DNA from: a candidate division WWE3 bacterium RAAC2_WWE3_1
GTDB lineage: Bacteria > Patescibacteriota > WWE3 > UBA101185 > UBA10185
Length of the DNA stretch: 64,000 nt
Direction of reading: 5' to 3'
Assembly: GCA_000503835.1 (NCBI GenBank)
Contig: CP006914.1
Span: forward strand, 529,680 to 593,679
How positions within the stretch are numbered: position 1 is the first letter of the stretch; every line of letters begins with the position of its first letter. Positions 1-64,000 of this stretch are shown here, one piece after another. The notes under the pieces were generated by a model. That model had not been told where the DNA came from. It searched no databases and worked only from the letters and a program-made list of their open reading frames with translations. The translations under genes were made by a program, and so were the position numbers.

Positions 1-131
1 TTCAGGTCCGCTCCCTGGGTATAAGTAGCCGATTGTATCTCGTCCAATAAAAAGGACATTTCGGTTGCCCGGGTCACTGTCTGTAAAGAGCTCAATATTC
101 GGCCTTGAGTTTCGGAGGTTAAATGATTCAT
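1..131 (-). CDS. N-terminal part of a gene that runs off the window edge; translationally coupled to the b-like gene upstream of it. Possibly ATP synthase delta-like (speculative).
   Basis: Reverse complement of 1-131 reads ATGAATCAT... (MNHLTSETQGRILSSLQTVTRATEMSF...). Its ATG overlaps the TGA stop of the 128-883 gene in an ATGA arrangement. The ORF stays open to position 1. Confidence 0.3.
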   Translation of the reverse strand, partial: MNHLTSETQGRILSSLQTVTRATEMSFLLDEIQSATYTQGADL

Positions 132-883
132 ATTTTTTCATTTTTAGCTGAAAATCCTTGCCTCATTAATTCTTCTTTAAGGGTATCCAGAATAAACTTT
201 TCGTGCGACGACTGGTCTATTACCCTGCCTAGCACTTTATCCGAAACCTTTGCTATTATGTCAAATATCCTGGCGTTAATGTCCTCGGTTTTCTGAATCT
301 TGTAAGCATTGATTTCCTCTTCAATACGCGAATACTCCTCCTCCAGTTTCTTCTCGACCTCTTTTTGTTTTTCAATAGTACCTTTTCGAACGGTGTCTGT
401 TATTTCCATTACCTCCGAGGTTAACTCCCTCTTTAGCATATCCGATGTCTCACCGATAACCTGCAAATTTTCCTGACGTTCTTTTTCCAGGGCATCTTTG
501 TATGTCTTCACTAATTCCTGTCCCAATCCTTCCAGAGTTGCTGTTTGTTTGTCATAAATGGCAGTGAATTTCCTATCCAACTCATCGCGTGCTTCCCTAC
601 TTAAACTGGATGCGCTATCCAAAGTCCTGTGAGCTTTGAGCTGGCTTTCTTCCAGGATTTTCAGGGATTTCAAACGGGCTGAGTCCATTATTTTCATGGC
701 TTCTGCATATGCCTTATCTTTAATCTCGTTTTCTAAAAAGACTTCTCTCTCCTGCTTATTGCGTTGGAGTATGTACAAAAATATCAGAACCAAAATAAAA
801 ACGGTGAGAGAGGAAAAAGCGATAACAAAGTAAAAAACTCTTTCCGTAAAGAACTCGTTGGGCAGTAAGATTGCAAAATCCAT
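128..883 (-). CDS. F-type ATP synthase subunit b-like protein: N-terminal TM helix plus a long charged coiled coil
   Basis: 251 aa. One N-terminal hydrophobic helix (FYFVIAFSSLTVFILVLIFLYIL) is followed by a K/E/A-rich heptad region. The C-terminal segment ARIFDIIAKVSDKVLGRVIDQSSHEKFILDTLKEEL resembles the delta-binding end of bacterial b subunits. It lies immediately downstream of a c-subunit-like gene, matching the canonical c-b-delta order. Confidence 0.4.
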   Translation of the reverse strand: MDFAILLPNEFFTERVFYFVIAFSSLTVFILVLIFLYILQRNKQEREVFLENEIKDKAYAEAMKIMDSARLKSLKILEESQLKAHRTLDSASSLSREARDELDRKFTAIYDKQTATLEGLGQELVKTYKDALEKERQENLQVIGETSDMLKRELTSEVMEITDTVRKGTIEKQKEVEKKLEEEYSRIEEEINAYKIQKTEDINARIFDIIAKVSDKVLGRVIDQSSHEKFILDTLKEELMRQGFSAKNEKI

Positions 884-892
884 AAAGATAAT

Positions 893-1954
<1,062 letters not shown>

Positions 1955-2635
1955 CTATTACACGGGTAAGTTTGAGTGATTTTGGCGACCGGCATTCATG
2001 TTTGGGAGGCGGCCCATAAAAAACGCACATTCTTATAAAGCCGGACAGCTCTGTACACACCAGGACCTCTCTGCCCTACCCGGAAAAATATATATCAGAG
2101 AAGAATCGATTCCGTGCACTAGGACCGCAAAATAAATTTCTGGGGCGTTGTGTCGGTTCACAATAAGTTTACAGTGCTATCGTTATACTCTAAGAAGACC
2201 TGACCCTGCTGTTCGGAACACCAAGGCAAAGCCTGTAAGGGTCGGGAGCTGTAAAAATTTGAGGACTGACGAACCACTTTAGTTAAACACATAAACACGG
2301 GTATGCTCTCCGGACTATGGGGTCTATAAAAACCGGCTGTTAATAATACCTTAAAAATCTGAACCGCGTGCAAAAAATATTTCCTAACTTCCGAAAGAAA
2401 GTAATAACAAATGCTGAGCACGTCATATATTTACATCAGCAAAAAACGTTTAGTCTACAACATAAAAATACACGCCTTAAAAACAAAACATATCATATTG
2501 TCACATGTTAATAATTTAAGTCCGTGAAAAGGCTGTCAATAAAGAATAAAACAAGGTTTATGGTCCTTATGTAAATACTAACGAACATAAAACTGACAAA
2601 CCTTATCACTCGTTGATAGTAAAAGGAAATAAAGT

Positions 2636-2664
2636 ATTGACTGAGTAAAAAAAACCCTCTATTA
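2636..2664 (+). promoter_or_regulatory. Candidate promoter for the giant gene (TTGACT-17-TATTAT)
   Basis: ttgactgagtaaaaaaaaccctctattat lies about 55 nt upstream of the ATG at 2720. No obvious Shine-Dalgarno sequence is present. Confidence 0.25.
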
Positions 2665-2719
2665 TTTATAATAACTTTACTATCTGTTGTGACATAGGCA
2701 AATAGTAAACCTTCCTGCC

Positions 2720-5700
2720 ATGGAAATATCTGCCCAGAATAACAAAAAAAATTACTCAAAATCAGACTCAAACGTTTTTCGTAGTGAAGGATATGTTAAA
2801 GTATCTGAAGCCGCGAATTTATTAAGCGTTTCATCCTCTACCCTCCGTAGGTTCGAAGCTGAAGGTAAAATCACATCAAGAAGACTGGATAATAATTATA
2901 GGGTATACGATATATCAGAAGTCGCAAGATTCAAAAAAATACTTAATGAAGAAAAACAAACACGCAAAAAATCATACGTTACCGTTAACGACACACCGGT
3001 TTTTCAAAACAAAACTCCGGTCAAAGCCCACGGTTTTACCTGGCCCAAAATTAACGCCAGCTTCCCAAAAATAAATGAAACGTATAGTAACGTTTCGCAA
3101 AATTTTGAACAGCACTCGACTCTCAAAGCAGCTGCCAAATTTTTTAAGACTGCAAAAATAGCTGGTGTATCCTTCGCTGCAGTATTAATTCTAATAGGGC
3201 TGTCTGAAAATGTAAGATTTACAGATAATGTCATAGAGATACTTTCTTTCACTATGAGTAGACAGATCGAGACAGGAGAAAAAGGTTACGAAGTAATCGG
3301 ATTAACTTTAGGTTCCAAAGACAAAGTTACCAGCTATATCTACAACATTAATGTACCTGCTAACTTTAGACGAAACGTGAATATAGATGAAACTTTGCGG
3401 GTAACCGGGTTATCTTCGTTGTTAGGCGGCATAGAAACTCAAGATGCGGACGCAAACCTGGGTACGGGCACACTCACAACGGGCAGAATAGATATGACGG
3501 GCGAAGCATCCCTCAACAACCTTCTGGTCATCAATGATGTAACTGAAACTACACTGGAAGAATTCATCGATATCAATGGTGATGTGGTAGGAACCGGCTT
3601 AAACGATGTCAAAGTGGTCGGTCTCGGTGGAATCGAAGTAGGAGACCTTGACACCGATGACGGAAACATACTTATGATCGAAGGTGGAAGTTGGGCTTCT
3701 TTACCAACCAGCAGCATTACATCGCTTGGTACTATAACCACAGGCGTGTGGAACGGTACTCCTATCGCCCCGGGCTACGGCGGTACCGGACTTTCGTCAA
3801 TAACTGCCGGAAGTATTTTAATAGGGGGGTCAGGAAATACTATGTCAACTCTCGCCATCGGTTCCGCTAATCAGACGTTAATTTCAAGCGGTTCCGCCCC
3901 CGTCTGGACAAATTCCGATGCCTTTGTCTCTTCTTATGCGTGGCTGCTCACCGGTAATACAGGGACAGACAGCACTACGGATTTTATAGGGACTACGGAT
4001 AATACCGGACTTACTATCAGGACAAACGATGTCGAACGTGTGACTATAGCGGCTGACGGTAATGTGGGGATAGGAGGAACCGATCCTCAATTTTCTCTAC
4101 ATGTAGGAAATGGCAGCTCAAGCGCAGCCTGGATAGTAGGACAACAGGAAAGCGGTTACATAGAAGGCGATCTCGAGGTGGCGGGAACAATCTATGGTAC
4201 GTTTGTCGGACCCATAACAACTGTCGGGTATCAGCCTAATGCAGTGTTTTACTCTGACAGTGCCGGGACCATGACAACCGATAATACTCTGCTCTCTTTT
4301 AACGAAACCACGGCTGTGTTGTTGGTAAACGGAACTCTGAACACAAGTTTGTTTAAGATTGGTGGCACTTCAGTTACTTCAAGCGCGACTGAACTTAATA
4401 TCCTGGACGGGGCTTTAATATCAACAACAGAACTTAATCTTTTGGATGGACGCATCGGTACTCTTGTGGATTCAAGTAATGTGTCAAACTATGCTATTAC
4501 CTCAGTAGTGGCTGGATCGGGTTTAATCGGAGGAACAGGACCGGGGGCAACTACCCTTCATGTAGGGGTGGGAAACGGAATATCCATCGCCGCGGACAGC
4601 ATCGCCATAGATACAACAACAACAGGAGTAACCGCGGTATCCTCGTCCAATTCCGGACTTGAAGCATCCTCTGATGGACTTAGACTACTTGGGGGATGCG
4701 GATCTAACCAAATTCTTTCATGGGACGCAACCGGTCAGGTGTGGAAATGTGCATCAGTGTCAGGCATTGGCGGTATTACCGGAGCCGGCGCCTCAACACA
4801 GGTAGCTTTTTGGGACAGTGCGAGTTCTCTCACAGGGAATAACAGCCTTTGGTGGAACAATACAAGTACGAGACTTGGTATAGGAACCAGTGCTCCTCTA
4901 TACACACTTGATGTCAACGGAACAGCAAGGATAGGAAGTCTATCCGCAGGAAGCGGTAACTCAATAGTCCTTCAGAATGCAGGTGTACTTGAGACAAGGG
5001 ATGTTGATTCAAGGGTATGGGGAACTTCACTTGTTGACGGGACATCTTTAACCGCAAATTACCTGGCTAGAATATCTGACGCCAATACCCTAATAACCGG
5101 TATGGTCTATGACAACGGTTCATTTGTCGGAATAGGTACAACACAAGCCGGGTATCTTTTAAATATAGGGGGCTCTCTTAATACCTCGGCCCTCTTCATT
5201 GCAGGAAGTGCCGTAACATCAAGTGCCACAGAACTTAACATCCTTGATGGAGTTACCGCCACAACAAGTGAAATAAACATGCTAGCTGGAAGAACAGGAA
5301 CACTTGTTGACTCAAATAACGTGGGAAGTTATGCCGTAACTGCCATAACAGCAGGGTCAGGTCTAACAGGAGGAACAGGACCGGGAGCCACAACAATAAA
5401 TATTGGAGCCGGAAACGGATTAATAGTATCAGCTGACTCCATAGCAATAGACTCAGCAACAACCGGGTTAACTGCTGTAACATCATCTAACTCAGGTATA
5501 GAGGTAACAGCAGATGGAATAAGACTTTTAGGTGGGTGCTCACTTAACCAGGTTTTGGCTTGGGATAATACTTCACAAACATGGAAATGCTCCTCAGTCT
5601 CAGGTCTTGGAGGAGTAACAGGAACAGGAACCGATAACTACCTAGCCAGATGGGATGGAACTAGCGCTCTTCAAAATTCTTCTGTGTTTGCTGCCGATTC

Positions 5701-8700
5701 AGGTAATGTGGGAATCGGAACATCGGGTCCGGGATATAACCTGGATGTGGCGGGAAGCGCCAATGTATCAAACCTTTTTATCGCAGGAAACCTTGTATCC
5801 TCAAGTGCCACAGAACTAAATATACTTGACGGAGCACTAGTATCTACAGCCGAGATAAATCTTTTGGACGGAAGAACAGGTGTACTTTTAGACACAAGTA
5901 ATGTCTCGACCCAGCTTTCAACATGGGACCAACTGGCATCTGATGATCTGACAACCGCAACAGGGTTTTCCGGAGACGTGTCGGGTCCATATAACGATCT
6001 GCAGATACAAACAGGTGTTGTGGGTGCAAATGAACTTGCGGCAACAAGCGTATCGGCAGGAACATATGGCTCCACAAGCGGTGTCTCAACATTCACGGTA
6101 GACGCCGACGGAAGGTTAACTTCTGCCGGAAACACAACACTTAGCGGCGCCGGAATAACGGATAACACAATAGAGGAGGTTGATCTTGAGGTAACAAATG
6201 CGGGGGTAAACGGATACGTATTAACATATGACAATGCTACAGGCGGTTTCACCTGGGTATCCTCTGCCGTTATGGGTACAAACTACTGGCAGCGTATCGG
6301 TTCAAACCTTGTTCCTTTAACAGTAACAGACTATGTAACAACAAACGGAAGAATAGGTGCAGGCACAACTTCCCCCTCCTACACACTTGATGTCAACGGA
6401 ACAGCAAGGATAGGAAGTCTATCGGCAGGAAGCGGTAACTCAATAGTCCTTCAGAATGCAGGTGTACTTGAGACAAGGGATGTTGATTCAAGGGTATGGG
6501 GAACTTCACTTGTTGACGGAACGTCTTTAACTGCAAATTACCTAGCTAGAATATCTGACGCAAATACCCTAATAACCGGTATGGTCTATGACAACGGTTC
6601 ATTTGTCGGAATAGGTACTACCGGTAACTCAGGATACATACTAAATGTGGCGGGGAGTGCCAATGTATCAAACCTTTTCTTGGCAGGTACTCTTGTATCC
6701 TCAAGTGCCACAGAACTAAATATACTTGACGGAGCTACCCTTTCAACAACAGAGCTTAATCTTTTAACCGGAAGAACAGGAACACTGGTTGACTCAAATA
6801 ACGTGGGAAGTTATGCCGTAACTGCCATAACAGCAGGGTCAGGTCTAACAGGAGGAACAGGACCGGGAGCCACAACAATAAATATTGGAGCAGGTAGCGG
6901 TATCTCACTTGCCGCAGATTCAATAACCCTTGATACCGATACCACAGGTACAACCTCAGTCACATCAAATAACTCAGGTCTTGAGGTAACAGGTTCGGGT
7001 CTTAGACTTCTTGGGGGATGCTCGGATACACAGATACTTAAATGGAACTCAACCGCATCTGTCTGGTACTGTTCCTCAGATTCTACTGGTACCTCAGGTA
7101 CTGCAACCATAGCAGGATCGGGTCTTGCTACACAAATTGCCTTCTTCTCAGGTTCAACATCAATCAGTGGATCAAATAACCTATGGTGGGATAACACAGG
7201 TGGAAATCTTGGTATAGGAACATCAGGACCTGCAGCTAAACTCGAACTTGCCGGCTCCGCTGATACTGAACAATTCGTAATAAAAGCGAACGCTACACAA
7301 TCTAATACGAACCCTTTGATTCAGCTTCAATCATCGACCGGAACCGCTCTCTTAGATATCAGCACAGATAGTGTTGAAAACGTATTTATAGGCAGATTGG
7401 CAGGAAGTTCGAACACTGTGGGTGCAGGAAGCAGCGGCATGTACAACACCTTCATTGGCAGCGGCGCCGGTGATAATAATTCTGCCGGATACCAAAATAG
7501 CGTACTCGGCGCTTACGCCCTTTTCGGAAACACTTATGGAATAAACAACACCTCTATGGGCGTGTATTCACTTTTCTCAAATACTACCGGTAACGACAAC
7601 GTTTCGCTGGGTTTCAAAGCCGGGCAGTATAGCACGACCGGATCATACAACGTATTTTTAGGTACAAGCGCAGGATTTGGGGTCAACACCACACAAAGAG
7701 CTTTGTCTAGCTATAACGTAGCTATAGGTAACGAAGCCGGTTATAGCTTGTCGGCTAACTCCAGCAGTAACATATTCTTAGGCTACAGAGCAGGATATAA
7801 CGAGACGGGGTCTAATAAGCTGTATATAGATAATGGGTCAGCTCCCGGGGGGAGTGCCTTCATCTACGGAGATATGTCAAGTGACCTTTTAACCTTCAAC
7901 GCTAATGTGGGAATTGGAAAGACGTCCCCCACAGCATGGCTTGATATATCAGCTGCAACAACCTCTAAACCTTCGATAAGAGTAGCCTCAGGCACAGCTC
8001 CTTCCTCACCTGTTACAGGGGACATATATAATAATGGGACTTCCCTTTACTACTACAACGGAACTGCATGGCAAGATCTCGGAGCTACAGGTACATCAGG
8101 CACTGCAGCCATAGCAGGATCAGGTCTTGCAACTCAGGTTGCCTTCTTCTCAGGTTCCACATCAATTTCCGGGTCAAATAACCTATGGTGGGATTCCGGT
8201 AACTCAAGACTGGGAATCGGAACATCCGGTCCTGCCTACCCACTATCAGTGCTATCAACGGCACCTGATGTGGCCGACGGTCGCGTAGCTGACGTAGACG
8301 GAACGTTGACATCCTCAACAAACGATCAGCAGGGGTTTAAAACCTCCGTTACGGTCACTCCGGGCGCAAGCACCTCAAAAATCTACTCTGGCATGCAACT
8401 CTCGCTCTCGGGCAACAGTAATACACGTTTGACGAACGCCATTTTTAGAGGTGTAGAAGGTTATATCAGCTACAGCGGATCTTCGGGCATACTTGGCACA
8501 GGTATTGGGGGAAGATTCAGGGTAAATAATTCGTCAACGGGCACAATCACTAACGCCTATGATTTATACCTGGCAACCCCGACGAATACCGGAACGATCA
8601 CAAATACTTATGGTCTTTACATAGATTCTATGACTGCGGGCACCCAGCCGAACAAGGCTTTTGGAATATATCAGGCCGGTTCCGGTGACAGAAATTACTT

Positions 8701-11700
8701 CGCCGGTAATGTAGGTCTAGGAACAACTAACCCGGCAAGCATACTTCAGGTTGCAGGAAACATTCTACCCTCTGCAGACGATACCTACGATATTGGTTCC
8801 AGTGCATTAAGGTGGCGGGATGTGTATATAGGGCCTGCATCCTTACACATCGGTACCAATCAGAGCGAGGCAACCATAAAGTATCTGGTAGGCCAAAGCT
8901 CACTTGGCTTTGATCTTGATGCTAACGGTGTTTACGAGTTTGAAATGGGTGCAGACGGAAAATTCGGTATCGGCACAACCAACCCGAACTTCATGTTGGA
9001 CATTGCCGGAAGTGCAAGCGTAAACACCTTATTCCTTGGAGGTTCTGCGATAACGGCGACTGCCGCTGAACTTAACCGCCTATCAGGAGGATCCGGAAAT
9101 GTTGTCGATACAGGTAACGTGGGAAGTTATGCCGTAACTGCCATAACAGCAGGGTCAGGTCTAACAGGAGGAACAGGACCGGGAGCCACAACAATAAATA
9201 TTGGAGCAGGGAGTGGTATCTCACTTGCCGCAGATTCAATAACCCTTGATACCGATACCACAGGTACAACCTCAGTCACATCAAATAACTCAGGTCTTGA
9301 GGTAACAGGTTCGGGTCTTAGACTTCTTGGGGGATGCTCGGATACACAGATACTTAAATGGAACTCAACCGCATCTGTCTGGTACTGTTCCTCAGATTCT
9401 ACTGGTACCTCAGGTACTGCAACCATAGCAGGATCCGGTCTCGCAACTCAGGTTGCCTTCTTCTCAGGTTCAACATCAATTTCCGGGTCAAATAACCTAT
9501 GGTGGAACTCCACAGATTCAAGACTAGGGATTGGAACGTCCGCTCCTTTAACCTCACTCGATGTATCAGGAACAACCTGGCTAAGAGGCCTCTCGGCAAA
9601 TTCGGGACTATTCGTAAATGCATCAGGATCTATAGGAATCGGAACAACCAACCCGCAATATAATCTGCACGTAGTAGGAAACCTCGGGCTTACAGGAGAT
9701 TTTTATCTGCTTGGAGCACCTTCCTCACCTTCCACAACCGAAGGCACTATGTACTATGATACTGACGATGACCGGCTCAAAGTCTATGCTAACGGAAAAT
9801 GGCAATCAGACAGAACAACAGCAACCGTGATAGTTGCCGCATCAGATAGTAAAAATAAGGAAAAAGCCGATATTGTGGCTGACGGAACCAACGACGAAAC
9901 GGATATTGAGAATGCCGTTACCAACTACCTTCCGGCCACAGGAGGTAACGTTGTACTTCTTGACGGTACATACAATATAGGGGCGGACGGCATAGATATC
10001 ACCAAATCAAACGTTACCTTAACAGGTGCCGGTAATGCTACTGTCGTTAAAAGAGTTGCTGACTCGACAGCTGTCGACGGAACAATTACTTTAGGTGATG
10101 GGGGTACAACAGCTGTTACCAATGTCAAAATTACAGAACTCCAGGTCGACGGTCAAAAAAGTGCGTATTCCAGTCCTAATAACGTTGCGATATTTTTCAA
10201 CCAGCGGGTAACCCAGTCTCAAATTGAAGGCACCTACATTCACGATATTTATAGTTACGGCATTTACCTGAAAGGTACTACACAATCGGTCAGTGATAAT
10301 ACCATTCACAATAACACCATTATAAACAGCAGTAACCCAATCTATGTCGATGCCGGATCAACCAGCACCCGCGCTCACAACATTTCAATTACCAATAATA
10401 ATATTTCATCGGGCGTTGCAGGAATTTACATAAATTACGCTAAGTATTTTAAAGTTTCAGATAACAAATTTTCTAACTATCAGTATATTTTATCGGTGGA
10501 TAACTCCGAATATGGCGTTATTAGCGGAAACACCACTGACGGCAGCACTATTACAGGGGTTAATACAGCCATGGTTATATCCTTAGGTGCGAGCAATTAC
10601 AACACAATCGTTTCCAACTATATTTACGGCGGTTCGGGTATGGGTGGTTCGGCGGCAATATATGTCGACAATACAAGTACCGGGAACTATATAGCCGGTA
10701 ATACCTTGGGCAACAACAAGATAACCGATTCAGGTATCGGCACAATCATTCAGCAGGACGACCGATTCCTCGTAAACGGATATTTAAAAGCTACTTCCCT
10801 ATATCTTTCAGGTACGCAGGTAACCTCAAGTGCCACAGAACTAAATATACTTGACGGAGCTACCCTTTCCACAACAGAGCTTAATCTTTTAACCGGAAGA
10901 ACAGGAACACTTGTTGACTCAAATAACGTGGGAAGTTATGCCGTAACTGCCATAACAGCAGGGTCAGGTCTAACAGGAGGAACAGGACCGGGAGCCACAA
11001 CAATAAATATTGGAGCAGGGAGTGGTATCTCACTTGCCGCAGATTCAATAACTCTTGATACCGATACCACAGGTACAACCTCAGTCACATCAAATAACTC
11101 AGGTCTTGAGGTTGTGGCTGATGGCCTTCGCCTAATCGGAGGATGTACAGATACTCAAATTCTTAAATGGAATGCATCAACCTCCATGTGGTACTGCGCT
11201 GCTGATTCTACAGGAACTGCAGGTTCAGCCACAATCGCAGGCTCTGGTGTTGTAAACCAAGTCTCATTCTTCTCAGGCTCCACATCAATATCCGGTTCAA
11301 ATAATCTATGGTGGGACAATTCAAATACAAGACTAGGGATTGGAACATCGGGTCCTTTAACCGCTCTTGATGTATCCGGAACCACATGGCTTAGAGGTCT
11401 TTCAGCTAACTCGGGACTATTTGTAAACACCTCGGGATACGTCGGAATCGGAACAACCAACCCCACTGCCCCGCTAAGTGTTGGAACAGGTAGCGCCTTT
11501 GCGGTCAGTTCAACAGGAGCTGTAACATCAGGGAGCTGGAATGGCGCCGCAATAAGCGTTCCCTACGGAGGTACCGGATTGACATCAATTGCCGCGGGCT
11601 CCGTTCTTGCCGCCAATTCGGTTGACACGTTAAGTGTTATAACCTCAACATCCGGTCTTAAAGTACTACAAAATAGCGCGGGTACAACGTCGTGGGCGAC

Positions 11701-14700
11701 AACAACCGGTACCGGAAATGTGGTCTTTTCAGACTCTCCAGTACTAACAACTCAGGCCATGGTTCCTCTAATAGTCGGCGGATCATCGCCCACATCCGTC
11801 CTTACCCTTAAATCCACATCAGGAACCGGAACGACGGACGCCATCGTATTCCAGGTGGGAACAAACGGCGGTACAGAGGCCATGAGAATATTAAATAGCG
11901 GAAATATAGGGATTGGCACCACCTCCAACGCTTATAAACTATTCGTGGACGGATCGTTAAATGCTACTTCCCTGTATCTTTCGGGTTCTCAGGTAACATC
12001 AAGTGCCACAGAACTAAATATACTTGACGGAGCTACCCTTTCCACAACAGAGCTTAATCTTTTAACCGGAAGAAGCGGAACACTGCTTGATTCCGGTAAC
12101 GTGGGAACATACGCCACAACAGCAGTTACCGCAGGTTCAGGTCTATCGGGGGGTGGTACAACCGGCGCCCTAACCATTAATATCGGAGGCGGAAACGGAA
12201 TAACAATAAATGCTGATGATATAACGATAGATGCGACAACCGCTGGGACGACAACCGTCAAATCCAATAATTCCGGTCTTGAGGTGGTGTCAGACGGTCT
12301 CAGACTTCTTGGGGGGTGTGCGAACGGAGAAGTTTTAAAGTGGAATTCAAGTACTTCGGTTTGGTACTGTGCAGTTGACACAACAGGTTCCGGTACAGCT
12401 ACAATCGCAGGATCCGGAATAGCCGGACAATTAACCTTCTTCACCGGCTCCACGGCGGTATCCGGTTCAAATAACCTGTGGTGGGATAACACAGGCGGAA
12501 ATCTTGGAATAGGGACATCAGGACCTGTAGCTAAACTCGAACTTGCCGGCTCCGCTGATACTGAACAATTCGTAATAAAAGCGAACGCCACACAATCTAA
12601 TACGCAGCCACTCATTCAACTGCAATCCCCAACGGGCACTCCTCTGCTCTCCATCACTTCAGATAATGAAACGAACGCCTTCTTTGGATACAGAGCAGGT
12701 TCCGCTAATACATACGGATCTGCAACATCCGGTGGGGGCAACACATTCATAGGCTATCTTTCGGGATCTTCAAATAATGCAGGTTACCAAAATACATCTG
12801 TAGGTGGAGAGGCCTTGTCTAGAAACACGACAGGAGTCTATAATAGCGGACTTGGTTATCAATCACTTTACTCAAACACAACGGCAAACTATAACACCGC
12901 GGTTGGGTTTCAAGCACTTTACTCAAACACACTCGGGAGTGCTAACATCGGGGTTGGCTTTGGCGCAGGAGTATACAACCAAACGGGTACCGGAAATTTG
13001 TTTTTGGGACATAAGGCCGGGTACGGGGGAGCAGCAAGGACAGGCTCAGACTTCAACGCAGCGGTGGGTTACGAAGCGGGATACAGTCTATCCGCAAACT
13101 CCGATAGCAACATATTTTTAGGTTACAGAGCAGGATACAATGAAACAGGTTCTAATAACTTGTATATAGACAACACCTCATCTCCTGCAGATACAGCCTT
13201 TATTTATGGTGACATGGGCCTCGATCGATTAACCTTTAACGCTAATGTTGGAATAGGAAAAACATCCCCCACAGCGTGGCTTGATGTCGCAGCAGCAACA
13301 ACAGCTAAACCTTCCATAAGGGTAGCAACGGGTGCTGAACCTTCCTCCCCTGTAACCGGAGACATATATAACAATGGAACGTCCCTTTACTACTACAATG
13401 GAACAGCCTGGAAGGATCTTACGGCTACAGGAGCAGGTGGTGGTCTTGCTGGCTCAGGAATCGCCGGACAACTCACATTTTTCACCGGATCCACAGCAGT
13501 ATCCGGTTCAAACAATCTATGGTGGGATTCCGGTAACTCAAGACTGGGAATCGGAACATCCGCTCCTTTAACCTCAATCGATGTATCCGGAACCACGTGG
13601 CTTAGAGGTCTTTCGGCAAATTCGGGACTATTTGTAAACCAGTCAGGATATACCGGCATAGGTACAACAAGCCCAATCTCGAAACTCCAGGTGGAAGGAC
13701 CCACATGGCTTAGAGGCGGCACTGGTGTCGCCGGAGCAAAAGGTGTCTATATAGATGCCAACTCGAATCTCGGTATCGGAACAACAAATCCCGGGTATTT
13801 ACTCACCTTAAATACCACAACCGATCAGCACGCAATAGCTTTCCTCGAAGGAACAACAAACAGGGCGTTCTTCGGACTGGCCGCATCTGCAGGTCAGTTT
13901 GCTGCAGGTTCTCGTGATAACGACCTTATTTGGAGATCTGAAAGTGGCAGTAACCAGCTTTGGACCACAGACGGAGGTACTACCGCAATGGTGACCCTTA
14001 ACTCAGGGGGTAACCTGGGAATAGGAACAACAGCTCCTTTGGCATGGTTCGATGTTAAGGGCGCTACAACATCCGAGGCATCTATAAGAGTGAGAAGCGG
14101 GACCCAGCCTTCGGCGCCTGCAACGGGCGATATTTATAACGACGGCGACCAGCTCTTCTTCTACAACGGAACTGCATGGCAGGATCTTGGGGCGACGACC
14201 GCGGGGGGCGGCGGTATCGCAGGATCCGGAATAGCCGGACAATTAACCTTCTTCACCGGCTCCACGGCGGTATCCGGCTCAAACAACCTGTTCTGGGATA
14301 CTTCAAACTCAAGGCTGGGAATAGGAACATCCGCTCCTGCGTCACAACTCGCACTGCTTAGCACTGACACAACAAACGGTCAATTTAGAATAGGCTACGA
14401 TGCCTCTAACTATACTAAGTTCACAACCGACTCCGTCGGTAATCTGACCCTTAATAACAACGGCACCAACGTGGTCAAGTTCGGCGCTACCAACACCGAA
14501 TTCTATACACCTACAACCTTCTCGGCCGCAGGCGATGTGTCTATGGCCTACGACCTCATATTTACAAATGCGACAAGCTCTGAGCTCAGATCATACGGGC
14601 CTCTCAGCATAACGGCGGGAGAAACATACGGCAGCAGCAACCTCACGCTTAAGACCTATAACTCAGGTGACATTGTGGCTGACCTAACAGGAACAGGCAG

Positions 14701-16144
14701 GCTCAGACTAAACGGGGCGGATACCACACTGCTCTTCGACACAAAGACTGCCACCGATACCGACTACTGGATGGGTGTAATAGACGACGCCGGCGGCGAC
14801 GATGACGACATGTTCGCCATAGGAAAAGGTCTTTCCAACTCGTCAAATATTTACCTCTCGATAGCTTCCTCAGGATGGGTCGGCTTAGGATTGCCAGCTA
14901 CAAGTGCTCCTACAGCAACACTTGACGTAAACGGCGGAGCAAGATTTAGAGGAATCGGTTCCAGCGCTTATGTCGGAGCTGTGAATTATGCAACGGGCGG
15001 TGTATTAACTACAGCAACATCAGACGCCAGGCTCAAGACAAACGTTACAACAATAGACAATGCCCTCGACAAAGTAACAAGACTAAGAGGCGTCACATTT
15101 AACTGGCTCGACCCCAACGCACCTAAACGTATGACAGGTATGATCGCCCAGGAAGTTGCTGATGTTATGCCCGAGCTTGTGTTCCAAAACCCGAACGATG
15201 GTTACTATGGATTGTTCTACGGCGAAACAACAGGCTTATTAATTGAAGCCACAAAAGAGCTAAATACAAAACTACTTGCCTTAGAATCAGGCCTAACAAC
15301 CTACACAACAACCGCTGACGGAACCCTTAGTACAATAACTACAAGCACCGACAGCAACCTGACCAAACTTAACACCCTGGAAACTGACGTGACCGCCCTG
15401 CAAACAGAGGTCCTGTCCATAAAAGAGCTGTTAGCTCAGGCCGCTCCTCAAAGCTCACAAAGTAGCGCTACTGTAGCCACTACACCCGAAGGAATGCTAG
15501 CCGAGATGTACAAAGTCTTTGAAGACCTCAAAGCGTTCGTCGCGGCTCTCGGTCTATCAAACAATGGAAACGCCCTCGCGGTATCAACCGACCTTAACGT
15601 ACTTGGCGACACCACCTTATCTAACCTAACCGTAACCGGTGATATAAGTGCAGGATTAATGAAACTCGACACACTCAACAATGTGTTCGAGGTGGCCGGT
15701 CCTTCCTGCTACAACGAGCTTACCGGTACAACCAATACAACTCTCTGCACCGATCAAACAATGTACCTCCAGAAATCACTGGCAGGAAATGTTGACGTCC
15801 TCAACGGAGCCTTGGTTGTGGAACCCAACGGAAACGTTACCGTCAAAGGCACTTTACTGGCTCAGAAAGTGGAAACCACAGATATATCAACCGAAAACGT
15901 GACTATAAAAGCTGCTTCAAAGTCGGTCGGAAGCGGGACAATAACCTCAGGACAAACTCAAATTGTGATAGATAACACACTGATAAAGACAGGGTCGAAG
16001 GTATTCGTGACCGCCACATCCAGTACTAACGGGCAGGCTTTGATTGTTAAAGAAAAACTTGATGGGGTGTCGTTCACGGTAGCCGTCGATCGACCGGTCC
16101 CGGGAGATGTAGCCTTCGATTGGTGGATTGTAAATGTTGAATGA
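2720..16144 (+). CDS. Giant (4474 aa) membrane-anchored surface protein: N-terminal MerR/excisionase-type HTH, one TM helix, tandem phage-tail-fibre-like repeat modules, YadA-like repeats, a parallel beta-helix block and an internal peptidase-S74 intramolecular chaperone (self-cleaving) domain
   Basis: A 13.4-kb ORF with no stop codon. Approximate amino-acid positions of the named elements:
- aa 25-72, HTH: VKVSEAANLLSVSSSTLRRFEAEGKITSRRLDNNYRVYDISEV.
- aa 146-162, hydrophobic helix: IAGVSFAAVLILIGL.
- Seven or more copies of a ~150-aa module: TSSATELNILDGA..ELNLL.GRTGTLVDS.NV..YA.T...AGSGL.GGTGPGATT...G.G.GI...AD.I..D....G.T.V.S.NSGLE......GLRLLGGC.
- IGIGTT.P...LDV.G motifs typical of tail fibres.
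- nt 7380-7870 and 12640-13200: YadA-head-like N.A.G..A repeats.
- nt 10100-10760: beta-helix repeats (NNTI.NSS...I, ISITNNNISSG).
- nt 15020-15260: SDARLKTNVTTIDNALDKVTRLRGVTFNWLDPNAPKRMTGMIAQEVADVMPELV, matching the S74/CIMCD consensus of tail spikes and endosialidases. Confidence 0.85.
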   Translation: MEISAQNNKKNYSKSDSNVFRSEGYVKVSEAANLLSVSSSTLRRFEAEGKITSRRLDNNYRVYDISEVARFKKILNEEKQTRKKSYVTVNDTPVFQNKTPVKAHGFTWPKINASFPKINETYSNVSQNFEQHSTLKAAAKFFKTAKIAGVSFAAVLILIGLSENVRFTDNVIEILSFTMSRQIETGEKGYEVIGLTLGSKDKVTSYIYNINVPANFRRNVNIDETLRVTGLSSLLGGIETQDADANLGTGTLTTGRIDMTGEASLNNLLVINDVTETTLEEFIDINGDVVGTGLNDVKVVGLGGIEVGDLDTDDGNILMIEGGSWASLPTSSITSLGTITTGVWNGTPIAPGYGGTGLSSITAGSILIGGSGNTMSTLAIGSANQTLISSGSAPVWTNSDAFVSSYAWLLTGNTGTDSTTDFIGTTDNTGLTIRTNDVERVTIAADGNVGIGGTDPQFSLHVGNGSSSAAWIVGQQESGYIEGDLEVAGTIYGTFVGPITTVGYQPNAVFYSDSAGTMTTDNTLLSFNETTAVLLVNGTLNTSLFKIGGTSVTSSATELNILDGALISTTELNLLDGRIGTLVDSSNVSNYAITSVVAGSGLIGGTGPGATTLHVGVGNGISIAADSIAIDTTTTGVTAVSSSNSGLEASSDGLRLLGGCGSNQILSWDATGQVWKCASVSGIGGITGAGASTQVAFWDSASSLTGNNSLWWNNTSTRLGIGTSAPLYTLDVNGTARIGSLSAGSGNSIVLQNAGVLETRDVDSRVWGTSLVDGTSLTANYLARISDANTLITGMVYDNGSFVGIGTTQAGYLLNIGGSLNTSALFIAGSAVTSSATELNILDGVTATTSEINMLAGRTGTLVDSNNVGSYAVTAITAGSGLTGGTGPGATTINIGAGNGLIVSADSIAIDSATTGLTAVTSSNSGIEVTADGIRLLGGCSLNQVLAWDNTSQTWKCSSVSGLGGVTGTGTDNYLARWDGTSALQNSSVFAADSGNVGIGTSGPGYNLDVAGSANVSNLFIAGNLVSSSATELNILDGALVSTAEINLLDGRTGVLLDTSNVSTQLSTWDQLASDDLTTATGFSGDVSGPYNDLQIQTGVVGANELAATSVSAGTYGSTSGVSTFTVDADGRLTSAGNTTLSGAGITDNTIEEVDLEVTNAGVNGYVLTYDNATGGFTWVSSAVMGTNYWQRIGSNLVPLTVTDYVTTNGRIGAGTTSPSYTLDVNGTARIGSLSAGSGNSIVLQNAGVLETRDVDSRVWGTSLVDGTSLTANYLARISDANTLITGMVYDNGSFVGIGTTGNSGYILNVAGSANVSNLFLAGTLVSSSATELNILDGATLSTTELNLLTGRTGTLVDSNNVGSYAVTAITAGSGLTGGTGPGATTINIGAGSGISLAADSITLDTDTTGTTSVTSNNSGLEVTGSGLRLLGGCSDTQILKWNSTASVWYCSSDSTGTSGTATIAGSGLATQIAFFSGSTSISGSNNLWWDNTGGNLGIGTSGPAAKLELAGSADTEQFVIKANATQSNTNPLIQLQSSTGTALLDISTDSVENVFIGRLAGSSNTVGAGSSGMYNTFIGSGAGDNNSAGYQNSVLGAYALFGNTYGINNTSMGVYSLFSNTTGNDNVSLGFKAGQYSTTGSYNVFLGTSAGFGVNTTQRALSSYNVAIGNEAGYSLSANSSSNIFLGYRAGYNETGSNKLYIDNGSAPGGSAFIYGDMSSDLLTFNANVGIGKTSPTAWLDISAATTSKPSIRVASGTAPSSPVTGDIYNNGTSLYYYNGTAWQDLGATGTSGTAAIAGSGLATQVAFFSGSTSISGSNNLWWDSGNSRLGIGTSGPAYPLSVLSTAPDVADGRVADVDGTLTSSTNDQQGFKTSVTVTPGASTSKIYSGMQLSLSGNSNTRLTNAIFRGVEGYISYSGSSGILGTGIGGRFRVNNSSTGTITNAYDLYLATPTNTGTITNTYGLYIDSMTAGTQPNKAFGIYQAGSGDRNYFAGNVGLGTTNPASILQVAGNILPSADDTYDIGSSALRWRDVYIGPASLHIGTNQSEATIKYLVGQSSLGFDLDANGVYEFEMGADGKFGIGTTNPNFMLDIAGSASVNTLFLGGSAITATAAELNRLSGGSGNVVDTGNVGSYAVTAITAGSGLTGGTGPGATTINIGAGSGISLAADSITLDTDTTGTTSVTSNNSGLEVTGSGLRLLGGCSDTQILKWNSTASVWYCSSDSTGTSGTATIAGSGLATQVAFFSGSTSISGSNNLWWNSTDSRLGIGTSAPLTSLDVSGTTWLRGLSANSGLFVNASGSIGIGTTNPQYNLHVVGNLGLTGDFYLLGAPSSPSTTEGTMYYDTDDDRLKVYANGKWQSDRTTATVIVAASDSKNKEKADIVADGTNDETDIENAVTNYLPATGGNVVLLDGTYNIGADGIDITKSNVTLTGAGNATVVKRVADSTAVDGTITLGDGGTTAVTNVKITELQVDGQKSAYSSPNNVAIFFNQRVTQSQIEGTYIHDIYSYGIYLKGTTQSVSDNTIHNNTIINSSNPIYVDAGSTSTRAHNISITNNNISSGVAGIYINYAKYFKVSDNKFSNYQYILSVDNSEYGVISGNTTDGSTITGVNTAMVISLGASNYNTIVSNYIYGGSGMGGSAAIYVDNTSTGNYIAGNTLGNNKITDSGIGTIIQQDDRFLVNGYLKATSLYLSGTQVTSSATELNILDGATLSTTELNLLTGRTGTLVDSNNVGSYAVTAITAGSGLTGGTGPGATTINIGAGSGISLAADSITLDTDTTGTTSVTSNNSGLEVVADGLRLIGGCTDTQILKWNASTSMWYCAADSTGTAGSATIAGSGVVNQVSFFSGSTSISGSNNLWWDNSNTRLGIGTSGPLTALDVSGTTWLRGLSANSGLFVNTSGYVGIGTTNPTAPLSVGTGSAFAVSSTGAVTSGSWNGAAISVPYGGTGLTSIAAGSVLAANSVDTLSVITSTSGLKVLQNSAGTTSWATTTGTGNVVFSDSPVLTTQAMVPLIVGGSSPTSVLTLKSTSGTGTTDAIVFQVGTNGGTEAMRILNSGNIGIGTTSNAYKLFVDGSLNATSLYLSGSQVTSSATELNILDGATLSTTELNLLTGRSGTLLDSGNVGTYATTAVTAGSGLSGGGTTGALTINIGGGNGITINADDITIDATTAGTTTVKSNNSGLEVVSDGLRLLGGCANGEVLKWNSSTSVWYCAVDTTGSGTATIAGSGIAGQLTFFTGSTAVSGSNNLWWDNTGGNLGIGTSGPVAKLELAGSADTEQFVIKANATQSNTQPLIQLQSPTGTPLLSITSDNETNAFFGYRAGSANTYGSATSGGGNTFIGYLSGSSNNAGYQNTSVGGEALSRNTTGVYNSGLGYQSLYSNTTANYNTAVGFQALYSNTLGSANIGVGFGAGVYNQTGTGNLFLGHKAGYGGAARTGSDFNAAVGYEAGYSLSANSDSNIFLGYRAGYNETGSNNLYIDNTSSPADTAFIYGDMGLDRLTFNANVGIGKTSPTAWLDVAAATTAKPSIRVATGAEPSSPVTGDIYNNGTSLYYYNGTAWKDLTATGAGGGLAGSGIAGQLTFFTGSTAVSGSNNLWWDSGNSRLGIGTSAPLTSIDVSGTTWLRGLSANSGLFVNQSGYTGIGTTSPISKLQVEGPTWLRGGTGVAGAKGVYIDANSNLGIGTTNPGYLLTLNTTTDQHAIAFLEGTTNRAFFGLAASAGQFAAGSRDNDLIWRSESGSNQLWTTDGGTTAMVTLNSGGNLGIGTTAPLAWFDVKGATTSEASIRVRSGTQPSAPATGDIYNDGDQLFFYNGTAWQDLGATTAGGGGIAGSGIAGQLTFFTGSTAVSGSNNLFWDTSNSRLGIGTSAPASQLALLSTDTTNGQFRIGYDASNYTKFTTDSVGNLTLNNNGTNVVKFGATNTEFYTPTTFSAAGDVSMAYDLIFTNATSSELRSYGPLSITAGETYGSSNLTLKTYNSGDIVADLTGTGRLRLNGADTTLLFDTKTATDTDYWMGVIDDAGGDDDDMFAIGKGLSNSSNIYLSIASSGWVGLGLPATSAPTATLDVNGGARFRGIGSSAYVGAVNYATGGVLTTATSDARLKTNVTTIDNALDKVTRLRGVTFNWLDPNAPKRMTGMIAQEVADVMPELVFQNPNDGYYGLFYGETTGLLIEATKELNTKLLALESGLTTYTTTADGTLSTITTSTDSNLTKLNTLETDVTALQTEVLSIKELLAQAAPQSSQSSATVATTPEGMLAEMYKVFEDLKAFVAALGLSNNGNALAVSTDLNVLGDTTLSNLTVTGDISAGLMKLDTLNNVFEVAGPSCYNELTGTTNTTLCTDQTMYLQKSLAGNVDVLNGALVVEPNGNVTVKGTLLAQKVETTDISTENVTIKAASKSVGSGTITSGQTQIVIDNTLIKTGSKVFVTATSSTNGQALIVKEKLDGVSFTVAVDRPVPGDVAFDWWIVNVE
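6660..8230. repeat. Copy 1 of a ~1.6-kb segmental duplication inside the giant gene: repeat unit, AKLELAGSADTEQFVIKANATQSNT block, YadA-like repeats and a GDIYNNGTSLYYYNGTAW block
   Basis: The domain order and many sequence stretches recur at 11950-13570. For example, 7200-7340 is about 93% identical to 12490-12630. The protein segment NIFLGYRAGYNETGSN.LYIDN...FIYGDM..D.LTFNANVGIGKTSPTAWLD appears at both sites. Confidence 0.8.
11950..13570. repeat. Copy 2 of the ~1.6-kb segmental duplication inside the giant gene
   Basis: See copy 1 at 6660-8230. The modules are collinear and carry patches of near-identity at the DNA level. Confidence 0.8.
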
Positions 16145-16229
16145 AAATAGCCTGTCGGGTACACGGCGTTTTTCATGCTTTGTCATATAGGCCGACAAAT
16201 TTATTTAGACTACAATTGTTAAAAATAAC

Positions 16230-19200
16230 ATGAAAGAGGGATTAAATATTAAAGAAAAAATGAAGAGGGTTCGCAGGAAAATAGTCGGTTTTGGCAAATT
16301 CTCCACACCCTATAGAAAACATGATGTTACTTCTATTTTTGAGGAACGCGAGAGGTCTAAAGACACAGGTAGTAGTATAAAAGCATTTTCAAGCAAAAAA
16401 CTTCAACTCCTATACATAAAAATTATCGCCTTCTTTACGGCTCGAAAACAGAATTGGAGGAATTTCTATACTCAAGAACTGCCTTTTTCAAGAATTTTGC
16501 GTTTTCTAAAGTCGCGCTACCCCACTTACAAAAAGTATCTTGTACCCGTCTCAGTTGGAATGCTTATAGTATTGCTTCCGGTTATCTGGCTGTCTATAAA
16601 AAATCCCGACAAAGTTCGGGCAGATTGGTTTGACGACAACTGGCACTATAGAAAAAAAATTACCATCACAAATAACGGGACGGCTGACGCTGATAAAAAA
16701 ATCCTGTTCGAAACCGACACCTCTGCTCTAATCTCCGGGTCTAAAATGCAAAACACCTGCGCTGACGCCAGGTTTACCGATGTCAATGGTCAGGTATTGA
16801 GATATTACATTGATGCGGCCACCGGAGCGTGCAACACGGTATCCACTGACTTTTATGTCCTTCTACCCACTATAAACGCCGGATCCACGGTTATTTACTT
16901 CTATTACGCAAATACCTATGTAGAGGCGGTTGCTGAAACAAGTCAGTTTTCGCAGGCAACGTTTAGCCCGGCCGGAAGCTCTACAGGCAACGAGTCTGTC
17001 GGCCCCGGACCGGCTGCATACTGGAAGTTTGATGAGGCTTACGATCAGAAGGAGAATACAAAGATTGAACAGGAACTGGAGATTATGACCGTCGGCGAGT
17101 ATTCAACAAGCAGTTATACCGCTTCAATCCCAATTGATATTACCTATAGTGCCGCCCAAAATCTCACAGACTACCAGATTCCTGTTACCTTTTCATATCA
17201 ATCGGGAATGAATACGGATTTTTCGGATATTAGATTTTACAACTCTGCCGGTACAAAACTTAATTATTGGATAGAGTCAAAAACGGACAGTACTACCGCA
17301 AGTGTATGGGTTAAGGTACCGCTAATCTCCGGCAGTACAACGACTACAATCTATCTAAGATACGGAAATTCCGGCTTTACATCCGAAAGCTCACTGGCCA
17401 ACACATTCACGAGCAACTCCGTTCAATTGTTGACAAGTAGATGCCCCAGTTCCAGCACGGCATGCTATTTTTCCGACTCGCATACAGAGTTCGACACTGT
17501 AGCCAGCAGTGTTCAGAACCTCACAAGCGGTTTTGCCGTCGACGGGAGCGGCAGTGTTACTGCGGTTAACAACTCATCAAATCCTTATGGAAGTTCAGAT
17601 AACTATTTTTCCCGATACCGTTTCCTTTTTGTCGCGGATACATCAGGAACTCATGGTTTTTTGGTCAACAGCGATGACGCGAGCGAGCTAAACCTCAGAG
17701 ATGCCATGGATACCGACACTACCCATACTGTACCGGCCTATTGGTATGGAGGCCACGGTAACGCGGGAACGTGCGCAACCAGCGGCACGACCGGTACCAG
17801 ATCCATAAACTCCGGTGAATCCGTTTGGCTGGATTACAGACAGACTGAGGTCGGAAGTGGACAACTGGCACAACTGTGCATCTCTGAGCCGGCCGGAAGC
17901 TATGCAGTGGTAAATACGACAAATTTTCCGGGACAGCTTTACGCTAGGAGTGTGATCACAACCGGATCGGAGCCATCGGTATCCGTTGGTGCTCCACAAC
18001 AAGGTGGATATACGTTCATGCCCACGAATAACTCCCTTGGAATTGTCGGTTATAACCCCTCTCTTTACAGCTCGGTAAGTTCAGTAAATCTGGAAATCGT
18101 TGCCAGTACGGATAACGGAACCACTTGGACTAAATATCGGACAACGGAATCGGGTAATAATCTTTCCTCCTCCACCTACACGGTCAGAGTAAAAGCAGGG
18201 GTCGGTTCGAACACACCACAAGCCGCGTTATATGACACTACAAGTGGCACATCTTTCCTACCGCTGAATTTTGGCACTACGTCGGACACCGAGGTTTCGA
18301 TCAAGAACGCACGGCTTATTATAAGACAGGAAAGTGGCGTCGGAATAACACAAACTGAGACGAAGACGGAGATGGGGAGTTATGAGGCCGGCACAGCAGC
18401 TACATATACTCAACAAACTGACAAAAAAATATACAACTACGATTCAACTAAGTATAACCCCGCCCCTACCAATTTTTTCGAAACTACAGCTAAGGTTACA
18501 AATGACAGTGTTGGGGTAGAACAGCAAATCCCTATAACAAATACGCCTCCTCTGACTACACGTACTACTTCCTACACCCCAACAGACAGTTCACTTGGTG
18601 TCGGCTATTGGGATGCAGACAAATACCCCGGAGGTACCGTTTATCTCGAGGTTGACCACTATAACTATGATTACTCGGATCCGTATATAGCCATATATAC
18701 TGTGTCAGGAACTTATGTGACCGAGTTTCAGGTCAGCCCCGCATCTCAAGGATATATACGATATAGAAGTCCGGCTTTAACTCTAACCGACGATACTGCG
18801 TACACAGTGCGATGGAAGGCTTCAAACGCAGCCCATCCCCAGACACTCTACGCCGCCCGTTTCATAGTTGTTCAGACCGATACCACAAAGATTACCGGAA
18901 CAGAGACACAGGTTGAAATCGGGGCCAATACAACCTCAACAGCAACCTCCTATACAAACTTGACTGACAAAAAAATATGGCGATACGACTCATCCAAATA
19001 CTCTCCCGCTCCAACTACCTATTTTGAAGCGGTGCTATCAAACGACACCGCTGGTCAGACCTCTTACGTAGCTCTTTATACGGATGGGGCAGCTTGTTCC
19101 TCCCAGGTAACGGGATCCGAGATTAGCGTTACGGGGACTACCTGGTCATGGGTAAGAAGTAACAGTATTTCCCTTTCAAGCGGAACCGACTATACGGTTT

Positions 19201-22200
19201 GTATAAAAACCAGCGCAAACACCGCAAAAATGACTAACGCAAAGATAATAATGGATCAGTCAGATGCAACAAATGGTGTAAGGGATGTTGAGCTGTACCA
19301 ATCACAGGTAAATGCCATAATGACCGATGCTGACACCACCTATACAAGCTCATACAAGTTCACAGGATTCAATCCCGGTATTCACGCCAGCCAAATAACG
19401 TTTGAGGGAGGAACTTTCAACTACTTCTATGAAAGTACAATGAAGACATCGGCGGGGACAGGTTATGCGAGGCTTTATAACAGCACCGCAGGAACCGCAA
19501 TAACAAGTGGCGAGATTACGACATCCTCCACCTCATATACAAGGATTAGAAGCGGCAATATAACAGCAAGCATGCCAAGTGCAACTGGATCTTTCCTCAT
19601 AGCGCAGGATCTGGATACACAGGCCAAAAACTCGGCCACCAACACCACCTCTTTGGCAAATTCGTGGATCATAGTACAGGTGTCTAATCTTTCAAACACA
19701 TCAAATACTGTCTATGCCGATCTATACAACCTTACCGACGGTACATCCGTCACCGGATCTGAGGTTAGTACGGCCGCAGTACAGACCATCACATACCTGA
19801 GAAGTTCCCCGATAACACTTACGACGGGAAAAGAGTACGTTGTGAGAACAAAGACCAGTAGCGCAGACAGCGTACCATATTACACATATAACGCAAAGAT
19901 AATAATGGATCAGTCAGATGCAACAAATGGTGTAAGGGATGTTGAGCTGTACCAATCACAGGTAAATGCCATAATGACCGATGCTGACACCACCTATACA
20001 AGCTCATACAAGTTCACAGGATTCAATCCCGGTATTCACGCCAGCCAAATAACGTTTGAGGGAGGAACTTTCAACTACTTCTATGAAAGTACAATGAAGA
20101 CATCGGCGGGGACAGGCTATGCGAGGCTTTATAACAGCACCGCAGGAACCGCAATAACAAGTGGCGAGATTACGACATCCTCCACCTCATATACAAGGAT
20201 TAGAAGCGGCAATATAACAGCAAGCATGCCAAGTGCAACTGGATCTTTCCTCATAGCGCAGGATCTGGATACACAGGCCAAAAACTCGGCCACCAACACC
20301 ACCTCTTTGGCAAATTCGTGGATCATAGTACAGGTGTCTAATCTTTCAAACACATCAAATACTGTCTATGCCGATCTATACAACCTTACCGACGGTACAT
20401 CCGTCACCGGATCTGAGGTTAGTACGGCCGCAGTACAGACCATCACATACCTGAGAAGTTCCCCGATAACACTTACGACGGGAAAAGAGTACGTTGTGAG
20501 AACAAAGACCAGTAGCGCAGACAGCGTACCATATTACACATATAACGCAAAGATAATAATGGATCAGTCAGATGCAACAAATGGTGTAAGGGATGTTGAG
20601 ATAGTGCACGCGGCCAACGCATATAAATATACCGACAGCGATTCCACATATACCCAGATTTATAACTTCAATCTGACCCCTAACTACAACATGAAAGGGG
20701 GAAACTTCGTTTATTTCTTCGAATCAAACTTGAAAACCACCGGCGGGACAGCATACGCAAGATTGTATAACTCCTCAGCTGGCGCCACCATTACCAACTC
20801 GGAAATTACCACAAACTCCACATCGCTTGTGCGTGTGCGAAGTGCTGAGTTAAGTTCCTACTTACCTACAGCTGCTGACTCTTTAGATGTACAACTACGG
20901 AATAGTGCAACCAACACAACAACCACAACAGGATCTTCTTTAATTATTCAGGTGACCAACCTTGGGGATCCAAACACCTACATTGCTTTATATTCCAATG
21001 CTACCAGTTGTTCTAGTCAAGTACCTGGAAGTGAAATTTCCACAAAACCATCAGATGGGACAAAACGAGTGGTGTCACAGTCAATAAGTCTGTCTGACGG
21101 GGAATACATGGTTTGTACAAAGGCTTCAAGCGGCGTGACAATAACTTTGTATAACGCCAAAATCAATCACCAACAATCAAACGCACAAGGCATAACCAAC
21201 CTCAGAACTTTCAGATCACTAAACACCGACCTTGAGACCCAAGCGACCGCTACATATACCAGTAAAAACGGGCTAAACTTCTATGACCCGGCGCAGTTCA
21301 CAGGAACGGTCACGGGCTCGTTTGATGCAACAGTATTAGCGACCGCCACAACCGCCTATGCCCAGCTATACAATGTCACAACCTCGGGAGCTCTAACTGA
21401 AACCGAAGTGTCCACTACTAGCACTTCTTATGTCAGACTGCAAAAATCTATTACCACTCTTCCGGCCTCCGAGTCAACCCTCGATGTTCAGATAAAAAAC
21501 AGCAGTACTAATACAACAAAGACCACCGCGTCCTGGCTGGTACTTGATATAGAAAATATTCTGCCCGCTATCGTGCACGATTCAACATCAAATAAACTTA
21601 ACGGTCAGCTGGAAGGAACTACATGGGAATCAGAACAAAACTGCATCTCGGGATCGTGCCTGGAATTCGACGGAGTGGATGATTATGTAAAGGTGACCGA
21701 CAACCCCAGGCTGGATTTTGGGGCATCTGACAGTTTCACTATAAGTATGTGGTTCACGCTTCCCTACTCCACAACAAACAGCAGGGGCCTTATTTCAAAA
21801 TACGAATCAACGGGAGCGGATGGTGGTTACCAGATCCGAGTCGACGCAAACGGCAAGGTCGTGGTCGAAATTTCCGATGATAATACAACTTTTCCTAAAG
21901 ATTCGGTGACAAGCTCGGTTAGTTATAGAGATAGTAAGTGGCACCATGTGGCCGCCGTAAAGGACGGTGCTACCAGTTTGAAACTATATATGGACGGTGT
22001 GCTTGAGGGAACGGATAGTTCCATAGCCACTGCCGGTGCTTTATCAAACAACGATCTACTTTATATGGGAGATGCCAATGACGGCACGACCGGCAATTGG
22101 CTAGGACACATCGACGAGGCAAAAATATATCGCTATGCGAGAACGGCACAGGAAATAGAAAACGAACTTTACGGAACAAATCCGGGCGGATCAACGTCGT

Positions 22201-25200
22201 TGGGTGAAAACGCCGCCACAAAAATAAATAACGGTTTACTGGCCCAATGGAAGCTGGAAGAAACAACTGCCGATTCATGCGGAACAGGAGTCACAGACGG
22301 TTGTGATAATACAAATAACGGATATGACGGGTATTGGAACGGAAATCCGACTTCCGGACAGGGAAAAATAGGAAACGGTCTCACGATGGATGGTACCGGC
22401 GATGCGCTTAGGGTAACACCGGAGGGTGCCAAATTACCGAACACATCTTTAAGCACCAGGATACCCATAACTTTCGACAACTCTGCTTCAGCCGAGGATC
22501 TGACCAATTTCCCCGTGCTGGTTAAGCTAAATAGCTCAAGGATAAATTACTCTAAAACGCAGGATGCCGGTCAGGATATAAGATTTACCGACAGTGACGG
22601 AACCACTCTACTGAACTATGAAATAGAAAAATGGGATGAGACGGGCACTTCCTTCGTTTGGGTAAAGGTTCCCAATATACCTGCAGGGGCGACAACCGAC
22701 AAAATTTACATGTACTTTAATGATACAAGTTTATCTGACGGTCAAAACGCCAGCGGTGTTTGGAACTCAAACTATGTGGTCTCTCAGCATATGAAAGAAA
22801 CCACAGGAGTAACGACCTACGATTCCACATCTAACGCAAACAACGGCACAAAACTGGCCGCCACCGAACCTAACCCTACCACCTCCGGACAAATCAATGG
22901 TGCCCAGAGTTTTGACGGCAGTAATGACTACATAACATTGTCAAGCAGTGTATCGGGAAGTATCGATCAAATTACGGTCTCGGCATGGGTTTATGCTAAT
23001 ACCCAAGGTGAAGCAAGCGATTACCGTGCAGTTGTTAGCGAAGCATTCACAGGTGACAATAACGTAGAATTTGAACTTTATCTCACGGGTGCAAACCATA
23101 ACTTATCGGCGGGATTCTACTCCGGAAGTTGGACCACGGTTTCCGACACAGTGGCGTTTCCGCTAAACCAATGGGTACATGTTCTTGCTACATACGACGG
23201 TCATTACATCAAGGTGTATAAAGATTCGGTACTTGTAAAAACTTCTACCGATTTAAACAAACCCCTACCCAACGGAGCCAACGGATGGAGGATAGGAAGG
23301 CGCCATGATTCAGGAAATGCGGCAAATATGTGGGATGGCTTAATTGATGAGGTTCGTATCTCAAATACCGTGCGGTCCGGTGATTGGGTCGAGGCAATAT
23401 ACAAATCAGAGAAAGACACCCTCAACACATATGGAGCCGAACAACCCTATATTCCGAACTTCAACGTGTCCGATCAGGTGTCTGTTACCGGTTGGTACTA
23501 CCCAACAACCCTGGACAACACCACAAAATACCTGACATTCGGCAGTGGCACGACAAAGTCAATGTACATCAAAACTGATTCCGTCAATGCAGGAAAACTA
23601 CTCTTCTCTTCCAACGGAACAAACGAGGGTACATCCTCAACAACACTTTCAACAAATAACTGGTACCAGATCACACTTGTCGGAAATTCCACGGAGACCA
23701 AGCTCTACATAAACGGAGAACTGGATTCCACGGTAACTAACACAACCGGTATTTCAAATTTGGAGTCCTTCTATATAGGTAACAACGACAGTCTTTCCAC
23801 AGGCGGCTGGATAGGAAAAGTGGACGAGGTCAAGTTATACAATACCGCACTTTCCGCTTCGGAAATTGCCGCGGGTTATGATACACCAAAAAGCCCGCTT
23901 GCCTACTACACCTTCGATCAAAAAAATGCGACCGGGGTATTTGATATTTCCACAAATAATAATGCAGGTACGTGGGGCGGTTCCACAACAAACCGTTATA
24001 CCCTCGGAAAATTCGGGAGTGCGGGAATATTTGACGGTACCTCGGATTACGTCACCACATCCGACACCCCGTTCGACATCACAGGTGATTTCACCCTTGA
24101 ATCCTGGATAAACCTCGGCACCGCAGGTTCCGCACCCTACAATATAATAAGCAAGCACGGAGCAGCGGGTTCCGGAGGTTATTCGCTGTTCGTAGATGCA
24201 AACGGAGCCGTAAACTGTCTTACCGATAATGGAACAGCCGAAATAACAAGCAAAACCGCTAATTCCTCCGTAACTTCATCGTCCGGATGGATCCACGTTT
24301 CAGCCGTTAGGAATGGAACTTCATGCAAAATTTATATAAACACCGAAGACAGAACCTCTACCGCAGGAACGCATACTTCCTTATCCGCCAACAGCTCGAC
24401 CCTGCGTTTGGGCTCGAATGTTTCCGGCTCCGGTTTCTTTAAAGGTTATATGGACGAGGTCAAGATATACGACTACGCCCTTGCCCCCAAGACCTTGTTA
24501 ATTGACTATAACGCCGGCCACCCTGTACCCGGCTCCCCTGTGGGAAGCGCCAAAGGCTGGTGGAAAATGGATGAGGGCTATGATAACACCGCCCATAACA
24601 CAGGCTCGTCAGGCAGTACGAACAACGGAACAATTACCGGCGCCGCATGGTCGCAGGACGGAAAATTCGACCGCGCCTTGGACTTTGACGGTACTTCAGA
24701 TTACGTTACCGTCGCGACAGGTGAAATTGTCGACCAAAACACCGTTACAATCGAGGCCTGGATCTACCCCACGAGCGTAAACGGAGCCCATGATTTTACG
24801 ATACTTGCCCAAAACGATAACGGCGCGGGATATACAACCCACAACTTCGGAATTTCAGGCTCGTCAGGCAAACTCTTATACGATAACGAACTTCCTGCAA
24901 GTGGCGTCCTTAACAGCAATACATCCATAACGGCGAATCAATGGCAGTATGTGGCCGTTGTAAGAAATGCCGATAGCGTAACTTTCTATTTGAACGGTGT
25001 GGCCGACGGAAGCGGGACGGGCGAGGCGAGATCGAGTTCCGCTGCCATAGACAATACCCTGATAGGAGCACGGTACTACTCGGCTGCCCCCCAACATCAG
25101 TTTGCAGGGAAGATTGACGAGGTAAAAATCTACAATGTCGCCCTAACCGCTTCACAAGTGGCTCAGGCATACAACCGCGGAAAGGCAATGTCCTTTGGCG

Positions 25201-26504
25201 CCCTATCTACAGACACAGCCGGTTTACCGTTAAACTCAGCCAAATCCGCATACTGCGTTCCGGGAGATGCAACAACCTGCAACGCCCCTGTTGCCGAATA
25301 TAATTTCGATGAAAAACAGGGTTCATATATAAACGATGTGTCGGGAAACGCACATCAAGGTACTCTCGCAAACAGCCCCGCGTGGACGAACGGCAATATC
25401 GGAGGAGCCGTGGAATTTAACGGTACTAACAACTACGCCACGATTGCGACAGGCGAACTTGTCGCCCAGGATGCCATCACGGTCGAAGCCTGGATCTATC
25501 CCGGAAAAGTCACCGACGCATCTAATGCCTTCACCATTTTCGTTCAAAACGATAGTGGCGCCGGAAACGCTACTCACCTTTTCGCCATTGATAACACGAA
25601 CGGCAAGCTCCTGTACGACAACACCGGTCCGGCCGGCGGAGCTATAAACGGCAATACTGCCCTCACTCCAAACACCTGGAATCACGTGGTCTTTACCAGA
25701 AGCGGTACTTCCGTAAACTTCTATCTTAATGGTATGAACGACGGCTCCGGTACCGGTGAAAGCAGAGCAAGTTCGGCAGACGTAGATAACACTTTGATAG
25801 GAGCACGGTACTACTCGGCCGCCCCCCAGCATAAATTTATAGGAAAGATCTCACAGCTTACGGTGTTCGACTACGCCAGAACCGCATCTCAAATTGCCTG
25901 GGACCACGGCAAAGGCAGTCCGTCACTTTGGTGGAAACTTGACGACTGCCAGGGTCTTGTGGCGCAGGATTCGGGTGTAAATAATTTCGACGGCACTATA
26001 ACAATCGGCGCATCTCTTTCCAACACCTCGGAAGGTTCCTGCTCTTCAGGTCAAAGCAGTCAGGCCTGGAACAACGGGACATCGGGTATGATTAATTCGA
26101 GCCTTCACTTTGATGGTACTGACGACTATATTACCCGGGGAACAGGTCCCTCGACGTATTCAATGAGTCTTTGGGTAAAACCTTCTTCCACAACACAGTC
26201 AATAGTAGATCTGGACGGGGGCACACATACTCTAACTGTCTCCTCAGGAACAATATCAGCCGGCGGTTTCTCTTCTCCCACTATTTACGTGGACGGATAC
26301 CCGACAACGACACTATCAGATACAAACTGGCATCAAATAACCGTTGTAACAAGTACCCCCTTTAACACGGGCACCATCACCTTAGGTAAAATAAACACGG
26401 CTTACTACACAGGACAAATAGATGAATTTAAACTCTTCTCCTACCCTCTGACCGCCATACAGGTCAGGGACAACTTTGCAAAGGGTGTGGCAACCTTCGA
26501 CTAA
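16230..26504 (+). CDS. Giant (3424 aa) membrane-anchored surface protein with two DUF2341 domains, about 12 novel ~100-aa repeats, and seven LamG/Laminin_G_3 (concanavalin-A-like) domains
   Basis: A 10.3-kb uninterrupted ORF starting 85 bp after the first giant gene.
- A basic N-terminus is followed by a TM helix (LVPVSVGMLIVLLPVIWLSI).
- nt 16620-16920: DUF2341-like sequence (DWFDDNWHYRKKITITN...DARFTD..GQVLRYYID...FYVLLPTINAGSTVIYFYYAN).
- nt 22470-22740: a second DUF2341-like sequence (PITFDNSA..LTNFPVLVKL....DIRFTDSDG..LNYEIEKWD..GTSFVWVKVPNI.....IYMYFND).
- nt 21600-26460: seven jelly-roll units with FDG.DDYV...SMW..WHHVA.V.DG....LY.DG....G.IDEV.IY..AL motifs.
- nt 18200-21550: repeated A.LYN.T.G..VTGSE.ST...................Y.V..K.S....AKII units. 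Confidence 0.85.
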   Translation: MKEGLNIKEKMKRVRRKIVGFGKFSTPYRKHDVTSIFEERERSKDTGSSIKAFSSKKLQLLYIKIIAFFTARKQNWRNFYTQELPFSRILRFLKSRYPTYKKYLVPVSVGMLIVLLPVIWLSIKNPDKVRADWFDDNWHYRKKITITNNGTADADKKILFETDTSALISGSKMQNTCADARFTDVNGQVLRYYIDAATGACNTVSTDFYVLLPTINAGSTVIYFYYANTYVEAVAETSQFSQATFSPAGSSTGNESVGPGPAAYWKFDEAYDQKENTKIEQELEIMTVGEYSTSSYTASIPIDITYSAAQNLTDYQIPVTFSYQSGMNTDFSDIRFYNSAGTKLNYWIESKTDSTTASVWVKVPLISGSTTTTIYLRYGNSGFTSESSLANTFTSNSVQLLTSRCPSSSTACYFSDSHTEFDTVASSVQNLTSGFAVDGSGSVTAVNNSSNPYGSSDNYFSRYRFLFVADTSGTHGFLVNSDDASELNLRDAMDTDTTHTVPAYWYGGHGNAGTCATSGTTGTRSINSGESVWLDYRQTEVGSGQLAQLCISEPAGSYAVVNTTNFPGQLYARSVITTGSEPSVSVGAPQQGGYTFMPTNNSLGIVGYNPSLYSSVSSVNLEIVASTDNGTTWTKYRTTESGNNLSSSTYTVRVKAGVGSNTPQAALYDTTSGTSFLPLNFGTTSDTEVSIKNARLIIRQESGVGITQTETKTEMGSYEAGTAATYTQQTDKKIYNYDSTKYNPAPTNFFETTAKVTNDSVGVEQQIPITNTPPLTTRTTSYTPTDSSLGVGYWDADKYPGGTVYLEVDHYNYDYSDPYIAIYTVSGTYVTEFQVSPASQGYIRYRSPALTLTDDTAYTVRWKASNAAHPQTLYAARFIVVQTDTTKITGTETQVEIGANTTSTATSYTNLTDKKIWRYDSSKYSPAPTTYFEAVLSNDTAGQTSYVALYTDGAACSSQVTGSEISVTGTTWSWVRSNSISLSSGTDYTVCIKTSANTAKMTNAKIIMDQSDATNGVRDVELYQSQVNAIMTDADTTYTSSYKFTGFNPGIHASQITFEGGTFNYFYESTMKTSAGTGYARLYNSTAGTAITSGEITTSSTSYTRIRSGNITASMPSATGSFLIAQDLDTQAKNSATNTTSLANSWIIVQVSNLSNTSNTVYADLYNLTDGTSVTGSEVSTAAVQTITYLRSSPITLTTGKEYVVRTKTSSADSVPYYTYNAKIIMDQSDATNGVRDVELYQSQVNAIMTDADTTYTSSYKFTGFNPGIHASQITFEGGTFNYFYESTMKTSAGTGYARLYNSTAGTAITSGEITTSSTSYTRIRSGNITASMPSATGSFLIAQDLDTQAKNSATNTTSLANSWIIVQVSNLSNTSNTVYADLYNLTDGTSVTGSEVSTAAVQTITYLRSSPITLTTGKEYVVRTKTSSADSVPYYTYNAKIIMDQSDATNGVRDVEIVHAANAYKYTDSDSTYTQIYNFNLTPNYNMKGGNFVYFFESNLKTTGGTAYARLYNSSAGATITNSEITTNSTSLVRVRSAELSSYLPTAADSLDVQLRNSATNTTTTTGSSLIIQVTNLGDPNTYIALYSNATSCSSQVPGSEISTKPSDGTKRVVSQSISLSDGEYMVCTKASSGVTITLYNAKINHQQSNAQGITNLRTFRSLNTDLETQATATYTSKNGLNFYDPAQFTGTVTGSFDATVLATATTAYAQLYNVTTSGALTETEVSTTSTSYVRLQKSITTLPASESTLDVQIKNSSTNTTKTTASWLVLDIENILPAIVHDSTSNKLNGQLEGTTWESEQNCISGSCLEFDGVDDYVKVTDNPRLDFGASDSFTISMWFTLPYSTTNSRGLISKYESTGADGGYQIRVDANGKVVVEISDDNTTFPKDSVTSSVSYRDSKWHHVAAVKDGATSLKLYMDGVLEGTDSSIATAGALSNNDLLYMGDANDGTTGNWLGHIDEAKIYRYARTAQEIENELYGTNPGGSTSLGENAATKINNGLLAQWKLEETTADSCGTGVTDGCDNTNNGYDGYWNGNPTSGQGKIGNGLTMDGTGDALRVTPEGAKLPNTSLSTRIPITFDNSASAEDLTNFPVLVKLNSSRINYSKTQDAGQDIRFTDSDGTTLLNYEIEKWDETGTSFVWVKVPNIPAGATTDKIYMYFNDTSLSDGQNASGVWNSNYVVSQHMKETTGVTTYDSTSNANNGTKLAATEPNPTTSGQINGAQSFDGSNDYITLSSSVSGSIDQITVSAWVYANTQGEASDYRAVVSEAFTGDNNVEFELYLTGANHNLSAGFYSGSWTTVSDTVAFPLNQWVHVLATYDGHYIKVYKDSVLVKTSTDLNKPLPNGANGWRIGRRHDSGNAANMWDGLIDEVRISNTVRSGDWVEAIYKSEKDTLNTYGAEQPYIPNFNVSDQVSVTGWYYPTTLDNTTKYLTFGSGTTKSMYIKTDSVNAGKLLFSSNGTNEGTSSTTLSTNNWYQITLVGNSTETKLYINGELDSTVTNTTGISNLESFYIGNNDSLSTGGWIGKVDEVKLYNTALSASEIAAGYDTPKSPLAYYTFDQKNATGVFDISTNNNAGTWGGSTTNRYTLGKFGSAGIFDGTSDYVTTSDTPFDITGDFTLESWINLGTAGSAPYNIISKHGAAGSGGYSLFVDANGAVNCLTDNGTAEITSKTANSSVTSSSGWIHVSAVRNGTSCKIYINTEDRTSTAGTHTSLSANSSTLRLGSNVSGSGFFKGYMDEVKIYDYALAPKTLLIDYNAGHPVPGSPVGSAKGWWKMDEGYDNTAHNTGSSGSTNNGTITGAAWSQDGKFDRALDFDGTSDYVTVATGEIVDQNTVTIEAWIYPTSVNGAHDFTILAQNDNGAGYTTHNFGISGSSGKLLYDNELPASGVLNSNTSITANQWQYVAVVRNADSVTFYLNGVADGSGTGEARSSSAAIDNTLIGARYYSAAPQHQFAGKIDEVKIYNVALTASQVAQAYNRGKAMSFGALSTDTAGLPLNSAKSAYCVPGDATTCNAPVAEYNFDEKQGSYINDVSGNAHQGTLANSPAWTNGNIGGAVEFNGTNNYATIATGELVAQDAITVEAWIYPGKVTDASNAFTIFVQNDSGAGNATHLFAIDNTNGKLLYDNTGPAGGAINGNTALTPNTWNHVVFTRSGTSVNFYLNGMNDGSGTGESRASSADVDNTLIGARYYSAAPQHKFIGKISQLTVFDYARTASQIAWDHGKGSPSLWWKLDDCQGLVAQDSGVNNFDGTITIGASLSNTSEGSCSSGQSSQAWNNGTSGMINSSLHFDGTDDYITRGTGPSTYSMSLWVKPSSTTQSIVDLDGGTHTLTVSSGTISAGGFSSPTIYVDGYPTTTLSDTNWHQITVVTSTPFNTGTITLGKINTAYYTGQIDEFKLFSYPLTAIQVRDNFAKGVATFD
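19241..20600. repeat. Near-perfect 654-bp (218-aa) in-frame tandem duplication inside the second giant gene: two full copies plus about 52 bp of a third
   Basis: Unit 1 (19241-19894) and unit 2 (19895-20548) are identical apart from roughly one synonymous change (ggttatgcg versus ggctatgcg). The first ~52 bp of the unit recur at 20549-20600 before the sequence diverges. The identical spurious antisense ORFs at 19475-19699 and 20129-20353 confirm the period of 654. Confidence 0.9.
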
Positions 26505-26510
26505 CGCTCC

Positions 26511-26539
26511 CATTGACATGCCCCGATTTTCTATCTAAA
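26511..26539 (+). promoter_or_regulatory. Candidate promoter (TTGACA-17-TAAACT) for rplJ-rplL
   Basis: The sequence cattgacatgccccgattttctatctaaactac lies directly after the giant-gene stop codon. Confidence 0.4.
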
Positions 26540-26559
26540 CTACCCCTGTATAGTGGCCA

Positions 26560-26766
26560 AAGACAGCAAGGGCTTCCGCGCCGGGGTAACTTAGCGCAAA
26601 AGCTTAATGCAGAGCTTAAAAATCTTGCCGAGGTAAACCTTAATTCGTATATTTTGTGGTTTATAACTCACCGTCTCTTGGTGGGTTTCTTTTTTCGGCG
26701 AAAACGGCATATACAAAAACCGTCCTTACCGATAAGAAACACTTTAGGAGGTGTATACCTAACAAA
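26560..26766 (+). promoter_or_regulatory. rplJL 5' leader with a hairpin plus U-tract attenuator (L10-leader-like)
   Basis: The ~230-nt untranslated leader contains ctCACCgtctcttGGTGggtttctttttt at 26683-26712, a stem followed by a T-run. The RBS ttaGGAGGtg follows, then the ATG at 26767. Leaders of this type are known to be autoregulated by L10(L12)4. Confidence 0.35.
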
Positions 26767-27294
26767 ATGGGAAAAATTAAAAATCTGGAAACAGTAAAAA
26801 GCTTAAAGGAAAAGGTCGCCAGGGCTAAGTCTATCGTTTTTGCCGATTACCGCGGACTTTCTGCAGGTAACGCCAATGACCTTAGAGCTAAATTGAAAGG
26901 CGAAAATTCCGAGATGCTTGTTATCAAAAATACCCTTCTTAAGGTCGCTCTGGAAGAAGAAAAAATCAAGACGGACGACATTAAAAAGGACCTGGAAGGT
27001 CCCACGATGGCTGTATTTTCGTTCGAGGATCCCATTGCGTCCATAAAGACGATTTTTGAATTCGCAAAGAAACTGGAGCTTCCTAAGATTAAGTCAGCCT
27101 TAATCGAGGGAGTCTACGCCGACTCGGCAAGAGTGGAAGTAATAAAAAATATTCCTTCGAAAGAGGTTCTTCTCAGCCAGGTAGTCGGAAATTTGAAGTC
27201 ACCTTTGAGCGGATTTGTTGGCGTTTTAGGCGGCGTACACAGAAAATTTGTATACGCAATGGATGCTATTGCTAAGAAAAAGGCAACTAACTAA
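26767..27294 (+). CDS. rplJ: 50S ribosomal protein L10
   Basis: [44 protein letters not shown]... shows the canonical L10 N-terminus. AGGAGG lies 15 nt upstream. The ORF-track start at 26656 lacks an RBS and adds a non-conserved extension. Confidence 0.9.
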
Positions 27295-27331
27295 TTATTT
27301 ATTAACCCTTGAAAGGGGGTGCGGTATTAAT

Positions 27332-27751
27332 ATGGCAGACGAAAAAGACATAAAGTTAAGCGGAGACGCGCAGAAAGTGATGGACATAGTCGAAAAAATG
27401 ACCGTCCTCGAACTTAACGATCTCGTAAAAGCTCTTGAAGAAAAATTCGGAGTTACAGCGGCAGCTCCTATGATGATGGGAGCGATGATGCCCGCAGCCG
27501 GTAACGGTGGCGAGCCCGCCGAACCTGTAGAAGAGAAAACAGAGTTCGACGTAGTTTTAACAGAAGCCGGAGCGAACAAGATCTCAGTTATCAAATCGGT
27601 TAGAGAGATCAACCCCGCGCTCGGTCTTGTAGAAGCTAAGAGTCTCGTAGAATCTGCTCCTAAAGCAGTTCTCGAAGGAGCAAAGAAAGAAGCAGCCGAG
27701 GCTGCAAAGAAAAAGCTTGAAGAAGCTGGAGCTAAAGTTGAGTTAAAGTAG
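27332..27751 (+). CDS. rplL: 50S ribosomal protein L7/L12
   Basis: [41 protein letters not shown] is followed by an Ala/Pro/Glu hinge and a C-terminal domain ([60 protein letters not shown]). Confidence 0.9.
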
Positions 27752-27755
27752 TATT

Positions 27756-27821
27756 CATTTGAGTACAAAAGTATAATCATTTGAGTACAAAAGTATAATC
27801 ATTTGAGTACAAAAGTAGTAT
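27756..27821. repeat. 3 x 22-bp perfect or near-perfect tandem repeat (tcatttgagtacaaaagtataa) directly 3' of rplL
   Basis: The 22-bp unit occurs three times (third unit ends gtagta instead of gtataa). Each copy ends in the motif aaagta, as does the rplL 3' end. Confidence 0.85.
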
Positions 27822-27845
27822 TCGATTTTATATTCGCGCGAAAAA

Positions 27846-27874
27846 GAAACGCCTCTACGGGGGCGTTTTTTGTT
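27846..27874. terminator. Bidirectional rho-independent terminator between rplL (+) and the GalT-like gene (-)
   Basis: aaagAAACGCCtctacgggGGCGTTTtttgtt. The stem is flanked by an A-run and a T-run, so it can terminate transcripts from both strands. Confidence 0.7.
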
Positions 27875-27896
27875 GTCTAAAATTAGGGGGTGTTCT

Positions 27897-28841
27897 TTAA
27901 ACCAGACTCAAAGTCTCACTTTCGTAACATTTTTTGACGTGAACTGACAACGTTTTTGCGGCATCCGCGGGGGTTGCTTTGTCGCTAACCCAAATTCCCG
28001 CACCCAATTCCAAACCTCCCATCACTTTTATGTGGGCTATGAAACCGACGTGCCAGTGATACGGTTCATATCTTTGATTGTGGATCCAAAAGTTTCTGTC
28101 CGGTCTGCCGAAGAGTACGTCGTACGCGTACAGCGCCGATTTCATAATACGCGCGAAGTCGTTAATTTCGACCTCGTCCATATATTCAAAATTAGGTCTG
28201 TGATTCTTGGGTATCAGTATCATTTCATAGCTCCACCTGCTTGCTTCAGGCACAAGCAGTGCGAAATGTTTTGACTCGTACACAAGATTGGTCTCCATCA
28301 ACCCGTCCTTTACTGCGTCACACCAATAGCAACTGTTCTTTTCGTTCACATACCTTAATGCCTTATTCTTCTCCATCTCGATTATTCCCGGGAAACCGGG
28401 AAGAGCAATAATTTGTGAATGGGGGTGTAATATCGAGGCACCCGCTTTACCCCCGCGATTGTTAAAAACCATGACTTCCTTACCCTGGGACGTATAATAA
28501 TTCGTACGGTTTAAAAACGCCCTGACGATTTTAACGTTCTGTTCGTGGCTAAAATCAGGAATGTCTTTATCGTGATCGGGGCTGTGAACCACAATTTCGT
28601 GAGCGTCTGCCAGAGGAAATTTATTAGGAAAAACCCTGACATTCCACTCGTCAGAGTCCTGATAAACGGCTTCGGGAGTTAAACTTTCGTTTCCTCTGCA
28701 GAAAAAACATACCTGGGGTTTGCTGTCTTTAAAAGGTTCGGATTTGTTGCCCGCCGCACCGGTCTGGTCTACCCTTTTTGCCCTGTTTGTCGCAAGTATG
28801 GTCGGGGTGCCTGTAAGTTCGTCAAAAATAAATTTGGGCAT
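27897..28841 (-). CDS. Galactose-1-phosphate uridylyltransferase-family (GalT-like, HIT superfamily) nucleotidyltransferase
   Basis: It carries the CFFCRGNE zinc motif and FNNRGGKAGASILHPHSQI, which matches the GalT FENRG..MG.S.PHPH.Q active site. It sits directly downstream of glycogen-metabolism genes. Confidence 0.7.
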   Translation of the reverse strand: MPKFIFDELTGTPTILATNRAKRVDQTGAAGNKSEPFKDSKPQVCFFCRGNESLTPEAVYQDSDEWNVRVFPNKFPLADAHEIVVHSPDHDKDIPDFSHEQNVKIVRAFLNRTNYYTSQGKEVMVFNNRGGKAGASILHPHSQIIALPGFPGIIEMEKNKALRYVNEKNSCYWCDAVKDGLMETNLVYESKHFALLVPEASRWSYEMILIPKNHRPNFEYMDEVEINDFARIMKSALYAYDVLFGRPDRNFWIHNQRYEPYHWHVGFIAHIKVMGGLELGAGIWVSDKATPADAAKTLSVHVKKCYESETLSLV

Positions 28842-28848
28842 GGACAGT

Positions 28849-30249
28849 TTAACTTAAAATTCTTTCGTACAACTTCTTATATTCTACCGCACTTTGTTCC
28901 CAGCCGAAATCCTTTTTCATGGAGGCTGGAATCATTTTCTGCATTTTTTCCGTTCTATAAACAGACAAGGCTTCTTTCATAGAAGTTAATAACGCCTGAG
29001 AGGAGTATCTGTTGAAAACAAAACCGGTTTCTCCGTTTTTTACCGTGTCCTTCAATCCGCCTACGTCATGAACAATCGGCAATGTACCGTACCACATAGC
29101 TATCATTTGTATAAGGCCACACGGTTCGTATTTTGATGGTACTACAAGGAAATCACTGCCTGCGTACATTAAGTTTGCAAGTTCGATATCGAACGTAATG
29201 TTGCATGAAAATTTGTCGCTGATTGTTTTATCTTGTGAAAGTTCCGTGAGTTTCTTCTCCCAATTTTTATCTCCGGTTCCCAGCAGAATAAATACCGCAT
29301 CTTGCTTAAGAAGCTCCCGAAGACCTTCAAAAAGAATGTCCAAACCCTTTTGGAACGCGTCAATCCTTCCGATAAATGAAAATACGGGCGTGTCTTTGTA
29401 TTCCGGTGCAATCTTTAGTCTCTCAAGCAGGACTTTTTTAGCTCTCTTTTTTCCTTCCTCTGCAGAATTTATATCGTAACCGCGCGGCTGCGCCGAATAA
29501 TCTATTCCGTTTAGAATTCCGCTCAACCGCCCCTCCCTTGATCTCAGGATATCGTCAAAACCGCTGCCGAACTCCCTGGTTAATATCTCTTTTGCGTACG
29601 ACGGGGACACAGTATTTATATAATCGCTTGAGGTAACGCCCTGCTGCATCATGTTAAGGTCGCCATCGGCAAGATCCCAATCTATTAGCGGGTGTTCACC
29701 CGGAACGATACCTGTGTCCCTTAACAATGCCGGCCCGCCTATACCCTGATAGTTTAGGTTGTGTATCGTAAATAAAGTGCGCGGGCGTTCATTACCTAAT
29801 TCGTCTTTAAGCATTGTCGTGACTAACCCGGTGTGCCAGTCGTTGCAGTGAACTATACCGTACGTATTGAGAGAAGATTTGACATACTCTACGACTGCTT
29901 TGTCAAAAAAGGCGAACATTTGGGTTTCCGTAATGTTATTGGCAAAAAAACTTGAGCCGCCGGCAACAAAATACTCTTCATTCTTCAGAAGATAAAGGTC
30001 GACGTTCGAATTCGGAAGTTTAGTTTTAAAAACCTCTACAACGTTATTTTTATTTGCAAAGGGAACATGAAGATCAAAACTCTTGTACAACTGTAAACCT
30101 TCAGTTTTTGCTGAAGGAAAAAATGGGGCTATAACATCTACGTTTACGGATATTTTTTCTAAAGCTTTTGGAAGGGCGCCGATGACATCTCCCAACCCGC
30201 CTATTTTAATAATCGGCGCTACTTCCGAGGCAGCAAGAAGTACTTTCAT
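28849..30249 (-). CDS. glgA: Glycogen/starch synthase (GT5 family)
   Basis: MKVLLAASEVAPIIKIGGLGDVIGALPKAL contains the K-x-GGL-x-DV motif. The 466-aa length and the C-terminal GT-B domain also fit. Confidence 0.8.
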   Translation of the reverse strand: MKVLLAASEVAPIIKIGGLGDVIGALPKALEKISVNVDVIAPFFPSAKTEGLQLYKSFDLHVPFANKNNVVEVFKTKLPNSNVDLYLLKNEEYFVAGGSSFFANNITETQMFAFFDKAVVEYVKSSLNTYGIVHCNDWHTGLVTTMLKDELGNERPRTLFTIHNLNYQGIGGPALLRDTGIVPGEHPLIDWDLADGDLNMMQQGVTSSDYINTVSPSYAKEILTREFGSGFDDILRSREGRLSGILNGIDYSAQPRGYDINSAEEGKKRAKKVLLERLKIAPEYKDTPVFSFIGRIDAFQKGLDILFEGLRELLKQDAVFILLGTGDKNWEKKLTELSQDKTISDKFSCNITFDIELANLMYAGSDFLVVPSKYEPCGLIQMIAMWYGTLPIVHDVGGLKDTVKNGETGFVFNRYSSQALLTSMKEALSVYRTEKMQKMIPASMKKDFGWEQSAVEYKKLYERILS

Positions 30250-30300
30250 AAAGGTAATGTTAACAGAAATTAAGGGTTGAACAACCCCCGCCGGTAAGTG

Positions 30301-31800
30301 CTAGCCTCTTTGTTCGGGCTGGCCGCCTCGAATCTTATGGTATTTTTCTGTGTATTTATTGAGGATCTTTTCAACCTCCTCGTTTCCTATCTCAAGTCTT
30401 AAAAGGTCTATCGCATTTATCATGTCATATATGTCCAATTTATGCTCAAGTTTGAACAACGCATCTCTCCAAAGTATGGCTTTCTCATATTCCATGTTTT
30501 TTACCGCCCTGGCTTCCTCCTTTTTTATCAGGTGCATGAATCCCTCCCACACACCCCTCTGATGTCCCCCTTTGTCATAAGTTCTTTCTTTGAAAGGGAT
30601 TCTTGTTGCTTCATTTTGTTCTTTCGCCATCTGCCTTACTTTCCCCGTGCGCTGCCATTCAAATGCGGTGGACACTATCAGCTGATAATATTTTTGGGCA
30701 GTGCTTATGTCATTATCTGAAATACCATGAATGTTTTTAACGATATCAAGAAATCTAAAGGCGCCCTGCTCTATCATTTCAAGACTCCACCAGGGCTTGG
30801 CAGATGCCCACCAAAAGTGATCGCTGGACATGGCAACGTCCATTTTATTTTTTAGCTCGTCGTAGTTATCGGAACTTTCCGGTACTTTATAAAACAAATT
30901 CAGAACGAACTTGAAAAAATCCCATTGATATCCATGGATGGGATTGGATATATCAAGCCACGATAAAAATTGAGACCCTCTTTCTATATCCCGAGGACTG
31001 CTGGCCCAGGTAGACTCACGGGGCACGACCGTCTCCGTAGTCAAATCCCTGGAACAGGTGTTTAAAAAGTCACTTATTGACATAGTAGAGTACGGTTTTT
31101 TGGAGTTGAGTATTTCGCCAAGCAGACTTTCCAGTCCGGGTCGGTGATGTCCGAATGTTTCTCCATCCATACCGGTCACTACATAAGTGCGGGGTATTAT
31201 ATCTTTGATGGCAGGGTCCAGGGTTGCCTTGCTTCTTACCACAGCGCTCATGACCAGATTACTTAGCCGCCTGTTTCTGAAAAATACTCCCAAACCGCTG
31301 TCCTTAATACGATAGAGTTTGTCGTCTGACGGAGATGCGATTTCTTTGGCGTAAGCTATTTCGTCAAGTATTAGCCACTTGTAACCCAGCTCCTCCAACA
31401 TACCCGGAAGAATACCGGAGTAAGCCATCTCAGGCGGGAAAAACCCTGCCTTTTTATAAGTATTACCAAAGTAGAAGGACAGCGTCTCTTCATTCTTAAC
31501 TATTTGCCTGTAAACTTCTGTCTCGGGAACCAGAGGTATAAAAGCATGGTACTTACAGGAACCGGTGAGTTCAATCTTTCCTTCCTTCAGCGATTTTTTA
31601 ACCATGCCCAGCAGGTCGTGGTATCCGTTATTGTCCAGCAGTTCTAACAGAGATCCCGAAATATTGATAGATTGACTGCCAAACTTTGATGCATTTATGG
31701 ACTTAAATACGGGTAGGTATGATTGGGAAACCACCGCCTCGAGGATATCTTTTTGCTGATCAGCCGGTTGATAAAAATGAAGAAAGCTTAACCACTTCAC
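30301..31800 (-). CDS. Glycoside hydrolase family 57 protein (alpha-glucan branching enzyme or 4-alpha-glucanotransferase type)
   Basis: The N-terminus MKWLSFLHFYQPADQQ has the LH.YQP motif of GH57, and DGETFGHH is the catalytic-region GH57 signature. Confidence 0.75.
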   Translation of the reverse strand: MKWLSFLHFYQPADQQKDILEAVVSQSYLPVFKSINASKFGSQSINISGSLLELLDNNGYHDLLGMVKKSLKEGKIELTGSCKYHAFIPLVPETEVYRQIVKNEETLSFYFGNTYKKAGFFPPEMAYSGILPGMLEELGYKWLILDEIAYAKEIASPSDDKLYRIKDSGLGVFFRNRRLSNLVMSAVVRSKATLDPAIKDIIPRTYVVTGMDGETFGHHRPGLESLLGEILNSKKPYSTMSISDFLNTCSRDLTTETVVPRESTWASSPRDIERGSQFLSWLDISNPIHGYQWDFFKFVLNLFYKVPESSDNYDELKNKMDVAMSSDHFWWASAKPWWSLEMIEQGAFRFLDIVKNIHGISDNDISTAQKYYQLIVSTAFEWQRTGKVRQMAKEQNEATRIPFKERTYDKGGHQRGVWEGFMHLIKKEEARAVKNMEYEKAILWRDALFKLEHKLDIYDMINAIDLLRLEIGNEEVEKILNKYTEKYHKIRGGQPEQRG

Positions 31801-31801
31801 T

Positions 31802-33139
31802 CTACGATTCTAGCATAGATGAAATGTTCCGCACCAATGTGAGAGTCTTATCTTTTATCTTGCCTTCCGGCATACTGTTTGCAGCATCTGTAACGTAGGC
31901 CAGAGATCTTTCTATCATACCCCTGTGAAAAAGCATGGGGTTCCCGAGTATCGATTTCTTTGAGGACCACCAATATTTATCGCTATGCTCGAATTTCATT
32001 ATCCAGAACAATCGTCTCAAGTATTCTTTGGTTTCTTCGGAAGTATCTGTCATACTTTCGTAAAACCACAGAGGTTGCGCAGTCGTATCGTGATCCCCAT
32101 CGTTGCCCGGGATCCGCACCTGATTCTCACCCAGGAGCTTTTCTAAAACGTCGAGATTTTTCTGTATCTCATTCCCGGACCAATACGGGTAAGCATTACC
32201 TACGGACATGTCTTCATAACTTGCCCCCCACGTGGACTCAATAATCTCATCGATTTTTTTAGTGCGCATTTCGGGGAGCAGATGATAGACACTGACAAAA
32301 CTGCCACCTTTTTCTGAAACTACGTTTATGATATCCTCCAGCATGTCTATCCCTTCCGGATTGTGATGACCGAAAGTCTCACCATCAAGAGCTATGACCT
32401 GTGAAACACCACCTGCAAAAATAGAGTTGACTAAAGTATCTACCGAAGAGCCTCTGTAAAAAGAGAGCATGTCGCTGAGACTTTTGTTGCGGGCCACAAT
32501 CTTTATATCCAAATCCCCAAGCGTGTCATACACCGGTTCATATCCATCGTATGACAAATTAGGAATTGCTGTCTGATCTACGAGTATCCAATTGTAGCCT
32601 AGTCCGTTTACAAGCGAGATAACCTCGGCGTTCACGGCACATTCAGGAGCAAAGAACCCCCCGATGTTCTTCGTCATAACCGCAGCCTCTCCTTCAAATC
32701 CTGTTCTGCTTCCAAAATAATATCCCAAAGCGTATTCGTTCAGAACAATTTGTTTTTCTGCTGACTCCTCCGATAGTTTGGTAAGTAAAGGGTGATATGC
32801 CGCAGTACCCGTCAGCTCTATACGCTCGGAGGCGTAAAGATCCTTTACGTCGGATATCCAGCTTCCGTAACCGTATTTGTCCGCCTGCTCAAGCAGGCTC
32901 AAGGGTATATTTAATGTAAGTGAGACGTTTTTCTTGGCTTTTATAAGTTTTATCAAAGGTAGGTAGCATTGGGAAAATATCTTGCGGGTCACCGCTTCGT
33001 CCTGTGTAGGTGGTTGGTATAAGTGTAAAACCAGGGCTATCTTCACCCGCGTATTATGAGATAAAAGGAGGGTGTTTGTCAAAGATTTCTTTGAGAGCAC
33101 CCCGGAACAACTAACAGACAAATGTTCATACTCGTGCAA
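31802..33139 (-). CDS. Second glycoside hydrolase family 57 protein
   Basis: IALVLHLYQPPTQDE and ALDGETFGHHNPEG are present. The first ~30 aa of the ORF are not GH57-like, so the true start may be an internal non-ATG codon. It lies 1 bp from the downstream GH57 gene. Confidence 0.7.
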   Translation of the reverse strand: MHEYEHLSVSCSGVLSKKSLTNTLLLSHNTRVKIALVLHLYQPPTQDEAVTRKIFSQCYLPLIKLIKAKKNVSLTLNIPLSLLEQADKYGYGSWISDVKDLYASERIELTGTAAYHPLLTKLSEESAEKQIVLNEYALGYYFGSRTGFEGEAAVMTKNIGGFFAPECAVNAEVISLVNGLGYNWILVDQTAIPNLSYDGYEPVYDTLGDLDIKIVARNKSLSDMLSFYRGSSVDTLVNSIFAGGVSQVIALDGETFGHHNPEGIDMLEDIINVVSEKGGSFVSVYHLLPEMRTKKIDEIIESTWGASYEDMSVGNAYPYWSGNEIQKNLDVLEKLLGENQVRIPGNDGDHDTTAQPLWFYESMTDTSEETKEYLRRLFWIMKFEHSDKYWWSSKKSILGNPMLFHRGMIERSLAYVTDAANSMPEGKIKDKTLTLVRNISSMLES

Positions 33140-33253
33140 AAATTAAAGGGTACGATCCGGGAGGGACGGCTTCTTATACTCCTGCCCACAGCATAAGAAA
33201 CTTTAGTGTCCCCCTCGGGTCGCACCCGTTAATGCCGAAATCCTATCAAAAAG

Positions 33254-34813
33254 TTATAGGTTTGTCAAACCTTCCAAGGCCGAGAAGGAGCGGTGTGGGT
33301 TTTCATGAAAATTTTTAGTTGTTTCATAGAGTTTTGAATATTCCCGTGCGCTAAACTCCCAGCTGTAATCGGCCCGCATTGCGTTTGTCTGAAGACTACG
33401 CCATAACTTGGCGTTCTTGTAGAGCTCTGCCGCTCTTATAATCTTACCGAACAATGAAAACTCGTCGAACTCGTTAAACAAAAACCCAGTACCGGTTTGT
33501 TTTATTGTGTCGAAATTCTCGACAGTATCTGCCAAACCACCAACATTTCTGACAATCGGAATTGCTCCGTACCGCATAGCTTCGATTTGAACAATACCGC
33601 ACGGTTCAAAACGGGACGGGTACAAGATACAATCTGCCCCGCCGAATACGAGCCTGGGTAATGTAAAATTAGGATAAGGATGTATGCCAACCTGTGTCGG
33701 GAACTCATTTTTCAGGTTATTAAGACGTTCTGTCAGAGACCAGTCTCCCGCGCCAACCTCCACAAACTGCACGTCATACTCTTTCAAGACATGGTGCATA
33801 ACAGTAGTTAATAAATCAACACCTTTCATAAAATCCAAACGTCCCACGAAGGCGAAAACCATTTTTTCCGAGGAAACGGGCAAATCAAATTCTTTTTGTA
33901 GTGCTTTCTTATTTTCTGACCTAAGTTCAATATTATTAACGTCAAAATTCTTATGCAACAACTTATCGGTTGCCGGATCAAATTCGTCATAATCGATACC
34001 GTTCACAATTCCGAACAATTTACCTTTAAGTTCGGAAAGCAGCTTATCCAGCCCCTCTCCGAATTCAGGTGTTAGTATTTCCTTGGAATATGTTCTGGAT
34101 ACCGTGTTAACTGCGTCGGCAAATATTATTCCCCTCCTCATATAGTTAAGGGTGTTCACTCTATCAGAGAATATCGAACCTATGACAGATTTACCGTCAT
34201 CAAAATTCATTTCTGAAACGTGTCTGTGGTCAAAGATACCCTGATATGCCAGATTATGAATAGTCAGCAGAGACGAGATATTTTTGAGCACGGGATCGTT
34301 CTTGTAAAGGGTTTTTATGTAAAATGGGATAGACGCGGCATGCCAATCGTTGCAATGTATGACATCGGGAACAAATCCTCCGCGTCTCACGAACTCCAGT
34401 GCGCCTCTCGATAGTAATAAAAAACGGGTGGGGTCGTCGGAATAACCGTACACATTAGCTCTCTTCTCGAAATACTCCTGATTTTCTAAAAAGAATATTT
34501 TCACGCCGGAACCATTTTCATAGTATTTCACGTTACACACGAGCTCGGGATTTATCGCATCATCGGTCGGGACAGCTAATCCTTCCATGGCCATTTTCAT
34601 AGGATATTTTTGTTCGTCTATCAGACCGAATTTAGGAATGAACACAGCTACTTCGTAACCGAGACCTGTCAATGCTCCGGATAAATGCCCGATAACAGAT
34701 CCTGCGCCTCCTACCGAAACGTAGGGCTGGGCTTCAGTGGCTACCAACAATATCTTGTGAACTTTCGGAGATTTTTTATCGGCCATATTACTAGATGATA
34801 CACGCACACCCAT
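33254..34813 (-). CDS. Glycogen-synthase-like GT-B glycosyltransferase (GT5/GT4-like)
   Basis: KILLVATEAQPYVSVGGAGSVIGHLSGAL parallels the GlgA N-terminal motif. The 519-aa length fits. An alternative start is the MADKK Met at 34786. Confidence 0.65.
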   Translation of the reverse strand: MGVRVSSSNMADKKSPKVHKILLVATEAQPYVSVGGAGSVIGHLSGALTGLGYEVAVFIPKFGLIDEQKYPMKMAMEGLAVPTDDAINPELVCNVKYYENGSGVKIFFLENQEYFEKRANVYGYSDDPTRFLLLSRGALEFVRRGGFVPDVIHCNDWHAASIPFYIKTLYKNDPVLKNISSLLTIHNLAYQGIFDHRHVSEMNFDDGKSVIGSIFSDRVNTLNYMRRGIIFADAVNTVSRTYSKEILTPEFGEGLDKLLSELKGKLFGIVNGIDYDEFDPATDKLLHKNFDVNNIELRSENKKALQKEFDLPVSSEKMVFAFVGRLDFMKGVDLLTTVMHHVLKEYDVQFVEVGAGDWSLTERLNNLKNEFPTQVGIHPYPNFTLPRLVFGGADCILYPSRFEPCGIVQIEAMRYGAIPIVRNVGGLADTVENFDTIKQTGTGFLFNEFDEFSLFGKIIRAAELYKNAKLWRSLQTNAMRADYSWEFSAREYSKLYETTKNFHENPHRSFSALEGLTNL

Positions 34814-34883
34814 CTTTGGGCAAATATCCCGCCCGGGGTGTGCGCGCCAATGTCTATTAAATTCGTTATCCTACCGTACAGCC

Positions 34884-35792
34884 TTAAAGAATAGACTCGG
34901 CTTCCTCTATTAAGTCGGCGTCACCGTGCTTTCTTATATCGGCTAACAGTCTTCCCTTATCAGCGACGAATAATCCATGGAGCTCCTCACTGGAAGCGTA
35001 AAGGTCTTTGTCATCGTTGGTCATGATGCAGAGCTGAGCATTGTTTTCGTCGGAAGGTGTGAGCATCAAAATCCTCTCAAAGAAATCCTTGTCTTTGGAT
35101 CTGACGTACACATGGAGCAGGGAGAAAGGTTTTATGGCCTTAAACAGGGACAGTCCCGCATTCATTGTAAATGCATAATCAAGTCCGGAATTCCTCGAGG
35201 ATTTATCTATGTTCTGAGCAATATCTTTAAGCCCTCCTAGTCTGCTCCTGTAAAAGAACAGCGGGTTTTTAGGCGCCACCGGTTCCTGCTCGGTTATACT
35301 GGCAAATGTCTCTTTTTCTTCTGCCACGGCAGGCTTAGATGAAGCTTCTACCCTTTTTGCGTTCTCCTCGTCGAATTTTTTTGCTGCCTCTCTGAACTTG
35401 GCCAACCAATCTATCGGTTCTTCCTCCGCCGGAACTTCTTTTTCCTTTGGTGCGGGTTCTTCAACCGCAGGTGTTTCCGGTTCTATCGGCGTCTCTTCAC
35501 CAACTTCTTCTGCTTCTTCAACGGGCTCCTCAACTTTTTCTTTTTTCTTTGTTTCCTTTACTTCTGGTTTAATAGTCTCTTTAGGCAACGGTTGTCCTGC
35601 TTTTTCTTCTGCACCTCCGGGATACAAAAAGTCCAGGATATTTTTCTTAGTAAATCTATGACGACCTGTTGCAGTTTTTACCTCTGCCTGTAATTTGTCC
35701 TCTTCGATATACCTATAAACAGAGCGGAGACTAACACCCAAAATATCTGCCACTTCAGTAGACGTATAAAGTTTATCTTCAAGATTTATCAT
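34884..35792 (-). CDS. Cytoplasmic DNA-binding protein: MerR/excisionase-type HTH, an acidic E/P/K-rich linker and a C-terminal domain of unknown function
   Basis: The start MINLEDKLYTSTEVADILGVSLRSVYRYIEEDKLQAEVKTATGRHRFTKKNILDFL is an HTH_17/MerR-type motif. The ORF-track start at 35846 adds 18 aa upstream of it. A long EEPVEEAEEVGEETPIEPETPAVEEPAPKEKE linker follows, and no TM segment is present. Confidence 0.6.
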   Translation of the reverse strand: MINLEDKLYTSTEVADILGVSLRSVYRYIEEDKLQAEVKTATGRHRFTKKNILDFLYPGGAEEKAGQPLPKETIKPEVKETKKKEKVEEPVEEAEEVGEETPIEPETPAVEEPAPKEKEVPAEEEPIDWLAKFREAAKKFDEENAKRVEASSKPAVAEEKETFASITEQEPVAPKNPLFFYRSRLGGLKDIAQNIDKSSRNSGLDYAFTMNAGLSLFKAIKPFSLLHVYVRSKDKDFFERILMLTPSDENNAQLCIMTNDDKDLYASSEELHGLFVADKGRLLADIRKHGDADLIEEAESIL

Positions 35793-35880
35793 AATTAAAT
35801 GTAAACACTTGTTATATAAGGTGTCAACAGATGAATGTTGTTGCAATAGTGATTCCTATATGCACAAAAGCTTGGGGATT

Positions 35881-36804
35881 TTATTTAAGGGCGCTTAAAA
35901 ACACTCTGATCGGGAATAAAGGAAAGGCTGTGACAATACGAGATAAACGCCACGGTTGAGTACACAAACGAAACAACCACTCCAGGTTAAATTGAGTAAT
36001 CTTGTCATTCGGTTTCTTACTAACACCTGACAAATAGTCGAAAGTTCCGCCGACTCCGACACCCACCCGACACGAAATCCGGTCCAAATTTCTCCTAATC
36101 CAAGCCTCTTGTTTCTTATGTCCGTACCCCACCAAAATAAAATCCAAAACTTCAACACCTGTCCTACGCATACACTCTTTAATGTATTCGACAGTACGTT
36201 CGTCATCTTCTTCTCTATAAGAAAATGAGGACGACGCGCCGATAATATTTACGCGCGGGTAATCTTTTCTTATTTTTTCAGCGGCCTGACCCGCGACATC
36301 CATTGATCCGGATTCCAAGGGCTTTCCTCGCCAGTCTCTTACCATGCCGCCCAGCAAAAAAACGGAGTACCCTTTATCGGACGAGAGCTTAAAAATCTCC
36401 TCACTCAAACGGACCCCGGTAACTTTAGGGGCAAACTTCATAGATTTACCGAAGGATCCTATGGCTGTTTCCAGACCTGCTTCCAAACCTGCCAAAAACC
36501 CGGCCGTACCCTTCTTCCCGATTCCCGACATTTTCTTTAAATAGTAATCGGCCATCACAACTCCCGCTCCGTCAGGTAACGACATATCGGCGTTATTTAT
36601 CATATCCCTGAATTCGGGATCGTTCTGAGCCGACATAATGAACTCGGGATTTGTTGTACAGATATAATGAGAACCGCTCTTAAGCAGAACGGTCTCTATT
36701 TCCTTCATAACACAAGCAATATTACAATCCATATCCACGTTCACACCCAATATGTCTACCCGTCTTCCGCATGTCATATAAGAGTAATTATACATGTGCG
36801 GCAT
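35881..36804 (-). CDS. WecB/TagA/CpsF-family glycosyltransferase (GT26)
   Basis: The protein shows VDILGVNVD, TTNPEFIM, LPDGAGVV and C-terminal NLEWLFRL..QPWRL motifs, typical of N-acetylmannosaminyl- or glucosyltransferases acting on wall polymers. A possible start is the MTCGRR Met at 36777. Confidence 0.7.
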   Translation of the reverse strand: MPHMYNYSYMTCGRRVDILGVNVDMDCNIACVMKEIETVLLKSGSHYICTTNPEFIMSAQNDPEFRDMINNADMSLPDGAGVVMADYYLKKMSGIGKKGTAGFLAGLEAGLETAIGSFGKSMKFAPKVTGVRLSEEIFKLSSDKGYSVFLLGGMVRDWRGKPLESGSMDVAGQAAEKIRKDYPRVNIIGASSSFSYREEDDERTVEYIKECMRRTGVEVLDFILVGYGHKKQEAWIRRNLDRISCRVGVGVGGTFDYLSGVSKKPNDKITQFNLEWLFRLCTQPWRLSRIVTAFPLFPIRVFLSALK

Positions 36805-36843
36805 TCGGGCCGGAAACTATGCGACGGGATATACCCCCATGAG

Positions 36844-38076
36844 ATGAAAAACACTCCTCACAAAAAGAGTAAAACTTTATCTTCGTTTTCTGGTAAAATG
36901 GGCACTATGAGTGCCGAAAAGAAGAAAAAGATTAGCATTTTAGAAAAGATATTAACTATAGCTGTAATAATGGGCGTAACATCCGCCCTCTACCTTTACA
37001 CGTCGGGTTATAGGCTGGACAAGGGAAAAGGTTCGACTATAGACCTTGCTAAAACGGGTATGATTAGCGCTAAATCTCTTCCGGATGGGGCCAGCGTCTA
37101 TCTCGACGGAAAGCTTATGACCGCAACTAACGATACTTTGTCGGGTATAGCTCCCGGAAAGCATAAAATAAAGATCGAGAAAAAAGGATTCGTGCCCTGG
37201 AACAAAGAAATAGAGATTTATGAAGAGCTTGTAACGGATATCACGGCCGTACTCGTATCACAAAGTCCCAGGCTGGAACCGTTAACCAACACCGGAGCAA
37301 AATACCCGAGCATCTCTCCTTCCCAAAATAAAATAGCCTACTTTTCGGAAGACGGCGAGAAACCCGGCGTCTGGGTCACCTCGTTGAACGGAGCAGGAAT
37401 AGGTCTTTTCAGAAACACCTCCGTAATGGCAGTGCAGGACACAAAATTCGTGAAATACTCTCAGGGCAAGAGCATAGAATGGTCGCCCGACGAAACTCAA
37501 CTACTGTTACAGGCATCAAACGACACATATTATCTGGTAGACCTGGCATCTAACACAGCTTCTACCGCCTATGCACCCGATGAAATAAGACAGGGTTGGC
37601 AGGAACTTTTGCTGGAAAAGAGAAAAGTGTTGGTCGAAAAGCTTGAAGTTCCTGAAAACATTAAGCAACTCGCCCTTTCCTCAAGGGCTTTCTGGGCGCC
37701 CGACGATAAAAAATTCCTGTATACGATCCAGAGTGGTGACACCCTCGAGTATAGAACGTACAACTTCGAGCGTCCTATCCCGATAGGCGAAAAAATAGAG
37801 AACACAGCCTTCACAACGAATTTAAACGACACCCAGCCTAAAGTCTCCTGGTACTCCGACAGCTTCCACCTAATCCTTGTCGAAGGAAATATTGAACAGG
37901 ACAAAAGAGGGGTAATTTCTCTTATAAGAATAGATGGCACGAATAAAGTTGAGGTCTACAATAACACTCTTATGTTCAACTCGGTATTTGCAGTCCCGTC
38001 CGGCGATAAGATAATCGTGCTGACCTCTTTTAAATCGGGGGAACAAACAGACCTTTACACAGTAGGAATCAGATAA
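36844..38076 (+). CDS. PEGA-domain membrane protein with a C-terminal beta-rich (propeller-like) domain
   Basis: It has an N-terminal TM (ILTIAVIMGVTSALYLY), then LPDGASVYLDGKLMTATNDTLSGIAPGKHKIKIEKKGFVPW, which matches the PEGA consensus. The ORF-track start at 36667 overlaps the GT26 gene and was moved to the first Met after it. Confidence 0.6.
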   Translation: MKNTPHKKSKTLSSFSGKMGTMSAEKKKKISILEKILTIAVIMGVTSALYLYTSGYRLDKGKGSTIDLAKTGMISAKSLPDGASVYLDGKLMTATNDTLSGIAPGKHKIKIEKKGFVPWNKEIEIYEELVTDITAVLVSQSPRLEPLTNTGAKYPSISPSQNKIAYFSEDGEKPGVWVTSLNGAGIGLFRNTSVMAVQDTKFVKYSQGKSIEWSPDETQLLLQASNDTYYLVDLASNTASTAYAPDEIRQGWQELLLEKRKVLVEKLEVPENIKQLALSSRAFWAPDDKKFLYTIQSGDTLEYRTYNFERPIPIGEKIENTAFTTNLNDTQPKVSWYSDSFHLILVEGNIEQDKRGVISLIRIDGTNKVEVYNNTLMFNSVFAVPSGDKIIVLTSFKSGEQTDLYTVGIR

Positions 38077-38080
38077 AGCT

Positions 38081-38779
38081 CTAACGCGAACCCGGAATAA
38101 CATCCTTCAGCACGGCCGTTACTACAAATCTATTTATAGTCGTACCCGGAGGATCGCACGTCTGTAAAGTGAGAACCGATTCAATAACGGGTCTTAGCAG
38201 AGGCTGAGTGTTCCAACCTTTGACAACTTCTTTGTTCGTAACCTCGTAAACGTAGTCATCGCCTTTATAAAATACATGAACCTCATCCCCGTAGTTCAAC
38301 TTTCTTAGTAGGTTAAAAACCGATGCGTAACCTCCGAGGTCAAAAAAATTCAGTGAAGCGTGCGCAAAAAGATATACATTGCCCGGTTCTCTGGAAGGGT
38401 ACTGGGAGGTAGACGCATGAGCTATCCCATGTTTCAGTGCTTCTCTATAAGCCTTTTCGTCCGTTACCGACACGTCGGCGATTATCGGAGCGTTCACTCC
38501 TATCCTTTCAATAACAAGCGAAAATTCCGTATCGACAGGGGTCATAGCGATAGGGTTCGAGGATAAAAGCCTCGCGAAAACACTGTCCTTCTCCCCTCCT
38601 TCCGCGTTAATCTTATACTCCTGGTTACGCAGTTCCTTTATGTAGAACCATATCTCATCCTTTAACAGCGGCCCGAACGAAAAAAGCAGAAATAAAATGC
38701 CGAGGATTATCAAAACATTCGAGAGTTTAATTGGCCTGGTGTGCTTGTTATTTAACATAACCTTTCTACCATTGTACAA
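38081..38779 (-). CDS. Sortase (membrane-anchored transpeptidase)
   Basis: It has an N-terminal TM helix, the catalytic triad contexts LFAHAS (His), TLQTCDP (Cys, TL.TC motif) and NRFVVTA (Arg), and the LVIERIGVNAPI beta-strand motif. Confidence 0.7.
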   Translation of the reverse strand: MYNGRKVMLNNKHTRPIKLSNVLIILGILFLLFSFGPLLKDEIWFYIKELRNQEYKINAEGGEKDSVFARLLSSNPIAMTPVDTEFSLVIERIGVNAPIIADVSVTDEKAYREALKHGIAHASTSQYPSREPGNVYLFAHASLNFFDLGGYASVFNLLRKLNYGDEVHVFYKGDDYVYEVTNKEVVKGWNTQPLLRPVIESVLTLQTCDPPGTTINRFVVTAVLKDVIPGSR

Positions 38780-38786
38780 TAACCCA

Positions 38787-39059
38787 ATGAAAGTATTAAA
38801 AATAGGGGCTATCTGGTGTTCCGGGTGCCTTGTTATGAAACCGATCTGGAAAAAGATAGAAAATGAAAACCCCTGGTTGAAGACCGAATACTACGAGTTT
38901 GATGACAGCCCGGATATTGCACTAAAGTACGGGCTTGGGGCAGGATTTCTGCCTACCTATATATTTTTGGATTCTCATGACAAAGAGCTCGCCAGAGTTA
39001 GCGGGGAGATAAAAGAAAAAGACCTGTTGAAAATTATCGAACGACACCGGGAAGAATAG
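38787..39059 (+). CDS. Small thioredoxin-like protein (WCSGC active site)
   Basis: MKVLKIGAIWCSGCLVMKPIWKKIE... is about 90 aa with a Trx fold. The ORF-track start at 38697 overlaps the sortase gene. Confidence 0.6.
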   Translation: MKVLKIGAIWCSGCLVMKPIWKKIENENPWLKTEYYEFDDSPDIALKYGLGAGFLPTYIFLDSHDKELARVSGEIKEKDLLKIIERHREE

Positions 39060-39062
39060 CAG

Positions 39063-40268
39063 ATGCGTAAATGGTCACCGCTACTATTTTTCATTGTATT
39101 TACCGCTCTCTTTCTGCCTGCCGAAGCCCACAGTTCGTCACTTGATATATATCTTTTCCAAAGCAACACTTGTTCTCACTGCACCGCTGAAAAGACTTTT
39201 CTAAAGGAAATCGCTCCTAAATACCCCGAACTGGTAATAAATTCCTATGAGGTATCGAATAACCCCCAAAACCTGCAATTTATGGTAAAGGTCGGTGAAA
39301 AACTGGGGGTGGACGCCGGAGGCGTGCCTTTTCTGGTCTTAGGAAAAGAGTCGATAGTCGGATTCAACAGTAACGAAACTACCGGGGTTCAAATCGAAGA
39401 AAAAATTAAGGAAGCCCTGCAAAATCCTCCCGTAGACATGGTAGAACAGGTATTGGCTGAAAATCCCGAACTGATCACAGTAAAAACCTACCTGACGCCT
39501 TCCGGGACAGAAACAGAAAAACCCGCCGGGAATAAAAGCGCGTTCAAACTCAATCTTGACCCGAAATCACTGCCCCTCCCTGTATTTACCTTCGTCATAG
39601 CACTGATGGACGGGTTTAACCCCTGTGCTATGTGGGCTCTGTTGTTCCTTATTAGTCTATTACTAGGCATGAAGGACAGGAAAAAAATGTGGCTTCTCGG
39701 AGGAATTTTTATTGCCACGTCCGGACTTGTCTACTTCCTGTTCCTGGCCGCCTGGCTCAACTTTTTCATGTTTATGGGGTACGCTCTGGTGGTCAGATAC
39801 GTCGTGGGTCTCTTCGCCCTGGGGCTCGGCATTTATTACTTATATGATTTCTACAAGAACAAAGGCGGATGCGCTGTCAGTGAAAACGAGAAAAGACGCG
39901 GGTTCATCGAACGCATTAAACAAGTTGTGCTGAACAAACATCTTTCCGTTGCACTGGTGGGAATGGTAGTACTTGCAGCTTCGGTAAATTTGATAGAACT
40001 GCTTTGCTCGGCAGGACTTCCCGCTGTCTATACCAAGGTTTTGAGCATGAACAATCTTCCGGAGTGGCAGTATTATCTGTACCTGATGTTCTACATATTA
40101 ATCTTCATGCTTGACGATATCATTGTATTTGTGGGCGCCATGATAACGCTGCAGGCGTTCGGGATTAAAAATAAATATGCCAAGTACTCTCATTTATTGG
40201 GGGGCATCGTTGTATTGTTAATCGGTCTTGCTCTTATTTTCAAACCGGAACTGTTATCTTTTAAGTAA
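39063..40268 (+). CDS. Thiol:disulfide interchange protein: an exported thioredoxin-like domain (CSHC) fused to a CcdA/DsbD-type membrane electron-transfer domain
   Basis: A signal peptide is followed by SNTCSHCTAEKTFL (the CxxC motif). The membrane domain contains the MDGFNPCAMWALLF motif of CcdA/DsbD and a second Cys in helix 4 (ELLCSAGLPAVY). Confidence 0.75.
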   Translation: MRKWSPLLFFIVFTALFLPAEAHSSSLDIYLFQSNTCSHCTAEKTFLKEIAPKYPELVINSYEVSNNPQNLQFMVKVGEKLGVDAGGVPFLVLGKESIVGFNSNETTGVQIEEKIKEALQNPPVDMVEQVLAENPELITVKTYLTPSGTETEKPAGNKSAFKLNLDPKSLPLPVFTFVIALMDGFNPCAMWALLFLISLLLGMKDRKKMWLLGGIFIATSGLVYFLFLAAWLNFFMFMGYALVVRYVVGLFALGLGIYYLYDFYKNKGGCAVSENEKRRGFIERIKQVVLNKHLSVALVGMVVLAASVNLIELLCSAGLPAVYTKVLSMNNLPEWQYYLYLMFYILIFMLDDIIVFVGAMITLQAFGIKNKYAKYSHLLGGIVVLLIGLALIFKPELLSFK

Positions 40269-40310
40269 AACGGTTTTTTGAGAAATATTTTTCTGAAAAA
40301 CAAAAAAGTG

Positions 40311-40345
40311 TTGACGTTTCAAAAAACTTTGATACAATGTCTGAG
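40311..40345 (+). promoter_or_regulatory. Strong sigma70-type promoter (TTGACG-17-TACAAT) with no downstream ORF
   Basis: ttgacgtttcaaaaaactttgatacaatg has near-consensus -35 and -10 elements. The only things downstream before a minus-strand tRNA are two hairpins and a T-run. Confidence 0.45.
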
Positions 40346-40351
40346 CATGTT

Positions 40352-40425
40352 GGGGCAACCTGACATGCACTAAAAGAGGCCAGGGATTTATCCCGGGTCT
40401 CTTTTTTTATTTCTGCTTATATTTT
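40352..40425 (+). ncRNA. Candidate ~75-nt small RNA (promoter, 6-bp stem-loop, terminator)
   Basis: A perfect hairpin GCATGTtggggcaacctgACATGC is followed by an imperfect GC-rich hairpin (agaggccagggatttatcccgggtctc) and a T7 run. Its function is unknown, and it may be only a bidirectional terminator. Confidence 0.3.
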
Positions 40426-40437
40426 GGAAGGCTTTCC

Positions 40438-40514
40438 TGGTCGGGGTGGGCGGACTCGAACCGCCGGCCTCACGGTCCCGAACCGTGCACTCTAGCCAAC
40501 TGAGCTACACCCCG
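40438..40514 (-). tRNA. tRNA-Pro (anticodon CGG)
   Basis: Reverse complement: CGGGGTG-TA-GCTC-AGTTGGCTA-GAGT-G-CACGG-TTCGGGA-CCGTG-AGGCC-GGCGG-TTCGAGT-CCGCC-CACCCCG-A-CCA. It forms a cloverleaf with a C1:G72 pair typical of bacterial tRNA-Pro, and CCA is encoded. Confidence 0.8.
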
Positions 40515-40621
40515 AAGAGCGAATACGACGGGGGCGTGCAAAAGGAAGCAACCTTGTATTCAAGGTGAGCAGGCCTTTACACCCCACGAAAAACCTCAAG
40601 GCAAAAAGCTACATCTTAAAA

Positions 40622-40642
40622 TGGTGCCCCCGGCGGGAATTG
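40622..40642. repeat. 21-nt direct repeat of the tRNA-Arg 3' end (3' strands of the T-arm and acceptor stem, plus CCA), 141 bp from the tRNA copy
   Basis: tggtgcccccggcgggaattg at 40622-40642 equals 40763-40783, the 3' end of tRNA-Arg. The flanking sequence differs. Confidence 0.7.
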
Positions 40643-40762
40643 GTCACCGGTACTCGCCTGCTGGCTCGTCCGTCGACCCCGGCTCGGCACCGTCGTGCCT
40701 GCGCCATTCAATCCCCTTACGGGCAGAAACCCGACCGCCACCTTCGGTGACGTTCGTGTTTC

Positions 40763-40837
40763 TGGTGCCCCCGGCGGGAATTGAACCTGCATCTTATTCT
40801 TAGGAGGAACACGTTCTATCCGTTGAACTACGGGAGC
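40763..40837 (-). tRNA. tRNA-Arg (anticodon CCT)
   Basis: Reverse complement: GCTCCCG-TA-GTTC-AACGGATA-GAAC-G-TGTTC-CTCCTAA-GAATA-AGAT-GCAGG-TTCAATT-CCCGC-CGGGGGC-A-CCA. The acceptor, D and anticodon stems pair well. The T-stem has one A:C mismatch and the variable loop is 4 nt, which is why confidence is only moderate. Confidence 0.6.
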
Positions 40838-40867
40838 AAAGCAATAAGATTTTAACACACAAACCCC

Positions 40868-42415
40868 CTACTTCGTGACAACAAACATTTCCGAAGGCAG
40901 TCGGTACTTTTCAATCAATTCTTTGTTAAGAACACCGTTTCTTACCAATATAAGCGCGAAATCGTCTACATAAACCGGCACCCATTCATGGTCGGCAAGT
41001 CTCGTGATAAGGAAGGGCTGCGCCCAGGGTGTGAAATCCCTTCTGTAAAAGAAAATAACGTTGAAATTGTGTCGGGCCATTACCTCTTTCCACTTTTCCT
41101 CGTTTTCCTGCATAGGAACGTAGGTTTCTGTGAAAAAATCCTCCGGGTAAGCTTCCGGTCTGTTGTCGACAAATACTTTTTCACGCGGGTATAAGCCATA
41201 AATCAGGTAACTTCCTATATCGTAGTTGTTAAAAACAGGTCCTTTTAGGCTGTTTCTGTTGAAAAATTCCAACGATTCCATTGAATCTTTTCCCAGGCCG
41301 ACGCCGAAACCGGGTTGAAAAGGCGAAAAATAAGTGCCCGGGATTAGGCTCAGCCCTATTACAACAAACAAGGCTCCGTAAATAAAAACTTTCTTTTTAA
41401 TTTCGCCCAAAACAAGTGTCATCACAGGAATTGCAGTGATAACAAAAAGCGGGATTGCTCTAAGATACTTTCCCCCGAGAACCAAAAATATCAGGGAAAT
41501 TACTATTCCGGGCAATTCGTCTTTCGCTTTCTTTTTGTAGAGCAGGTACGTTATACAACCAAGTAAAAATAATCCCGCAATCTCAAAGAAAAAATACTCG
41601 AACTTCGGATACCTGATTTGCATAAAGAATACTGACTGATTTTCGGATATCCTGTACCCGTAGTTTCTGAAGATGTTAAATGGAGTCAACAGACCTTCCA
41701 ATCCAAACGGATTAACCAAGCTTGCCAGAACAATCGAAAGTAGCAAGACAAGCACCTCCCACCTCTGCGTGCCAACTTTTTTGACTAATATAAAATAAAA
41801 AACGTATATCGCCGTAATGATAATTCCAAACACAAAAAAGATGTGGAAGTTTACCCAGAGTACCTGGAGGAGAAAGAGGAACGGGAGTAATAATTTTAGC
41901 TTAAACTGTCCAACCCCATATGATTCGAAAATATAAACGTACATAGCGAGTAAGAGGTAACTGAAGTTCTCCGGACGTACCTCATTGCGCGATGCAAAGA
42001 GAGGCGCGAGTAAAAGTAATGACAGCGCAAAGACACCAAAGAAGCATCTCTTTCTTACCGATAAATAAATAAAAAGTGCCGTTAAAGAGGCAAGAACTGC
42101 ATTAAGGAATGTGAGTCCCTCGAACCCGGATACTCTGTAAATTAGATAGAAAATGACCCCGACTCCCCAGTGATGAGTTACTACCGGGAAATCTGCATTT
42201 GTATACGAATAAAGGTTTGTCCTGAGAACGCTACCCTGCTCTACAAATAGCTTGCCGTTGACCAAATGTCTCCCCAGGTCGACGATCGGCAAATTTATCT
42301 TGGTAAGAAAAAAGAAACCGAAATACGTAAAAAGGAGGGTTTTGGGCAAAAGTCTAAGGAGCACGGGTAACATTTCCTTGAATACCAGGCCTGCTTTGTT
42401 GACAAAACGTGTCAT
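40868..42415 (-). CDS. Large polytopic membrane protein with a C-terminal soluble domain, possibly a GT-C-fold glycosyltransferase (PMT/ArnT/YfhO-like)
   Basis: It has about 12 predicted TM helices and a ~120-aa hydrophilic C-terminus. The start was placed at the Met whose ATG overlaps the stop of the upstream Cys-rich gene in an ATGA arrangement (42412-42415). The ORF track extends to 42466. No catalytic motif was recognised with certainty. Confidence 0.5.
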   Translation of the reverse strand: MTRFVNKAGLVFKEMLPVLLRLLPKTLLFTYFGFFFLTKINLPIVDLGRHLVNGKLFVEQGSVLRTNLYSYTNADFPVVTHHWGVGVIFYLIYRVSGFEGLTFLNAVLASLTALFIYLSVRKRCFFGVFALSLLLLAPLFASRNEVRPENFSYLLLAMYVYIFESYGVGQFKLKLLLPFLFLLQVLWVNFHIFFVFGIIITAIYVFYFILVKKVGTQRWEVLVLLLSIVLASLVNPFGLEGLLTPFNIFRNYGYRISENQSVFFMQIRYPKFEYFFFEIAGLFLLGCITYLLYKKKAKDELPGIVISLIFLVLGGKYLRAIPLFVITAIPVMTLVLGEIKKKVFIYGALFVVIGLSLIPGTYFSPFQPGFGVGLGKDSMESLEFFNRNSLKGPVFNNYDIGSYLIYGLYPREKVFVDNRPEAYPEDFFTETYVPMQENEEKWKEVMARHNFNVIFFYRRDFTPWAQPFLITRLADHEWVPVYVDDFALILVRNGVLNKELIEKYRLPSEMFVVTK

Positions 42416-42726
42416 TTTTTCGAGAACCGGATAAATTCGCATACCTGTGTGCATTTGAACTCGCACCTATCCGCTATGCTTTCTTCTTTGTAGTGTCTAC
42501 AGGGACTGGCACAAAAGCTGTACAGGCCGTTTATACCCGCGCACTGTATCAGGTTTATATCCTCACACTCCCGGTATTTTTTTAACCAGGTACCACCGGC
42601 GTCTTTGCATGCGTCGGTTTTGTCTCCAACAGCAGCGCCGAGTATGTAGAAAGCTATACCCAAGGCTAACATTGCTAATATCAGCCTGGCTTCTTTGTTG
42701 GTCTTTAGCAAGACCCACAGATTCAT
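42412..42726 (-). CDS. Small membrane-anchored Cys-rich protein (10 Cys in 60 aa)
   Basis: An N-terminal TM helix (ARLILAMLALGIAFYILGAAVG) is followed by CKDAGGTWLKKYRECEDINLIQCAGINGLYSFCASPCRHYKEESIADRCEFKCTQVCEF. It is translationally coupled to the downstream membrane protein. Confidence 0.5.
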   Translation of the reverse strand: MNLWVLLKTNKEARLILAMLALGIAFYILGAAVGDKTDACKDAGGTWLKKYRECEDINLIQCAGINGLYSFCASPCRHYKEESIADRCEFKCTQVCEFIRFSKK

Positions 42727-42904
42727 ATTTAAATTATATACAGGAAGACGGAGGGGGTATAGATAGAGACGAGATTAGACGTTGTTAGATGATAGTAACA
42801 TCCCCGAGCCACCCCACATTGACCAACTATAGGTCATATGATAGAATTGCCCACGGTAAAATTAACCGATCAACACACAGAAAACGCAGTATTTAGGAGG
42901 AAAC

Positions 42905-43273
42905 ATGTACTGGAAAAGAATGGTCTTTTACCTGGTTTTAGCGTTCGTTTTTCTTGCAGCAGCAAGACTCCTCACGGCGCTCAGTGTGGAACCAGAGTTA
43001 CTCCCCGACCTACTTCTCTTAACAAGTGGTATCTTCTCTGGAATGGCTATCACCCGAGTGTACACTCTTCTGAAGCTAAGGGGCGGAACACTAAGTATCC
43101 TTGGCTCAATACTTGCTATTCTGTTCTTTGCGGGCTTACTAGTATTCGCAAGCTTAAACCCGCTGGCGGCAAAAAACCCATTTAATATTTGGGTGGTTTT
43201 AGTCGACTTAGCGCTGTTGGCTTTATTAGGATTTGAGATTCGTGCCTTAGTAAAAGCACTGAGAAAGAAATAG
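42905..43273 (+). CDS. Hypothetical integral membrane protein (4 TM helices)
   Basis: 122 aa, hydrophobic throughout. An upstream AGGAGG-like motif (tttaGGAGGaaacATG) is present and a terminator follows. Confidence 0.5.
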   Translation: MYWKRMVFYLVLAFVFLAAARLLTALSVEPELLPDLLLLTSGIFSGMAITRVYTLLKLRGGTLSILGSILAILFFAGLLVFASLNPLAAKNPFNIWVVLVDLALLALLGFEIRALVKALRKK

Positions 43274-43284
43274 CAGTCGCTAAA

Positions 43285-43331
43285 AAGCAGTCATTTTTTT
43301 CCCAAAAGGAAGATGGCTGCTTATTTTTTTT
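43285..43331 (+). terminator. Rho-independent terminator after the 42905-43273 gene
   Basis: AAGCAGTCAT-(18-nt loop)-ATGGCTGCTT forms a 10-bp stem with one G:U pair, followed by attttttttt. Confidence 0.5.
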
Positions 43332-43343
43332 CTGGTGGAGGGA
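43327..43343. repeat. Partial direct repeat of the tRNA-Ser 3' end and flank (ttttctggtggagggag), 139 bp from the tRNA copy
   Basis: It matches 43466-43482 (tttgttggcggagggag) at 14 of 17 positions and matches the 12 nt of the tRNA 3' end (tggYggagggag) with one transition. Confidence 0.6.
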
Positions 43344-43428
43344 GTTTTACTTCGTAAAGCAATTCTGCTCACTTCGTTCGCAGAAATGTGTGACTCGAAC
43401 CTGCTTCGCGGTACGACCAGACGCCCCT

Positions 43429-43470
43429 CAAACAAAAAATATCCGGCGGTAAACGCCGGCCACTTTTTGT
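43429..43470 (-). terminator. Hairpin plus T-tract terminator immediately 3' of tRNA-Ser
   Basis: The minus strand reads ..CCA-ac-aaaaagtgg-CCGGCG-tttac-CGCCGG-atattttttgtttg. Confidence 0.5.
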
Positions 43471-43560
43471 TGGCGGAGGGAGTGGGAGTCGAACCCACGA
43501 TGCCCTTGCGGGCATAGCAGTTTTCAAGACTGCCGCACTAGGCCACTATGCGATCCCTCC
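43471..43560 (-). tRNA. tRNA-Ser (anticodon TGA), class II with a long variable arm
   Basis: Reverse complement: GGAGGGA-TC-GCA-TAGTGGCCTAGT-GCG-GCAGT-CTTGAAA-ACTGC-TATGCCCGCAAGGGCATC-GTGGG-TTCGACT-CCCAC-TCCCTCC-G-CCA. Confidence 0.8.
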
Positions 43561-43593
43561 GGGCCGTGTAAATTATACTAGTAAAAGCGCCAA

Positions 43594-44685
43594 TCAACCA
43601 ATAAGTATTGTGTATATCTGTTCGACCATGGAAAGCACTACGCTGGCGCCGGACAGGCTGTAAGACTCTATCCCCTCATCATCCGGCAATACCAGGGGCT
43701 TTTTCACCACCTCTATTTCCTTTCCATTATTTTGGAACGAGAAACTGGGAGAAATCTCGAACTCATCCACATAAGACAGTGCGCGGTCAACCGGGATTGT
43801 ATTTCTTAGGAGTACTTTTGGGATGCCCTGCAGTGAATTCGCAACCCGAATAAGCTCACCCTCTGTATCGAGTCTCTCCCTTATAGACTCCTTTCCGCCC
43901 GAGTCCCCCTCTTTTGCAACCAATATCTCCTTTCCATAGCCGGAACACCCCTCGTTGTCACAAAGCAGTACGTACTCATTCCCCCGGTCGCCTGAAACAA
44001 CAAATCTAGAGGGATTTAGTGTTATATTTTTAGAAGTTTTGCATAATGGGCATATTCTTCTTCCTGTCATTCTCAAATCTATAAGGCTTTCCGGTACGTC
44101 GATGAGTATAAAAAAATCCGGGTCGTCGCGATGATTAATCAGATTACGAAAATAAAGCGAGTATGAAATCTGATCTAAATTCCGAGGCATCCCGTCTATA
44201 AATAACGCCTTATTACCAACCTTATCAATTTCCATTTTAACAAGAGCGAGAACCAGCTCTGTGGGAAGGAGGGTGCTTTGGTTCCGATTTTGCAACGAGG
44301 TAAGTGCGTTCGCTACGGAAAGAAATCCCCGGTAATTAGAGGCAAAGTAATTTTCTATCTCCGACCTTTTGTCAGAAAAAGTGAGTTCTTCTTCCGTCTT
44401 TCTTATTACGTCGCCTATTGATATGTGTTGGAATCTGGTCGGACCGACTATTTCTTCAAACATTTTGGCATAAGTACCCTTGCCTGCCTGTTTTTTTGCC
44501 ACCATGTAACCTACAAAGGTTTGTCTGTCCAATAGCTCCTTAAGTTTTTCTACCTTATCGCCCAGTTTTTCGTTGAAATACAATCTTCTATCCAACGGGT
44601 CGCTAAGGTCAAAGTCCCTGCTTACGGGGTAAGATTTGGAATTAAATAGGGGTATTTTCAGGGGTTCGTGCGTAACATTATGCAT
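43594..44685 (-). CDS. Adenylate-kinase-family protein, an unusually long (363 aa) divergent variant
   Basis: It has a P-loop (KKQAGKGTYAKMFEEI, compare GxxGxGKGT), an NMP-binding segment (ALFIDGMPRNLDQ, compare LLDGFPR) and a Cys-containing LID-like segment (RRICPLCKTSKNI...CDNEGCSG). It also has N- and C-terminal extensions of about 60 and 90 aa. It overlaps ndk by 8 nt. Confidence 0.5.
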   Translation of the reverse strand: MHNVTHEPLKIPLFNSKSYPVSRDFDLSDPLDRRLYFNEKLGDKVEKLKELLDRQTFVGYMVAKKQAGKGTYAKMFEEIVGPTRFQHISIGDVIRKTEEELTFSDKRSEIENYFASNYRGFLSVANALTSLQNRNQSTLLPTELVLALVKMEIDKVGNKALFIDGMPRNLDQISYSLYFRNLINHRDDPDFFILIDVPESLIDLRMTGRRICPLCKTSKNITLNPSRFVVSGDRGNEYVLLCDNEGCSGYGKEILVAKEGDSGGKESIRERLDTEGELIRVANSLQGIPKVLLRNTIPVDRALSYVDEFEISPSFSFQNNGKEIEVVKKPLVLPDDEGIESYSLSGASVVLSMVEQIYTILIG

Positions 44686-45274
44686 AGCTTTGGTCGTACT
44701 TGTACAACTCTTCGTGTACTCTTTTGTATGAACAAATTTCGTCAGGTTTAAACCAAAGCGATATCTCTTCCTCAGCTTCTCCTATTGAACCGGAAGCGTG
44801 TATAAGATTATAAATTGTTCTCTTCCTTCTGTTCGCGGCGATGGCAGAATCCAGGGAATAATCCCCTCTGATCGTACCCGGCGCAGCCTTTACAGGCACC
44901 GTGTCTCCTGATAGCGCACGTACTCTTTCGACGACGTTTACTCCTTCGAGCACTATTGCTAAAACGGAACCGGACATCAAGAATTCTGCATTCCAGCCTT
45001 TCACAAGTTCACCGACTTCCAAAGGGTCTGTGGTTCCCATATTAGCCATGAGATCTATGTTGTACTTGATACAGTCATCTATCGTCCTTTGACCTACCTT
45101 CATTTTCCATTCTTTAGAATCAGGATAGTGCCTGCTTGCTAACTCTTTGTCCGGTTTAACAAGCTTCATAGCCACCATTTTCATTCCGGCGCGCTCAAAA
45201 CGATGTATTATTTCGCCGACAATACCTCTCTGAACTGCATCCGGTTTTAATAGAACTAAAGTTCTTTCGATCAT
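44678..45274 (-). CDS. ndk: Nucleoside diphosphate kinase with a ~45-aa internal insertion
   Basis: ERTLVLLKPDAVQRGIVGEIIHRFERAGMKMVAMK is present, the active-site His lies in NLIHASGSIGEAEEE, and the YxxxxRGD-like context TIRGDYS is also present. The 198-aa length (typical length is about 140) comes from an insertion between helix alpha-A and the Kpn loop. Confidence 0.85.
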   Translation of the reverse strand: MIERTLVLLKPDAVQRGIVGEIIHRFERAGMKMVAMKLVKPDKELASRHYPDSKEWKMKVGQRTIDDCIKYNIDLMANMGTTDPLEVGELVKGWNAEFLMSGSVLAIVLEGVNVVERVRALSGDTVPVKAAPGTIRGDYSLDSAIAANRRKRTIYNLIHASGSIGEAEEEISLWFKPDEICSYKRVHEELYKYDQSYA

Positions 45275-45301
45275 GGGTAATTTATAACACCGGGCATTTA
45301 T

Positions 45302-46381
45302 TTAGTCTAGAACAATATCCGAAAGCCCGTAGCTACCGTCCTGATAAACGGACAGGACGCTAAATCTCGATGACTGGAGTGCCTTTTGGGGGTATTCGTT
45401 GAGACTCGAAGTTATGGCACCGACCACATAGTGCATTAGACTTGACCTTTTCGGGTCTACCAAAGAAGAAGATTTATGGTGATCCCCGGCAATTAATGCT
45501 TTCACGTCGGGGGAATCTCTAACCAAAGAGAGGAGCATTTCCCCCTGGCTACGGACTGCCTCCTGCTTTTCAACCAAGGTAGAATCAGTGACCTCACCGT
45601 TCGTACTGCCCATAAAAATTCTGTTAAAAGGGGGCGCCAATTCTTCGGTATATAGGGGCTGGGACACCAGGAAAAAATCTGCGTCAGGCAGCTGAGTCTC
45701 CAACCATGAAATAGCTTTTGGTGTAATTACAGTGTAGTTAGCAGCGTTGCTAAAATATACGAAATTATAACCCGCGATGTCAGTCTCCCCGTACTCAGTA
45801 CCAAACACAGAAGTAAAATTACTGGTGTCAACTGAGTCCGCAAGATCATGATCCCCCGGTAAAACAAAATATTCTACACCCGACCCTTCCAAAATATCCT
45901 TAATTTTTGTCAGTGAGGGAACATCTCCAAAACTCGTTACATCTCCCAGGATGAAAACGTCTTCTATCCCGCGCTCCCGTATCTTTTCCAAAGCAACTTT
46001 TAAATTGGCGGCATCGTCGTGAATGTCTGACATTATGGCAATTTCAACTACGACGTCCTTACCGGCATACACATTTTTATCAACCTCTTCCTCCGGTCTG
46101 CTTGAAGACACTCCGGAGCCCAGATTTGTCTGGGAAATACGTTCGGCGAACTTTCCCGCCACTTCTCCTATTTGTTCTTCATTCACATTAATATTAATCT
46201 TGGCGAGCAGGGAAGAAGATATCTCTCCGAAACGGGCCGAGTCTATGGCGTAAAGCTCTTTTGCCCCGAGCGTAACACCAAGAACCAATGCACTAAGAAC
46301 AACCACGGAAAGAACGAATCTCACAAAGCGGAGACCCGGATGTGTAGAAGAACTCTTGCTTTTTGACTTACGCCCTAACAT
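45302..46381 (-). CDS. Membrane-anchored calcineurin-like metallophosphoesterase
   Basis: An N-terminal TM helix is followed by the IAIMSDIHDD, VFILGDVTSFGD and LPGDHD metal-binding motifs and a C-terminal GDHH. Confidence 0.7.
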   Translation of the reverse strand: MLGRKSKSKSSSTHPGLRFVRFVLSVVVLSALVLGVTLGAKELYAIDSARFGEISSSLLAKININVNEEQIGEVAGKFAERISQTNLGSGVSSSRPEEEVDKNVYAGKDVVVEIAIMSDIHDDAANLKVALEKIRERGIEDVFILGDVTSFGDVPSLTKIKDILEGSGVEYFVLPGDHDLADSVDTSNFTSVFGTEYGETDIAGYNFVYFSNAANYTVITPKAISWLETQLPDADFFLVSQPLYTEELAPPFNRIFMGSTNGEVTDSTLVEKQEAVRSQGEMLLSLVRDSPDVKALIAGDHHKSSSLVDPKRSSLMHYVVGAITSSLNEYPQKALQSSRFSVLSVYQDGSYGLSDIVLD

Positions 46382-46400
46382 TGATAGTAGTATAAAGCTT

Positions 46401-48200
46401 TTACATCTTTTCCACTACTTCGATACCCAAAAGACCTAGTGCTTGCTTCAATACGACCATCGTCGCGTGGGACAAAAAGAGACGGAATTTCCTGGCACTT
46501 TCGGAGGACGCGTCCAAAATCGGCAGTTCACCGTAAAAAGAGTTGAATTTCTGGCCAACCTCGAAAGCATAATTTGCAATCTGGTTAGGAGAATACTCAT
46601 TTGCGGACTTCGCTACAAACTCCGGAAAATGTACCAGAACCGATGCCAACGCCCTTTCTTTGAAGTGCATTGAAAATTCCTTAGGGATAGCTTCATATTT
46701 GAACTTCCCGCCGTCTATCTCGAACCCAGCTTTTTCAAGCACCGATCCGGCTCTTGCATACGTGTATAACAAATACGGACCGGTGTTTCCTTCAAATTTG
46801 GTTACCTGTTCGTAGTTAAATACAACATCCTGCTTAGTATCAACTTTGAGCATTCCGTACTTGAAGGCCGCTAAAGCTACCCGTTCTGCCGTTTCCCGGA
46901 CTATTTTAGGCGATTTTATACTGTTGCGGATTTCCTCCTCTTCGAGAGACACCAGATCTTCCAACACGTCATCTGCGTTGACTACCAGACCCGTGCGCGA
47001 AGACATTTTTCCCCGAGGAAGAGAAACCATGCCGTAAGCGATGTGAACCAATCTATCCGACCAGTCAAAACCCAAAAGCTCAATTATTTTGAACAACTGC
47101 CTGAAATAGTCAGACTGTCTTACATCGACCACGTACAATCTTTTGTCGAACTTATATTTGTCGTAACTTTCTTTTGCCAGTTGAAGTTCCTTGGTGGAGT
47201 AGACCGACGTGCCGTCGCTTCTTAATAAAACTTTATCAGAAAGTCCGTATTTTTCGAGCTTCGCAATAATAGCTCCGGTCCCGTCTTTCACGGCCAATCC
47301 CTTTTCCAAAGCCAGCAATGCAATCTCTTTTCCGACATTAATCTTTTCGCTTTCATACTCCCAAACGTCGAACTCTACCTTCTGGTCTGAATAGGTCTTT
47401 TTCCAGCCCTCATATACCCAGGAATTCATCTTTTCCCAAACCGCCCTTACTTCTTTATCTCCGGCTTCCCATCGTCTGAGCAGTTCCTGAGCTTCATTCT
47501 CAATTTCGGGGTTTTTCTCGTGCTCCACCTCATACATTGTATAAAAGTCGCCCACGTAGTGATCGCTTTTTTTATCCGGAAGAGCTTCGTTACCATGTTT
47601 CATGTACATCAGCATGCTTTTACAGATGTGTATGCCGATGTCTCCCACGTAATTCGTCTTCACAACATCGTAGCCGCAATAAGCCAAAATCCCGGAAAGG
47701 GAAGAACCGATAAAGTTATTTCTGGCGTGTCCTATGTGCTGGGGTTTGTTGGTATTAGGCTGGGAGTATTCGACAATTACCCTTTTTCCCTTACCGAAAT
47801 CGGCTGACCCATAGGACTTGTCTACGAGGTTAATATCCATAGTGTTGTGGAAAAGGAATTTGTCACTTAGCGTAAAGTTTATAAAGCCCGGAGCATGGGG
47901 TTCGATTTTTTCGAAAATAGGGTACAACATACCCTCGAATTCTATCTTCGGGTTCTCGGATGAAATTTCGTGCGCAACCTCAGTTGCTATCTCAAAAGGA
48001 ATTCTATCCAGCTTTTTTGCTAAGCCGAATGAAATGTTAGTGGAGTAGTCGCCGAAGCTTTCATTTTCCGGCGGGTCCGCGACTATGCTCAAACCGTCTA
48101 ACTCATAGAGTTTATAAACGGCCTTAGAAATTAGGTCTTCTGCCGTTCTCTTAACTTGGGATTTTCTAATTTCCATAGACAAAAGCATCATATCATTCAA
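46401..48200 (-). CDS. argS: Arginine--tRNA ligase
   Basis: The class I signature PNTNKPQHIGHARNNFIGSSL (the HIGH motif) and the C-terminal KMSSRTG variant of KMSKS are present. The 599-aa length and the anticodon-binding DALR-type C-terminus also fit. Confidence 0.9.
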   Translation of the reverse strand: MNDMMLLSMEIRKSQVKRTAEDLISKAVYKLYELDGLSIVADPPENESFGDYSTNISFGLAKKLDRIPFEIATEVAHEISSENPKIEFEGMLYPIFEKIEPHAPGFINFTLSDKFLFHNTMDINLVDKSYGSADFGKGKRVIVEYSQPNTNKPQHIGHARNNFIGSSLSGILAYCGYDVVKTNYVGDIGIHICKSMLMYMKHGNEALPDKKSDHYVGDFYTMYEVEHEKNPEIENEAQELLRRWEAGDKEVRAVWEKMNSWVYEGWKKTYSDQKVEFDVWEYESEKINVGKEIALLALEKGLAVKDGTGAIIAKLEKYGLSDKVLLRSDGTSVYSTKELQLAKESYDKYKFDKRLYVVDVRQSDYFRQLFKIIELLGFDWSDRLVHIAYGMVSLPRGKMSSRTGLVVNADDVLEDLVSLEEEEIRNSIKSPKIVRETAERVALAAFKYGMLKVDTKQDVVFNYEQVTKFEGNTGPYLLYTYARAGSVLEKAGFEIDGGKFKYEAIPKEFSMHFKERALASVLVHFPEFVAKSANEYSPNQIANYAFEVGQKFNSFYGELPILDASSESARKFRLFLSHATMVVLKQALGLLGIEVVEKM

Positions 48201-49027
48201 CGTGATCTTATAACAACATTCCCTGCCTTATCGGTGCGTATTACACCGCACCCGGCCTTTTCAAGTTCCTCAACGACCGATGGGGAAGGATGCCCGAAAG
48301 TGTTGTCTTTACCCACGGAGATCACGCAAATCCGGGGTTTGAGCTCAGCCACCAGCTCCCGGCTATACCCATTTACAGCGCCGTGGTGGGCAATTTTCAA
48401 CACGTCCAGCCTCCCCGAAATTAGCCTTTTCAGCTTCCTGAGATCTAACCTCTCCTGCGCCTCTGCTTCGAGGTCGCCCGGGAACAGGGCATCAAAATCC
48501 CTATATTTTAGAAGTAAAACGACTGAGGCGTTGTTAAGGTTTTTGGGCATTTCATTAATATTCCCGAAAGGTACGAACAGTTTTATAAATACACCGTTTA
48601 TGACGAATTGTTCCCCGTCAAAAGTTTTTTTAACTTTATTTTTATGATTATTTTTTACGTTTTCGGGCACGGCTCGTCCGTCAAGAACAACGTCGTTATA
48701 TCTAAGTATGTCAAATTTACACCTTTCGAGGATTCGTTTGAAACCCACAAAATGGTCGGCGTGGGTGTGGGTCAAAATTACCAGCGGCAGTCTGCAAACC
48801 AGACCCGTCCTTTCCAGAATGTATTTATCCGCCGTATAATCAGCCCCGCCGTCAATTAATACCAGCGGCCTTCCGTTCAATTCAATGTAGATACCATCCC
48901 CCTGCCCCACATCCACAACATGTATCGCCAAACCGGGTTCGTTTATTGAATGCCTACCCGCCACCAGTTGAAAAACCAAGATATAGACAACAACAAAAGC
49001 TAATTGAAAAGGAACGGGACCTTTCAT
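48197..49027 (-). CDS. ComEC C-terminal-type metallo-beta-lactamase-fold domain protein (DNA-uptake nuclease domain), encoded separately
   Basis: HVVDVGQGDGIYIEL, LTHTHADHFVGF and LKIAHHGAVNGYS...FGHP match ComEC/Rec2 Lactamase_B domain motifs. Its ATG overlaps the stop of the upstream competence-channel ORF in an ATGA arrangement. Confidence 0.7.
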   Translation of the reverse strand: MKGPVPFQLAFVVVYILVFQLVAGRHSINEPGLAIHVVDVGQGDGIYIELNGRPLVLIDGGADYTADKYILERTGLVCRLPLVILTHTHADHFVGFKRILERCKFDILRYNDVVLDGRAVPENVKNNHKNKVKKTFDGEQFVINGVFIKLFVPFGNINEMPKNLNNASVVLLLKYRDFDALFPGDLEAEAQERLDLRKLKRLISGRLDVLKIAHHGAVNGYSRELVAELKPRICVISVGKDNTFGHPSPSVVEELEKAGCGVIRTDKAGNVVIRSR

Positions 49028-50043
49028 TTATGTTTTTCCTTTGCCCTGATAATAAAAATGGTCAACGCTAAAAATACGGCGTAATAAAACACAAGCATTG
49101 GCAAAGACATCTTCCACGCCACGCTGGCGTTATTAGACCCCGAGAAAAAATTTACGGTGTTGATAAAAAAATCGCAAAAAGGAAAAAGGAGCATCCATAT
49201 AAATTTTGACGGGAGCAGTAACGCCGGAATGCCGAGCACCGTGGTTATAGGAACCGTCCACAAAACGAGGGCGTTTACCACCAAACTTATAAGACTTACC
49301 TGCCCAAACATTCCCGATATTAAAGGCCAAACCATTATCTGGGCGGCAAAACTTGCCGAAAAATCCCCCAATATAGACCATTTGTGTTTAAGTAACTTTA
49401 AAAGAAAACTTTCGACGGGATCAGCGAAAACAATTAACCCGAACGTGGCGAGAAAACTCAGGTACGTACTCGCGCTGAAAAAATTGCCCGGATTGATAAG
49501 CAGCACGCCAAAATAAGAGACAACCAGTAAACGCAATGAATTCAACAGGCGGCCGGAAAACTTTCCGACCAACATAAAAGAAGACATCACCCAGGCCCTT
49601 AATACCGGCGGTTCAAAACCCGTAAAGGCCGCGTAACCGAAAGTGGTAATTATAGTGAGTATTAGGTTCTTAACTTTGTACGGACTGCCGAAAATCTTCA
49701 AAGCATAACCGGCGATCAGACTCATGTTAAACCCCGAGACCACGACCACATGGATTGTTCCCGTCCGCTTTAACGCATCCTTGAAACGCGGAGATTTCGA
49801 AAGGTCGTCGACACCGATCGTCATACCCAGCACAAGCTCACTATGCGGGCTTGGGAGAAACTTTCTCGCCCTTTCCGATAAATGTTGCTTAACAGGCTCG
49901 AAAAACTCAAACGGACCCTTTTCAGGGCGCGGGGTGCAAGAAAAAATACTGCCCTGAGACTTGCAAAAATATAATACGCGTAGAGCCGTAACTAACATAA
50001 GAAGTAAAAATCCGATGTTCCGTTTTAGTAATTTCATCCTCAC
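49024..50043 (-). CDS. ComEC/Rec2 competence membrane-channel domain protein
   Basis: A polytopic membrane protein carrying LVLGMTIGVDDLSKSPRFKDALKRTGTIHVVVVSGFNMSLIAGY, which corresponds to the ComEC Competence domain region. It is followed, translationally coupled, by the MBL-domain ORF. Confidence 0.7.
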   Translation of the reverse strand: MRMKLLKRNIGFLLLMLVTALRVLYFCKSQGSIFSCTPRPEKGPFEFFEPVKQHLSERARKFLPSPHSELVLGMTIGVDDLSKSPRFKDALKRTGTIHVVVVSGFNMSLIAGYALKIFGSPYKVKNLILTIITTFGYAAFTGFEPPVLRAWVMSSFMLVGKFSGRLLNSLRLLVVSYFGVLLINPGNFFSASTYLSFLATFGLIVFADPVESFLLKLLKHKWSILGDFSASFAAQIMVWPLISGMFGQVSLISLVVNALVLWTVPITTVLGIPALLLPSKFIWMLLFPFCDFFINTVNFFSGSNNASVAWKMSLPMLVFYYAVFLALTIFIIRAKEKHK

Positions 50044-50064
50044 CCTTATCCGCCACGGTAAAAA

Positions 50065-50703
50065 TTAGAACGTAATTAAATCTTTTATTTTTTCGTATAC
50101 CGAGTTGGTAATCTGGGATTTTTCCTTGAACTCCTCTACTCCCGAGTAAGGTCTGTTGGCGACTATTCTTCCTGCATAAGCGGCGCCTATGCCGGGAAGG
50201 GCATCGAGCTCATCAAAAGTGGCGGTATTGACATTTACCTTTCCGGCGGACGTGGAAGTTGTACCCGCAACCTCCGGGGAACTCCCCGAGCTTTCAGCAA
50301 CGGGATTAGACTGTAATGACGGAAATATTTCCTGAGAACAGTTACCCCGGCTTACGCTGTATCCTAAAGCCTCGAACGGAATAAATACCTTCTGTTCATC
50401 CTTCAGGATCTGGGATAGGTTGATGTTTTTACTGACCCAGTAATAGTCGTAGTCGGATGTAAAATCGCCGGCAATTTTGATGGCGTCTATCATCCTGCCG
50501 CCTTCTTTAATATCATACACACCCGGGTTGGACACCGCGCCTGTGATTTCCACTGCGATATCGGCGGCATCGACGCAGATATTTTCTACGCCGTTGTCCG
50601 GAGGTTTGTCGGAATAGAAGACCGGATAAATCTGCGATACAACATACCCGGTTATAAAGGCTAATCCTACGGCTAAAATAATCGAAACCCTGTTTGAAGA
50701 CAC
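50065..50703 (-). CDS. comEA: Competence protein ComEA (SLBB domain plus tandem helix-hairpin-helix DNA-binding domain)
   Basis: An N-terminal TM is followed by VNVNTATFDELDALPGIGAAYAGRIVANRPYSGVEEF, which matches the ComEA HhH motif (NINTAS..EL..LPGIG...A..I...R). Confidence 0.75.
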   Translation of the reverse strand: MSSNRVSIILAVGLAFITGYVVSQIYPVFYSDKPPDNGVENICVDAADIAVEITGAVSNPGVYDIKEGGRMIDAIKIAGDFTSDYDYYWVSKNINLSQILKDEQKVFIPFEALGYSVSRGNCSQEIFPSLQSNPVAESSGSSPEVAGTTSTSAGKVNVNTATFDELDALPGIGAAYAGRIVANRPYSGVEEFKEKSQITNSVYEKIKDLITF

Positions 50704-50907
50704 GCCTTATCGTAAGTTCATATGCTTAAAAAATAAATGGAGATGGGTCTATCTTCGGTAGAAATCCGATTATTTAATTACCGCGGAATAAACGCAAGGC
50801 GATGCCTTGAATACAATATGTAATGACTTAACACAACTTATTACCGCATAATTAACGCGTGGGTAGGTTCGCAACGGCAAGCCGGGAAAAAACGGAAATA
50901 AAAAAAC

Positions 50908-51222
50908 TCAGTCTTCCAGAGCTTTTAGCAGGATTTCTTTGAAAACCTTACTTCTGTTTAAATCCTTTAGAAGAGCCACAAACCTCGTCTCATTTATTCT
51001 GTAGTAAACTTCTCTGCCCTTTTTGTCATTCTTCAAAAAACCAAGGGAGGCTAAAACCCTGAGATGATGAGATGCCAGATTTTCTTCTACATTAAGCCTA
51101 TCCGCCACCTCCGAAACATTTCTCTGACCCGTACTTAAATACTGGATAATCTTTAGGCGGTTCTTGTCTGCCAAGGCCTTAGAAACTTTTTCTAACATCA
51201 TAATGCCTGGAATATACAACAT
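50908..51222 (-). CDS. ArsR/SmtB-family transcriptional regulator
   Basis: LADKNRLKIIQYLSTGQRNVSEVADRLNVEENLASHHLRVLASLGFL is a winged-HTH ArsR signature. Confidence 0.65.
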   Translation of the reverse strand: MLYIPGIMMLEKVSKALADKNRLKIIQYLSTGQRNVSEVADRLNVEENLASHHLRVLASLGFLKNDKKGREVYYRINETRFVALLKDLNRSKVFKEILLKALED

Positions 51223-51235
51223 GATTTAAAATAAT

Positions 51236-52756
51236 TCAAGGTTTGTCATTCTTTACCCTATATTGGACGGCTTCCGCCAGGTGGGCCGCTGAGATTTCCG
51301 AAGCATTTTCCAGATCCGCTATGGTCCTGGATACCGCCAGTATTCTGTGAACTGCCCGTGTGGATAATCCGTATCTTGAAACCGTCATTTCTAACAGGGA
51401 CGAAGCATCCCCCTCCAGGTTACATATTCTATTTATACTGTTGTAAGGTATCCCGGAATTGTAACTGATTCCCAAATGCGCGAGCCTGTTCCTTTGAATA
51501 GAAACCGCCTTTCCGATCTGCTCTCTGACAGGACATGTCGCGTGGCATTCTTCTCCGTTTTTTAGACGGGACGCTTCCAAGGAAGAACCGGATACATAAG
51601 TTAAAATATCGAATCTTTCCAATAAGGATGCATTCATCCTCATATTGTAGGTGTTTATATCTTTTCCGTTACATTTGCACTGTCTATCCTCTGCCCCGAG
51701 CAGACCGCACATACAATTGTTTGCCGCTCCTATCAATAGGAAATCAGCGGGATAAGAAACAGGAACCCCCTCATTGTGGAACTCTATCTTCTTAAGATCA
51801 ATGACCGTTTTTAGAGAGTTCAAGACTTTGGGTCTAAAAAGGTGCATTTCGTCCAGGAAAAGTATTCCCTTGTGTCCCAAAGTTGCCTCTCCGGGCATTC
51901 TGGGACTTCCTATTAAACTGCCCTCACTGACGGAAATGTGGGGTCTTCTAAATGGCGTTGTTACAACATTTTCTACGGGCAGTCCGCATAAAACTCCGGC
52001 TTTTAATATTTCCACTACATCTTTTGTGGTACCCGCAGGAAACATACGAGCACTCTTCTCTGCCAATAAGGACTTTCCCGTACCCGAGGGACCGAGCATT
52101 AAAATATTGTGGTGTCCGGAAATACTTATCGTCAAAGCACGTTTCGCACGAGCGTTTCCGAGTACGTTACAGAAACATCCCGCCCCGCCCCTGATCTCCG
52201 GAACATAACTATGTGACAAAGACTGACTTTCAATCAAAGTCATTCCGTTGCCTTTAATAAAAAACTTCGCCGCGTCACCCAAAGAGGACAATTTATATAC
52301 ATTTAGGTCATTTTTCTTTTCGTTAAAATAATAGGACTTGTCCGGTATAAACAACCGACCTATTCTCCCCGACGCCCACCCGTCGTCCATGAATATAGTT
52401 TTAACCGAAGGAACGAGATAACCTGCCGAGTCGACACCGCCGTAGAAAAGATCCGATGTACCGGAAACCGACCCCGAATGAACAAGTAAAATACTCATTG
52501 ATATAGGAAACTCTATGTCTGCAAGGTCAGAAATTAAACCCGCCGGATACACATTCACGTTCATTTTCTTGTTTGGAAATTCCAGTCCGGAGTTGCTAAA
52601 GGCAGTTCTGATCTTTCTTATACTTTTCACACACTCCCCACCCTTCACACCCGTTACCTCGACCCTCGGTATGCCCCGAGACGAAATAGTAACCTCAATG
52701 TCGAGATCAACAACCGTAGAACCCTTAATAACGAACGACCTAACTTTATAGTACAT
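51236..52756 (-). CDS. comM: YifB/ComM-family Mg-chelatase-like AAA+ ATPase (competence helicase ComM)
   Basis: It has an N-terminal Lon-protease-like domain, a Walker A (ILMLGPSGTGKSLLAEK), a Walker B (ILFLDEMHLFRPKVLNSL), and LLERFDIL plus a C-terminal Mg_chelatase_C region. Confidence 0.8.
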   Translation of the reverse strand: MYYKVRSFVIKGSTVVDLDIEVTISSRGIPRVEVTGVKGGECVKSIRKIRTAFSNSGLEFPNKKMNVNVYPAGLISDLADIEFPISMSILLVHSGSVSGTSDLFYGGVDSAGYLVPSVKTIFMDDGWASGRIGRLFIPDKSYYFNEKKNDLNVYKLSSLGDAAKFFIKGNGMTLIESQSLSHSYVPEIRGGAGCFCNVLGNARAKRALTISISGHHNILMLGPSGTGKSLLAEKSARMFPAGTTKDVVEILKAGVLCGLPVENVVTTPFRRPHISVSEGSLIGSPRMPGEATLGHKGILFLDEMHLFRPKVLNSLKTVIDLKKIEFHNEGVPVSYPADFLLIGAANNCMCGLLGAEDRQCKCNGKDINTYNMRMNASLLERFDILTYVSGSSLEASRLKNGEECHATCPVREQIGKAVSIQRNRLAHLGISYNSGIPYNSINRICNLEGDASSLLEMTVSRYGLSTRAVHRILAVSRTIADLENASEISAAHLAEAVQYRVKNDKP

Positions 52757-53636
52757 AATAGACGCCTCCCTTTTCGAAAATCAGATTTTTCAGCATCATT
52801 TCAACGATAATTTTGTTCAGAACGGGCCCGGGAATTCCTGTTTCACTGCTCAGATCATCGAAGTCCGGACTCTTTTCCTTTAGTACGGAAAGAATACGTG
52901 ATTCCCTGTCATCGTCCGCGGCTGTCGTGCCGTTTCGGCGTGTTTCCTCCTTATTAATGCCCATCTCATTCATAAGCTGTCCGGGCGAAAGATAAATCTC
53001 CGCCCCCTCGGCGGCCAGCTTGTTTGTCCCCGCCGATCTCTCTGTGTAAATATCCCCGGGGACGCTGAAAATTTTCCTACCGTACTTAGAGGCAAAATAG
53101 GCAGTAATCATGGAACCGCTGTTTAAGGAGGCTTCGACAACCAAAAGTACTTTGGATAAGGCCGCTATTATTCTGTTCCTCTTTGGATAGGTCCATTTTC
53201 GAGGTTTAAACCCGTCCTCAAATTCCGAAACTACTGCCCCTCCGCCCCTTACTATCCTTTTATACAGTTCTTTATTTGTTGAGGGGTGGACAATATCACA
53301 ACCGCAGGGCATTACAGCAACAGTAATGCAACCCGCGCCTAAAGCAAATTCGTGGGCGTAGCTATCGGTACCTGCGGTGAAGCCGGAAACGACAATAAGT
53401 TCGGTGTCCTTTAAAAAATAAAAAAGTTCGCGCAAAACCCTAATACCGTAAGGGGAGATCCTCCTGCTTCCCACGATACCAAGACCTTTCTCACTAAAAC
53501 CCGTCGGCAGTGTTCCCCGCACGTATAAATTTTCCGGAAGTCCTTTAACAGGCCCGCCGCACGAAGGAAAGACCACTATGTCAGACGGAGCCGCGTTTAT
53601 CATGTATACAAATATGATACCGGCGCCATAAAACAC
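52746..53636 (-). CDS. dprA: DNA-processing protein DprA (Smf)
   Basis: GIVGSRRISPYGIRVL is the Rossmann-like DprA core. FTAGTDSYAHEFAL and the LVVEASLNSGSMITA motif are also present. Confidence 0.8.
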   Translation of the reverse strand: MFYGAGIIFVYMINAAPSDIVVFPSCGGPVKGLPENLYVRGTLPTGFSEKGLGIVGSRRISPYGIRVLRELFYFLKDTELIVVSGFTAGTDSYAHEFALGAGCITVAVMPCGCDIVHPSTNKELYKRIVRGGGAVVSEFEDGFKPRKWTYPKRNRIIAALSKVLLVVEASLNSGSMITAYFASKYGRKIFSVPGDIYTERSAGTNKLAAEGAEIYLSPGQLMNEMGINKEETRRNGTTAADDDRESRILSVLKEKSPDFDDLSSETGIPGPVLNKIIVEMMLKNLIFEKGGVYYVL

Positions 53637-53689
53637 AATATTCGGAGTTCCAGCCAGATTAGAAAAATACTATTTGCTATAATGCGTTT

Positions 53690-54364
53690 ATGGAAAAAAT
53701 GTTAAGCACCGATGAACTCGTATTAAAAGCACGCGAAACGGGAGTTGATTTTGGTAAGGGCGATCCTTACAACAGACTCAGGTACTACACAAAGATCGGG
53801 TGGCTACCTCATATGACAAGACAAAAGGACAGCGATGGCAATATAAGGGGGCACTACCCCGATTGGGTTCTGGGCCAACTGGTCACTATTGAAAAACTCA
53901 AGGCCGAAGGAGCCGGTAACGACGAAATAGCCAAACAAATAGAAACAAAGAATAAATACACGAACCTGCTGAATCTCATAAAATCCAAAGAGGTTAGAAC
54001 CCAGCTGATTTCCTACTCCACTTTAATACTTTTGCTCATAATATCCGCCAATGAATTCGGAGTCATTAATATAGGTAACCAGAAATCAAGTCTTATAGAA
54101 GCATACTCATCACAGGGAACGAACAGCGATAGTATTGAGATACTGGCTTCGGGCTCGACTATAGTTCCCAAAGGCCGTTCTACCGTATTCGTGAACAGTA
54201 AGAACCTGACCGCCGACGCTAAAGTAATTATCACTTTTACTCAAAGTTTTTCACCGGCTACCGCTTATTGGGTAACTAATGTAAAGGCGGGCGAAGGGTT
54301 TGAACTCAGACTCGACACGCCGCTTTATTACGACACATCTTTTAACTGGTTCGTGTCCAAATAG
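53690..54364 (+). CDS. Membrane-tethered MerR-type HTH protein (HTH, one TM helix, a ~100-aa beta-rich ectodomain)
   Basis: aa 5-70 (STDELVLKARETGVDFGKGDPYNRLRYYTKIGWLPHMTRQKDSDGNIRGHYPDWVLGQLVTIEKLKAEG) is a MerR/TipA-like HTH. A TM helix (LISYSTLILLLIISANEFGV) follows, then a C-terminal domain rich in T/V/S beta-strands. Confidence 0.55.
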   Translation: MEKMLSTDELVLKARETGVDFGKGDPYNRLRYYTKIGWLPHMTRQKDSDGNIRGHYPDWVLGQLVTIEKLKAEGAGNDEIAKQIETKNKYTNLLNLIKSKEVRTQLISYSTLILLLIISANEFGVINIGNQKSSLIEAYSSQGTNSDSIEILASGSTIVPKGRSTVFVNSKNLTADAKVIITFTQSFSPATAYWVTNVKAGEGFELRLDTPLYYDTSFNWFVSK

Positions 54365-54446
54365 CGTAACTACAACAATTAACTATTGCTTTCCCTTTAC
54401 GAGAAAACCCCTTGACAGACTTATTTTCTGCGTACAAACTTGAGAT

Positions 54447-56690
54447 ATGAAACAGAACAATAATTTAACCGTCATACTCGAGGGTATATCTAAAGTTATT
54501 CCACTTTACCTACTCCCTTTTCTAGTACCAATTTTTTTCCTGCCGATTACAACTGAGTTCTTCGAACTGAACAAACTCACGTTGATAATCGTAAGCACCA
54601 TACTGCTGTCAATACTCTGGGCAGTAAGACTGATGATGGGTCAAAAAATCGAACTTGCGAAGTCCATCATAGATTTCCCCCTGGTCATATTCACAGGTGT
54701 ATATGCTTTAGCTACGGTCTTTTCCATGAATAAGACCGTAAGTATCTTCGGAAGCCAGGGAAGGTGGCTAGGATTATTCTCGTTGGTAGTCTTCGTAATC
54801 TACTACTACATCGCAACCCCCTTGTACAGAAGTCCCAAAGCTATAAAAACAGCTATATACGCATTCCTGACCGGCACCGGGATTGCGACTTTCGTCTCAC
54901 TCTTAGGCTACTTCAACATTTTTATTTCTTCCGCACCGTACATGAAATTGCAAAATTTCTCTTTTTACGGAGGCACCACACAAACAGCGATGTTCGCATC
55001 CTTATCTATAGTGATGGCTCTCGTTCTTATAGCCTACGAGAGAAATATGTTAATAAAGATAGGTCTTGTAGGGGCAACCATCCTGAGTATCCTTTATGTC
55101 GCATTAACCGGGGCACTAGCCGCGTGGGCTGTACTTGTGGTCGGGATAATCGGAATGGTCTTTTACGTCGATCTTTCTAAAGTATTCAAGGACGGCATTT
55201 ACTATCTTGCCATTCTGGGAACAACTGCTGCAATGGCAGTCGTATTTTTGGTTCCGGCAACACGAAATGTACTCGTAAATCCTAATTTCCCGAAAGAGCT
55301 CGGTCTTCCGGTAAGAGAAAGCTGGGTAGTTGCATCATCGACAATACAAAACTTTCCTCTTCTTGCCACAGGACCTTCGACCTTCCAAACCAACTTCACC
55401 CGTTTCAGACCTATGAGCCTTAACGCAACGGAGTTTTGGAATGTAAGATTTGATATACCTTTCAATGAAATCTTCAACATCATCGCCACGGTCGGTATAT
55501 TAGGTCTGCTCACCGTTATATTTCTGGCTTCGAGAATGATGAAACTTGCGAATCAAACCAAATTCACCGACAGCCGTGAGGGACTTACCGAAGTTTTGAG
55601 TCTTTCTCTTGTAGCCCTGATGTCTTCCTTCCTGTTCACTTATGCTTCCGTAGCATCAACATTCATGTTATTCACACTTCTCGCTTTACTGGTTGCCGCT
55701 CATACGTATATTGACGAACACAGCAGAGTTGCGCAGATCAGTTCTATCGGCGCAAAAGACATTCAAGCAGTTGCTTCTTTAGGAGACAGTTCTGCGATAA
55801 ATAAGGAATACTCTAAGTTTATTTTCGGAGGAGTCATAATCCTCGCTGTAGTATACGGAGGTTACCTCTGGAGCAAGAACTACATGGGAGAGTTCTATAT
55901 GAGAAAAGCTGTTCTGGCCCTTATCAGCAACGACGGAGCAGCTGTGTACGAGAATCAGAGAAAAGCTATTACGGCTAATCCGACAAGAGATTCTTATTAC
56001 AACTCTTTCGCACAAACCGACCTCGCTTTGGCAAATAATATAGCAGGAAAAGAAAACCTTACGGATGCCGAAAAGCAGACGATACAGGGTTTGATCTCCG
56101 AAGCTATAACTACCACCAGGGTCACCACAGAGGCCATAAACCCTCTCAGCGCGGCTAACTGGGAAACCAGAGCATTAATATACAGAAGTATTCTAAATGT
56201 CGCCGACAATGCCTCTGAGTGGGCGGTATCGGCATACAACACAGCCATACAGCTTGACCCCACAAACCCGAGACTGAGACTTGATCTTGGCGGAATGTAC
56301 TACGCTCAAAAGGACTACCTCTCAGCAGCCAATCAGTTCAGACAGGCTTTCTCACTGAAACCCGACTACGCGAATGCCTACTATAACTTTGCGCAGTCTA
56401 TGGTTCAGTTAAATGACCTGCAGAGTGCAAAACAAGCGTTCGAGGTTGCAAAAACTCTCGTTCCTGCCGATTCTGAGGACGCCAAACTTCTGAACAAAGA
56501 GATTGCAGCTATAGACGAAAAGATAAAAGCGGCGGGTACTACCGGGCAGGTTAAACCCACTGTCGAACAAATAACCGCTTCGCAGAATCAGGGTCCCGTA
56601 CAACAAGAACCTCTGGTCAAAGCAGGCGAGGAACAACAGATTGAAGGACAGAATCTTGATTTGGGAACTTTACCAAAACAGGGAGAATAA
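54447..56690 (+). CDS. O-antigen-ligase/polymerase-like polytopic membrane protein with a C-terminal TPR-repeat domain
   Basis: It has about 12 TM helices with a Wzy_C-like central region. The C-terminal ~250 aa contain several 34-aa TPR units (AYNTAIQLDPTNPRLRLDLGGMYYAQKDYLSAANQFRQAFSLKPDYANAYYNFAQSMVQLNDLQSAKQAFEVA). Confidence 0.55.
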   Translation: MKQNNNLTVILEGISKVIPLYLLPFLVPIFFLPITTEFFELNKLTLIIVSTILLSILWAVRLMMGQKIELAKSIIDFPLVIFTGVYALATVFSMNKTVSIFGSQGRWLGLFSLVVFVIYYYIATPLYRSPKAIKTAIYAFLTGTGIATFVSLLGYFNIFISSAPYMKLQNFSFYGGTTQTAMFASLSIVMALVLIAYERNMLIKIGLVGATILSILYVALTGALAAWAVLVVGIIGMVFYVDLSKVFKDGIYYLAILGTTAAMAVVFLVPATRNVLVNPNFPKELGLPVRESWVVASSTIQNFPLLATGPSTFQTNFTRFRPMSLNATEFWNVRFDIPFNEIFNIIATVGILGLLTVIFLASRMMKLANQTKFTDSREGLTEVLSLSLVALMSSFLFTYASVASTFMLFTLLALLVAAHTYIDEHSRVAQISSIGAKDIQAVASLGDSSAINKEYSKFIFGGVIILAVVYGGYLWSKNYMGEFYMRKAVLALISNDGAAVYENQRKAITANPTRDSYYNSFAQTDLALANNIAGKENLTDAEKQTIQGLISEAITTTRVTTEAINPLSAANWETRALIYRSILNVADNASEWAVSAYNTAIQLDPTNPRLRLDLGGMYYAQKDYLSAANQFRQAFSLKPDYANAYYNFAQSMVQLNDLQSAKQAFEVAKTLVPADSEDAKLLNKEIAAIDEKIKAAGTTGQVKPTVEQITASQNQGPVQQEPLVKAGEEQQIEGQNLDLGTLPKQGE

Positions 56691-56721
56691 GACCCCGGAA
56701 TTACAAAGAGATTGAAAAGAA

Positions 56722-56760
56722 GAAACCCCCGCTCGGCGGGGGTTTCTTTATGTGTATTTT
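56722..56760. terminator. Bidirectional rho-independent terminator
   Basis: gAAACCCCCGCtcgGCGGGGGTTTCtttatgtgtatttt. The stem is GC-rich, with an A-run upstream and a T-run downstream. Confidence 0.65.
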
Positions 56761-56780
56761 CTGGTGGACCGTAGCGGAGT
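56756..56780. repeat. 25-nt direct repeat of the tRNA-Ala 3' end plus 5 nt of flank, 150 bp from the tRNA copy
   Basis: ttttctggtggaccgtagcggagt at 56756-56779 is identical to 56906-56929. After position 56779 the sequence diverges (aagag versus cgaac). Confidence 0.7.
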
Positions 56781-56871
56781 AAGAGCTTGCTCACTCACTC
56801 CGTTCGTTGCGCTTCCTCATACATTGCTACACAATGACGAACCACTTCGTAGTTCTTCGTTTTAGATTCAA

Positions 56872-56899
56872 CGAAAAACTATCGGTAGCCTTGGCTACC
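56872..56899 (-). terminator. Hairpin plus T-tract immediately 3' of tRNA-Ala
   Basis: The minus strand reads ..CCA-gaaaaagtagc-GGTAGCC-aa-GGCTACC-gatagtttttcg. Confidence 0.45.
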
Positions 56900-56910
56900 G
56901 CTACTTTTTC

Positions 56911-56986
56911 TGGTGGACCGTAGCGGAGTCGAACCGCTGACCTCTTCCATGCCATGGAAGCGCTCTACCAACTAAGCTAACGGCCC
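56911..56986 (-). tRNA. tRNA-Ala (anticodon GGC)
   Basis: Reverse complement: GGGCCGT-TA-GCTT-AGTTGGTA-GAGC-G-CTTCC-ATGGCAT-GGAAG-AGGTC-AGCGG-TTCGACT-CCGCT-ACGGTCC-A-CCA. The G3:U70 alanine identity pair is present. Confidence 0.85.
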
Positions 56987-57032
56987 AAATTCCAATAATA
57001 AAAGTGCGACAAGACGGAACCTAAGAATTATA

Positions 57033-58178
57033 TCAGATACCTTTAGGAGTCATAGTTTTAACAGTTTCCCGTCCAAAAACCATTCTCTTGTTCGGAAGAT
57101 TCTCTATCGTGAATAATTTTACAGGTTTTTCAGCATTAAACACCGATCTTTTCGGATTTTCCTCAAGAATCTTTTTTATCCTGCCCATCAATTTTTCTAC
57201 TCCCTCCCCCGTTACGCCGGATATGCCTTCGGCACTAATACCGTTCTTTTTAAATTCAGAAAAAATATGGACGGCGTCGTCCTTAGATTCGGTAATGTCC
57301 ATTTTATTTATAACAACCAGTTCGGGCTTGTCCATTAACCCCTTACCGTATACTTCCAGTTCTTTTCTTATTTTCCGGTAATTGGACAGGGCGTTTTCTG
57401 CCGGAGTCAGACCGCCCTCACCTGAGTAGCCTTCCAGGGGATCTATCAAATGTACAAGCACTCTGGTACGCTCTACGTGCCTCAAAAACTCGTCACCCAG
57501 GCCTTTGCCCTCCGAAGCTCCCTCTATTAACCCCGGAATATCGGAAATTATGATGTTTTCACCGTTTTCCAACTCCATGACGCCTAGATTAGGTGAAAGG
57601 GTGGTAAAAGGATAGTTCGCGACCTTGACATTAGCGTGGGTCAATCTATTTAGTAACGTACTTTTACCCGCGTTGGGCAACCCTATTAAACCGACATCAG
57701 CTACGAGTTTTACTTCAAGTTTAATATCTTTTTGTTCACCCAAAGTTCCGGGAGTGTATTGAACAGGAGTCTGATTGGTGGAACTGCGGAACCTGTAATT
57801 TCCCCGGCCGCCAATTCCTCCCCGGGCGATAAGAAATTCCTTTCCGTCATCGTCCATATCAGCAACCAGAACCTCGCGTCCTTCTTTTATCTCATAAACC
57901 AAGGTCCCGAGGGGTACTGAAATTCTGTAATCTTTCCCATCAGCTCCGTACATTTTCAACTTCCCGCCATGACCTCCGTCTTCGCCCGCGTACATCTCTT
58001 TCGTTCTAAAATCCCTGAGAGTAGCCATGTTCCTGTCGGCAACAAAATAAACGCTCCCACCGTCTCCACCGTCACCTCCGTCGGGCCCTCCCTTCGGAGT
58101 ACCTTTTTCCCTGAAAAAAGAGACTTTTCCGTCCCCGCCGTTACCGGCCCTAAGTTTTATTTTCACCAGATCTATCAT
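57033..58178 (-). CDS. obg: GTPase Obg/CgtA
   Basis: The glycine-rich Obg fold (MIDLVKIKLRAGNGGDGKVSFFREKGTPKGGPDGGDGGDGGSVYFV) is followed by the G domain (GLIGLPNAGKSTLLNRLT, DIPGLIEGA, NKMD). Confidence 0.9.
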   Translation of the reverse strand: MIDLVKIKLRAGNGGDGKVSFFREKGTPKGGPDGGDGGDGGSVYFVADRNMATLRDFRTKEMYAGEDGGHGGKLKMYGADGKDYRISVPLGTLVYEIKEGREVLVADMDDDGKEFLIARGGIGGRGNYRFRSSTNQTPVQYTPGTLGEQKDIKLEVKLVADVGLIGLPNAGKSTLLNRLTHANVKVANYPFTTLSPNLGVMELENGENIIISDIPGLIEGASEGKGLGDEFLRHVERTRVLVHLIDPLEGYSGEGGLTPAENALSNYRKIRKELEVYGKGLMDKPELVVINKMDITESKDDAVHIFSEFKKNGISAEGISGVTGEGVEKLMGRIKKILEENPKRSVFNAEKPVKLFTIENLPNKRMVFGRETVKTMTPKGI

Positions 58179-58180
58179 TT

Positions 58181-59410
58181 TTATTGAACGAAGTTGAACG
58201 GGTCCTGAGCGACGCCGTTGTACTTAATCGTAAAGTGAACATGGGGTCCGGTTGATCTTCCCGTGTTTCCCATCAATCCTATAATCTCACCCCGCGAAAC
58301 TTTCTGGCCATAGCTTACATCAATACGACTCATATGACCATAAACTGTCTCGTAACCGTTTCCGTGGTCTATCCTCACGTGCAGCCCCAATCCGAAAGGA
58401 TCCCACCCTGCTCTGACAACTGTTCCTGAGGTACACGCCAGCAACGGAGGCAGGGCAATATTGTGAGGCGTGGCTATGTCCAAACCATCGTGGTACCAGC
58501 TGAAATACTGGGTAATTATCCTGACCGTGGTCGGCCAGACACAAAAGCCTCTGTCGGCAGACGCCGCAGGAGAAATACCCGTCGACGGAGCCCCCGAATA
58601 CACCGAGATTACCGGCACGATCTTGGGAACCTTTCCGCCCGGAATAACCAGCTCAGTACCCAAAGCCAGATTTGAAGTGTCCAATAAATAATTAAAGTCG
58701 GCCACCGCTTGTGCAGGAACATCGTATTTTAACGCAATTGAGGTGAGCGTATCTCCTCTTTCGACTGTGTGGATAAGCCCTGCTACGGGAGGAATTGTTA
58801 TCTCCTGCCCTACCTTGAGTATCGAGTTGTCGGAAAGACTATTAACATATTTTATAGCGTCAACGGATATTTTGAACTTCTGCCCTATGCTATAGAGGGT
58901 ATCTCCCGATTCAATCTTGTATACATACGATTCGGTCCTCTTTCTCTCCTCGGGTACGGTCGTTACGGCCATCTCCCTTTTTGGAATAATATCGCTCGAA
59001 GTGGCAATATAGTCTGCCTTAACCTGAGGACTTGCTATAAAATCATAACTGCTCAAAACCTCACCGATCATAAATACTATCAACGACGCTGTCACCACAG
59101 TTACAAAGGCCAACGGTCTACCGAGTTTCCCCCTGGACCAGATCAATTTTTTGACAACAAAAGATTTTGCCGTTGAGGGTATCTGGAATAGAAAATAGAC
59201 GGCCGCTCCGATCAAAAACAGAAGGTCCACGATCTTGTCCCATAAATACTCTAACAGAGAACGAAAAAACTCCGCCCATATATTTACGAACTGTTCAAAT
59301 TTATTACGTCCTTGTGGCCTAAATCCTTCGAAGCTGAGCTGAAAAAAACGTTTAGACGCCGGGCGTTTGATAGTAAAAACCATAACTACTGGCTCTAACG
59401 ATTTTACCAA
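58181..59410 (-). CDS. Membrane-anchored peptidoglycan hydrolase: two LysM domains and a C-terminal M23 metallopeptidase
   Basis: The LysM domains are YKIESGDTLYSIGQKFKISVDAIKYVNSL and HTVERGDTLTSIALKYDVPAQAVADFNYL. The M23 domain contains HDGLDIA...HVRIDHGNGYETVYGHMSRIDVSYGQKVSRGEIIGLMGNTGRSTGPHVHF (HxxxD and HxH motifs). Confidence 0.8.
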   Translation of the reverse strand: MVKSLEPVVMVFTIKRPASKRFFQLSFEGFRPQGRNKFEQFVNIWAEFFRSLLEYLWDKIVDLLFLIGAAVYFLFQIPSTAKSFVVKKLIWSRGKLGRPLAFVTVVTASLIVFMIGEVLSSYDFIASPQVKADYIATSSDIIPKREMAVTTVPEERKRTESYVYKIESGDTLYSIGQKFKISVDAIKYVNSLSDNSILKVGQEITIPPVAGLIHTVERGDTLTSIALKYDVPAQAVADFNYLLDTSNLALGTELVIPGGKVPKIVPVISVYSGAPSTGISPAASADRGFCVWPTTVRIITQYFSWYHDGLDIATPHNIALPPLLACTSGTVVRAGWDPFGLGLHVRIDHGNGYETVYGHMSRIDVSYGQKVSRGEIIGLMGNTGRSTGPHVHFTIKYNGVAQDPFNFVQ

Positions 59411-59457
59411 TACCGCGATTTAACGGCAAATCCAAAAACCCGGCTATATTTTATGAA

Positions 59458-60819
59458 TTAGGCTCCCGTGTGAAGAGTGTCAAGAAAGTCTTTGTTGGTC
59501 TTTGTTTTCTTGAGTCTGTCTATGACCAGATCCGTGGCGTCTCTTTCATCCAAAAGGTCTACCATTCTTCTTAGTCTGTACACTTTTTCCAATGTGGGAG
59601 CATCGAACAACTGCTCCTCGTGTCTTGTACCACTTGATTTAATGTCTATCGCCGGAAAAATACGCCTCTCGGACAGGCTCCTATCGAGCCTAAGTTCCAT
59701 ATTGCCGGTACCCTTGAACTCTTCGAAAATAACATCGTCCATTCTTGATCCTGTTTCGACCAAGGCCGTAGCTATAATGGTCAAGCTTCCTTTTTCCTCG
59801 AAGTTCCTGGCCGCACCGAAAAAGTGCTTGGCAGGATACAAAGCGGCGGGGTCAAAACCTCCGGTCAAAGTCCTTCCGGAAGGAGGGGCGACCATATTAT
59901 AAGCACGGGCGAGCCTGGTGATGGAGTCCATGAGAATAACAACATCCTTGCCTCTTTCGGCAAGTCTTTTTGCTCTTTCCAAACACAACTCAGAAACACG
60001 CGTCTGCTCCTCCGCTCTTTCATCAAAATTACTGGCATAAACCTCACCTTTTACATTTCGGCTGAAGTGTGTGACCTCTTCAGGGCGTTCCCCGATAAGA
60101 GCGACCATCAGCACTATTTCCGGATGGTTGGTCGTTATACCGTTGGCAATATCCATCAATAGGAAGGTCTTACCGGCCTTGGGAGGAGCAACGAGCATAG
60201 CCCTCTGGCCCTTTCCTATAGGAGCAATCAGGTCGATAAGTCGGGTGGAAATGACATCCTTGGTCGTTTCCAGTTTCATCCAGTCCTTCGGGAAAATAGG
60301 TGTGAGCTCGGTGAACTGAGGTCTTCTTCTTGCGCTCTCGGGTTCTATACCTTCGACCGACTCGATTCTGAGCAAAGAGAGGTACCTCTCCCCTTCTTTG
60401 GGAGGTCTTGCGTATCCTTTTATACTGTCACCTTTTCTCAGGTTAAATCTTTTTATTTGAGAATGACTGATATAAACATCACGCGGCAGGTCCGACTCAA
60501 CCTTTTCTCGTTGTCTTATGACACCGTAGTCGTTTAATATCTCCAGCATCCCTTCTATACCGACCGAATCCCCGTTGGCACCATAATCCTCAGAAGAATT
60601 ATTAGGTTTGTGTTGGTATGAATATAAGGGGGCTGACACAACGGGGGCTTCTTTTGCTCCTTCTTGTCCGACAACAGGAGAGACGCTCTCAACGTTATCC
60701 GTTGCGGGAGCTTTGGAAACAGGCGTTCTCTTTCTGACACCGGAAATGTCCGTGGATTGAACACCATTATTAATCAAATTACTATCTTTACTTGTATCTA
60801 CAGTTTTTCTAATTGGCAT
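59458..60819 (-). CDS. rho: Transcription termination factor Rho with an N-terminal low-complexity extension of about 90 aa
   Basis: The OB/cold-shock region (ISHSQIKRFNLRKGDSIKGYARPPKEGERYLSLLRIESVEG), the P-loop (GQRAMLVAPPKAGKTFLLMDIANGI) and the Q- and R-loop contexts (ILMDSITRLARAYN) are present. The first ~90 aa are Ser/Pro/Val-rich and replace the usual N-terminal helical subdomain. Confidence 0.9.
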   Translation of the reverse strand: MPIRKTVDTSKDSNLINNGVQSTDISGVRKRTPVSKAPATDNVESVSPVVGQEGAKEAPVVSAPLYSYQHKPNNSSEDYGANGDSVGIEGMLEILNDYGVIRQREKVESDLPRDVYISHSQIKRFNLRKGDSIKGYARPPKEGERYLSLLRIESVEGIEPESARRRPQFTELTPIFPKDWMKLETTKDVISTRLIDLIAPIGKGQRAMLVAPPKAGKTFLLMDIANGITTNHPEIVLMVALIGERPEEVTHFSRNVKGEVYASNFDERAEEQTRVSELCLERAKRLAERGKDVVILMDSITRLARAYNMVAPPSGRTLTGGFDPAALYPAKHFFGAARNFEEKGSLTIIATALVETGSRMDDVIFEEFKGTGNMELRLDRSLSERRIFPAIDIKSSGTRHEEQLFDAPTLEKVYRLRRMVDLLDERDATDLVIDRLKKTKTNKDFLDTLHTGA

Positions 60820-60930
60820 ATTTAATTGTTTAAAAATGAAATTTATACATCGGTCTGTTTAAGGCGTTTGCCTAAAGCCGGGAGATAGCCACTGCCCCTT
60901 GCTACCTCCCGACTTTAAGCCTCATCCGAA

Positions 60931-61572
60931 TCAAAAGGAATCGATAAGTTCAGCCTTCACAACGAGTCTTTTATCATATGTCGATCTACCCGGAAGCCAT
61001 ATTCCCCCGCACGTAATTAATGTCAGTTCAGATTTGCCTTCAGTCTCTTTCAACACCTTGAGCCGGTCGGGATCATTGACATCAATTAAAAAAGAATCGA
61101 CGATCTGGTAAGCGTACAGTCTGCCTAAGCTGTCTTCTAAAAGAACTGTATCACCTACTGTGGCGTTTTTCAACTGCCAAAAAGCGGCAGGTCTACCAAG
61201 ATTATCGTCAAAATGTGCGTTGATTATCACGTTACCTTCTTCGCCGGGCTTGGCGCCATTCTTGTACCATCCGGCCTCGTTCCATTTTTTGGGGGTATCT
61301 AAAGTACCGTCAGCCTGCAGTCCCACCTCAACAATATCCGCGTTAATATTCCTCTCTTTTATGGAAATATGGACGGGGGGCATAAAAATAGGCTTCATCA
61401 CCGATTCAAAAACCGATGTCTGCTCCTGCACGGTCTGTTCCACAACGACTTCCTTTTTCATAGTGAAATCACGCAGAAACCCCTTCGTATAGGCAAAGTA
61501 GACGCCGCCGGACAATAAGACCGCCGACAACAAGAAAAATATAAATTTTTTAGCTGCGTTAGGTAAATTCAT
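60931..61572 (-). CDS. Sortase (second copy in the window)
   Basis: An N-terminal TM helix is followed by VIINAHFDD (His), SELTLITCGG (the TLxTC Cys) and a downstream conserved Arg context (DKRLVVKAE). Confidence 0.7.
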   Translation of the reverse strand: MNLPNAAKKFIFFLLSAVLLSGGVYFAYTKGFLRDFTMKKEVVVEQTVQEQTSVFESVMKPIFMPPVHISIKERNINADIVEVGLQADGTLDTPKKWNEAGWYKNGAKPGEEGNVIINAHFDDNLGRPAAFWQLKNATVGDTVLLEDSLGRLYAYQIVDSFLIDVNDPDRLKVLKETEGKSELTLITCGGIWLPGRSTYDKRLVVKAELIDSF

Positions 61573-61732
61573 AATGAAATTATGATGAAAATTTTAGGCA
61601 AGGAACAGAATGGTCGAGTAAAGTAACCCAAACCCAACCATTCTGCCCCCTGCCTAAAGGCAAAGGGCAAACGGGGTACCGTGAAAAGCACAGGCTCTTC
61701 ACGGGAAGATAATTACCTCATTCTATGAGAGG

Positions 61733-62359
61733 TTACTTCTTCCTTCTCAGCAAAGCTCCGACTAGCAAAGATCCGATTCCGGCTATACCGGTCACCGAAA
61801 GAGCTCCGGTCTCGGGCAGCTCTGTAGGCTCACCCTCACCATAACAAACAGTGGCGGTATCGGAACCTTCGAATTCATCGCCCCACTGAACTTTAGCTTT
61901 GTTTACTATACATTTGTCAAAAGTTCCATCTCTGTCAAACTCATCCGCATCAATCCGAGCCTTTATAATAAAGGTTTCGGTCTCACCGGGTTCAAAATCG
62001 TCCCAGGATTCCGTCAGACCTGAGCCGCCTACTCTATCCATTTCTTTAGGTAGAGAATCGCTCATCTTCATGTCGTCAAAATCTATGTCGGCGTCCTCGT
62101 CAGAAAGGTTTTTGATCTTTATTCTAAATTCTACGACATCGTCTTCTTTGACGTCGGTGACTTTAGATTCCCAATCATCGTCGCCTTCTATTCTGACTTT
62201 CTTCTCTATGCTAAACCTTTTATTAATTATGCAGGTTTCGCCTCCGCCGTAATTTGACTCGCAGTCAGCAAGGGCCTTGTCACTTGACAAAAGGAACAAG
62301 CCGGCTACGACAGCTACCAATGCTATTAACTTGTAACCTTTTTCTTTCATATAATTCAA
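61733..62359 (-). CDS. LPXTG-anchored surface protein (sortase substrate), acidic and about 208 aa
   Basis: A signal peptide is followed by an Asp/Glu-rich domain. The C-terminus ELPETGALSVTGIAGIGSLLVGALLRRKK is an LPETG motif, hydrophobic helix and basic tail. It lies immediately upstream of the sortase gene. Confidence 0.7.
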   Translation of the reverse strand: MNYMKEKGYKLIALVAVVAGLFLLSSDKALADCESNYGGGETCIINKRFSIEKKVRIEGDDDWESKVTDVKEDDVVEFRIKIKNLSDEDADIDFDDMKMSDSLPKEMDRVGGSGLTESWDDFEPGETETFIIKARIDADEFDRDGTFDKCIVNKAKVQWGDEFEGSDTATVCYGEGEPTELPETGALSVTGIAGIGSLLVGALLRRKK

Positions 62360-62527
62360 ATAACAAAACCCATACCTACCTTACTACACGAGATAAGTTA
62401 AATATGGCAGTTTTTGTTGGTTTGGCAGGGAACTTAGTACTCATGTGTTGATCACACAGATCAACCATGTCGGTATTTTAGCCCAATCCGACTCTTTTGT
62501 CAACACTATGGGGTTGGACGGTTTGAG

Positions 62528-63544
62528 TCAGTTTTCAAGCCCTTCGGGGTATTTTTTGAACCATCTCGTCAGGTTATTAATCCCCTCCTCAAGGCTCGTG
62601 GAAGGGTTCCAGCCGAGTACGGCCTTCGCCTTGTCGTAATTAGCATAAACCTCCGCATATTCCCCCCGGCGTATCTCCCCGGGGTTGCGGTCAAATTTAT
62701 TTCCCACAGTTTTCTCTACCTGATCTATTATTTCGTAAACTGTAAAACCTTTGCCGGTACCGAGATTGAAAACATCACTTGTCCCGCCCCCTTCAAGATA
62801 CTTCACTGCTCTAAAGTGAGCGTCCACCAAATCTACAACGTCAACATAGTCCCTTACCGGTGTACCGTCGCGGGTGTCAAAATTATCGGCACAGGTTACA
62901 CTAAAAGGTGAAAGGCCCAAGGCGCCCCTTACAGCACTCTGTACAAGATGGACGGGGGGCAAAGAACTGTACCCAACGTCGCAATCTGGGTCGGAACCGA
63001 AAACATTAAAATAACGGAAAATTACGTGCCGCAGTCCGAATAACTCCGAATACCACCTAATAGCTTTCTCAACCATAAGCTTGGATTCACCGTAAGGGTT
63101 GGTGGGATTTTGAGGATGTTTTTCGTCTATCGGCAGGTATCGGGAGTTACCGTAAGTGGCACAGGTCGAGGAAAATATTATGTTTTTTATTCCGGCTATT
63201 CTCATAGCCTCCAAAAGGTTAACGGATCCCATCAGATTGTTAAGAAAGTATTTGTGCGGGTCCTGCATAGATTCACCGACTGACAAAACACCCGCGAAGT
63301 GCATTACAGCAGAAACATTATTCTTGCTAACGGCGTTCAATGTACTTTTCACTTTCTCCCCATCCCTCAGGTCGACTTCGAGCACTTCAAGGTTGCCGTA
63401 TTTTTTAAGGTTCTCTAAAGCCTGTCTCCGTCCGGTTGTAAAATTATCCAAAACACGAACCTTGTAGTTTTCCTTTAGCAATCTCTTAACCGCATGACTC
63501 CCGATGTACCCAGCTCCTCCGGTGACCAGGATTTCACTTTTCAT
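62528..63544 (-). CDS. galE: UDP-glucose 4-epimerase
   Basis: MKSEILVTGGAGYIGSH (the Rossmann GxxGxxG motif) and the YGESK catalytic context (NPYGESKLMVE) are present. The 338-aa length fits. The ORF-track start at 63589 adds 15 non-conserved residues. Confidence 0.85.
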   Translation of the reverse strand: MKSEILVTGGAGYIGSHAVKRLLKENYKVRVLDNFTTGRRQALENLKKYGNLEVLEVDLRDGEKVKSTLNAVSKNNVSAVMHFAGVLSVGESMQDPHKYFLNNLMGSVNLLEAMRIAGIKNIIFSSTCATYGNSRYLPIDEKHPQNPTNPYGESKLMVEKAIRWYSELFGLRHVIFRYFNVFGSDPDCDVGYSSLPPVHLVQSAVRGALGLSPFSVTCADNFDTRDGTPVRDYVDVVDLVDAHFRAVKYLEGGGTSDVFNLGTGKGFTVYEIIDQVEKTVGNKFDRNPGEIRRGEYAEVYANYDKAKAVLGWNPSTSLEEGINNLTRWFKKYPEGLEN

Positions 63545-63950
63545 AATCCTCCCCGTCTCCGGCGGTGTCCTCTTTATACCTGAAAACATATAAAGCGACC
63601 GGAATCAAGATTAAGAGCCCCAGGTACTCCAGAAGCTCGGGTAAAAAGATAAATTTTATACCCGAACTGTCGGTTTTTGCCTCAAACACCCAGCCGTTTG
63701 ACCAGTTATTAACTGTAACATGCCTGGCGTTGCAGGGTTTTAAACCACAAAAAGCGACCCAGCCTTTTTCGTAGGCCTCGTTCAGAACGACCAGCTGCTC
63801 TCCCGTATCCGGCAAAACCTCAGTGTGAAAACTACGCAGATAGTTATAAGGTACAGGAGAAAGCCGGACGGATTCCAGCTGATTTTCTGTATAGTCACTG
63901 CCGAAAACGAGGTTAGAAAAGTTTACCGTATACCCCATTTCCTTACCCAT
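63534..63950 (-). CDS. Hypothetical protein with a C-terminal TM helix; its N-terminus may lie beyond the window edge
   Basis: The 138-aa ORF ends EYLGLLILIPVALYVFRYKEDTAGDGEDYEK. The reading frame appears open upstream to position 64000, so the true start is uncertain. No family was recognised. Confidence 0.35.
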   Translation of the reverse strand: MGKEMGYTVNFSNLVFGSDYTENQLESVRLSPVPYNYLRSFHTEVLPDTGEQLVVLNEAYEKGWVAFCGLKPCNARHVTVNNWSNGWVFEAKTDSSGIKFIFLPELLEYLGLLILIPVALYVFRYKEDTAGDGEDYEK

Positions 63951-64000
63951 AGGAGGGATCAGGTAGTGATAACTCTCTATTGTCCGGTTCTTGGGAAGTT

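What the first reader, a model, noticed from the sequence alone, without database searches (positions are those of the whole stretch)
2720..26504. A 23.7-kb tandem pair of giant membrane-anchored surface proteins (4474 aa and 3424 aa) with phage-tail-fibre and lectin architecture: a candidate host/particle attachment system
Two co-directional ORFs separated by 85 bp occupy 37% of the window and are free of stop codons. Such ORFs cannot arise by chance in AT-rich DNA.

Protein 1 is built like a phage receptor-binding protein. It has tail-fibre IGIGTT.P/LDV.G motifs, YadA-like collagen-binding-head repeats, a pectate-lyase-type beta-helix and a peptidase-S74 intramolecular chaperone. It is nevertheless membrane-anchored at its N-terminus through a TM helix that follows an HTH.

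Protein 2 combines a TM anchor, two DUF2341 domains, a run of about 12 repeats of ~100 aa that I could not assign to any family, and seven LamG jelly-roll (carbohydrate or protein binding) domains.

In episymbiotic or small-genome bacteria such giant proteins are the prime candidates for a host-cell attachment apparatus. The internal recombining repeats (see the separate findings) suggest rapid diversification. The pairing of a tail-fibre-like anchored fibre with a multi-LamG partner has not, to my knowledge, been described as a unit.
Basis: partly seen in the sequence, partly recalled or inferred. Interest (0 to 1): 0.8.

Follow-up and report, generated by a model that had tools for sequence, protein, structure and literature searches.

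The report
Giant membrane-anchored fibre and lectin pair
Two intact giant genes of an uncultivated WWE3 (CPR/Patescibacteria) bacterium encode a 4474-aa tail-fibre-like surface fibre, related to the prey-recognition fibres of Bdellovibrio but anchored by a DNA-binding head plus a membrane helix, and a 3424-aa sugar-binding partner; the pair is kept together across WWE3 genomes and is the best candidate for how this tiny cell grips a host.

Summary
Both ORFs are intact at the stated coordinates on a WWE3 (Patescibacteria) chromosome, between an ATP-synthase operon and rplJ.

P1 has a cytoplasmic MerR-type HTH, one TM helix, and about 3900 aa of fibre. The fibre carries at least 16 "capping-loop" repeats, a NosD-type beta-helix, an S74 chaperone-protease (S4101/K4106) and a conserved C-terminal extension. 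A profile built only from P1's own repeats hits only Bdellovibrio MAT prey-recognition fibres in the PDB.

P2 has a TM anchor, 3 DUF2341 domains, about 10 CBM-like jelly-roll repeats and 7 LamG domains.

The pair is adjacent, or separated by a ~5-kb insert, in every testable WWE3 locus. It recurs sporadically elsewhere. It diverges much faster than its neighbours (P2 23-33% identity against ~80%).

The "YadA-like head" is not supported. There are three DUF2341 domains, not two. The DNA is not AT-rich (45% GC).

MerR-HTH + TM + fibre (+S74) is a recurrent Patescibacteria architecture (2106, 2995 and 4474 aa). It is usually truncated in MAGs and mis-annotated as a regulator.

Best reading: a trimeric surface adhesin plus a multivalent lectin used for host attachment. 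This function is inferred, not shown. It is a new variant of a known kind.

The parts
2314..2719 (+). Conserved noncoding leader of P1. It contains a sigma70-like promoter (TTGACT-17-TATTAT, 2637-2665).
   Evidence: 82-84% identical to L001 and L002, and nearly invariant from the -35 element to the ATG. No Rfam match.
2720..16144 (+). P1: a 4474-aa membrane-anchored fibre of the MAT / tail-fibre type.
2798..2941 (+). P1 aa 27-74: MerR-type helix-turn-helix, predicted cytoplasmic.
   Evidence: PF00376 at E 6e-8 and PF13411 at 1e-5. Residues 8-73 are nearly invariant in relatives. The same head is found in at least 15 clusters.
3155..3217 (+). P1 aa ~146-166: a single TM helix acting as a signal-anchor. 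Lys-rich residues precede it and acidic residues follow, which implies N-in/C-out topology.
   Evidence: Kyte-Doolittle peak of 1.9. A hydrophobic stretch sits at the same place in all relatives.
3227..3919 (+). P1 aa 170-400: conserved fibre-base domain, non-repeated.
   Evidence: 85% and 77% identical to L001 and L002. Shared by the head family.
4064..14119 (+). P1 aa ~449-3800: the shaft. It carries at least 16 capping-loop motifs of the form (L/I)G(I/L)GT..P...L(D/E)V.G. A ~280-aa module recurs about 6-7 times, marked by SSATELN, AGSGL.GG and GGC..W.C (each found 6 times).
   Evidence: A profile of these segments hits only Bdellovibrio MAT fibre structures: 8ond at 8e-11, 8ojn at 7e-10 and 8oml at 6e-5.
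7217..8269 (+). P1 aa 1500-1850: Gly/Asn-rich 'head-like' repeat block 1.
   Evidence: No Pfam or PDB match. PHROG tail-spike and virion structural families match at about 1e-11. Duplicated at aa 3266-3620.
12515..13579 (+). P1 aa 3266-3620: head-like repeat block 2.
   Evidence: 66% identical to block 1 over the aligned ~260-aa core.
9707..10699 (+). P1 aa ~2330-2660: right-handed parallel beta-helix of the NosD / pectate-lyase clan.
   Evidence: PF05048 at E 7.2e-9, 35.8 bits against a cutoff of 23.6.
14297..15019 (+). P1 aa 3860-4100: distal tip region, which would be exposed after S74 cleavage.
   Evidence: Conserved in Patescibacteria S74 proteins. 67-87% identical in WWE3 relatives. Weak match to the PHROG tail-fibre family phrog_9942.
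15020..15304 (+). P1 aa 4101-4195: Peptidase_S74 intramolecular chaperone-protease. The SDARLK site supplies S4101 and K4106.
   Evidence: The fold matches the MyRF ICA domain and the profile matches 7dc3 and 6f45.
15305..16141 (+). P1 aa 4196-4474: post-S74 extension, made of a coiled coil and a terminal beta-sandwich ending in ..F.WW(I/V)...
   Evidence: Conserved only in Patescibacteria loci and absent from the best 80 viral matches. The last ~70 aa have pLDDT 73-91.
16145..16229 (+). 85-nt spacer between P1 and P2. It has a weak hairpin plus T-run at 16153-16168 and no promoter match.
16230..26504 (+). P2: a 3424-aa membrane-anchored multi-lectin protein.
   Evidence: The start codon is supported by the conserved MKEG... 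start in L003.
16536..16598 (+). P2 aa ~103-123: TM helix following a basic cytoplasmic N-terminus.
   Evidence: Kyte-Doolittle peak of 2.4. The same layout occurs in the L004 orthologue.
16656..17429 (+). P2 aa 143-400: two DUF2341 domains.
   Evidence: PF10102. Coordinates.
17457..17714 (+). P2 aa ~410-495: weak PA14-like segment.
   Evidence: PF07691 at E 0.0076, below the gathering score. Treat as a hint only.
18177..21599 (+). P2 aa ~650-1790: about 10 beta-sandwich repeats in alternating short and long forms. The fold is CBM-like jelly-roll.
19235..20600 (+). Near-perfect tandem duplication of a 654-nt unit inside the P2 repeats.
   Evidence: 711/712 identical.
21669..22157 (+). P2 aa 1814-1976: LamG domain 1.
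   Evidence: PF13385
22464..22784 (+). P2 aa ~2079-2185: third DUF2341 domain.
22914..26465 (+). P2 aa 2229-3412: LamG domains 2-7.
   Evidence: PF13385 scores E 8.6e-146 over 7 stretches. Coordinates.

Best explanation
P1 and P2 form a cell-surface attachment module of a WWE3 (Patescibacteria) bacterium.

P1 inserts into the membrane through one signal-anchor helix. This leaves a small MerR-type HTH in the cytoplasm and about 3900 residues outside. Its C-terminal S74 chaperone trimerises and templates folding of a triple beta-helical fibre. It then cuts itself off at Ser4101 (Ser/Lys dyad), releasing the last ~374 residues and exposing the distal tip. By scaling from Bd3182 the fibre would be about 0.25 um long. 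It carries MAT-type capping-loop repeats, two Gly/Asn-rich blocks and a NosD-type beta-helix that may bind or cut polysaccharide.

P2 is anchored the same way. It displays a string of sugar-binding-type modules (3 DUF2341, about 10 CBM-like repeats, 7 LamG) that would bind envelope glycans by avidity.

The two genes are probably co-transcribed from the conserved promoter upstream of P1. Module shuffling, tandem duplication and fast divergence retune specificity.

Shown: domain content, homology to MAT fibres, conserved adjacency, and fast divergence. Inferred: topology, trimerisation, self-cleavage, co-transcription, glycan binding and host attachment.
For: Domains are supported.

A profile of P1's own repeats hits only Bdellovibrio MAT fibres in the PDB (8ond 8e-11, 8ojn 7e-10, 8oml 6e-5). 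The MAT paper shows such fibres sit on a predator's surface, self-cleave at the S74 serine and bind prey glycans (PMC10769870).

The S74 Ser/Lys pair is invariant, and the C-terminal model matches the MyRF ICA fold.

A TM helix with positive charges on the inside is conserved in relatives.

The P2 repeat fold matches CBMs.

Fibre followed by P2 is found in L003, L008-L011, L168-170, L173, L175, L176 and L004/L215.

In L011, P2 is 23-33% and the P1 C-terminus 59-71% identical, against 78-85% for neighbouring genes.

The setting is chromosomal and syntenic, not a prophage.

The promoter is conserved.

The MerR...S74 architecture recurs in P0292 (2106 aa) and P0175 (2995 aa).
Against: There are no expression, localisation or binding data.

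Monomer AF2 of the C-terminal cassette is poor (pLDDT 51), so trimer geometry is not shown.

WWE3 hosts are unknown, and it is not established that WWE3 cells are episymbionts.

Most distant DUF2341-LamG genes are not preceded by a fibre gene, so the partnership is not obligatory for that protein class.

The spacer has a weak terminator-like hairpin.

The cytoplasmic HTH has no role in a pure adhesin model.

Repeat copy number could be an assembly product.
Confidence: 0.6

Rival explanations
1. A polysaccharide capture and degradation apparatus for nutrition rather than host attachment. The lectin and CBM array (P2) would hold environmental glycans, and the beta-helix in P1 would act as a lyase or hydrolase. 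This would resemble surface glycan-binding and cellulosome-like systems.
For: CBM-like fold of the P2 repeats. Seven LamG domains and a weak PA14 match. A NosD / pectate-lyase-clan beta-helix. Glycogen and GH57 genes lie nearby. The Patescibacteriota phage paper discusses both glycan degradation and adhesion roles for ConA-like proteins.
Against: No catalytic glycoside hydrolase or lyase family was detected in either protein. The closest solved relatives of the P1 shaft are recognition fibres, not enzymes. The nearby glycogen genes are for cytoplasmic storage metabolism. Extreme divergence of P2 between close species fits recognition of variable cell surfaces better than recognition of common polymers.
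Confidence: 0.2
2. P1 is primarily a contact sensor. The fibre would transmit binding or tension across the membrane to the MerR HTH, either as a ToxR/CadC-like one-component regulator or by proteolytic release as in MYRF or Notch. P2 would serve as co-receptor.
For: The HTH is the most conserved part of the N-terminus. It is retained in at least 15 divergent clusters and in full-length proteins that also carry S74. The leader upstream of P1 is conserved and contains an inverted repeat. S74 together with a DNA-binding domain and a TM helix is the MYRF parts list.
Against: No DNA target is known. The MerR dimerisation helix and effector domain are absent (only about 50 aa match). S74 lies outside the cell at the far end, so its cleavage cannot free the HTH. 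No site-2 protease link was found.
Confidence: 0.12
3. A domesticated or decaying phage tail-fibre region (prophage or tailocin remnant).
For: S74 and the head-like block match many PHROG tail-fibre and tail-spike families. There are 403 viral S74 matches.
Against: No phage genes flank the locus. It lies between the atp operon and rplJ, with the same synteny in other WWE3 species. The HTH and TM anchor are not phage features. The full C-terminal cassette is absent from the best 80 viral matches, and none of those loci has a P2-like neighbour.
Confidence: 0.03
4. Assembly-inflated or chimeric genes: the repeats were mis-joined, so the true genes are shorter or interrupted.
For: A near-identical 654-nt duplication. 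Relatives' assemblies break or have N-gaps in these genes, and a 540-kb contig starts inside the P1 homologue.
Against: Both reading frames are intact over 23.7 kb. The ends of both genes match orthologues. Paralogous modules differ mostly at third codon positions. Independent full-length family members of 2106 and 2995 aa exist.
Confidence: 0.05

Closest known systems
Bdellovibrio bacteriovorus MAT (mosaic adhesive trimer) fibres, e.g. Bd3182 and Bd2133 (Caulton et al. 2024, PMC10769870)
   Same: They are cell-encoded, phage-tail-fibre-like fibres on the surface of a bacterium that lives off other bacteria. They share the capping-loop beta-helix repeats; the P1 repeat profile hits 8ond, 8ojn and 8oml. 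Both have a C-terminal S74 with an SDxxxK site. Both have mosaic or swappable distal parts; P0155 ends in a different tip.
   Different: P1 is 4-5 times longer. It has no signal peptide or MAT N-terminal domain, and instead has a cytoplasmic MerR HTH plus a TM anchor. It has about 280 aa beyond the phage-like S74 module. It comes from a monoderm-like CPR lineage. It is paired with a giant lectin gene.
Phage S74 tail fibres and endosialidases (K1F endoNF, T5 pb1, T4-like long tail-fibre tips)
   Same: Peptidase_S74 intramolecular chaperone with a Ser/Lys dyad.
   Different: P1 is chromosomal, membrane-anchored and not part of a virion. In phage families the S74 module ends the protein, whereas here a conserved extension follows it.
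Giant lectin and pectin-lyase surface proteins of CPR genomes (Kantor et al. 2013, PMC3812714); giant LamG proteins of DPANN nanohaloarchaea (PMC10266531)
   Same: Very large predicted surface proteins with ConA/LamG and beta-helix domains in small-genome, probably host-dependent organisms. Attachment has been proposed for them.
   Different: Those reports are domain inventories. The S74/MAT homology, the MerR-TM head and the conserved two-gene unit were not described.
MYRF (myelin regulatory factor)
   Same: It combines a DNA-binding domain, an S74/ICA trimerising self-cleaving domain and a TM helix in one chain (PDB 7dc3 hit).
   Different: The order differs. In MYRF, S74 lies between the DBD and the TM helix on the cytoplasmic side, so cleavage frees the DBD. 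In P1, S74 is extracellular at the far C-terminus. The DBD is also a different type (Ndt80-like against MerR).
ToxR/CadC-type transmembrane transcription factors (PMC5430869)
   Same: Cytoplasmic N-terminal DNA-binding domain, a single TM helix and an extracytoplasmic domain.
   Different: Those have a winged-helix OmpR-type DBD and a small periplasmic sensor. No fibre is involved. DNA binding by P1 is untested.

Membership tests
MAT superfamily (Bdellovibrio fibre adhesins) | Beta-helix shaft with recurring capping-loop motif V-G-G/N-pi-x-x-P-x-x-x-L | tested here: met
   The motif occurs at least 16 times in P1. The profile of these segments hits only MAT structures in the PDB, at 8e-11, 7e-10 and 6e-5. 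P1's motif is one residue longer than the published consensus.
MAT superfamily (Bdellovibrio fibre adhesins) | C-terminal S74 chaperone-protease with SDxxxK (S74 subgroup) | tested here: met
   PF13884 at E 1e-16. SDARLK lies at 4101-4106 and is invariant in alignment A2.
MAT superfamily (Bdellovibrio fibre adhesins) | Signal peptide followed directly by the conserved ~130-aa beta-rich N-terminal domain | tested here: not met
   P1 starts with a MerR HTH (aa 27-74) and has a signal-anchor TM at aa ~146-166. Whether the base domain (aa 170-400) is related to the MAT N-domain was not tested, because no sequence was available.
MAT superfamily (Bdellovibrio fibre adhesins) | Homotrimeric fibre on the cell surface that binds prey glycans | not testable with these tools
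   Only monomer AF2 was available, giving pLDDT 51. This needs a multimer model and experiments.
Peptidase S74 / endosialidase intramolecular chaperone | Pfam match above threshold with the catalytic Ser and Lys five residues apart | tested here: met
   61-66 bits against a cutoff of 22. S4101 and K4106 are present.
Peptidase S74 / endosialidase intramolecular chaperone | The module ends the polypeptide | tested here: not met
   PHROG tail-fibre profiles end at about aa 4193, and about 280 more residues follow. This extension is conserved only in Patescibacteria.
Phage tail fibre (virion component) | Encoded within a phage or prophage gene set | tested here: not met
   Flanking genes are the atp operon, rplJ/rplL and glycogen genes. 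The arrangement is syntenic in WWE3.
YadA-like trimeric autotransporter head | YadA_head repeats (PF05658) and a C-terminal beta-barrel anchor | tested here: not met
   No Pfam hit at E<=1. No PDB hit by phmmer or by profile. No C-terminal anchor domain.
Pectate-lyase-like right-handed beta-helix clan | Match to a clan member model above threshold | tested here: met
   NosD PF05048 at 35.8 bits against 23.6. Catalytic residues were not examined.
MerR family transcription regulators | N-terminal HTH plus a C-terminal coiled-coil dimerisation and effector-binding domain | tested here: not met
   Only the ~50-aa HTH matches. It is followed by a linker and a TM helix. NCBIfam MerR-type equivalogs score far below their cutoffs.
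LamG / ConA-like lectin (PF13385) | Pfam match above threshold | tested here: met
   E 8.6e-146 over 7 stretches. Coordinates.
DUF2341 (PF10102) | Pfam match above threshold | tested here: met
   123 bits over 3 stretches.
TafC (haloarchaeal Tat-fimbria subunit, NF052521) | Score at or above the NCBIfam cutoff of 410 | tested here: not met
   186 bits. Only the LamG part of the model matches. See PMC11821415.
Diversity-generating retroelement target | Adenine-specific mismatches between repeat copies and a nearby reverse transcriptase | tested here: not met
   Mismatches involve all bases and are third-position biased. No RT gene was found by Pfam among the ORFs scanned.

The most novel reading that the evidence does not exclude
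The MerR-HTH + TM + S74 fibre would be a new class of contact-responsive, membrane-tethered DNA-binding protein. Three HTHs would be held together by the trimeric fibre, and would couple binding or tension at a host surface 0.25 um away to gene regulation or to tethering of DNA at the contact site. This would be a bacterial counterpart in parts list to MYRF and in logic to ToxR or Notch, and it is widespread in Patescibacteria but hidden by truncated assemblies and 'MerR regulator' annotations.
Probability: 0.15. Interest if true: 0.85.

Novelty: new variant of a known kind. Interest (0 to 1): 0.62.

Why it matters
How ultrasmall CPR/Patescibacteria cells recognise and hold their hosts is largely unknown outside Saccharibacteria type IV pili. 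This locus gives a concrete, conserved and testable candidate for an uncultivated class (WWE3).

It links that candidate by homology to the only experimentally studied cell-encoded tail-fibre adhesins, the Bdellovibrio MAT fibres. That suggests phage-type fibres are a general tool of bacteria that live on other bacteria.

It also exposes a recurrent architecture (cytoplasmic MerR HTH, TM helix, giant fibre, S74) that current pipelines truncate and label as a transcription regulator.

The strongly conserved HTH raises the possibility of outside-in signalling through an adhesin.

On the practical side, these genes are where WWE3 assemblies break.

Tried and rejected
- Full-length homology searches of both proteins timed out, so I used segments instead.
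- Exact-sequence look-ups found neither protein on record.
- The YadA-like head was rejected after Pfam at E<=1, PDB phmmer and a PDB profile search all gave nothing.
- PDB phmmer with the shaft module and with the tip region gave nothing or noise. Only profiles reached the MAT structures.
- The prophage origin was rejected on context and on the viral scan.
- DGR hypermutation was rejected.
- TafC membership was rejected.
- The second HTH-headed ORF (34884..35846, minus strand) has no TM helix and is unrelated.
- The Rfam search of the conserved leader found nothing.
- The AF2 monomer of the C-terminal cassette was too poor for overall fold assignment. Only S74/ICA-level matches came out.
- The apparent stops in L008 and L009 are N-gaps, not pseudogenisation.
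- The iterative DUF2341 profile drifted onto the LamG domains, so only the three Pfam-consistent copies are reported.
- Context look-ups for P0292, P0175 and P0177 were not possible under the tool's restrictions.
Full report
**Observation.** They are on the same strand, 85 nt apart, and together cover 37% of the window. At about 46% GC, the chance of such stop-free runs is of order 1e-106 and 1e-81 (my arithmetic). The DNA is not AT-rich. Several things show both are genuine genes. Pfam domains score above gathering thresholds. Orthologues exist elsewhere. Mismatches between paralogous modules fall mostly on third codon positions.

**Organism and setting.** The flanks are cellular: rplJ/rplL with an L10 leader directly downstream, then galT, glgA, GH57 genes, tRNAs, argS and obg. 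The nearest relatives of P1, P2 and the flanking genes are candidate division WWE3 (Patescibacteria) MAGs. In relatives the locus sits in the same place, between a reversed ATP-synthase operon and rplJ. Nothing phage-like flanks it.

**P1 anatomy.**
- Residues 27-74 are a MerR-type HTH.
- Residues ~146-166 form a single hydrophobic helix. Lys residues precede it and acidic residues follow, which implies an N-in/C-out signal anchor.
- A non-repeated base domain covers aa 170-400.
- A mosaic shaft follows, in which a ~280-aa module recurs about 6-7 times and a ~350-aa Gly/Asn-rich block occurs twice.
- The motif (L/I)G(I/L)GT..P...L(D/E)V.G occurs at least 16 times.
- Residues ~2330-2660 are a NosD-type right-handed beta-helix (E 7e-9).
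- Residues 4101-4154 are Peptidase_S74 (E 1e-16 to 4e-18). The SDARLK site is present, and S4101 and K4106 are invariant in an alignment of relatives.
- The S74 part matches the extreme C-termini of many PHROG tail-fibre families (to 5e-27). In P1, however, about 280 more residues follow: a coiled coil and a small beta-sandwich ending in F.WW(I/V).
- This full cassette is found only in Patescibacteria loci. It is absent from the best 80 of 403 viral S74 matches.

There is no Pfam hit at E<=1 and no PDB hit by sequence or by profile. Only phage tail-spike and virion structural PHROGs match that block (~1e-11).

**What P1 is related to.** I built a profile only from P1's own 16 motif-centred segments. 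At E<=0.01 it hits three PDB families, and all three are Bdellovibrio bacteriovorus fibre structures: Bd2133 (8ond, 8e-11), 8ojn (7e-10) and 8oml (6e-5). The alignment runs through GN(L/V)G(I/L)GT.AP...L.V.G. These are the MAT (mosaic adhesive trimer) fibres of Caulton et al. 2024 (PMC10769870). That paper describes 21 homotrimeric fibres on the predator's surface. Thirteen of them end in a self-cleaving S74 domain (SDxxxK). They carry the capping-loop motif V-G-G/N-pi-x-x-P-x-x-x-L and have swappable tips that bind glycans. P1 therefore shares the shaft repeat and the S74 end with MAT fibres. It lacks their signal peptide and N-terminal domain.

**The MerR-TM head is a family trait.**
- An exhaustive HMMER search with aa 1-400 found at least 15 clusters (at 50% identity) that align from the HTH onward.
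- All ten that I checked carry the MerR HTH at the N-terminus. The four whose sequences I retrieved have a hydrophobic helix at the same position.
- They come from WWE3 and other Patescibacteria MAGs. Most are truncated at contig ends and are annotated 'helix-turn-helix domain-containing protein' or 'MerR regulator'.
- Two independent long members have both the MerR head and an S74 followed by an extension: P0292 (2106 aa) and P0175 (2995 aa). P0177 (3434 aa) has the head but no S74. P0155 ends in an FGE-sulfatase (C-type-lectin-like) domain instead.
- Among the window, L001 and L002, the HTH (aa 8-73) is almost invariant while the linker diverges. That indicates selection on the HTH itself.

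**P2 anatomy.**
- A basic cytoplasmic N-terminus is followed by a TM helix at aa ~103-123.
- There are three DUF2341 domains (~143-247, 301-400, 2079-2185).
- There is a weak PA14-like stretch (E 0.008, below threshold).
- There are about 10 beta-sandwich repeats between aa ~650 and 1790.
- There are seven LamG domains (aa 1814-3412).
- The NCBIfam TafC hit is only a LamG resemblance (186 bits against a cutoff of 410).

**Are the two genes a unit?** Starting from the fibre side:
- The P2-like gene follows the S74 gene in L003, an 84% relative whose next ORF starts MKEGTDRKEK... like P2.
- It does so in all four WWE3 species genomes, L008-L011.
- It does so in a more distant contig, L004/L005, where a 1935-aa TM-DUF2341-LamG protein starts 7 nt after the fibre gene.

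Starting from the P2 side in metagenomes:
- Six close orthologues have the fibre upstream. It is adjacent in L168-170, and a ~5-kb insert intervenes in L173, L175 and L176, as in L010.
- The other three (L171, L172, L174) have too little upstream sequence to judge.
- Among distant DUF2341-LamG genes, a fibre signature lies upstream in about 11 loci. Many loci with 8-10 kb of upstream sequence have none.

The pairing is thus fixed in the WWE3 clade and recurs elsewhere, but it is not obligatory for this protein class. None of the other S74 loci scanned, cellular or viral, has a P2-like neighbour.

A strongly conserved promoter and leader precede P1. The spacer has no promoter match and only a weak hairpin. 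Co-transcription is plausible but not shown.

**Diversification.**
- In the syntenic species L011, neighbouring genes are 78-85% identical. The P1 C-terminus is 59-71% identical. P2 is 23-33% identical and half as long.
- Within the window, P1 modules share exact stretches of up to 221 nt. P2 has a 654-nt unit duplicated with 711/712 identity.
- There is no DGR signature.
- Relatives' assemblies break or carry N-gaps in exactly these genes, and a 540-kb contig begins inside the P1 homologue. The copy numbers here therefore need read-level confirmation.

**Mechanism.** The best reading is a surface attachment module. P1 would be a trimeric fibre whose S74 domain drives folding and then removes itself at S4101 together with the C-terminal extension, exposing the tip. 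These steps are known for phage S74 proteins and were shown for Bd3182. They are inferred here. Scaling from Bd3182 (about 550 A for 922 aa) gives roughly 0.25 um for P1, about the diameter of a CPR cell. This is a rough inference. P2 would add multivalent glycan binding.

The rivals are glycan scavenging, contact sensing through the HTH, a phage remnant, and an assembly artefact. Each is weighed in its own section. The conserved cytoplasmic HTH is not explained by a pure adhesin model and is the most intriguing open point. MYRF shows that a DNA-binding domain, S74 and a TM helix can work together, but there the domain order lets S74 release the DNA-binding domain. In P1 it cannot.

**Novelty.** Large lectin and pectin-lyase surface proteins in WWE3 and sister phyla were noted in 2013 (PMC3812714). 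Cell-encoded S74 fibres were described in 2024. I found no paper on several points: the homology of a CPR giant protein to MAT fibres, the MerR-HTH/TM head as a recurrent anchor, the Patescibacteria-specific post-S74 extension, and the conserved fibre plus DUF2341/CBM-like/LamG gene pair. I rate the finding as a new variant of a known kind, of moderate to high interest.

Noticed in passing
window 2314-2719: The noncoding leader upstream of P1 is as conserved as coding sequence (82-84% identical to two relatives), and is nearly invariant from the -35 element to the ATG. It contains an inverted repeat, AAGGTTT...AAACCTT. There is no Rfam match.
   Followed up: partly
window 893-1897 (- strand): A 334-aa ORF (258 aa in relatives) with no Pfam match. 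It has a beta-rich N-terminal part and two C-terminal TM helices joined by a 'GRNPMAG' loop. It is conserved next to the ATP-synthase operon in L001 and L002.
   Followed up: no
L004 65-5391 (same contig as L215): The fibre gene of this distant relative is interrupted by an intein (...VAGN|CVAAD... to ...GILAHN|T...). The intein carries two nested ORFs: a 430-aa zinc-finger protein and a 131-aa 23S-rRNA-IVS-like protein.
   Followed up: partly
L010 3406-8383; also L173, L175, L176: In some WWE3 genomes about 5 kb lies between the fibre gene and the P2-like gene. In L010 this insert holds two extra ORFs, a 294-aa TM-anchored protein and a ~1370-aa protein with no Pfam match. They may be further components.
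   Followed up: partly
window 54447-56690; L004 11367-13394; L007 3595-6192: A polytopic membrane protein with C-terminal TPRs directly follows the pair in L004. A TPR-containing protein (865 aa, not compared further) likewise follows an S74 gene in L007. The full-length homologue of the L004 protein in the window (E 7e-57) lies 28 kb away.
   Followed up: partly
L168 (contig Ga0209417_1000013, 540 kb), L001, L008, L009: Public WWE3 assemblies end or have N-gaps inside the P1 and P2 homologues. As a result P1 homologues are deposited as short 'partial' proteins annotated as HTH or MerR regulators.
   Followed up: yes
L012 8000-11086: A Patescibacteria single-cell genome encodes a protein with 13 FG-GAP repeats followed by S74 and the same post-S74 extension. 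This shows the C-terminal cassette is attached to quite different ectodomains.
   Followed up: partly
window 26539-26702: A ribosomal L10 leader (RF00557, 49 bits) starts 35 nt after the P2 stop, with a promoter-like site at 26513-26541. rplJ/rplL therefore appear to be a separate transcription unit.
   Followed up: partly
window 34884-35846 (- strand): A second ORF has an N-terminal HTH_17/MerR-type HTH, then an acidic linker and an unassigned C-terminal domain. It has no TM helix, so it is not the P1-type head.
   Followed up: partly

Follow-up and report, generated by a model that had tools for sequence, protein, structure and literature searches.

Giant gene 1 of the window (the whole 64,000-nucleotide stretch of DNA that was analysed) is likely to encode a giant, probably trimeric surface fibre of an uncultured, ultra-small WWE3-like CPR bacterium; its modules, of old subtypes, have probably been overwritten by homologous recombination between copies. 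Intragenic recombination or gene conversion had been suggested in a preliminary description of this DNA, and is borne out by a pair-specific mosaic with sharp breakpoints, by near-zero synonymous divergence (pS) within the shared tracts, and by comparison with orthologs. The synonymous pattern, taken together with the ortholog comparison, points to concerted evolution by homologous recombination rather than to protein constraint.

The gene and its features outside the modules are as follows.

2720..16144 (+): giant gene 1, one uninterrupted ORF of 4474 aa, encoding a modular, tail-fibre-like, presumed membrane-anchored surface protein.
2798..2941 (+), aa 27-74: N-terminal MerR-type helix-turn-helix (HTH); Pfam MerR 38.7 bits, MerR_1 31.3 bits.
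3158..3202 (+), aa 147-161: lone hydrophobic segment IAGVSFAAVLILIGL, read from the sequence, with a Lys-rich stretch before it.
9707..10789 (+): unique parallel beta-helix region, NosD/Beta_helix-like (Pfam NosD, 4e-10).
15020..15181 (+), aa 4101-4154: Peptidase_S74 intramolecular chaperone domain (PF13884, 61-66 bits).

Both MerR scores exceed the curated Pfam cut-offs, and the gathering cut-off for PF13884 is 22 bits. The hydrophobic segment is presumed to be an N-in membrane anchor, a topology deduced from its sequence. The S74 domain opens with SDARLK (Ser4101...Lys4106), in which the Ser and the Lys five residues on (aa 4101-4106) are what we take to be the predicted S74 catalytic dyad; alignment A2 shows no variation at S32, D33 and K37. 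The earlier designation tail-fibre-like holds for the C-terminus, which carries Peptidase_S74 and matches PHROG tail-fibre families at values of the order of 1e-27 (best, 5e-27), and applies weakly to some of the blocks. About 320 aa lie C-terminal to the S74 core, and weak similarity in fold to tailspike C-terminal domains (E of at least 4e-3) was seen for the last beta-sandwich. The nearest relatives of the beta-helix region are carriers of PF13229/PF05048, with at most 45% identity over partial alignments. The fibre is rich in G/T/S/N, and AlphaFold monomer models were poor (pLDDT 50.6 for a module, and 56.7). The module family counts 7088 representative proteins (E<=1e-3), among them several with thousands of residues.

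The succession of an HTH, one transmembrane (TM) helix, a fibre, a beta-helix and Peptidase_S74 suggests a membrane-anchored trimeric fibre. In the proposed order, a cytoplasmic MerR-type HTH would be followed by the TM helix, ~3900 aa of modules joined at GIGT(T/S)xP, the beta-helix and the S74 chaperone, which is predicted to be self-cleaving and would fold the fibre. From this architecture we infer trimer formation and surface exposure, and the protein may serve in attachment or as an adhesin.

Three other assignments were considered and rejected. MerR regulators consist of a winged HTH and a C-terminal coiled-coil dimerisation/effector domain, and are soluble proteins of about 130-270 aa; gene 1 contains the HTH, but a TM helix and a 4300 aa fibre come after it. 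A phage or prophage structural gene was discarded given a chromosomal location outside any prophage or phage gene cluster (capsid, terminase, baseplate), the neighbours being competence genes, glycogen enzymes, ATP synthase, L10/L7-L12 and L1/L11/NusG/SecE; a 37-nt pattern from gene 1, searched for in viral contigs, was not found. Substrates of LPXTG sortases have an LPXTG motif near the C-terminus, after which come a hydrophobic tail and basic residues, whereas the sole LP.TG motif of gene 1 is internal (LPATG, aa 2404) and the C-terminus is ...DVAFDWWIVNVE. Two sortases are encoded near gene 1, with no link to its protein.

The seven modules of the preliminary description were located at the positions it gave by their SSATELN motif (ATAAELN in copy 5) at nt 4379, 5219, 5801, 6701, 9056, 10826 and 11999, and the third was confirmed to be partial. 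Their size had been put at ~450 bp; a module with its linker in fact measures about 565-600 bp (about 190-200 aa).

4298..4888 (+): module M1, which has diverged furthest (53-59% aa identity to the remaining copies).
4901..5139 (+): block E1 (TLDVNGTARIGSLSAG...GSFVGIGTT), 233/239 identical to E2.
5141..5722 (+): module M2; 5' core 5288-5409 an exact copy of M6 10895-11016, 3' half of a different, old subtype (NYLARWDG tail).
5723..6367 (+): module M3, partial; first ~45 aa module-like, remainder a different tail-fibre-style sequence.
6380..6618 (+): block E2, copy of E1.
6620..7222 (+): module M4, the hub of homogenised tracts.
7235..8071 (+): C-block 1 (AKLELAGSADTEQF..., 17-residue repeats, GDIYNNGTSLYYYNGTAW), with weak PHROG matches (about 1e-11) to tail spike and virion structural families.
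8085..8233 (+): NNLWW linker after C-block 1, one of eight linkers.
8978..9538 (+): module M5; N-terminus of the short subtype as in orthologs, 3' 320 bp near-identical to M4.
9557..9654 (+): block D (LDVSGTTWLRGLSANSGLFVN...), with more copies at 11366-11463 and 13577-13674.
10745..11347 (+): module M6, with a 76-bp exact run in common with M7.
11921..12517 (+): module M7, of an old subtype; other WWE3 genomes hold closer relatives (77% aa identity to copy a of the related WWE3 genome L013).
12530..13411 (+): C-block 2, paralog of C-block 1 (70% aa).
14018..14338 (+): third, partial copy of the C-block end and linker, 71% nt identity to 13250-13567.

A G(D/T)(I/M)Y...YYNG.AW motif, previously thought to punctuate the modules, does occur, in three strict copies (8018, 13358, 14126) and one loose copy (9743), but is not a general punctuation; the actual punctuation is an (L/V)GIGT(T/S).P joint (n=21) together with the NNLWW linker (n=8; 4847, 7181, 8183, 9497, 11306, 12476, 13517 and 14288). 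The term YadA-like repeats proved unsuitable, as no YadA anchor is present and a Pfam scan of the C-block and C-terminus for YadA_head, YadA_stalk and YadA_anchor gave no match even at E<=1. The old module subtypes are also present in other Patescibacteria.

The near-identity noted between 6780-7150 and 9110-9480 was reproduced as 360/371 (97.0%) for 6794-7164 versus 9110-9480, with a true offset of 2316; 6799-7119 (M4) and 9115-9435 (M5) differ by only two mismatches and include a 221-bp exact run. The stretch 4911-5150 is 226/240 (94%) identical to 6390-6629, at an offset of 1479 rather than 1480, with six mismatches between 4901-5139 and 6380-6618, and the supposed ~80-bp core corresponds to a 76-bp exact match (10826-10901 and 11999-12074), from which M4 6701-6776 differs by one mismatch. 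M4 6699-6987 also matches M6 with five mismatches, M5 9115-9303 matches M6 10924-11112 with one, and 12529-12588, at C-block 2, repeats 7234-7293 exactly. Every copy offset is divisible by 3, and three or four copies have one core in common with differing tract ends. The repeats are far beyond chance: the longest exact repeat in gene 1 is 221 bp, compared with 14 on average and never more than 16 in 50 codon shuffles and with 21-41 bp in other 13.4-kb chunks of the window.

Identity between modules was found to depend on the pair and on the position. M4 and M5 are 100% identical at alignment columns 80-180; M4 and M6 are 93-100% identical at columns 40-140 and about 70% beyond; M4 and M7 are 92% identical at columns 40-60 and 93-100% past column 240; and M2 and M4 drop from 100% identity at columns 80-100 to 52%. 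The longest stretches of polymorphic sites that module pairs have in common comprise 23-133 sites (permutation p<=0.0005, eight pairs), and the max-chi2 breakpoint test gave p=0.003. Nei-Gojobori pS was 0.024 in the M4-M5 tract versus 0.43 downstream, 0.07 in the M4-M6 tract versus 0.65 outside, and 0 in the M2-M4 core versus 0.62 outside; overall, pS is 0-0.07 within tracts and 0.4-0.65, near saturation, outside. The tracts cut across the old subtypes, M2 combining a Saccharibacteria-like 3' tail with the M6 core, and M5 an ortholog-type short N-terminus with the 3' part of M4. Identical tracts of significant length that begin and end sharply in copies otherwise diverged, as found here, are characteristic of concerted evolution by gene conversion.

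The core peptide VGSYAVTAITAGSGLTGGTGPGATTINIGAG (31 aa) is strongly conserved across species; 91-93/93 nt are identical among four window copies, whereas the identical peptide in L013 has just 75-76/93 nt, and a copy in L019 with one residue different 70-71/93 nt, in common with them. Paralogs within the genome are thus closer to one another at synonymous sites than to an ortholog with the same peptide, indicating that these sites drift between species and are homogenised within the genome. The module make-up of L013 also differs, with four full C-blocks and two further AKLMLAGSAD starts found, versus two in the window. A distant family member, P0042 (7185 aa), has the same end-to-end architecture with 17 modules, whose median identity is 76% within the protein versus 42% to the window modules.

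The ~1.6-kb duplicated unit was recovered as collinear segments, 6620-8233 and 11918-13567 (538/550 aa, 68% aa identity), with one 17-aa repeat-unit indel and a DNA identity of about 75%. Its inclusion in a recent recombining system had to be given up, because copy 1 is closer to another species' copy than to copy 2: C-block copy 1 is 83% identical to the copy in another WWE3 species, versus 70% to its own paralog. The duplication is therefore older than the species split, short homogenised patches excepted.

As a mechanism, in-phase copies within gene 1 would recombine homologously, presumably by a RecA-type process, such that about 60-320 bp of one module is overwritten by another through non-reciprocal gene conversion, unequal crossing-over, or both; conversion and crossing-over are indistinguishable in the present data. 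The outcome would be hybrid modules with a common homogenised core, and the same recombination would be expected to add, delete and shuffle modules with the frame kept. Homologous recombination among in-frame repeats is a textbook mechanism, and such patch-copying of modules is an ordinary evolutionary route for proteins of this kind.

The warning that this locus is hazardous to assemble was justified: four contigs obtained independently from the same population break off at 4930, 5139, 5312 and 5446, in or at the edge of repeats. A fifth, L007, matches the window without a difference as far as 5139 and continues with M4-like sequence and about 670 nt absent from the window; it could represent a different module arrangement or a chimeric contig. 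Polishing a consensus with multi-mapped reads could, in general, inflate identity between copies. The module order and the sequences of M4-M7 come solely from the window assembly, and the order is provisional. We regard it as rather unlikely that the mosaic, order or identity was created by assembly or curation, through short reads of similar modules or co-occurring strains being merged or mis-joined. The contig ends and the departure of L007 would fit such an artefact, as would exact repeats of 107-221 bp, which reach or surpass usual k-mers and read lengths, and PMC3812714 mentions short-repeat regions in curated Rifle CPR genomes that were not fully resolvable. Mis-joins, however, put real segments in a new order; they do not generate tracts of identity with diverged sequence on either side. 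The M2 hybrid (a 122-bp tract with unique flanks) recurs in L009, a contig from another sample that reproduces the window up to 5446 at 99.98% identity; in L007 itself the identical core is found twice, each time in another context; the reading frame is unbroken over 13.4 kb; and modules with this kind of internal similarity are also seen in relatives such as P0042 and L013.

Successive segmental duplications of varied ages and boundaries, with no transfer between existing copies, would explain two plain duplications, the E/M2 unit (offset 1479) and the 1.6-kb unit, as well as the variation of module number among relatives. As the sole process they are quite unlikely: a duplication would carry contiguous sequence plus flanks, whereas the 60-320-bp tracts sit in modules whose flanks are different old subtypes, in copies 1.2-5.6 kb apart with unrelated sequence between, and one core is present in three or four copies with unlike tract ends. 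Selection on protein, codon usage or an RNA/DNA signal, for which the cross-species conservation of the core peptide could be cited, is very improbable as the cause of the identity, which is pair-specific and not common to all copies; the ortholog's identical 31-aa peptide has 17-18 synonymous differences in 93 nt. Diversity-generating retroelements (DGRs) are frequent in CPR genomes and target surface proteins, so that near-identical pairs might be read as template and variable repeats. This reading is scarcely credible here, since Pfam scans of gene 1, gene 2 and 29 other window ORFs found no reverse transcriptase, and the mismatches are not adenine-specific, lying mostly at third codon positions and clustered at tract ends.

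A bolder extension, which we consider unlikely, is that the ~190-bp core (M2, M4, M5, M6) and the GIGT/NNLWW joints act as portable homology for high-frequency shuffling, swapping and import of modules, giving cassette-style variation in one expressed gene. Imports from related strains would come via natural transformation, which is conceivable because ComEC, ComEA and DprA are encoded in the same window. Gene 1 would then be a host-range or antigenic variation system of a host-dependent CPR cell, L007 one among many co-existing alleles, and the conserved cytoplasmic MerR-type HTH a coupling of the fibre to DNA.

To our knowledge, almost nothing is known of CPR giant surface proteins. CPR bacteria are believed to spend their lives attached to other cells, and such proteins are obvious contact candidates. 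Gene 1 shows a widespread module family undergoing concerted evolution within one gene, with module content differing between close relatives, the behaviour expected of a contact or host-range determinant. Gene 1 and the neighbour gene are also sites where short-read MAGs systematically break or collapse; without long reads, no reliance should be placed on the number of genes, the length of proteins or comparisons of strains at loci of this kind.

Gene 1 resembles S74 phage fibres and tailspikes (K1F endosialidase, the T5 L-shaped fibre pb1) in its above-threshold S74 domain with Ser...Lys at the start, its PHROG long-tail-fibre matches, its composition and its parallel beta-helix segment. Unlike these, it is chromosomal and not in a prophage, exceeds typical fibres 4-10 times in length, begins with an HTH and a TM anchor where those have a virion-attachment domain, and extends about 320 aa beyond S74. 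Neisseria pilE/pilS, Borrelia vlsE and Mycoplasma genitalium MgPa generate surface variation by segmental gene conversion, and likewise turn a surface protein into a mosaic by copying short tracts non-reciprocally from one diverged homologous cassette to another. There, the donor cassettes are silent and located away from a single expression site, and programmed switching happens often, whereas in gene 1 every copy belongs to one expressed ORF, with no known silent cassettes. Extended arrays of similar modules are shared with the YadA/BadA trimeric autotransporter adhesins and with giant extracellular proteins; gene 1 lacks the YadA head and anchor domains and the outer-membrane beta-barrel. 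In such modular, repeat-rich bacterial surface fibres, which evolve by intragenic recombination, module number also varies between relatives and short-read assemblies fragment at repeats, as with gene 1, whose anchor is an N-terminal TM helix and whose module family is different; examples of the giant proteins or genes are Giant1-5 of Apilactobacillus kunkeei (PMC12863079) and those of Omnitrophota (bioRxiv 10.1101/2023.11.21.568195). Predicted CPR surface proteins that reach 5,900 aa, and whose domains include lectin and pectin-lyase, have been reported (Kantor et al., 2013; PMC3812714), the searched part of that text containing no description of the module family, the HTH-TM-fibre-S74 architecture or conversion tracts. 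With those proteins gene 1 shares the organism type and habitat, the giant surface class, and a pectin-lyase-like beta-helix content.

Gene 1 is a single giant ORF followed by a second one, gene 2; their parts are listed here, with nucleotide positions counted in the window and aa positions in the gene 1 product.

Parts of gene 1, and gene 2
2720-16144 (+): gene 1, single ORF, 4474 aa
4379, 5219, 5801, 6701, 9056, 10826 and 11999: seven SSATELN-type motifs (modules M1-M7)
4901-5139 and 6380-6618: block E, two copies
7235-8071 (278 aa) and 12530-13411 (293 aa): block C, full copies
14018-14338: block C, partial third copy
block D: three copies
aa 27-74: MerR-type HTH (Pfam)
aa 147-161: single hydrophobic segment, after a Lys-rich stretch
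about aa 2545-2681: NosD-type parallel beta-helix (Pfam)
aa 4101-4154: Peptidase_S74 (Pfam, 61-66 bits against a cut-off of 22)
16230-26504: gene 2, second giant ORF, 3424 aa, with Laminin_G_3 and DUF2341 domains

Self-comparison of gene 1 by direct-repeat detection and self-BLAST revealed ten repeat families and 32 off-diagonal alignments, the off-diagonal identity anticipated in the preliminary description. Tandem Repeats Finder gave no result on the repeats, because they are dispersed or have a period above 500. At the protein level the motif SSATELN, which reads ATAAELN in one copy, defines the module, and a motif search places seven modules where they had been described, the third of them (M3) being module-like over its first ~45 residues only. 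A full module runs from an (L/V)GIGT(T/S)xP joint through a GGC...W.C cysteine pair and an AGSG..Q.AFF.GS..SGSNNLWW linker to the next joint, and measures ~190-200 aa joint to joint, so that the earlier estimate of ~150 aa was somewhat short. Gene 1 contains 21 such joints and eight NNLWW linkers. The GDIY...YYNG.AW motif, described as recurring punctuation of the modules, was found in only three strict copies and one further loose copy. Two antisense ORFs within the repeat region, 5671-6252 (-, 193 aa) and 11989-12615 (-, 208 aa), are most likely spurious, since the repeat sequence contains few stop codons.

Near-identical tracts had been reported between the otherwise diverged modules, and pairwise comparison reproduced them at 94-97% identity, with an exact 76-bp core. 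Identity is 97.0% between 6794-7164 and 9110-9480, with two mismatches between 6799-7119 and 9115-9435 and an exact run of 221 bp, and 94% between 4911-5150 and 6390-6629. The 76-bp core at 10826-10901 recurs exactly at 11999-12074, the M4 copy being one mismatch from each, and an exact match of 122 bp joins 5288-5409 and 10895-11016. Against the 221 bp of the longest exact repeat in gene 1, 50 codon shuffles averaged 14 and never exceeded 16, while other 13.4-kb pieces of the window reached 21-41 bp.

Sequence transfer between module copies of gene 1 is likely on four lines of evidence: 1) identity that switches along the codon alignment, 2) long runs of shared sites, 3) synonymous sites, and 4) core codons. 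The main claim of the preliminary description, a mosaic of the intragenic gene-conversion type, holds on these lines. Module relationships switch abruptly along the codon alignment in a pattern that differs pair by pair: M4 and M5 are 100% identical over columns 80-180; M4 and M6 share 93-100% in columns 40-140 and ~70% thereafter; M4 and M7 share 92% at columns 40-60, 54-74% between, and 93-100% past column 240; and M2 and M4 are 100% identical over columns 80-100, then 52%. For eight pairs, none of 2000 shuffles of the 428 polymorphic sites gave a shared-site run as long as the longest one observed (23-133 sites; p<=0.0005), and Maynard-Smith max-chi2 breakpoints gave p=0.003. Synonymous divergence was 0.024 inside the tract versus 0.43 outside for M4-M5, 0.07 versus 0.65 for M4-M6, and 0 in the core versus 0.62 outside for M2-M4.

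The comparison of core codons with L013, a related WWE3 genome with an orthologous giant gene, and with L019, another related genome, is the most telling of the four. The M2, M4, M5 and M6 copies of a 31-aa core, VGSYAVTAITAGSGLTGGTGPGATTINIGAG, share 91-93 of 93 nucleotides, whereas the identical peptide in L013 shares just 75-76 of 93 with the window copies; protein constraint therefore fails to explain the nucleotide identity. The L019 copy, one residue different, shares 70-71 of 93. The tracts link pieces of differing old module subtypes. Modules on a contig from an uncultured Saccharibacteria (L017) have the same 3' tail as M2 (GTGTDNYLARWDG...), L013 and L019 both show the short N-terminus of M5, and M7 has a closer relative in L013 (copy a, 77% aa) than anywhere in the window. 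Every copy offset is a multiple of three, so any crossover preserves the reading frame. Non-reciprocal conversion and unequal crossing-over are probably both active, and are not separable from these data.

The larger duplicated unit of the preliminary description is also present, with 6620-8233 and 11918-13567 collinear over 538 of 550 aa at 68% aa identity and with one 17-aa repeat-unit indel. The first block C copy is 83% identical to a copy in L013 versus 70% to its own paralog, and the 1.6-kb duplication is therefore older than the species split; apart from short patches, it does not belong to the recent homogenisation. One such patch is an exact 60-bp run, 7234-7293 and 12529-12588, inside the old duplication.

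Other origins for the variation and for the protein were weighed. Under a diversity-generating retroelement (DGR) the near-identical copies would be template and variable repeats; the mismatches between them show no adenine bias and cluster at tract ends, and no reverse transcriptase was found among the scanned window ORFs, which together exclude a DGR. A prophage gene was ruled out on gene context. MYRF-like release of the HTH by S74 cleavage was likewise rejected, since cleavage in the S74 domain, outside the cell at the distant end of the protein and ~3900 residues past the TM helix, is unable to free the N-terminal domain.

The gene 1 product is best read as a putative membrane-anchored trimeric fibre that would fold via a phage-type intramolecular chaperone, and putative adhesion to a host or substrate may reasonably be inferred. 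The hydrophobic segment at aa 147-161 suggests an N-in membrane anchor, with ~4300 residues outside. The S74 domain opens with SDARLK, whose Ser, Asp and Lys do not vary among relatives. In PHROGs, the C-terminal region matched long-tail-fibre families (to 5e-27) and block C, weakly, tailspike and virion structural families (~1e-11); the SSATELN module matched nothing in Pfam or PHROGs. Against the PDB, the module profile gave one marginal match, the Afp tailocin fibre 8uus (E=0.079), and sequence searches with block C and the C-terminus no meaningful match. An AlphaFold2 model of M4 with six paralogs reached pLDDT 50.6 and was excluded from the fold search; a model of the C-terminal 405 aa (pLDDT 56.7) matched tailspike C-terminal domains in the PDB weakly by Foldseek (E>=4e-3). 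Repeats had been called YadA-like, and Pfam found no YadA domain; neither a C-terminal LPXTG signal nor phage context was found in or around the gene 1 protein.

The MerR-type HTH and TM helix occupy window positions 2798-3202, a predicted DNA-binding domain at the cytoplasmic end of a giant fibre. Of the 149 best representatives of the module family, 16 carry the same N-terminal HTH, in every case within aa 3-87; among the 16 are giants of 2.2-7.2 thousand aa (for example P0042, P0064 and P0119). Two sortase genes lie in the window (38081-38779 and 60931-61572); gene 2 also has no C-terminal LPXTG signal, and gene 1 has an internal LPATG only (aa 2404). A 41-bp exact repeat lies within 27000-40425, and 28849-34813 holds two paralogous glycogen-type gene pairs. 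A competence cluster was also found, and DNA taken up by natural transformation could, judging from gene content, feed allelic exchange at the giant genes.

Other genes in the window
28849-30249 and 33254-34813: GT5 starch-synthase-like genes
30301-31800 and 31802-33139: GH57 genes
49024-53636 (-): competence/DNA-uptake cluster
49024-50043 (-): ComEC
50065-50703 (-): ComEA-like HHH/SLBB protein
51236-52756 (-): Mg-chelatase/ComM-like ATPase
52746-53636 (-): DprA

Proteins identical to those of the genes flanking gene 1 are encoded in 93-99 public assembly blocks, including the MAGs GCA_000998145.1, GCA_001000215.1, GCA_000995235.1 and GCA_003516475.1 and JGI, ENA and Logan metagenomes. The suspected hazard for short-read assembly was demonstrated: four contigs that run into gene 1 from its 5' end, with an identity to the window of 99.96% or more, break off at 4930, 5139, 5312 and 5446, all in or at the edge of the first block E copy or the M2 core. 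One contig (L009) independently reproduces the M2 mosaic, its shared tract set between unique flanks, and three long contigs from the 3' side (Ga0209212_1000502, LCJF01000004.1 and ERZ28564264 scaffold_260) are expected, by coordinate arithmetic, to reach ~6100-7100. The window assembly gives the order M1-E-M2-M3-E-M4-C1-...-M5-beta-helix-M6-M7-C2, which over 5447-16144 is provisional, the independent match covering one mosaic element (M2). Contig L007 (JGI 3300025322 Ga0209641_10000325, 1-1320 reverse strand) has one mismatch to the window over 1-5139; past 5139 it continues into M4-like sequence (97% to 6619-7024), then ~670 nt with a GIGT/NNLWW-style segment (...RLYNISGDLYWNGVNL...) absent from the 64-kb window, and terminates in a further module carrying the same core. 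It is either a second, co-existing allele with other modules or a chimera formed with a paralog from another part of the genome.

Exact protein look-ups returned no record for gene 1, gene 2, the 334-aa upstream ORF or the predicted partial product of 7100-16144, and homology searches with the beta-helix, the C-terminus and the gene 2 N-terminus no match above 85% identity. The searched protein index, in contrast to its coverage of the flanking genes, seems to lack this population's giant proteins. The closest species-representative loci with a homolog of the gene 1 C-terminus are candidate division WWE3 MAGs (72-85% identity). A metagenome scan with the unique beta-helix gave a 33% relative as its sole match, and a viral-contig scan no match. 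In L013 (MEWJ01000044.1, WWE3 RIFOXYD1_FULL_43_17), an N run (scaffold gap) at 10555-10716 interrupts the orthologous giant gene just before the S74 domain; the public ortholog is therefore likewise incompletely resolved. Gene 2 has an exact tandem duplication of 654-bp period at 19235-20600 (19235-19534 and 19889-20188 at 100%, ~712 bp matching overall). Locus L001 has two copies, like the window, and L002-L006 apparently one fewer, reflecting either copy-number polymorphism or assembly collapse; gene 2 of L002 is without 51 bp (17 aa), and a frameshift splits it into several called genes.

How widespread is the module? A profile of six full modules, searched against 1.84 billion cluster representatives, matched 7088 representative proteins at E<=1e-3, 1265 at 1e-10 and 135 at 1e-30, many of them thousands of residues long and with up to 38 matched stretches. 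The best match, P0042 (7185 aa, 17 modules), shares with gene 1 the order of parts: HTH, TM helix, conserved N-terminal region, modules, S74-like region and conserved C-terminal tail. Its modules have a median identity of 76% to each other versus 42% to the window modules, and four full C blocks plus two more AKLMLAGSAD starts were found in L013, versus two in the window. These patterns thus indicate that lineage-specific module expansion and homogenisation is general across the family.

Large CPR surface proteins were noted earlier (PMC3812714), and giant genes fragmented by repeats are well described (bioRxiv 10.1101/2023.11.21.568195); a literature search found no description of an HTH-TM-fibre-S74 family in Patescibacteria. 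Both gene 1 and its mode of evolution are of a kind that would be expected. It shares in-frame module recombination with repeat-rich surface fibres and its folding device (S74) with phage tail fibres, whereas its product is set apart from trimeric autotransporters, sortase substrates, DGR targets and prophage genes.

Follow-up and report, generated by a model that had tools for sequence, protein, structure and literature searches.

Within a 64,000-nucleotide stretch of DNA from a candidate division WWE3 bacterium (the window), one giant open reading frame (ORF), 2720..16144, appears to carry an intramolecular chaperone of the kind that ends phage tail fibres, followed by a long further sequence. 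We asked whether this domain is genuine and, if so, what becomes of the residues that lie beyond its self-cleavage site. In the frame of the ORF, nucleotides 15020-16144 encode SDARLKTNVTTIDNALDKV..., up to the stop codon. The genes around the ORF are cellular (rplJ/rplL, glycogen synthases, a sortase and four tRNAs), and the locus has an even GC content. The nearest genome loci belong to WWE3 MAGs, with 86-89% amino acid identity across the last 875 residues.

Table 1. Features of the giant ORF, with positions in the window and in the protein.
Feature	Nucleotides	Strand	Residues	Remarks
Giant ORF	2720..16144	+	4474 aa	Intact; predicted N-terminally anchored trimeric surface fibre of candidate division WWE3 (CPR)
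MerR-type helix-turn-helix (HTH)	2798..2941	+	27-74	Predicted cytoplasmic; Pfam MerR 36.8 bits (cut-off 28.2), MerR_1 29.1 bits (cut-off 21.6)
Single transmembrane (TM) signal-anchor	3149..3214	+	~144-165	Preceded by Lys-rich segment
NosD-like right-handed beta-helix segment	10361..10777	+	2548-2686	Within fibre; Pfam NosD 32.4 bits (cut-off 23.6)
Phage tail-fibre-like distal segment	14426..15019	+	3903-4100	Just upstream of S4101
Peptidase_S74 core	15020..15181	+	4101-4154	Pfam PF13884 match
Predicted scissile/catalytic S4101	15020-15022	+	4101	Aligned with catalytic Ser of solved homologues
Predicted general base K4106	15035-15037	+	4106	Aligned with catalytic Lys of solved homologues
Rest of canonical chaperone, including C-terminal helix	15182..15298	+		Helix 4167-4192; phage S74 proteins end here
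Thr/Ser-rich linker, second coiled-coil helix, Ser/Gln-rich linker	15299..15484	+		Helix 4210-4241
Helix 3 and module A	15485..15913	+		Helix 3 4256-4276; module A ~4277-4398, beta-rich
Module B	15914..16141	+	4399-4474	~76-aa beta-sandwich ending ...FDWWIVNVE; AF2 pLDDT 86-96

The original prediction took the protein to be membrane-anchored, and its start agrees: in a Kyte-Doolittle scan of the entire sequence with 19-residue windows, only the TM segment exceeds 1.6, and the Lys-rich stretch on its N-terminal side points to an N-in topology. Of 35 large proteins that share C-terminal modules A and B, 18 begin with the same HTH and TM, and this beginning is also found at five genome loci (L021, L024, L025, L030 and L056). 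A 224-residue "mini" protein comprising HTH, TM and module B is encoded in the same window. At the far end of the fibre, residues 3903-4193 match positions 1297-1559 of the 1,567-position profile PHROG 5668, 'tail fiber protein' (E 5e-30), and cleavage would make the C-terminus of the distal segment the end of the mature fibre.

The Peptidase_S74 assignment of the original prediction withstood sequence and structural comparison, with the HMM match, the catalytic dyad and the predicted fold all in agreement. The core covers positions 1-57 of the 58 in PF13884. With a gathering cut-off of 22, it scores 65 bits (E 7e-18) in a 574-residue fragment and 61 bits in the full-length protein, much too high for a chance match. 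Solved S74/ICA domains that match a profile of the region include phage S16 gp37 (6f45, E 5e-20), MyRF (7dc3, 4e-12), 8jov and T5 pb1 (8hqz), with S4101, D4102, R4104 and K4106 occupying invariant columns. The motif S-[DS]-x-x-[LFYIMW]-K occurs once in the whole protein. By Foldseek, the AF2 model has its best structural match in the ICA domain of MyRF (7dc3; E 1.4e-3, probability 1.0, TM-target 0.56). It also matches 221 viral structures in BFVD at E<=1e-3, and the best 50 of these are mostly S74/ICA tail-fibre proteins. As judged from sequence and model together, the self-cleaving folding domain of the ORF is genuine and of the phage type, with its dyad intact.

Translation places the serine at residue 4101 of 4474, leaving 374 residues to the C-terminus, and the domain is indeed internal, as had been proposed. 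The canonical chaperone spans about 93 residues and ends near residue 4193 with a helix modelled at pLDDT ~85-90 (model residues 78-103); all 27 matching PHROG profiles reach their own end at query residues ~4183-4194, and roughly 280 residues follow. Among about 105 S74-bearing database matches, the distance from the serine to the protein end is usually 86-130 residues, with a subgroup at 290-402.

The extra sequence has the coiled coil and the beta-rich, two-cysteine region that the original prediction had described. The coiled-coil helix corresponds to model residues 121-152, and no other part of the tail is as poorly conserved as the stretch that contains it. Module A displays a repeat-like LGDTTLSxLTVTGD motif and a conserved cysteine pair, C4330/C4343 (alignment A2). 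Modelled as a monomer, it reached a pLDDT of 50-80, and it is probably an obligate trimeric beta-structure. Together with helix 3, it is 40-57% identical to WWE3- and Saccharibacteria-labelled relatives. In its predicted fold, module B resembles tailspike C-terminal domains, with Foldseek matches to the C-terminal sandwiches of K64-1 S2-4 (9k4a), Pam1 (7eea), Sf6 (2vbm), phi297 (4ru5), K1 lyase (7w1c/d) and the R2 pyocin fibre (6cl6). Homologues score 26-33 bits with Pfam K1-lyase_C (PF24146, cut-off 27); the query itself had no Pfam match there. Identity to relatives falls from 40-58% in A and B to 31-50% in the S74 core and 10-33% in the linkers, making A and B the best-conserved part of the tail by sequence. 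As a cassette, the tail is inherited collinearly, with relatives aligning from 20-50 residues before S4101 and the fibre becoming mosaic farther upstream.

The original prediction implied that the extra sequence was peculiar to one protein, a view that the comparative data do not support. A profile of A and B matched 4,117 protein clusters. The modules almost always close the protein, which can be as long as 7,408 residues, and the carriers with an organism label are almost all CPR bacteria, from many lineages. Independent assemblies of WWE3 and other CPR bacteria contain comparable giant ORFs that end in this tail, running from 973 to more than 3,500 residues before the locus edge. A and B were not found in PHROGs, in a pattern scan of IMG/VR or in 50,697 phage genomes; the S74 part, by contrast, matched 891 phage records. 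On this sequence evidence, the ~280 residues are a conserved CPR-specific module.

This module is coupled to self-cleavage. Considering A+B proteins with at least 500 residues upstream, a self-cleaving chaperone domain, either S74 or G2-like, lies within 700 residues upstream at 38 of 43 genome loci and in 66 of 72 cluster representatives (about 90%); in the remaining ~10%, such a domain was not recognisable upstream. Where S74 is missing, its slot is mostly filled by a Peptidase_G2-like domain of the phi29 gp12 type, whose profile matches the gp12 D4 auto-chaperone. An invariant D-x-A-E, seen at the start of 76 of the 96 domains, aligns with phi29 DFAEYF, where the D4-only chain 3gqh begins (entry 3suc has DFAQYF at this place); only some members pass the Pfam cut-off. 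The two chaperones are unrelated to each other, and the location of A and B just downstream of either one argues that severance of the tail from the fibre is the selected function. Moreover, the serine and lysine stand five residues apart in every readable protein with S74 and the tail (18 genome loci and 42 cluster representatives, about 60 in all). Since the S1264A mutant of T5 pb1 can still be purified and crystallised as a trimer (PMC4690869), conservation of the serine points to selection for cleavage. By sequence, the coupling is near-obligate, and these comparisons strengthen the prediction that a large C-terminal piece is released.

We consider it reasonably likely that the ORF encodes a giant WWE3 surface fibre whose last 374 residues are an assembly cassette, cut off after trimerisation. 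A single TM helix would anchor the fibre in the cytoplasmic membrane, with the HTH on the cytoplasmic side and ~4,300 external residues built of phage tail-fibre-like repeats; the cassette would consist of the intact S74 chaperone, the second coiled coil, the Cys-pair module A and the beta-sandwich B. Three chains would join through the coiled coils, A and B, after which the S74 domain would template the triple beta-helix directly upstream, folding running from the C-terminus to the N-terminus. Correct trimer geometry would then activate S4101 and K4106 to cut the T4100-S4101 bond. The tail, three times 374 residues, would leave the mature fibre, whose new tip would be the phage-like segment ending at T4100. 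The 280-residue CPR tail would thus probably be lost together with the S74 domain, A and B having offered an added platform for trimerisation or docking. We infer trimerisation, cleavage, release and the platform role, with phage fibres as the model. Among these, T5 pb1 is a precedent both for release of the chaperone and for folding that begins at its coiled coil (PMC4690869); that a surface fibre of a bacterium can cleave itself through S74 has its precedent in Bd3182, with its S782A mutant (PMC10769870).

Such strong conservation of A and B is unexpected for a part that is merely discarded, and they may act once the tail has been released, or quite apart from its release. The occurrence of B in the 224-residue protein, which has no fibre, likewise suggests some role apart from fibre assembly. 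The bond might therefore be cleaved with the tail as product rather than waste, a reading we hold to be unlikely. The trimeric S74-coiled coil-A-B piece could either stay as a removable cap held non-covalently on the fibre tip or be released to work elsewhere, as a lectin-like trimer or by docking to the envelope of its own cell or to B in the 224-residue protein. Conservation above that of the S74 core across many CPR lineages would fit, as would the likeness of B to tailspike sandwiches with a proposed role in carbohydrate binding or trimerisation (PMC10653864) and the position of a homologous B (hhalign probability 97.4%) next to the membrane in the conserved 224-residue MerR-HTH-TM protein. 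In Alteromonas phages, separately encoded chaperones are reported to stay on fibre tips as transient caps (PMC10579305). However, the sequence yields no ligand, binding site or partner, the T5 pb1 authors conclude that the chaperone must leave after cleavage (PMC4690869), and conservation across phyla speaks against B as a variable, target-specific adhesin.

That S74 acts in trimerisation and folding only, with no cleavage and with A and B as a permanent distal tip (an adhesin or lectin head), seems to us quite improbable. The terminal domains that B resembles are kept in the tailspikes (Sf6, K1 lyase, Pam1), Bdellovibrio fibres of the non-S74 type end in retained beta-sandwich tips (PMC10769870), and the A+B proteins with no detectable self-cleaving domain upstream would be accommodated. 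Yet the dyad is present in all ~60 S74-and-tail proteins examined, the alternative upstream domain is likewise self-cleaving and keeps its D-x-A-E, and receptor-binding tips are not conserved across phyla as A and B are. Least credible by far is that the region is a tail-fibre gene of a prophage or of phage origin, or a chimera created by mis-assembly. The S74 part and ~200 preceding residues reach ~51% identity with the ends of phage long tail fibres, and they match 27 PHROG families, nearly all annotated as tail proteins. However, the ORFs translated or searched included no phage structural or replication genes, the examined neighbours have housekeeping roles, and the HTH and TM anchor, the recurrence in independent assemblies and the even GC content all speak for a cellular surface protein.

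Our preferred reading, a cassette shed after assembly, can be set against known systems. The phage S74 chaperones (K1F endosialidase endoNF, the T5 L-shaped tail fibre pb1 and S16/T4-type gp37) belong to the same family and share the Ser-x4-Lys dyad, the preceding tail-fibre-like segment, the helix after the core and the predicted fold. In phages, however, the domain is terminal, whereas here it is followed by a coiled coil, A and B, unmatched in the phage collections searched, and is carried by a cellular membrane-anchored protein. The tailspike and depolymerase sandwiches (PF24146; Sf6, Pam1, K64-1 S2-4 and the CBM-like domain of KP34gp57), linked to trimerisation, sugar binding or both (PMC10653864), are like module B in their small fold and in their extreme C-terminal place in a trimeric fibre-like protein, with a borderline sequence relationship; they follow a catalytic beta-helix and are retained in the solved mature structures matched, whereas module B lies beyond a self-cleavage site. 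The D4 domains of the phi29 gp12 pre-neck appendage (Peptidase_G2) and Dpo31 correspond to the G2-like domain of S74-less A+B proteins, which is absent from the query and contributes comparative evidence only; in the matched phage proteins G2 is terminal (phi29 gp12, 854 residues; D4 chain, 163 residues).

The original suggestion that cleavage on a membrane-anchored protein would be out of the ordinary was overstated, given the precedents of MYRF (PMC3742443) and the Bdellovibrio MAT (mosaic adhesive trimeric) fibres (PMC10769870). MYRF and MrfA likewise hold an internal S74-type (ICA) domain in a membrane protein with a DNA-binding domain (PMC3742443, PMC8326128), and the C-terminal fragment set free by the ICA domain of MYRF runs for 534 residues from the catalytic serine, S578-D1111 (PMC3742443). 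In MYRF, the DNA-binding domain, of the unrelated Ndt80 type, lies on the same side of the membrane as the ICA domain, which precedes the TM, and cleavage frees a transcription factor; the MerR-type HTH of the query lies across the membrane from S74 and ~3,900 residues away, so S74 cleavage cannot release it. In Bdellovibrio bacteriovorus, a bacterium that attaches to other bacteria, thirteen cell-surface fibres end in S74 and self-cleavage was shown for one, Bd3182, at S782, blocked by S782A (PMC10769870). This S74 subgroup of MAT fibres is also cellular, surface-displayed and built of phage-like beta-helix repeats (PMC10769870), and fibre-repeat profiles from relatives of the query match the MAT structures 8ond and 8oml. 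MAT proteins are ~1,000 residues long, begin with a signal peptide and a conserved ~130-residue beta-rich domain and have S74 last (PMC10769870), whereas the 4,474-residue query begins with a MerR-type HTH and TM and continues beyond S74 into A and B. In MAT fibres beta-sandwich tips replace S74; in the query, S74 and a beta-sandwich stand in tandem.

The tail of the giant, the 4,474-residue product of ORF 2720..16144, opens with what is, as judged by HMM score, catalytic dyad and predicted fold, which agree, a bona fide member of the Peptidase_S74/ICA family. Residues 4101-4154 matched Pfam PF13884 (Peptidase_S74) over profile positions 1-57 of 58 with 61-65 bits (E 1e-16 to 7e-18), well over the gathering cut-off of 22 bits, so that the original prediction of an internally placed S74 domain is upheld; its description of the sequence was likewise right in every checkable detail, including a coiled coil and two cysteines (C4330 and C4343). 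Residue S4101 is the first of the Pfam match and forms, with K4106 five residues further on, the dyad S4101-D-A-R-L-K4106, which fits S-D-x-x-x-K. In an alignment of the S74 region (A3), the columns of S4101, D4102, R4104 and K4106 are invariant, and no second S-[DS]-x-x-[LFYIMW]-K motif was found anywhere in the giant. A profile of this region, built from the giant and 14 database homologues, matched the solved S74/ICA domains of S16 gp37 (6f45), MyRF (7dc3), 8jov and T5 pb1 (8hqz), with the dyad region aligning with SDRRIK in 6f45, (A)DLRAK in the 7dc3 chain and SGIEYK in T5 pb1. By Foldseek, the first part of an AlphaFold2 model resembled the MyRF ICA domain 7dc3 (E 1.4e-3, probability 1.0) and the endoNF chaperone 3gw6, and the best 50 of 221 viral matches at E ≤ 1e-3 were mainly S74/ICA tail-fibre proteins.

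The model, a monomer of residues 4090-4474 computed from a 34-sequence alignment (mean pLDDT 75), resolves the tail into an S74 core, three helices and two terminal modules, A and B, together termed A+B (see table). In classical phage CIMCDs the chaperone closes the polypeptide about 90-150 aa past the serine, whereas 374 aa follow it in the giant. Because all 27 of 27 matching PHROG families stop at their own profile end near giant residues 4183-4194, we assign ~93 aa to the canonical chaperone and ~280 aa to an extension. Module B resembles the C-terminal sandwiches of tailspikes, depolymerases and a pyocin fibre (Foldseek: 9k4a, 7eea, 4ru5, 4y9v, 2vbm, 7w1c/d, 6cl6), with probabilities of 0.90-1.0 but E-values of 0.15-0.48 for 7w1c/7w1d. 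The giant itself had no match to Pfam K1-lyase_C (PF24146) at E ≤ 0.1; among its tail homologues, P0005, P0006 and P0043 reached 28-33 bits, above the cut-off of 27, and P0003 stayed just below it at 26.3 bits. The opposite strand of the tail region holds no meaningful ORF (longest 83 aa), and no promoter-like site was found there. A sortase-substrate reading was rejected, as the giant, which ends in ...FDWWIVNVE, has neither an LPXTG motif nor a C-terminal transmembrane segment.

Coordinates of the features discussed, in nucleotides of the window or residues (aa) of the giant
Feature	Position	Strand	Description
Divergent neighbour of the giant gene	893-1897	-	334 aa, signal-peptide-like start, hydrophobic C-terminal helices
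MerR-type HTH + TM	2798-3214 (HTH aa 27-74)	+	HTH by Pfam, above cut-offs
Peptidase_S74 + tail	15020-16144	+	final 374 codons and stop of the 13.4-kb ORF 2720..16144
S74 core			predicted (AF2), pLDDT ~90
Chaperone helix	aa 4167-4192		predicted (AF2)
Second long helix	aa 4210-4241		predicted (AF2), after a Thr/Ser linker
Third helix	aa 4256-4276		predicted (AF2), after a low-complexity linker
Module A	aa ~4277-4398		beta-rich, poorly modelled (AF2), Cys pair C4330/C4343
Module B	aa 4399-4474		beta-sandwich, confidently modelled (AF2), pLDDT 86-96
Second giant ORF	16230-26504	+	3424 aa, 85 bp downstream of the first giant
HTH_17/MerR-like protein	34884-35846	-	HTH at the N-terminus (37 bits), then an acidic low-complexity linker and a C-terminal domain of unknown function
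Mini protein	53690-54364	+	224 aa; MerR_1-like HTH, one TM, ~70-aa C-terminal domain homologous to module B
Gene after the mini protein	54447-56690		747 aa; long hydrophobic stretches, C-terminal TPR repeats

At the other end of the giant, the HTH is followed by a lone hydrophobic segment at aa ~144-165. Since a Lys-rich stretch precedes this single segment, the predicted topology puts the HTH on the inner side of the membrane and about 4,300 residues on the outer. NCBIfam gave sub-threshold HTH matches only. The same start, a MerR-type HTH and then a TM segment, opens 18 of 35 other A+B proteins that are 1,500 aa or longer (maximum 7,408 aa); several of the remaining 17 visibly start mid-sequence, without a start methionine. 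Examples of this start are genome loci L021, L024, L025, L030 and L056 and database proteins P0144, P0151, P0155, P0157, P0249, P0258 and others. The predicted extracellular part is rich in Gly, Thr and Ser and contains six Cys pairs and more than 20 recurring GxGT motifs, a type known from Bdellovibrio MAT fibre structures. A long repeat unit, SSATELNILDG...LRLLGGC...W.C, recurs about six times in residues 554-3217, and the two Cys of every copy are spaced exactly 17 residues apart; no tandem repeats were detected in the gene at the DNA level. Pfam searches with 600-aa slices of the fibre returned NosD (beta-helix) and S74 and nothing else, and phmmer with the whole giant against PDB sequences gave nothing at E ≤ 0.01. 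The ~200 residues preceding S4101 align with the C-termini of phage tail-fibre families (PHROG 5668, E 5e-30).

The window is cellular DNA and not phage, with an even GC content of ~45% and genes for rplJ/rplL, glycogen synthases, a sortase, DprA and four tRNAs. The second giant ORF has a hydrophobic segment at its N-terminus, DUF2341 domains (Pfam, 90 bits), many LamG/concanavalin-like repeats recognised by eye and an internal duplication, nearly identical, that spans more than 200 residues; together, the two giant genes resemble a surface-protein operon.

Among about 105 database matches of the S74 domain, the distance from the serine to the end of the protein is mostly 86-130 aa and, in a subgroup, 290-402 aa. 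The A+B profile, searched against 1.84 billion cluster representatives, matched 4,117 at E ≤ 1e-3, 1,848 at ≤ 1e-10 and 194 at ≤ 1e-30, and in 115 of the best 140 of the 4,117 (protein length up to 7,408 aa), A+B lies at most 5 residues from the C-terminus. A genome scan with A+B yielded 72 loci, almost all CPR by record title, spanning WWE3, Saccharibacteria, Levy-, Davies-, Woese-, Gottesman- and Moranbacteria and Parcubacteria. Nine loci with CPR-type A+B tails (L015, L019, L026, L030, L033, L040, L053, L054, L071) come from MAGs labelled 'uncultured Gammaproteobacteria' or 'Bdellovibrionales', one of which, L030, combines an HTH-TM start with S74 and A+B; either the module reaches beyond CPR or the automated taxonomic labels are wrong. 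A+B alone had no match in PHROGs, and it was found neither by a pattern scan of IMG/VR nor by tblastn in 50,697 phage genomes, on which account the reading of the whole tail as a phage cassette was dropped; the S74 segment, by contrast, matches 891 phage records.

Genome loci closest to the giant come from MAGs of candidate division WWE3, with 86-89% amino-acid identity across the last 875 aa, which places the source organism among the CPR (Patescibacteria). Compared with six diverged relatives, all from WWE3- or Saccharibacteria-labelled MAGs, identity is 40-58% in modules A and B, 31-50% in the S74 core and 10-33% in the linkers and second coiled coil. Collinear similarity starts just 20-50 residues ahead of S4101 and extends to the stop, while the upstream fibre is mosaic; the tail thus behaves as an exchangeable yet strongly constrained cassette.

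A+B proteins that lack S74 had suggested that A+B is a permanent tip, an inference reversed by the domain found in its place. In these proteins, a conserved domain of ~150 aa, opening with D-x-A-E and followed by a coiled coil, occupies the S74 slot 100-300 aa upstream of the A+B match (L005, L006, L013, L017, L021, L024, L025, L029, L034, L068); in L006, a Pfam Phage_depo_C sandwich also lies just upstream. Pfam identifies the domain, above threshold in some members, as Peptidase_G2 ("IMC autoproteolytic cleavage domain"). A profile built from ten of these G2-like domains matched the pre-neck appendage protein gp12 of phi29, its invariant D and E aligning with phi29 DFAEYF, which begins at the first residue of the D4-only chain 3gqh and at residue 692 of the full-length chain; PDB entry 3suc has DFAQYF where the phi29 chain has DFAEYF. 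The D4 domain of Dpo31, a chaperone (PMC13317679), was likewise matched. The D-x-A-E motif is present at 76 of 96 G2-like domain starts. Where at least 500 residues are available upstream, S74, the G2-like domain or both lie within 700 residues ahead of A+B in 38 of 43 genome-locus ORFs and 66 of 72 representatives, and every readable S74 copy in an S74 + A+B architecture has Ser and Lys at the correct spacing. Two unrelated self-cleaving chaperones are thus interchangeable ahead of one conserved tail; most simply read, severing the tail from the fibre is the function under selection. The beta-barrel body of the G2-like profile also matches the divergent neighbour of the giant gene (E 2.5e-24), a protein that does not carry D-x-A-E and has no Pfam match.

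S74 chaperones are established to trimerise via a C-terminal coiled coil and to keep the upstream chains together during triple beta-helix formation; cleavage follows only once a residue of a neighbouring chain signals the correct fold, and the chaperone is then released (T5 pb1, PMC4690869). In Bd3182, self-cleavage is abolished by S782A (PMC10769870). By our proposal, the giant's chains would be exported N-terminus first and stay tethered by the TM helix while the C-terminal cassettes of three chains come together, and fibre folding would progress from the C-terminus towards the N-terminus. S4101 and K4106 would then cut the T4100-S4101 bond, with ...GGVLTTAT before the predicted cut and SDARLKTNVTTIDNALDK (SDARLK...) as the new N-terminus. 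A 3 x 374-residue tail would depart, leaving the phage-like segment ending at T4100 as the mature fibre tip. The predicted self-cleavage and tail release are well supported but unproven. The least certain part is the role of A+B, for which we favour an additional trimerisation or docking platform for unusually long chains. A serious rival, given how well A+B is conserved, is that it has a function after cleavage, as a cap, a lectin or an envelope-docking module.

A homologue of module B occurs in the mini protein, whose C-terminal domain matches it by hmmsearch (E 8e-10) and hhalign (97.4%, E 1e-11). The mini protein has 361 database relatives at E ≤ 1e-3, of which the best 120 are all 208-266 aa long, with WWE3 or Patescibacteria as the few organism labels among them; two motifs, FGxGDPYNRLRYYTK and ...F(N/S/D)WW, are near-invariant. 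An hhalign comparison of the giant's own N-terminus with the mini-protein family was negative, and the giant's HTH is thus assigned to another MerR subtype. The mini-type HTH is shared by some giants only, such as that of WWE3 locus L056, which combines it with a B-type end. With the product of 34884-35846, the giant and the mini protein bring the MerR/excisionase-type HTH proteins in the 64-kb window to three. We regard as improbable, and put forward as speculation, the broader idea that giants of the order HTH-TM-fibre-[S74 or G2]-coiled coil-A-B and small HTH-TM-B proteins form one CPR-wide surface system, in which tail self-cleavage would be an assembly or contact checkpoint read at the membrane. 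One possibility is that the A+B trimer, once severed, or a B ectodomain docks to the envelope or the mini protein and thereby influences the membrane-tethered MerR-type HTH. If true, the system would parallel, in bacteria, ToxR- or MYRF-style transcription control from the membrane and couple it to a phage-derived fibre for host attachment.

To our knowledge, the molecules by which CPR bacteria attach are largely unknown. All cultivated members live attached to other microbes (PMC11623550). The locus indicates that a widespread class of the largest CPR genes, undescribed in the open-access literature searched, encodes phage-like fibres with a defined and testable predicted maturation step, and the two unrelated chaperones in one slot amount to a natural experiment pointing to cleavage as the essential event. 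A+B, unannotated save for the borderline Pfam match, is marked as a target for structural and binding studies, and the cassette (aa ~3900-4474) is small enough to express. The significance would grow if the HTH/B connection is functional. Should the membrane-tethered HTH prove to work, these proteins would connect fibres on the surface with gene regulation in organisms for which very few regulators are known.

Among open-access papers and preprints, we found none linking S74 or intramolecular chaperones with CPR lineages, which is weak evidence of novelty. The S74 chaperone itself is known; what is new here is its extension by a conserved CPR-specific module. The original prediction had regarded release of a large C-terminal piece as unusual on a membrane-anchored protein; MYRF, with its C-terminal fragment S578-D1111, and the MAT fibres contradict this view. 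The HTH-TM topology of the giant is ToxR-like, but with a giant extracellular part. In MYRF, the order is DNA-binding domain, ICA domain and TM, and ICA cleavage frees the DNA-binding part; in the giant, HTH, TM and fibre precede S74, no TM follows it, and the HTH and S74 lie on opposite sides of the membrane, so that the logic is not MYRF-like. The MAT fibres of Bdellovibrio begin with a signal peptide and a conserved ~130-aa beta-rich N-terminal domain, where the giant has a MerR HTH and TM; beyond a difference in size, they end in either S74 or an alternative tip domain, whereas the giant carries S74 and then, in tandem, the further conserved domains A+B with the sandwich of module B.
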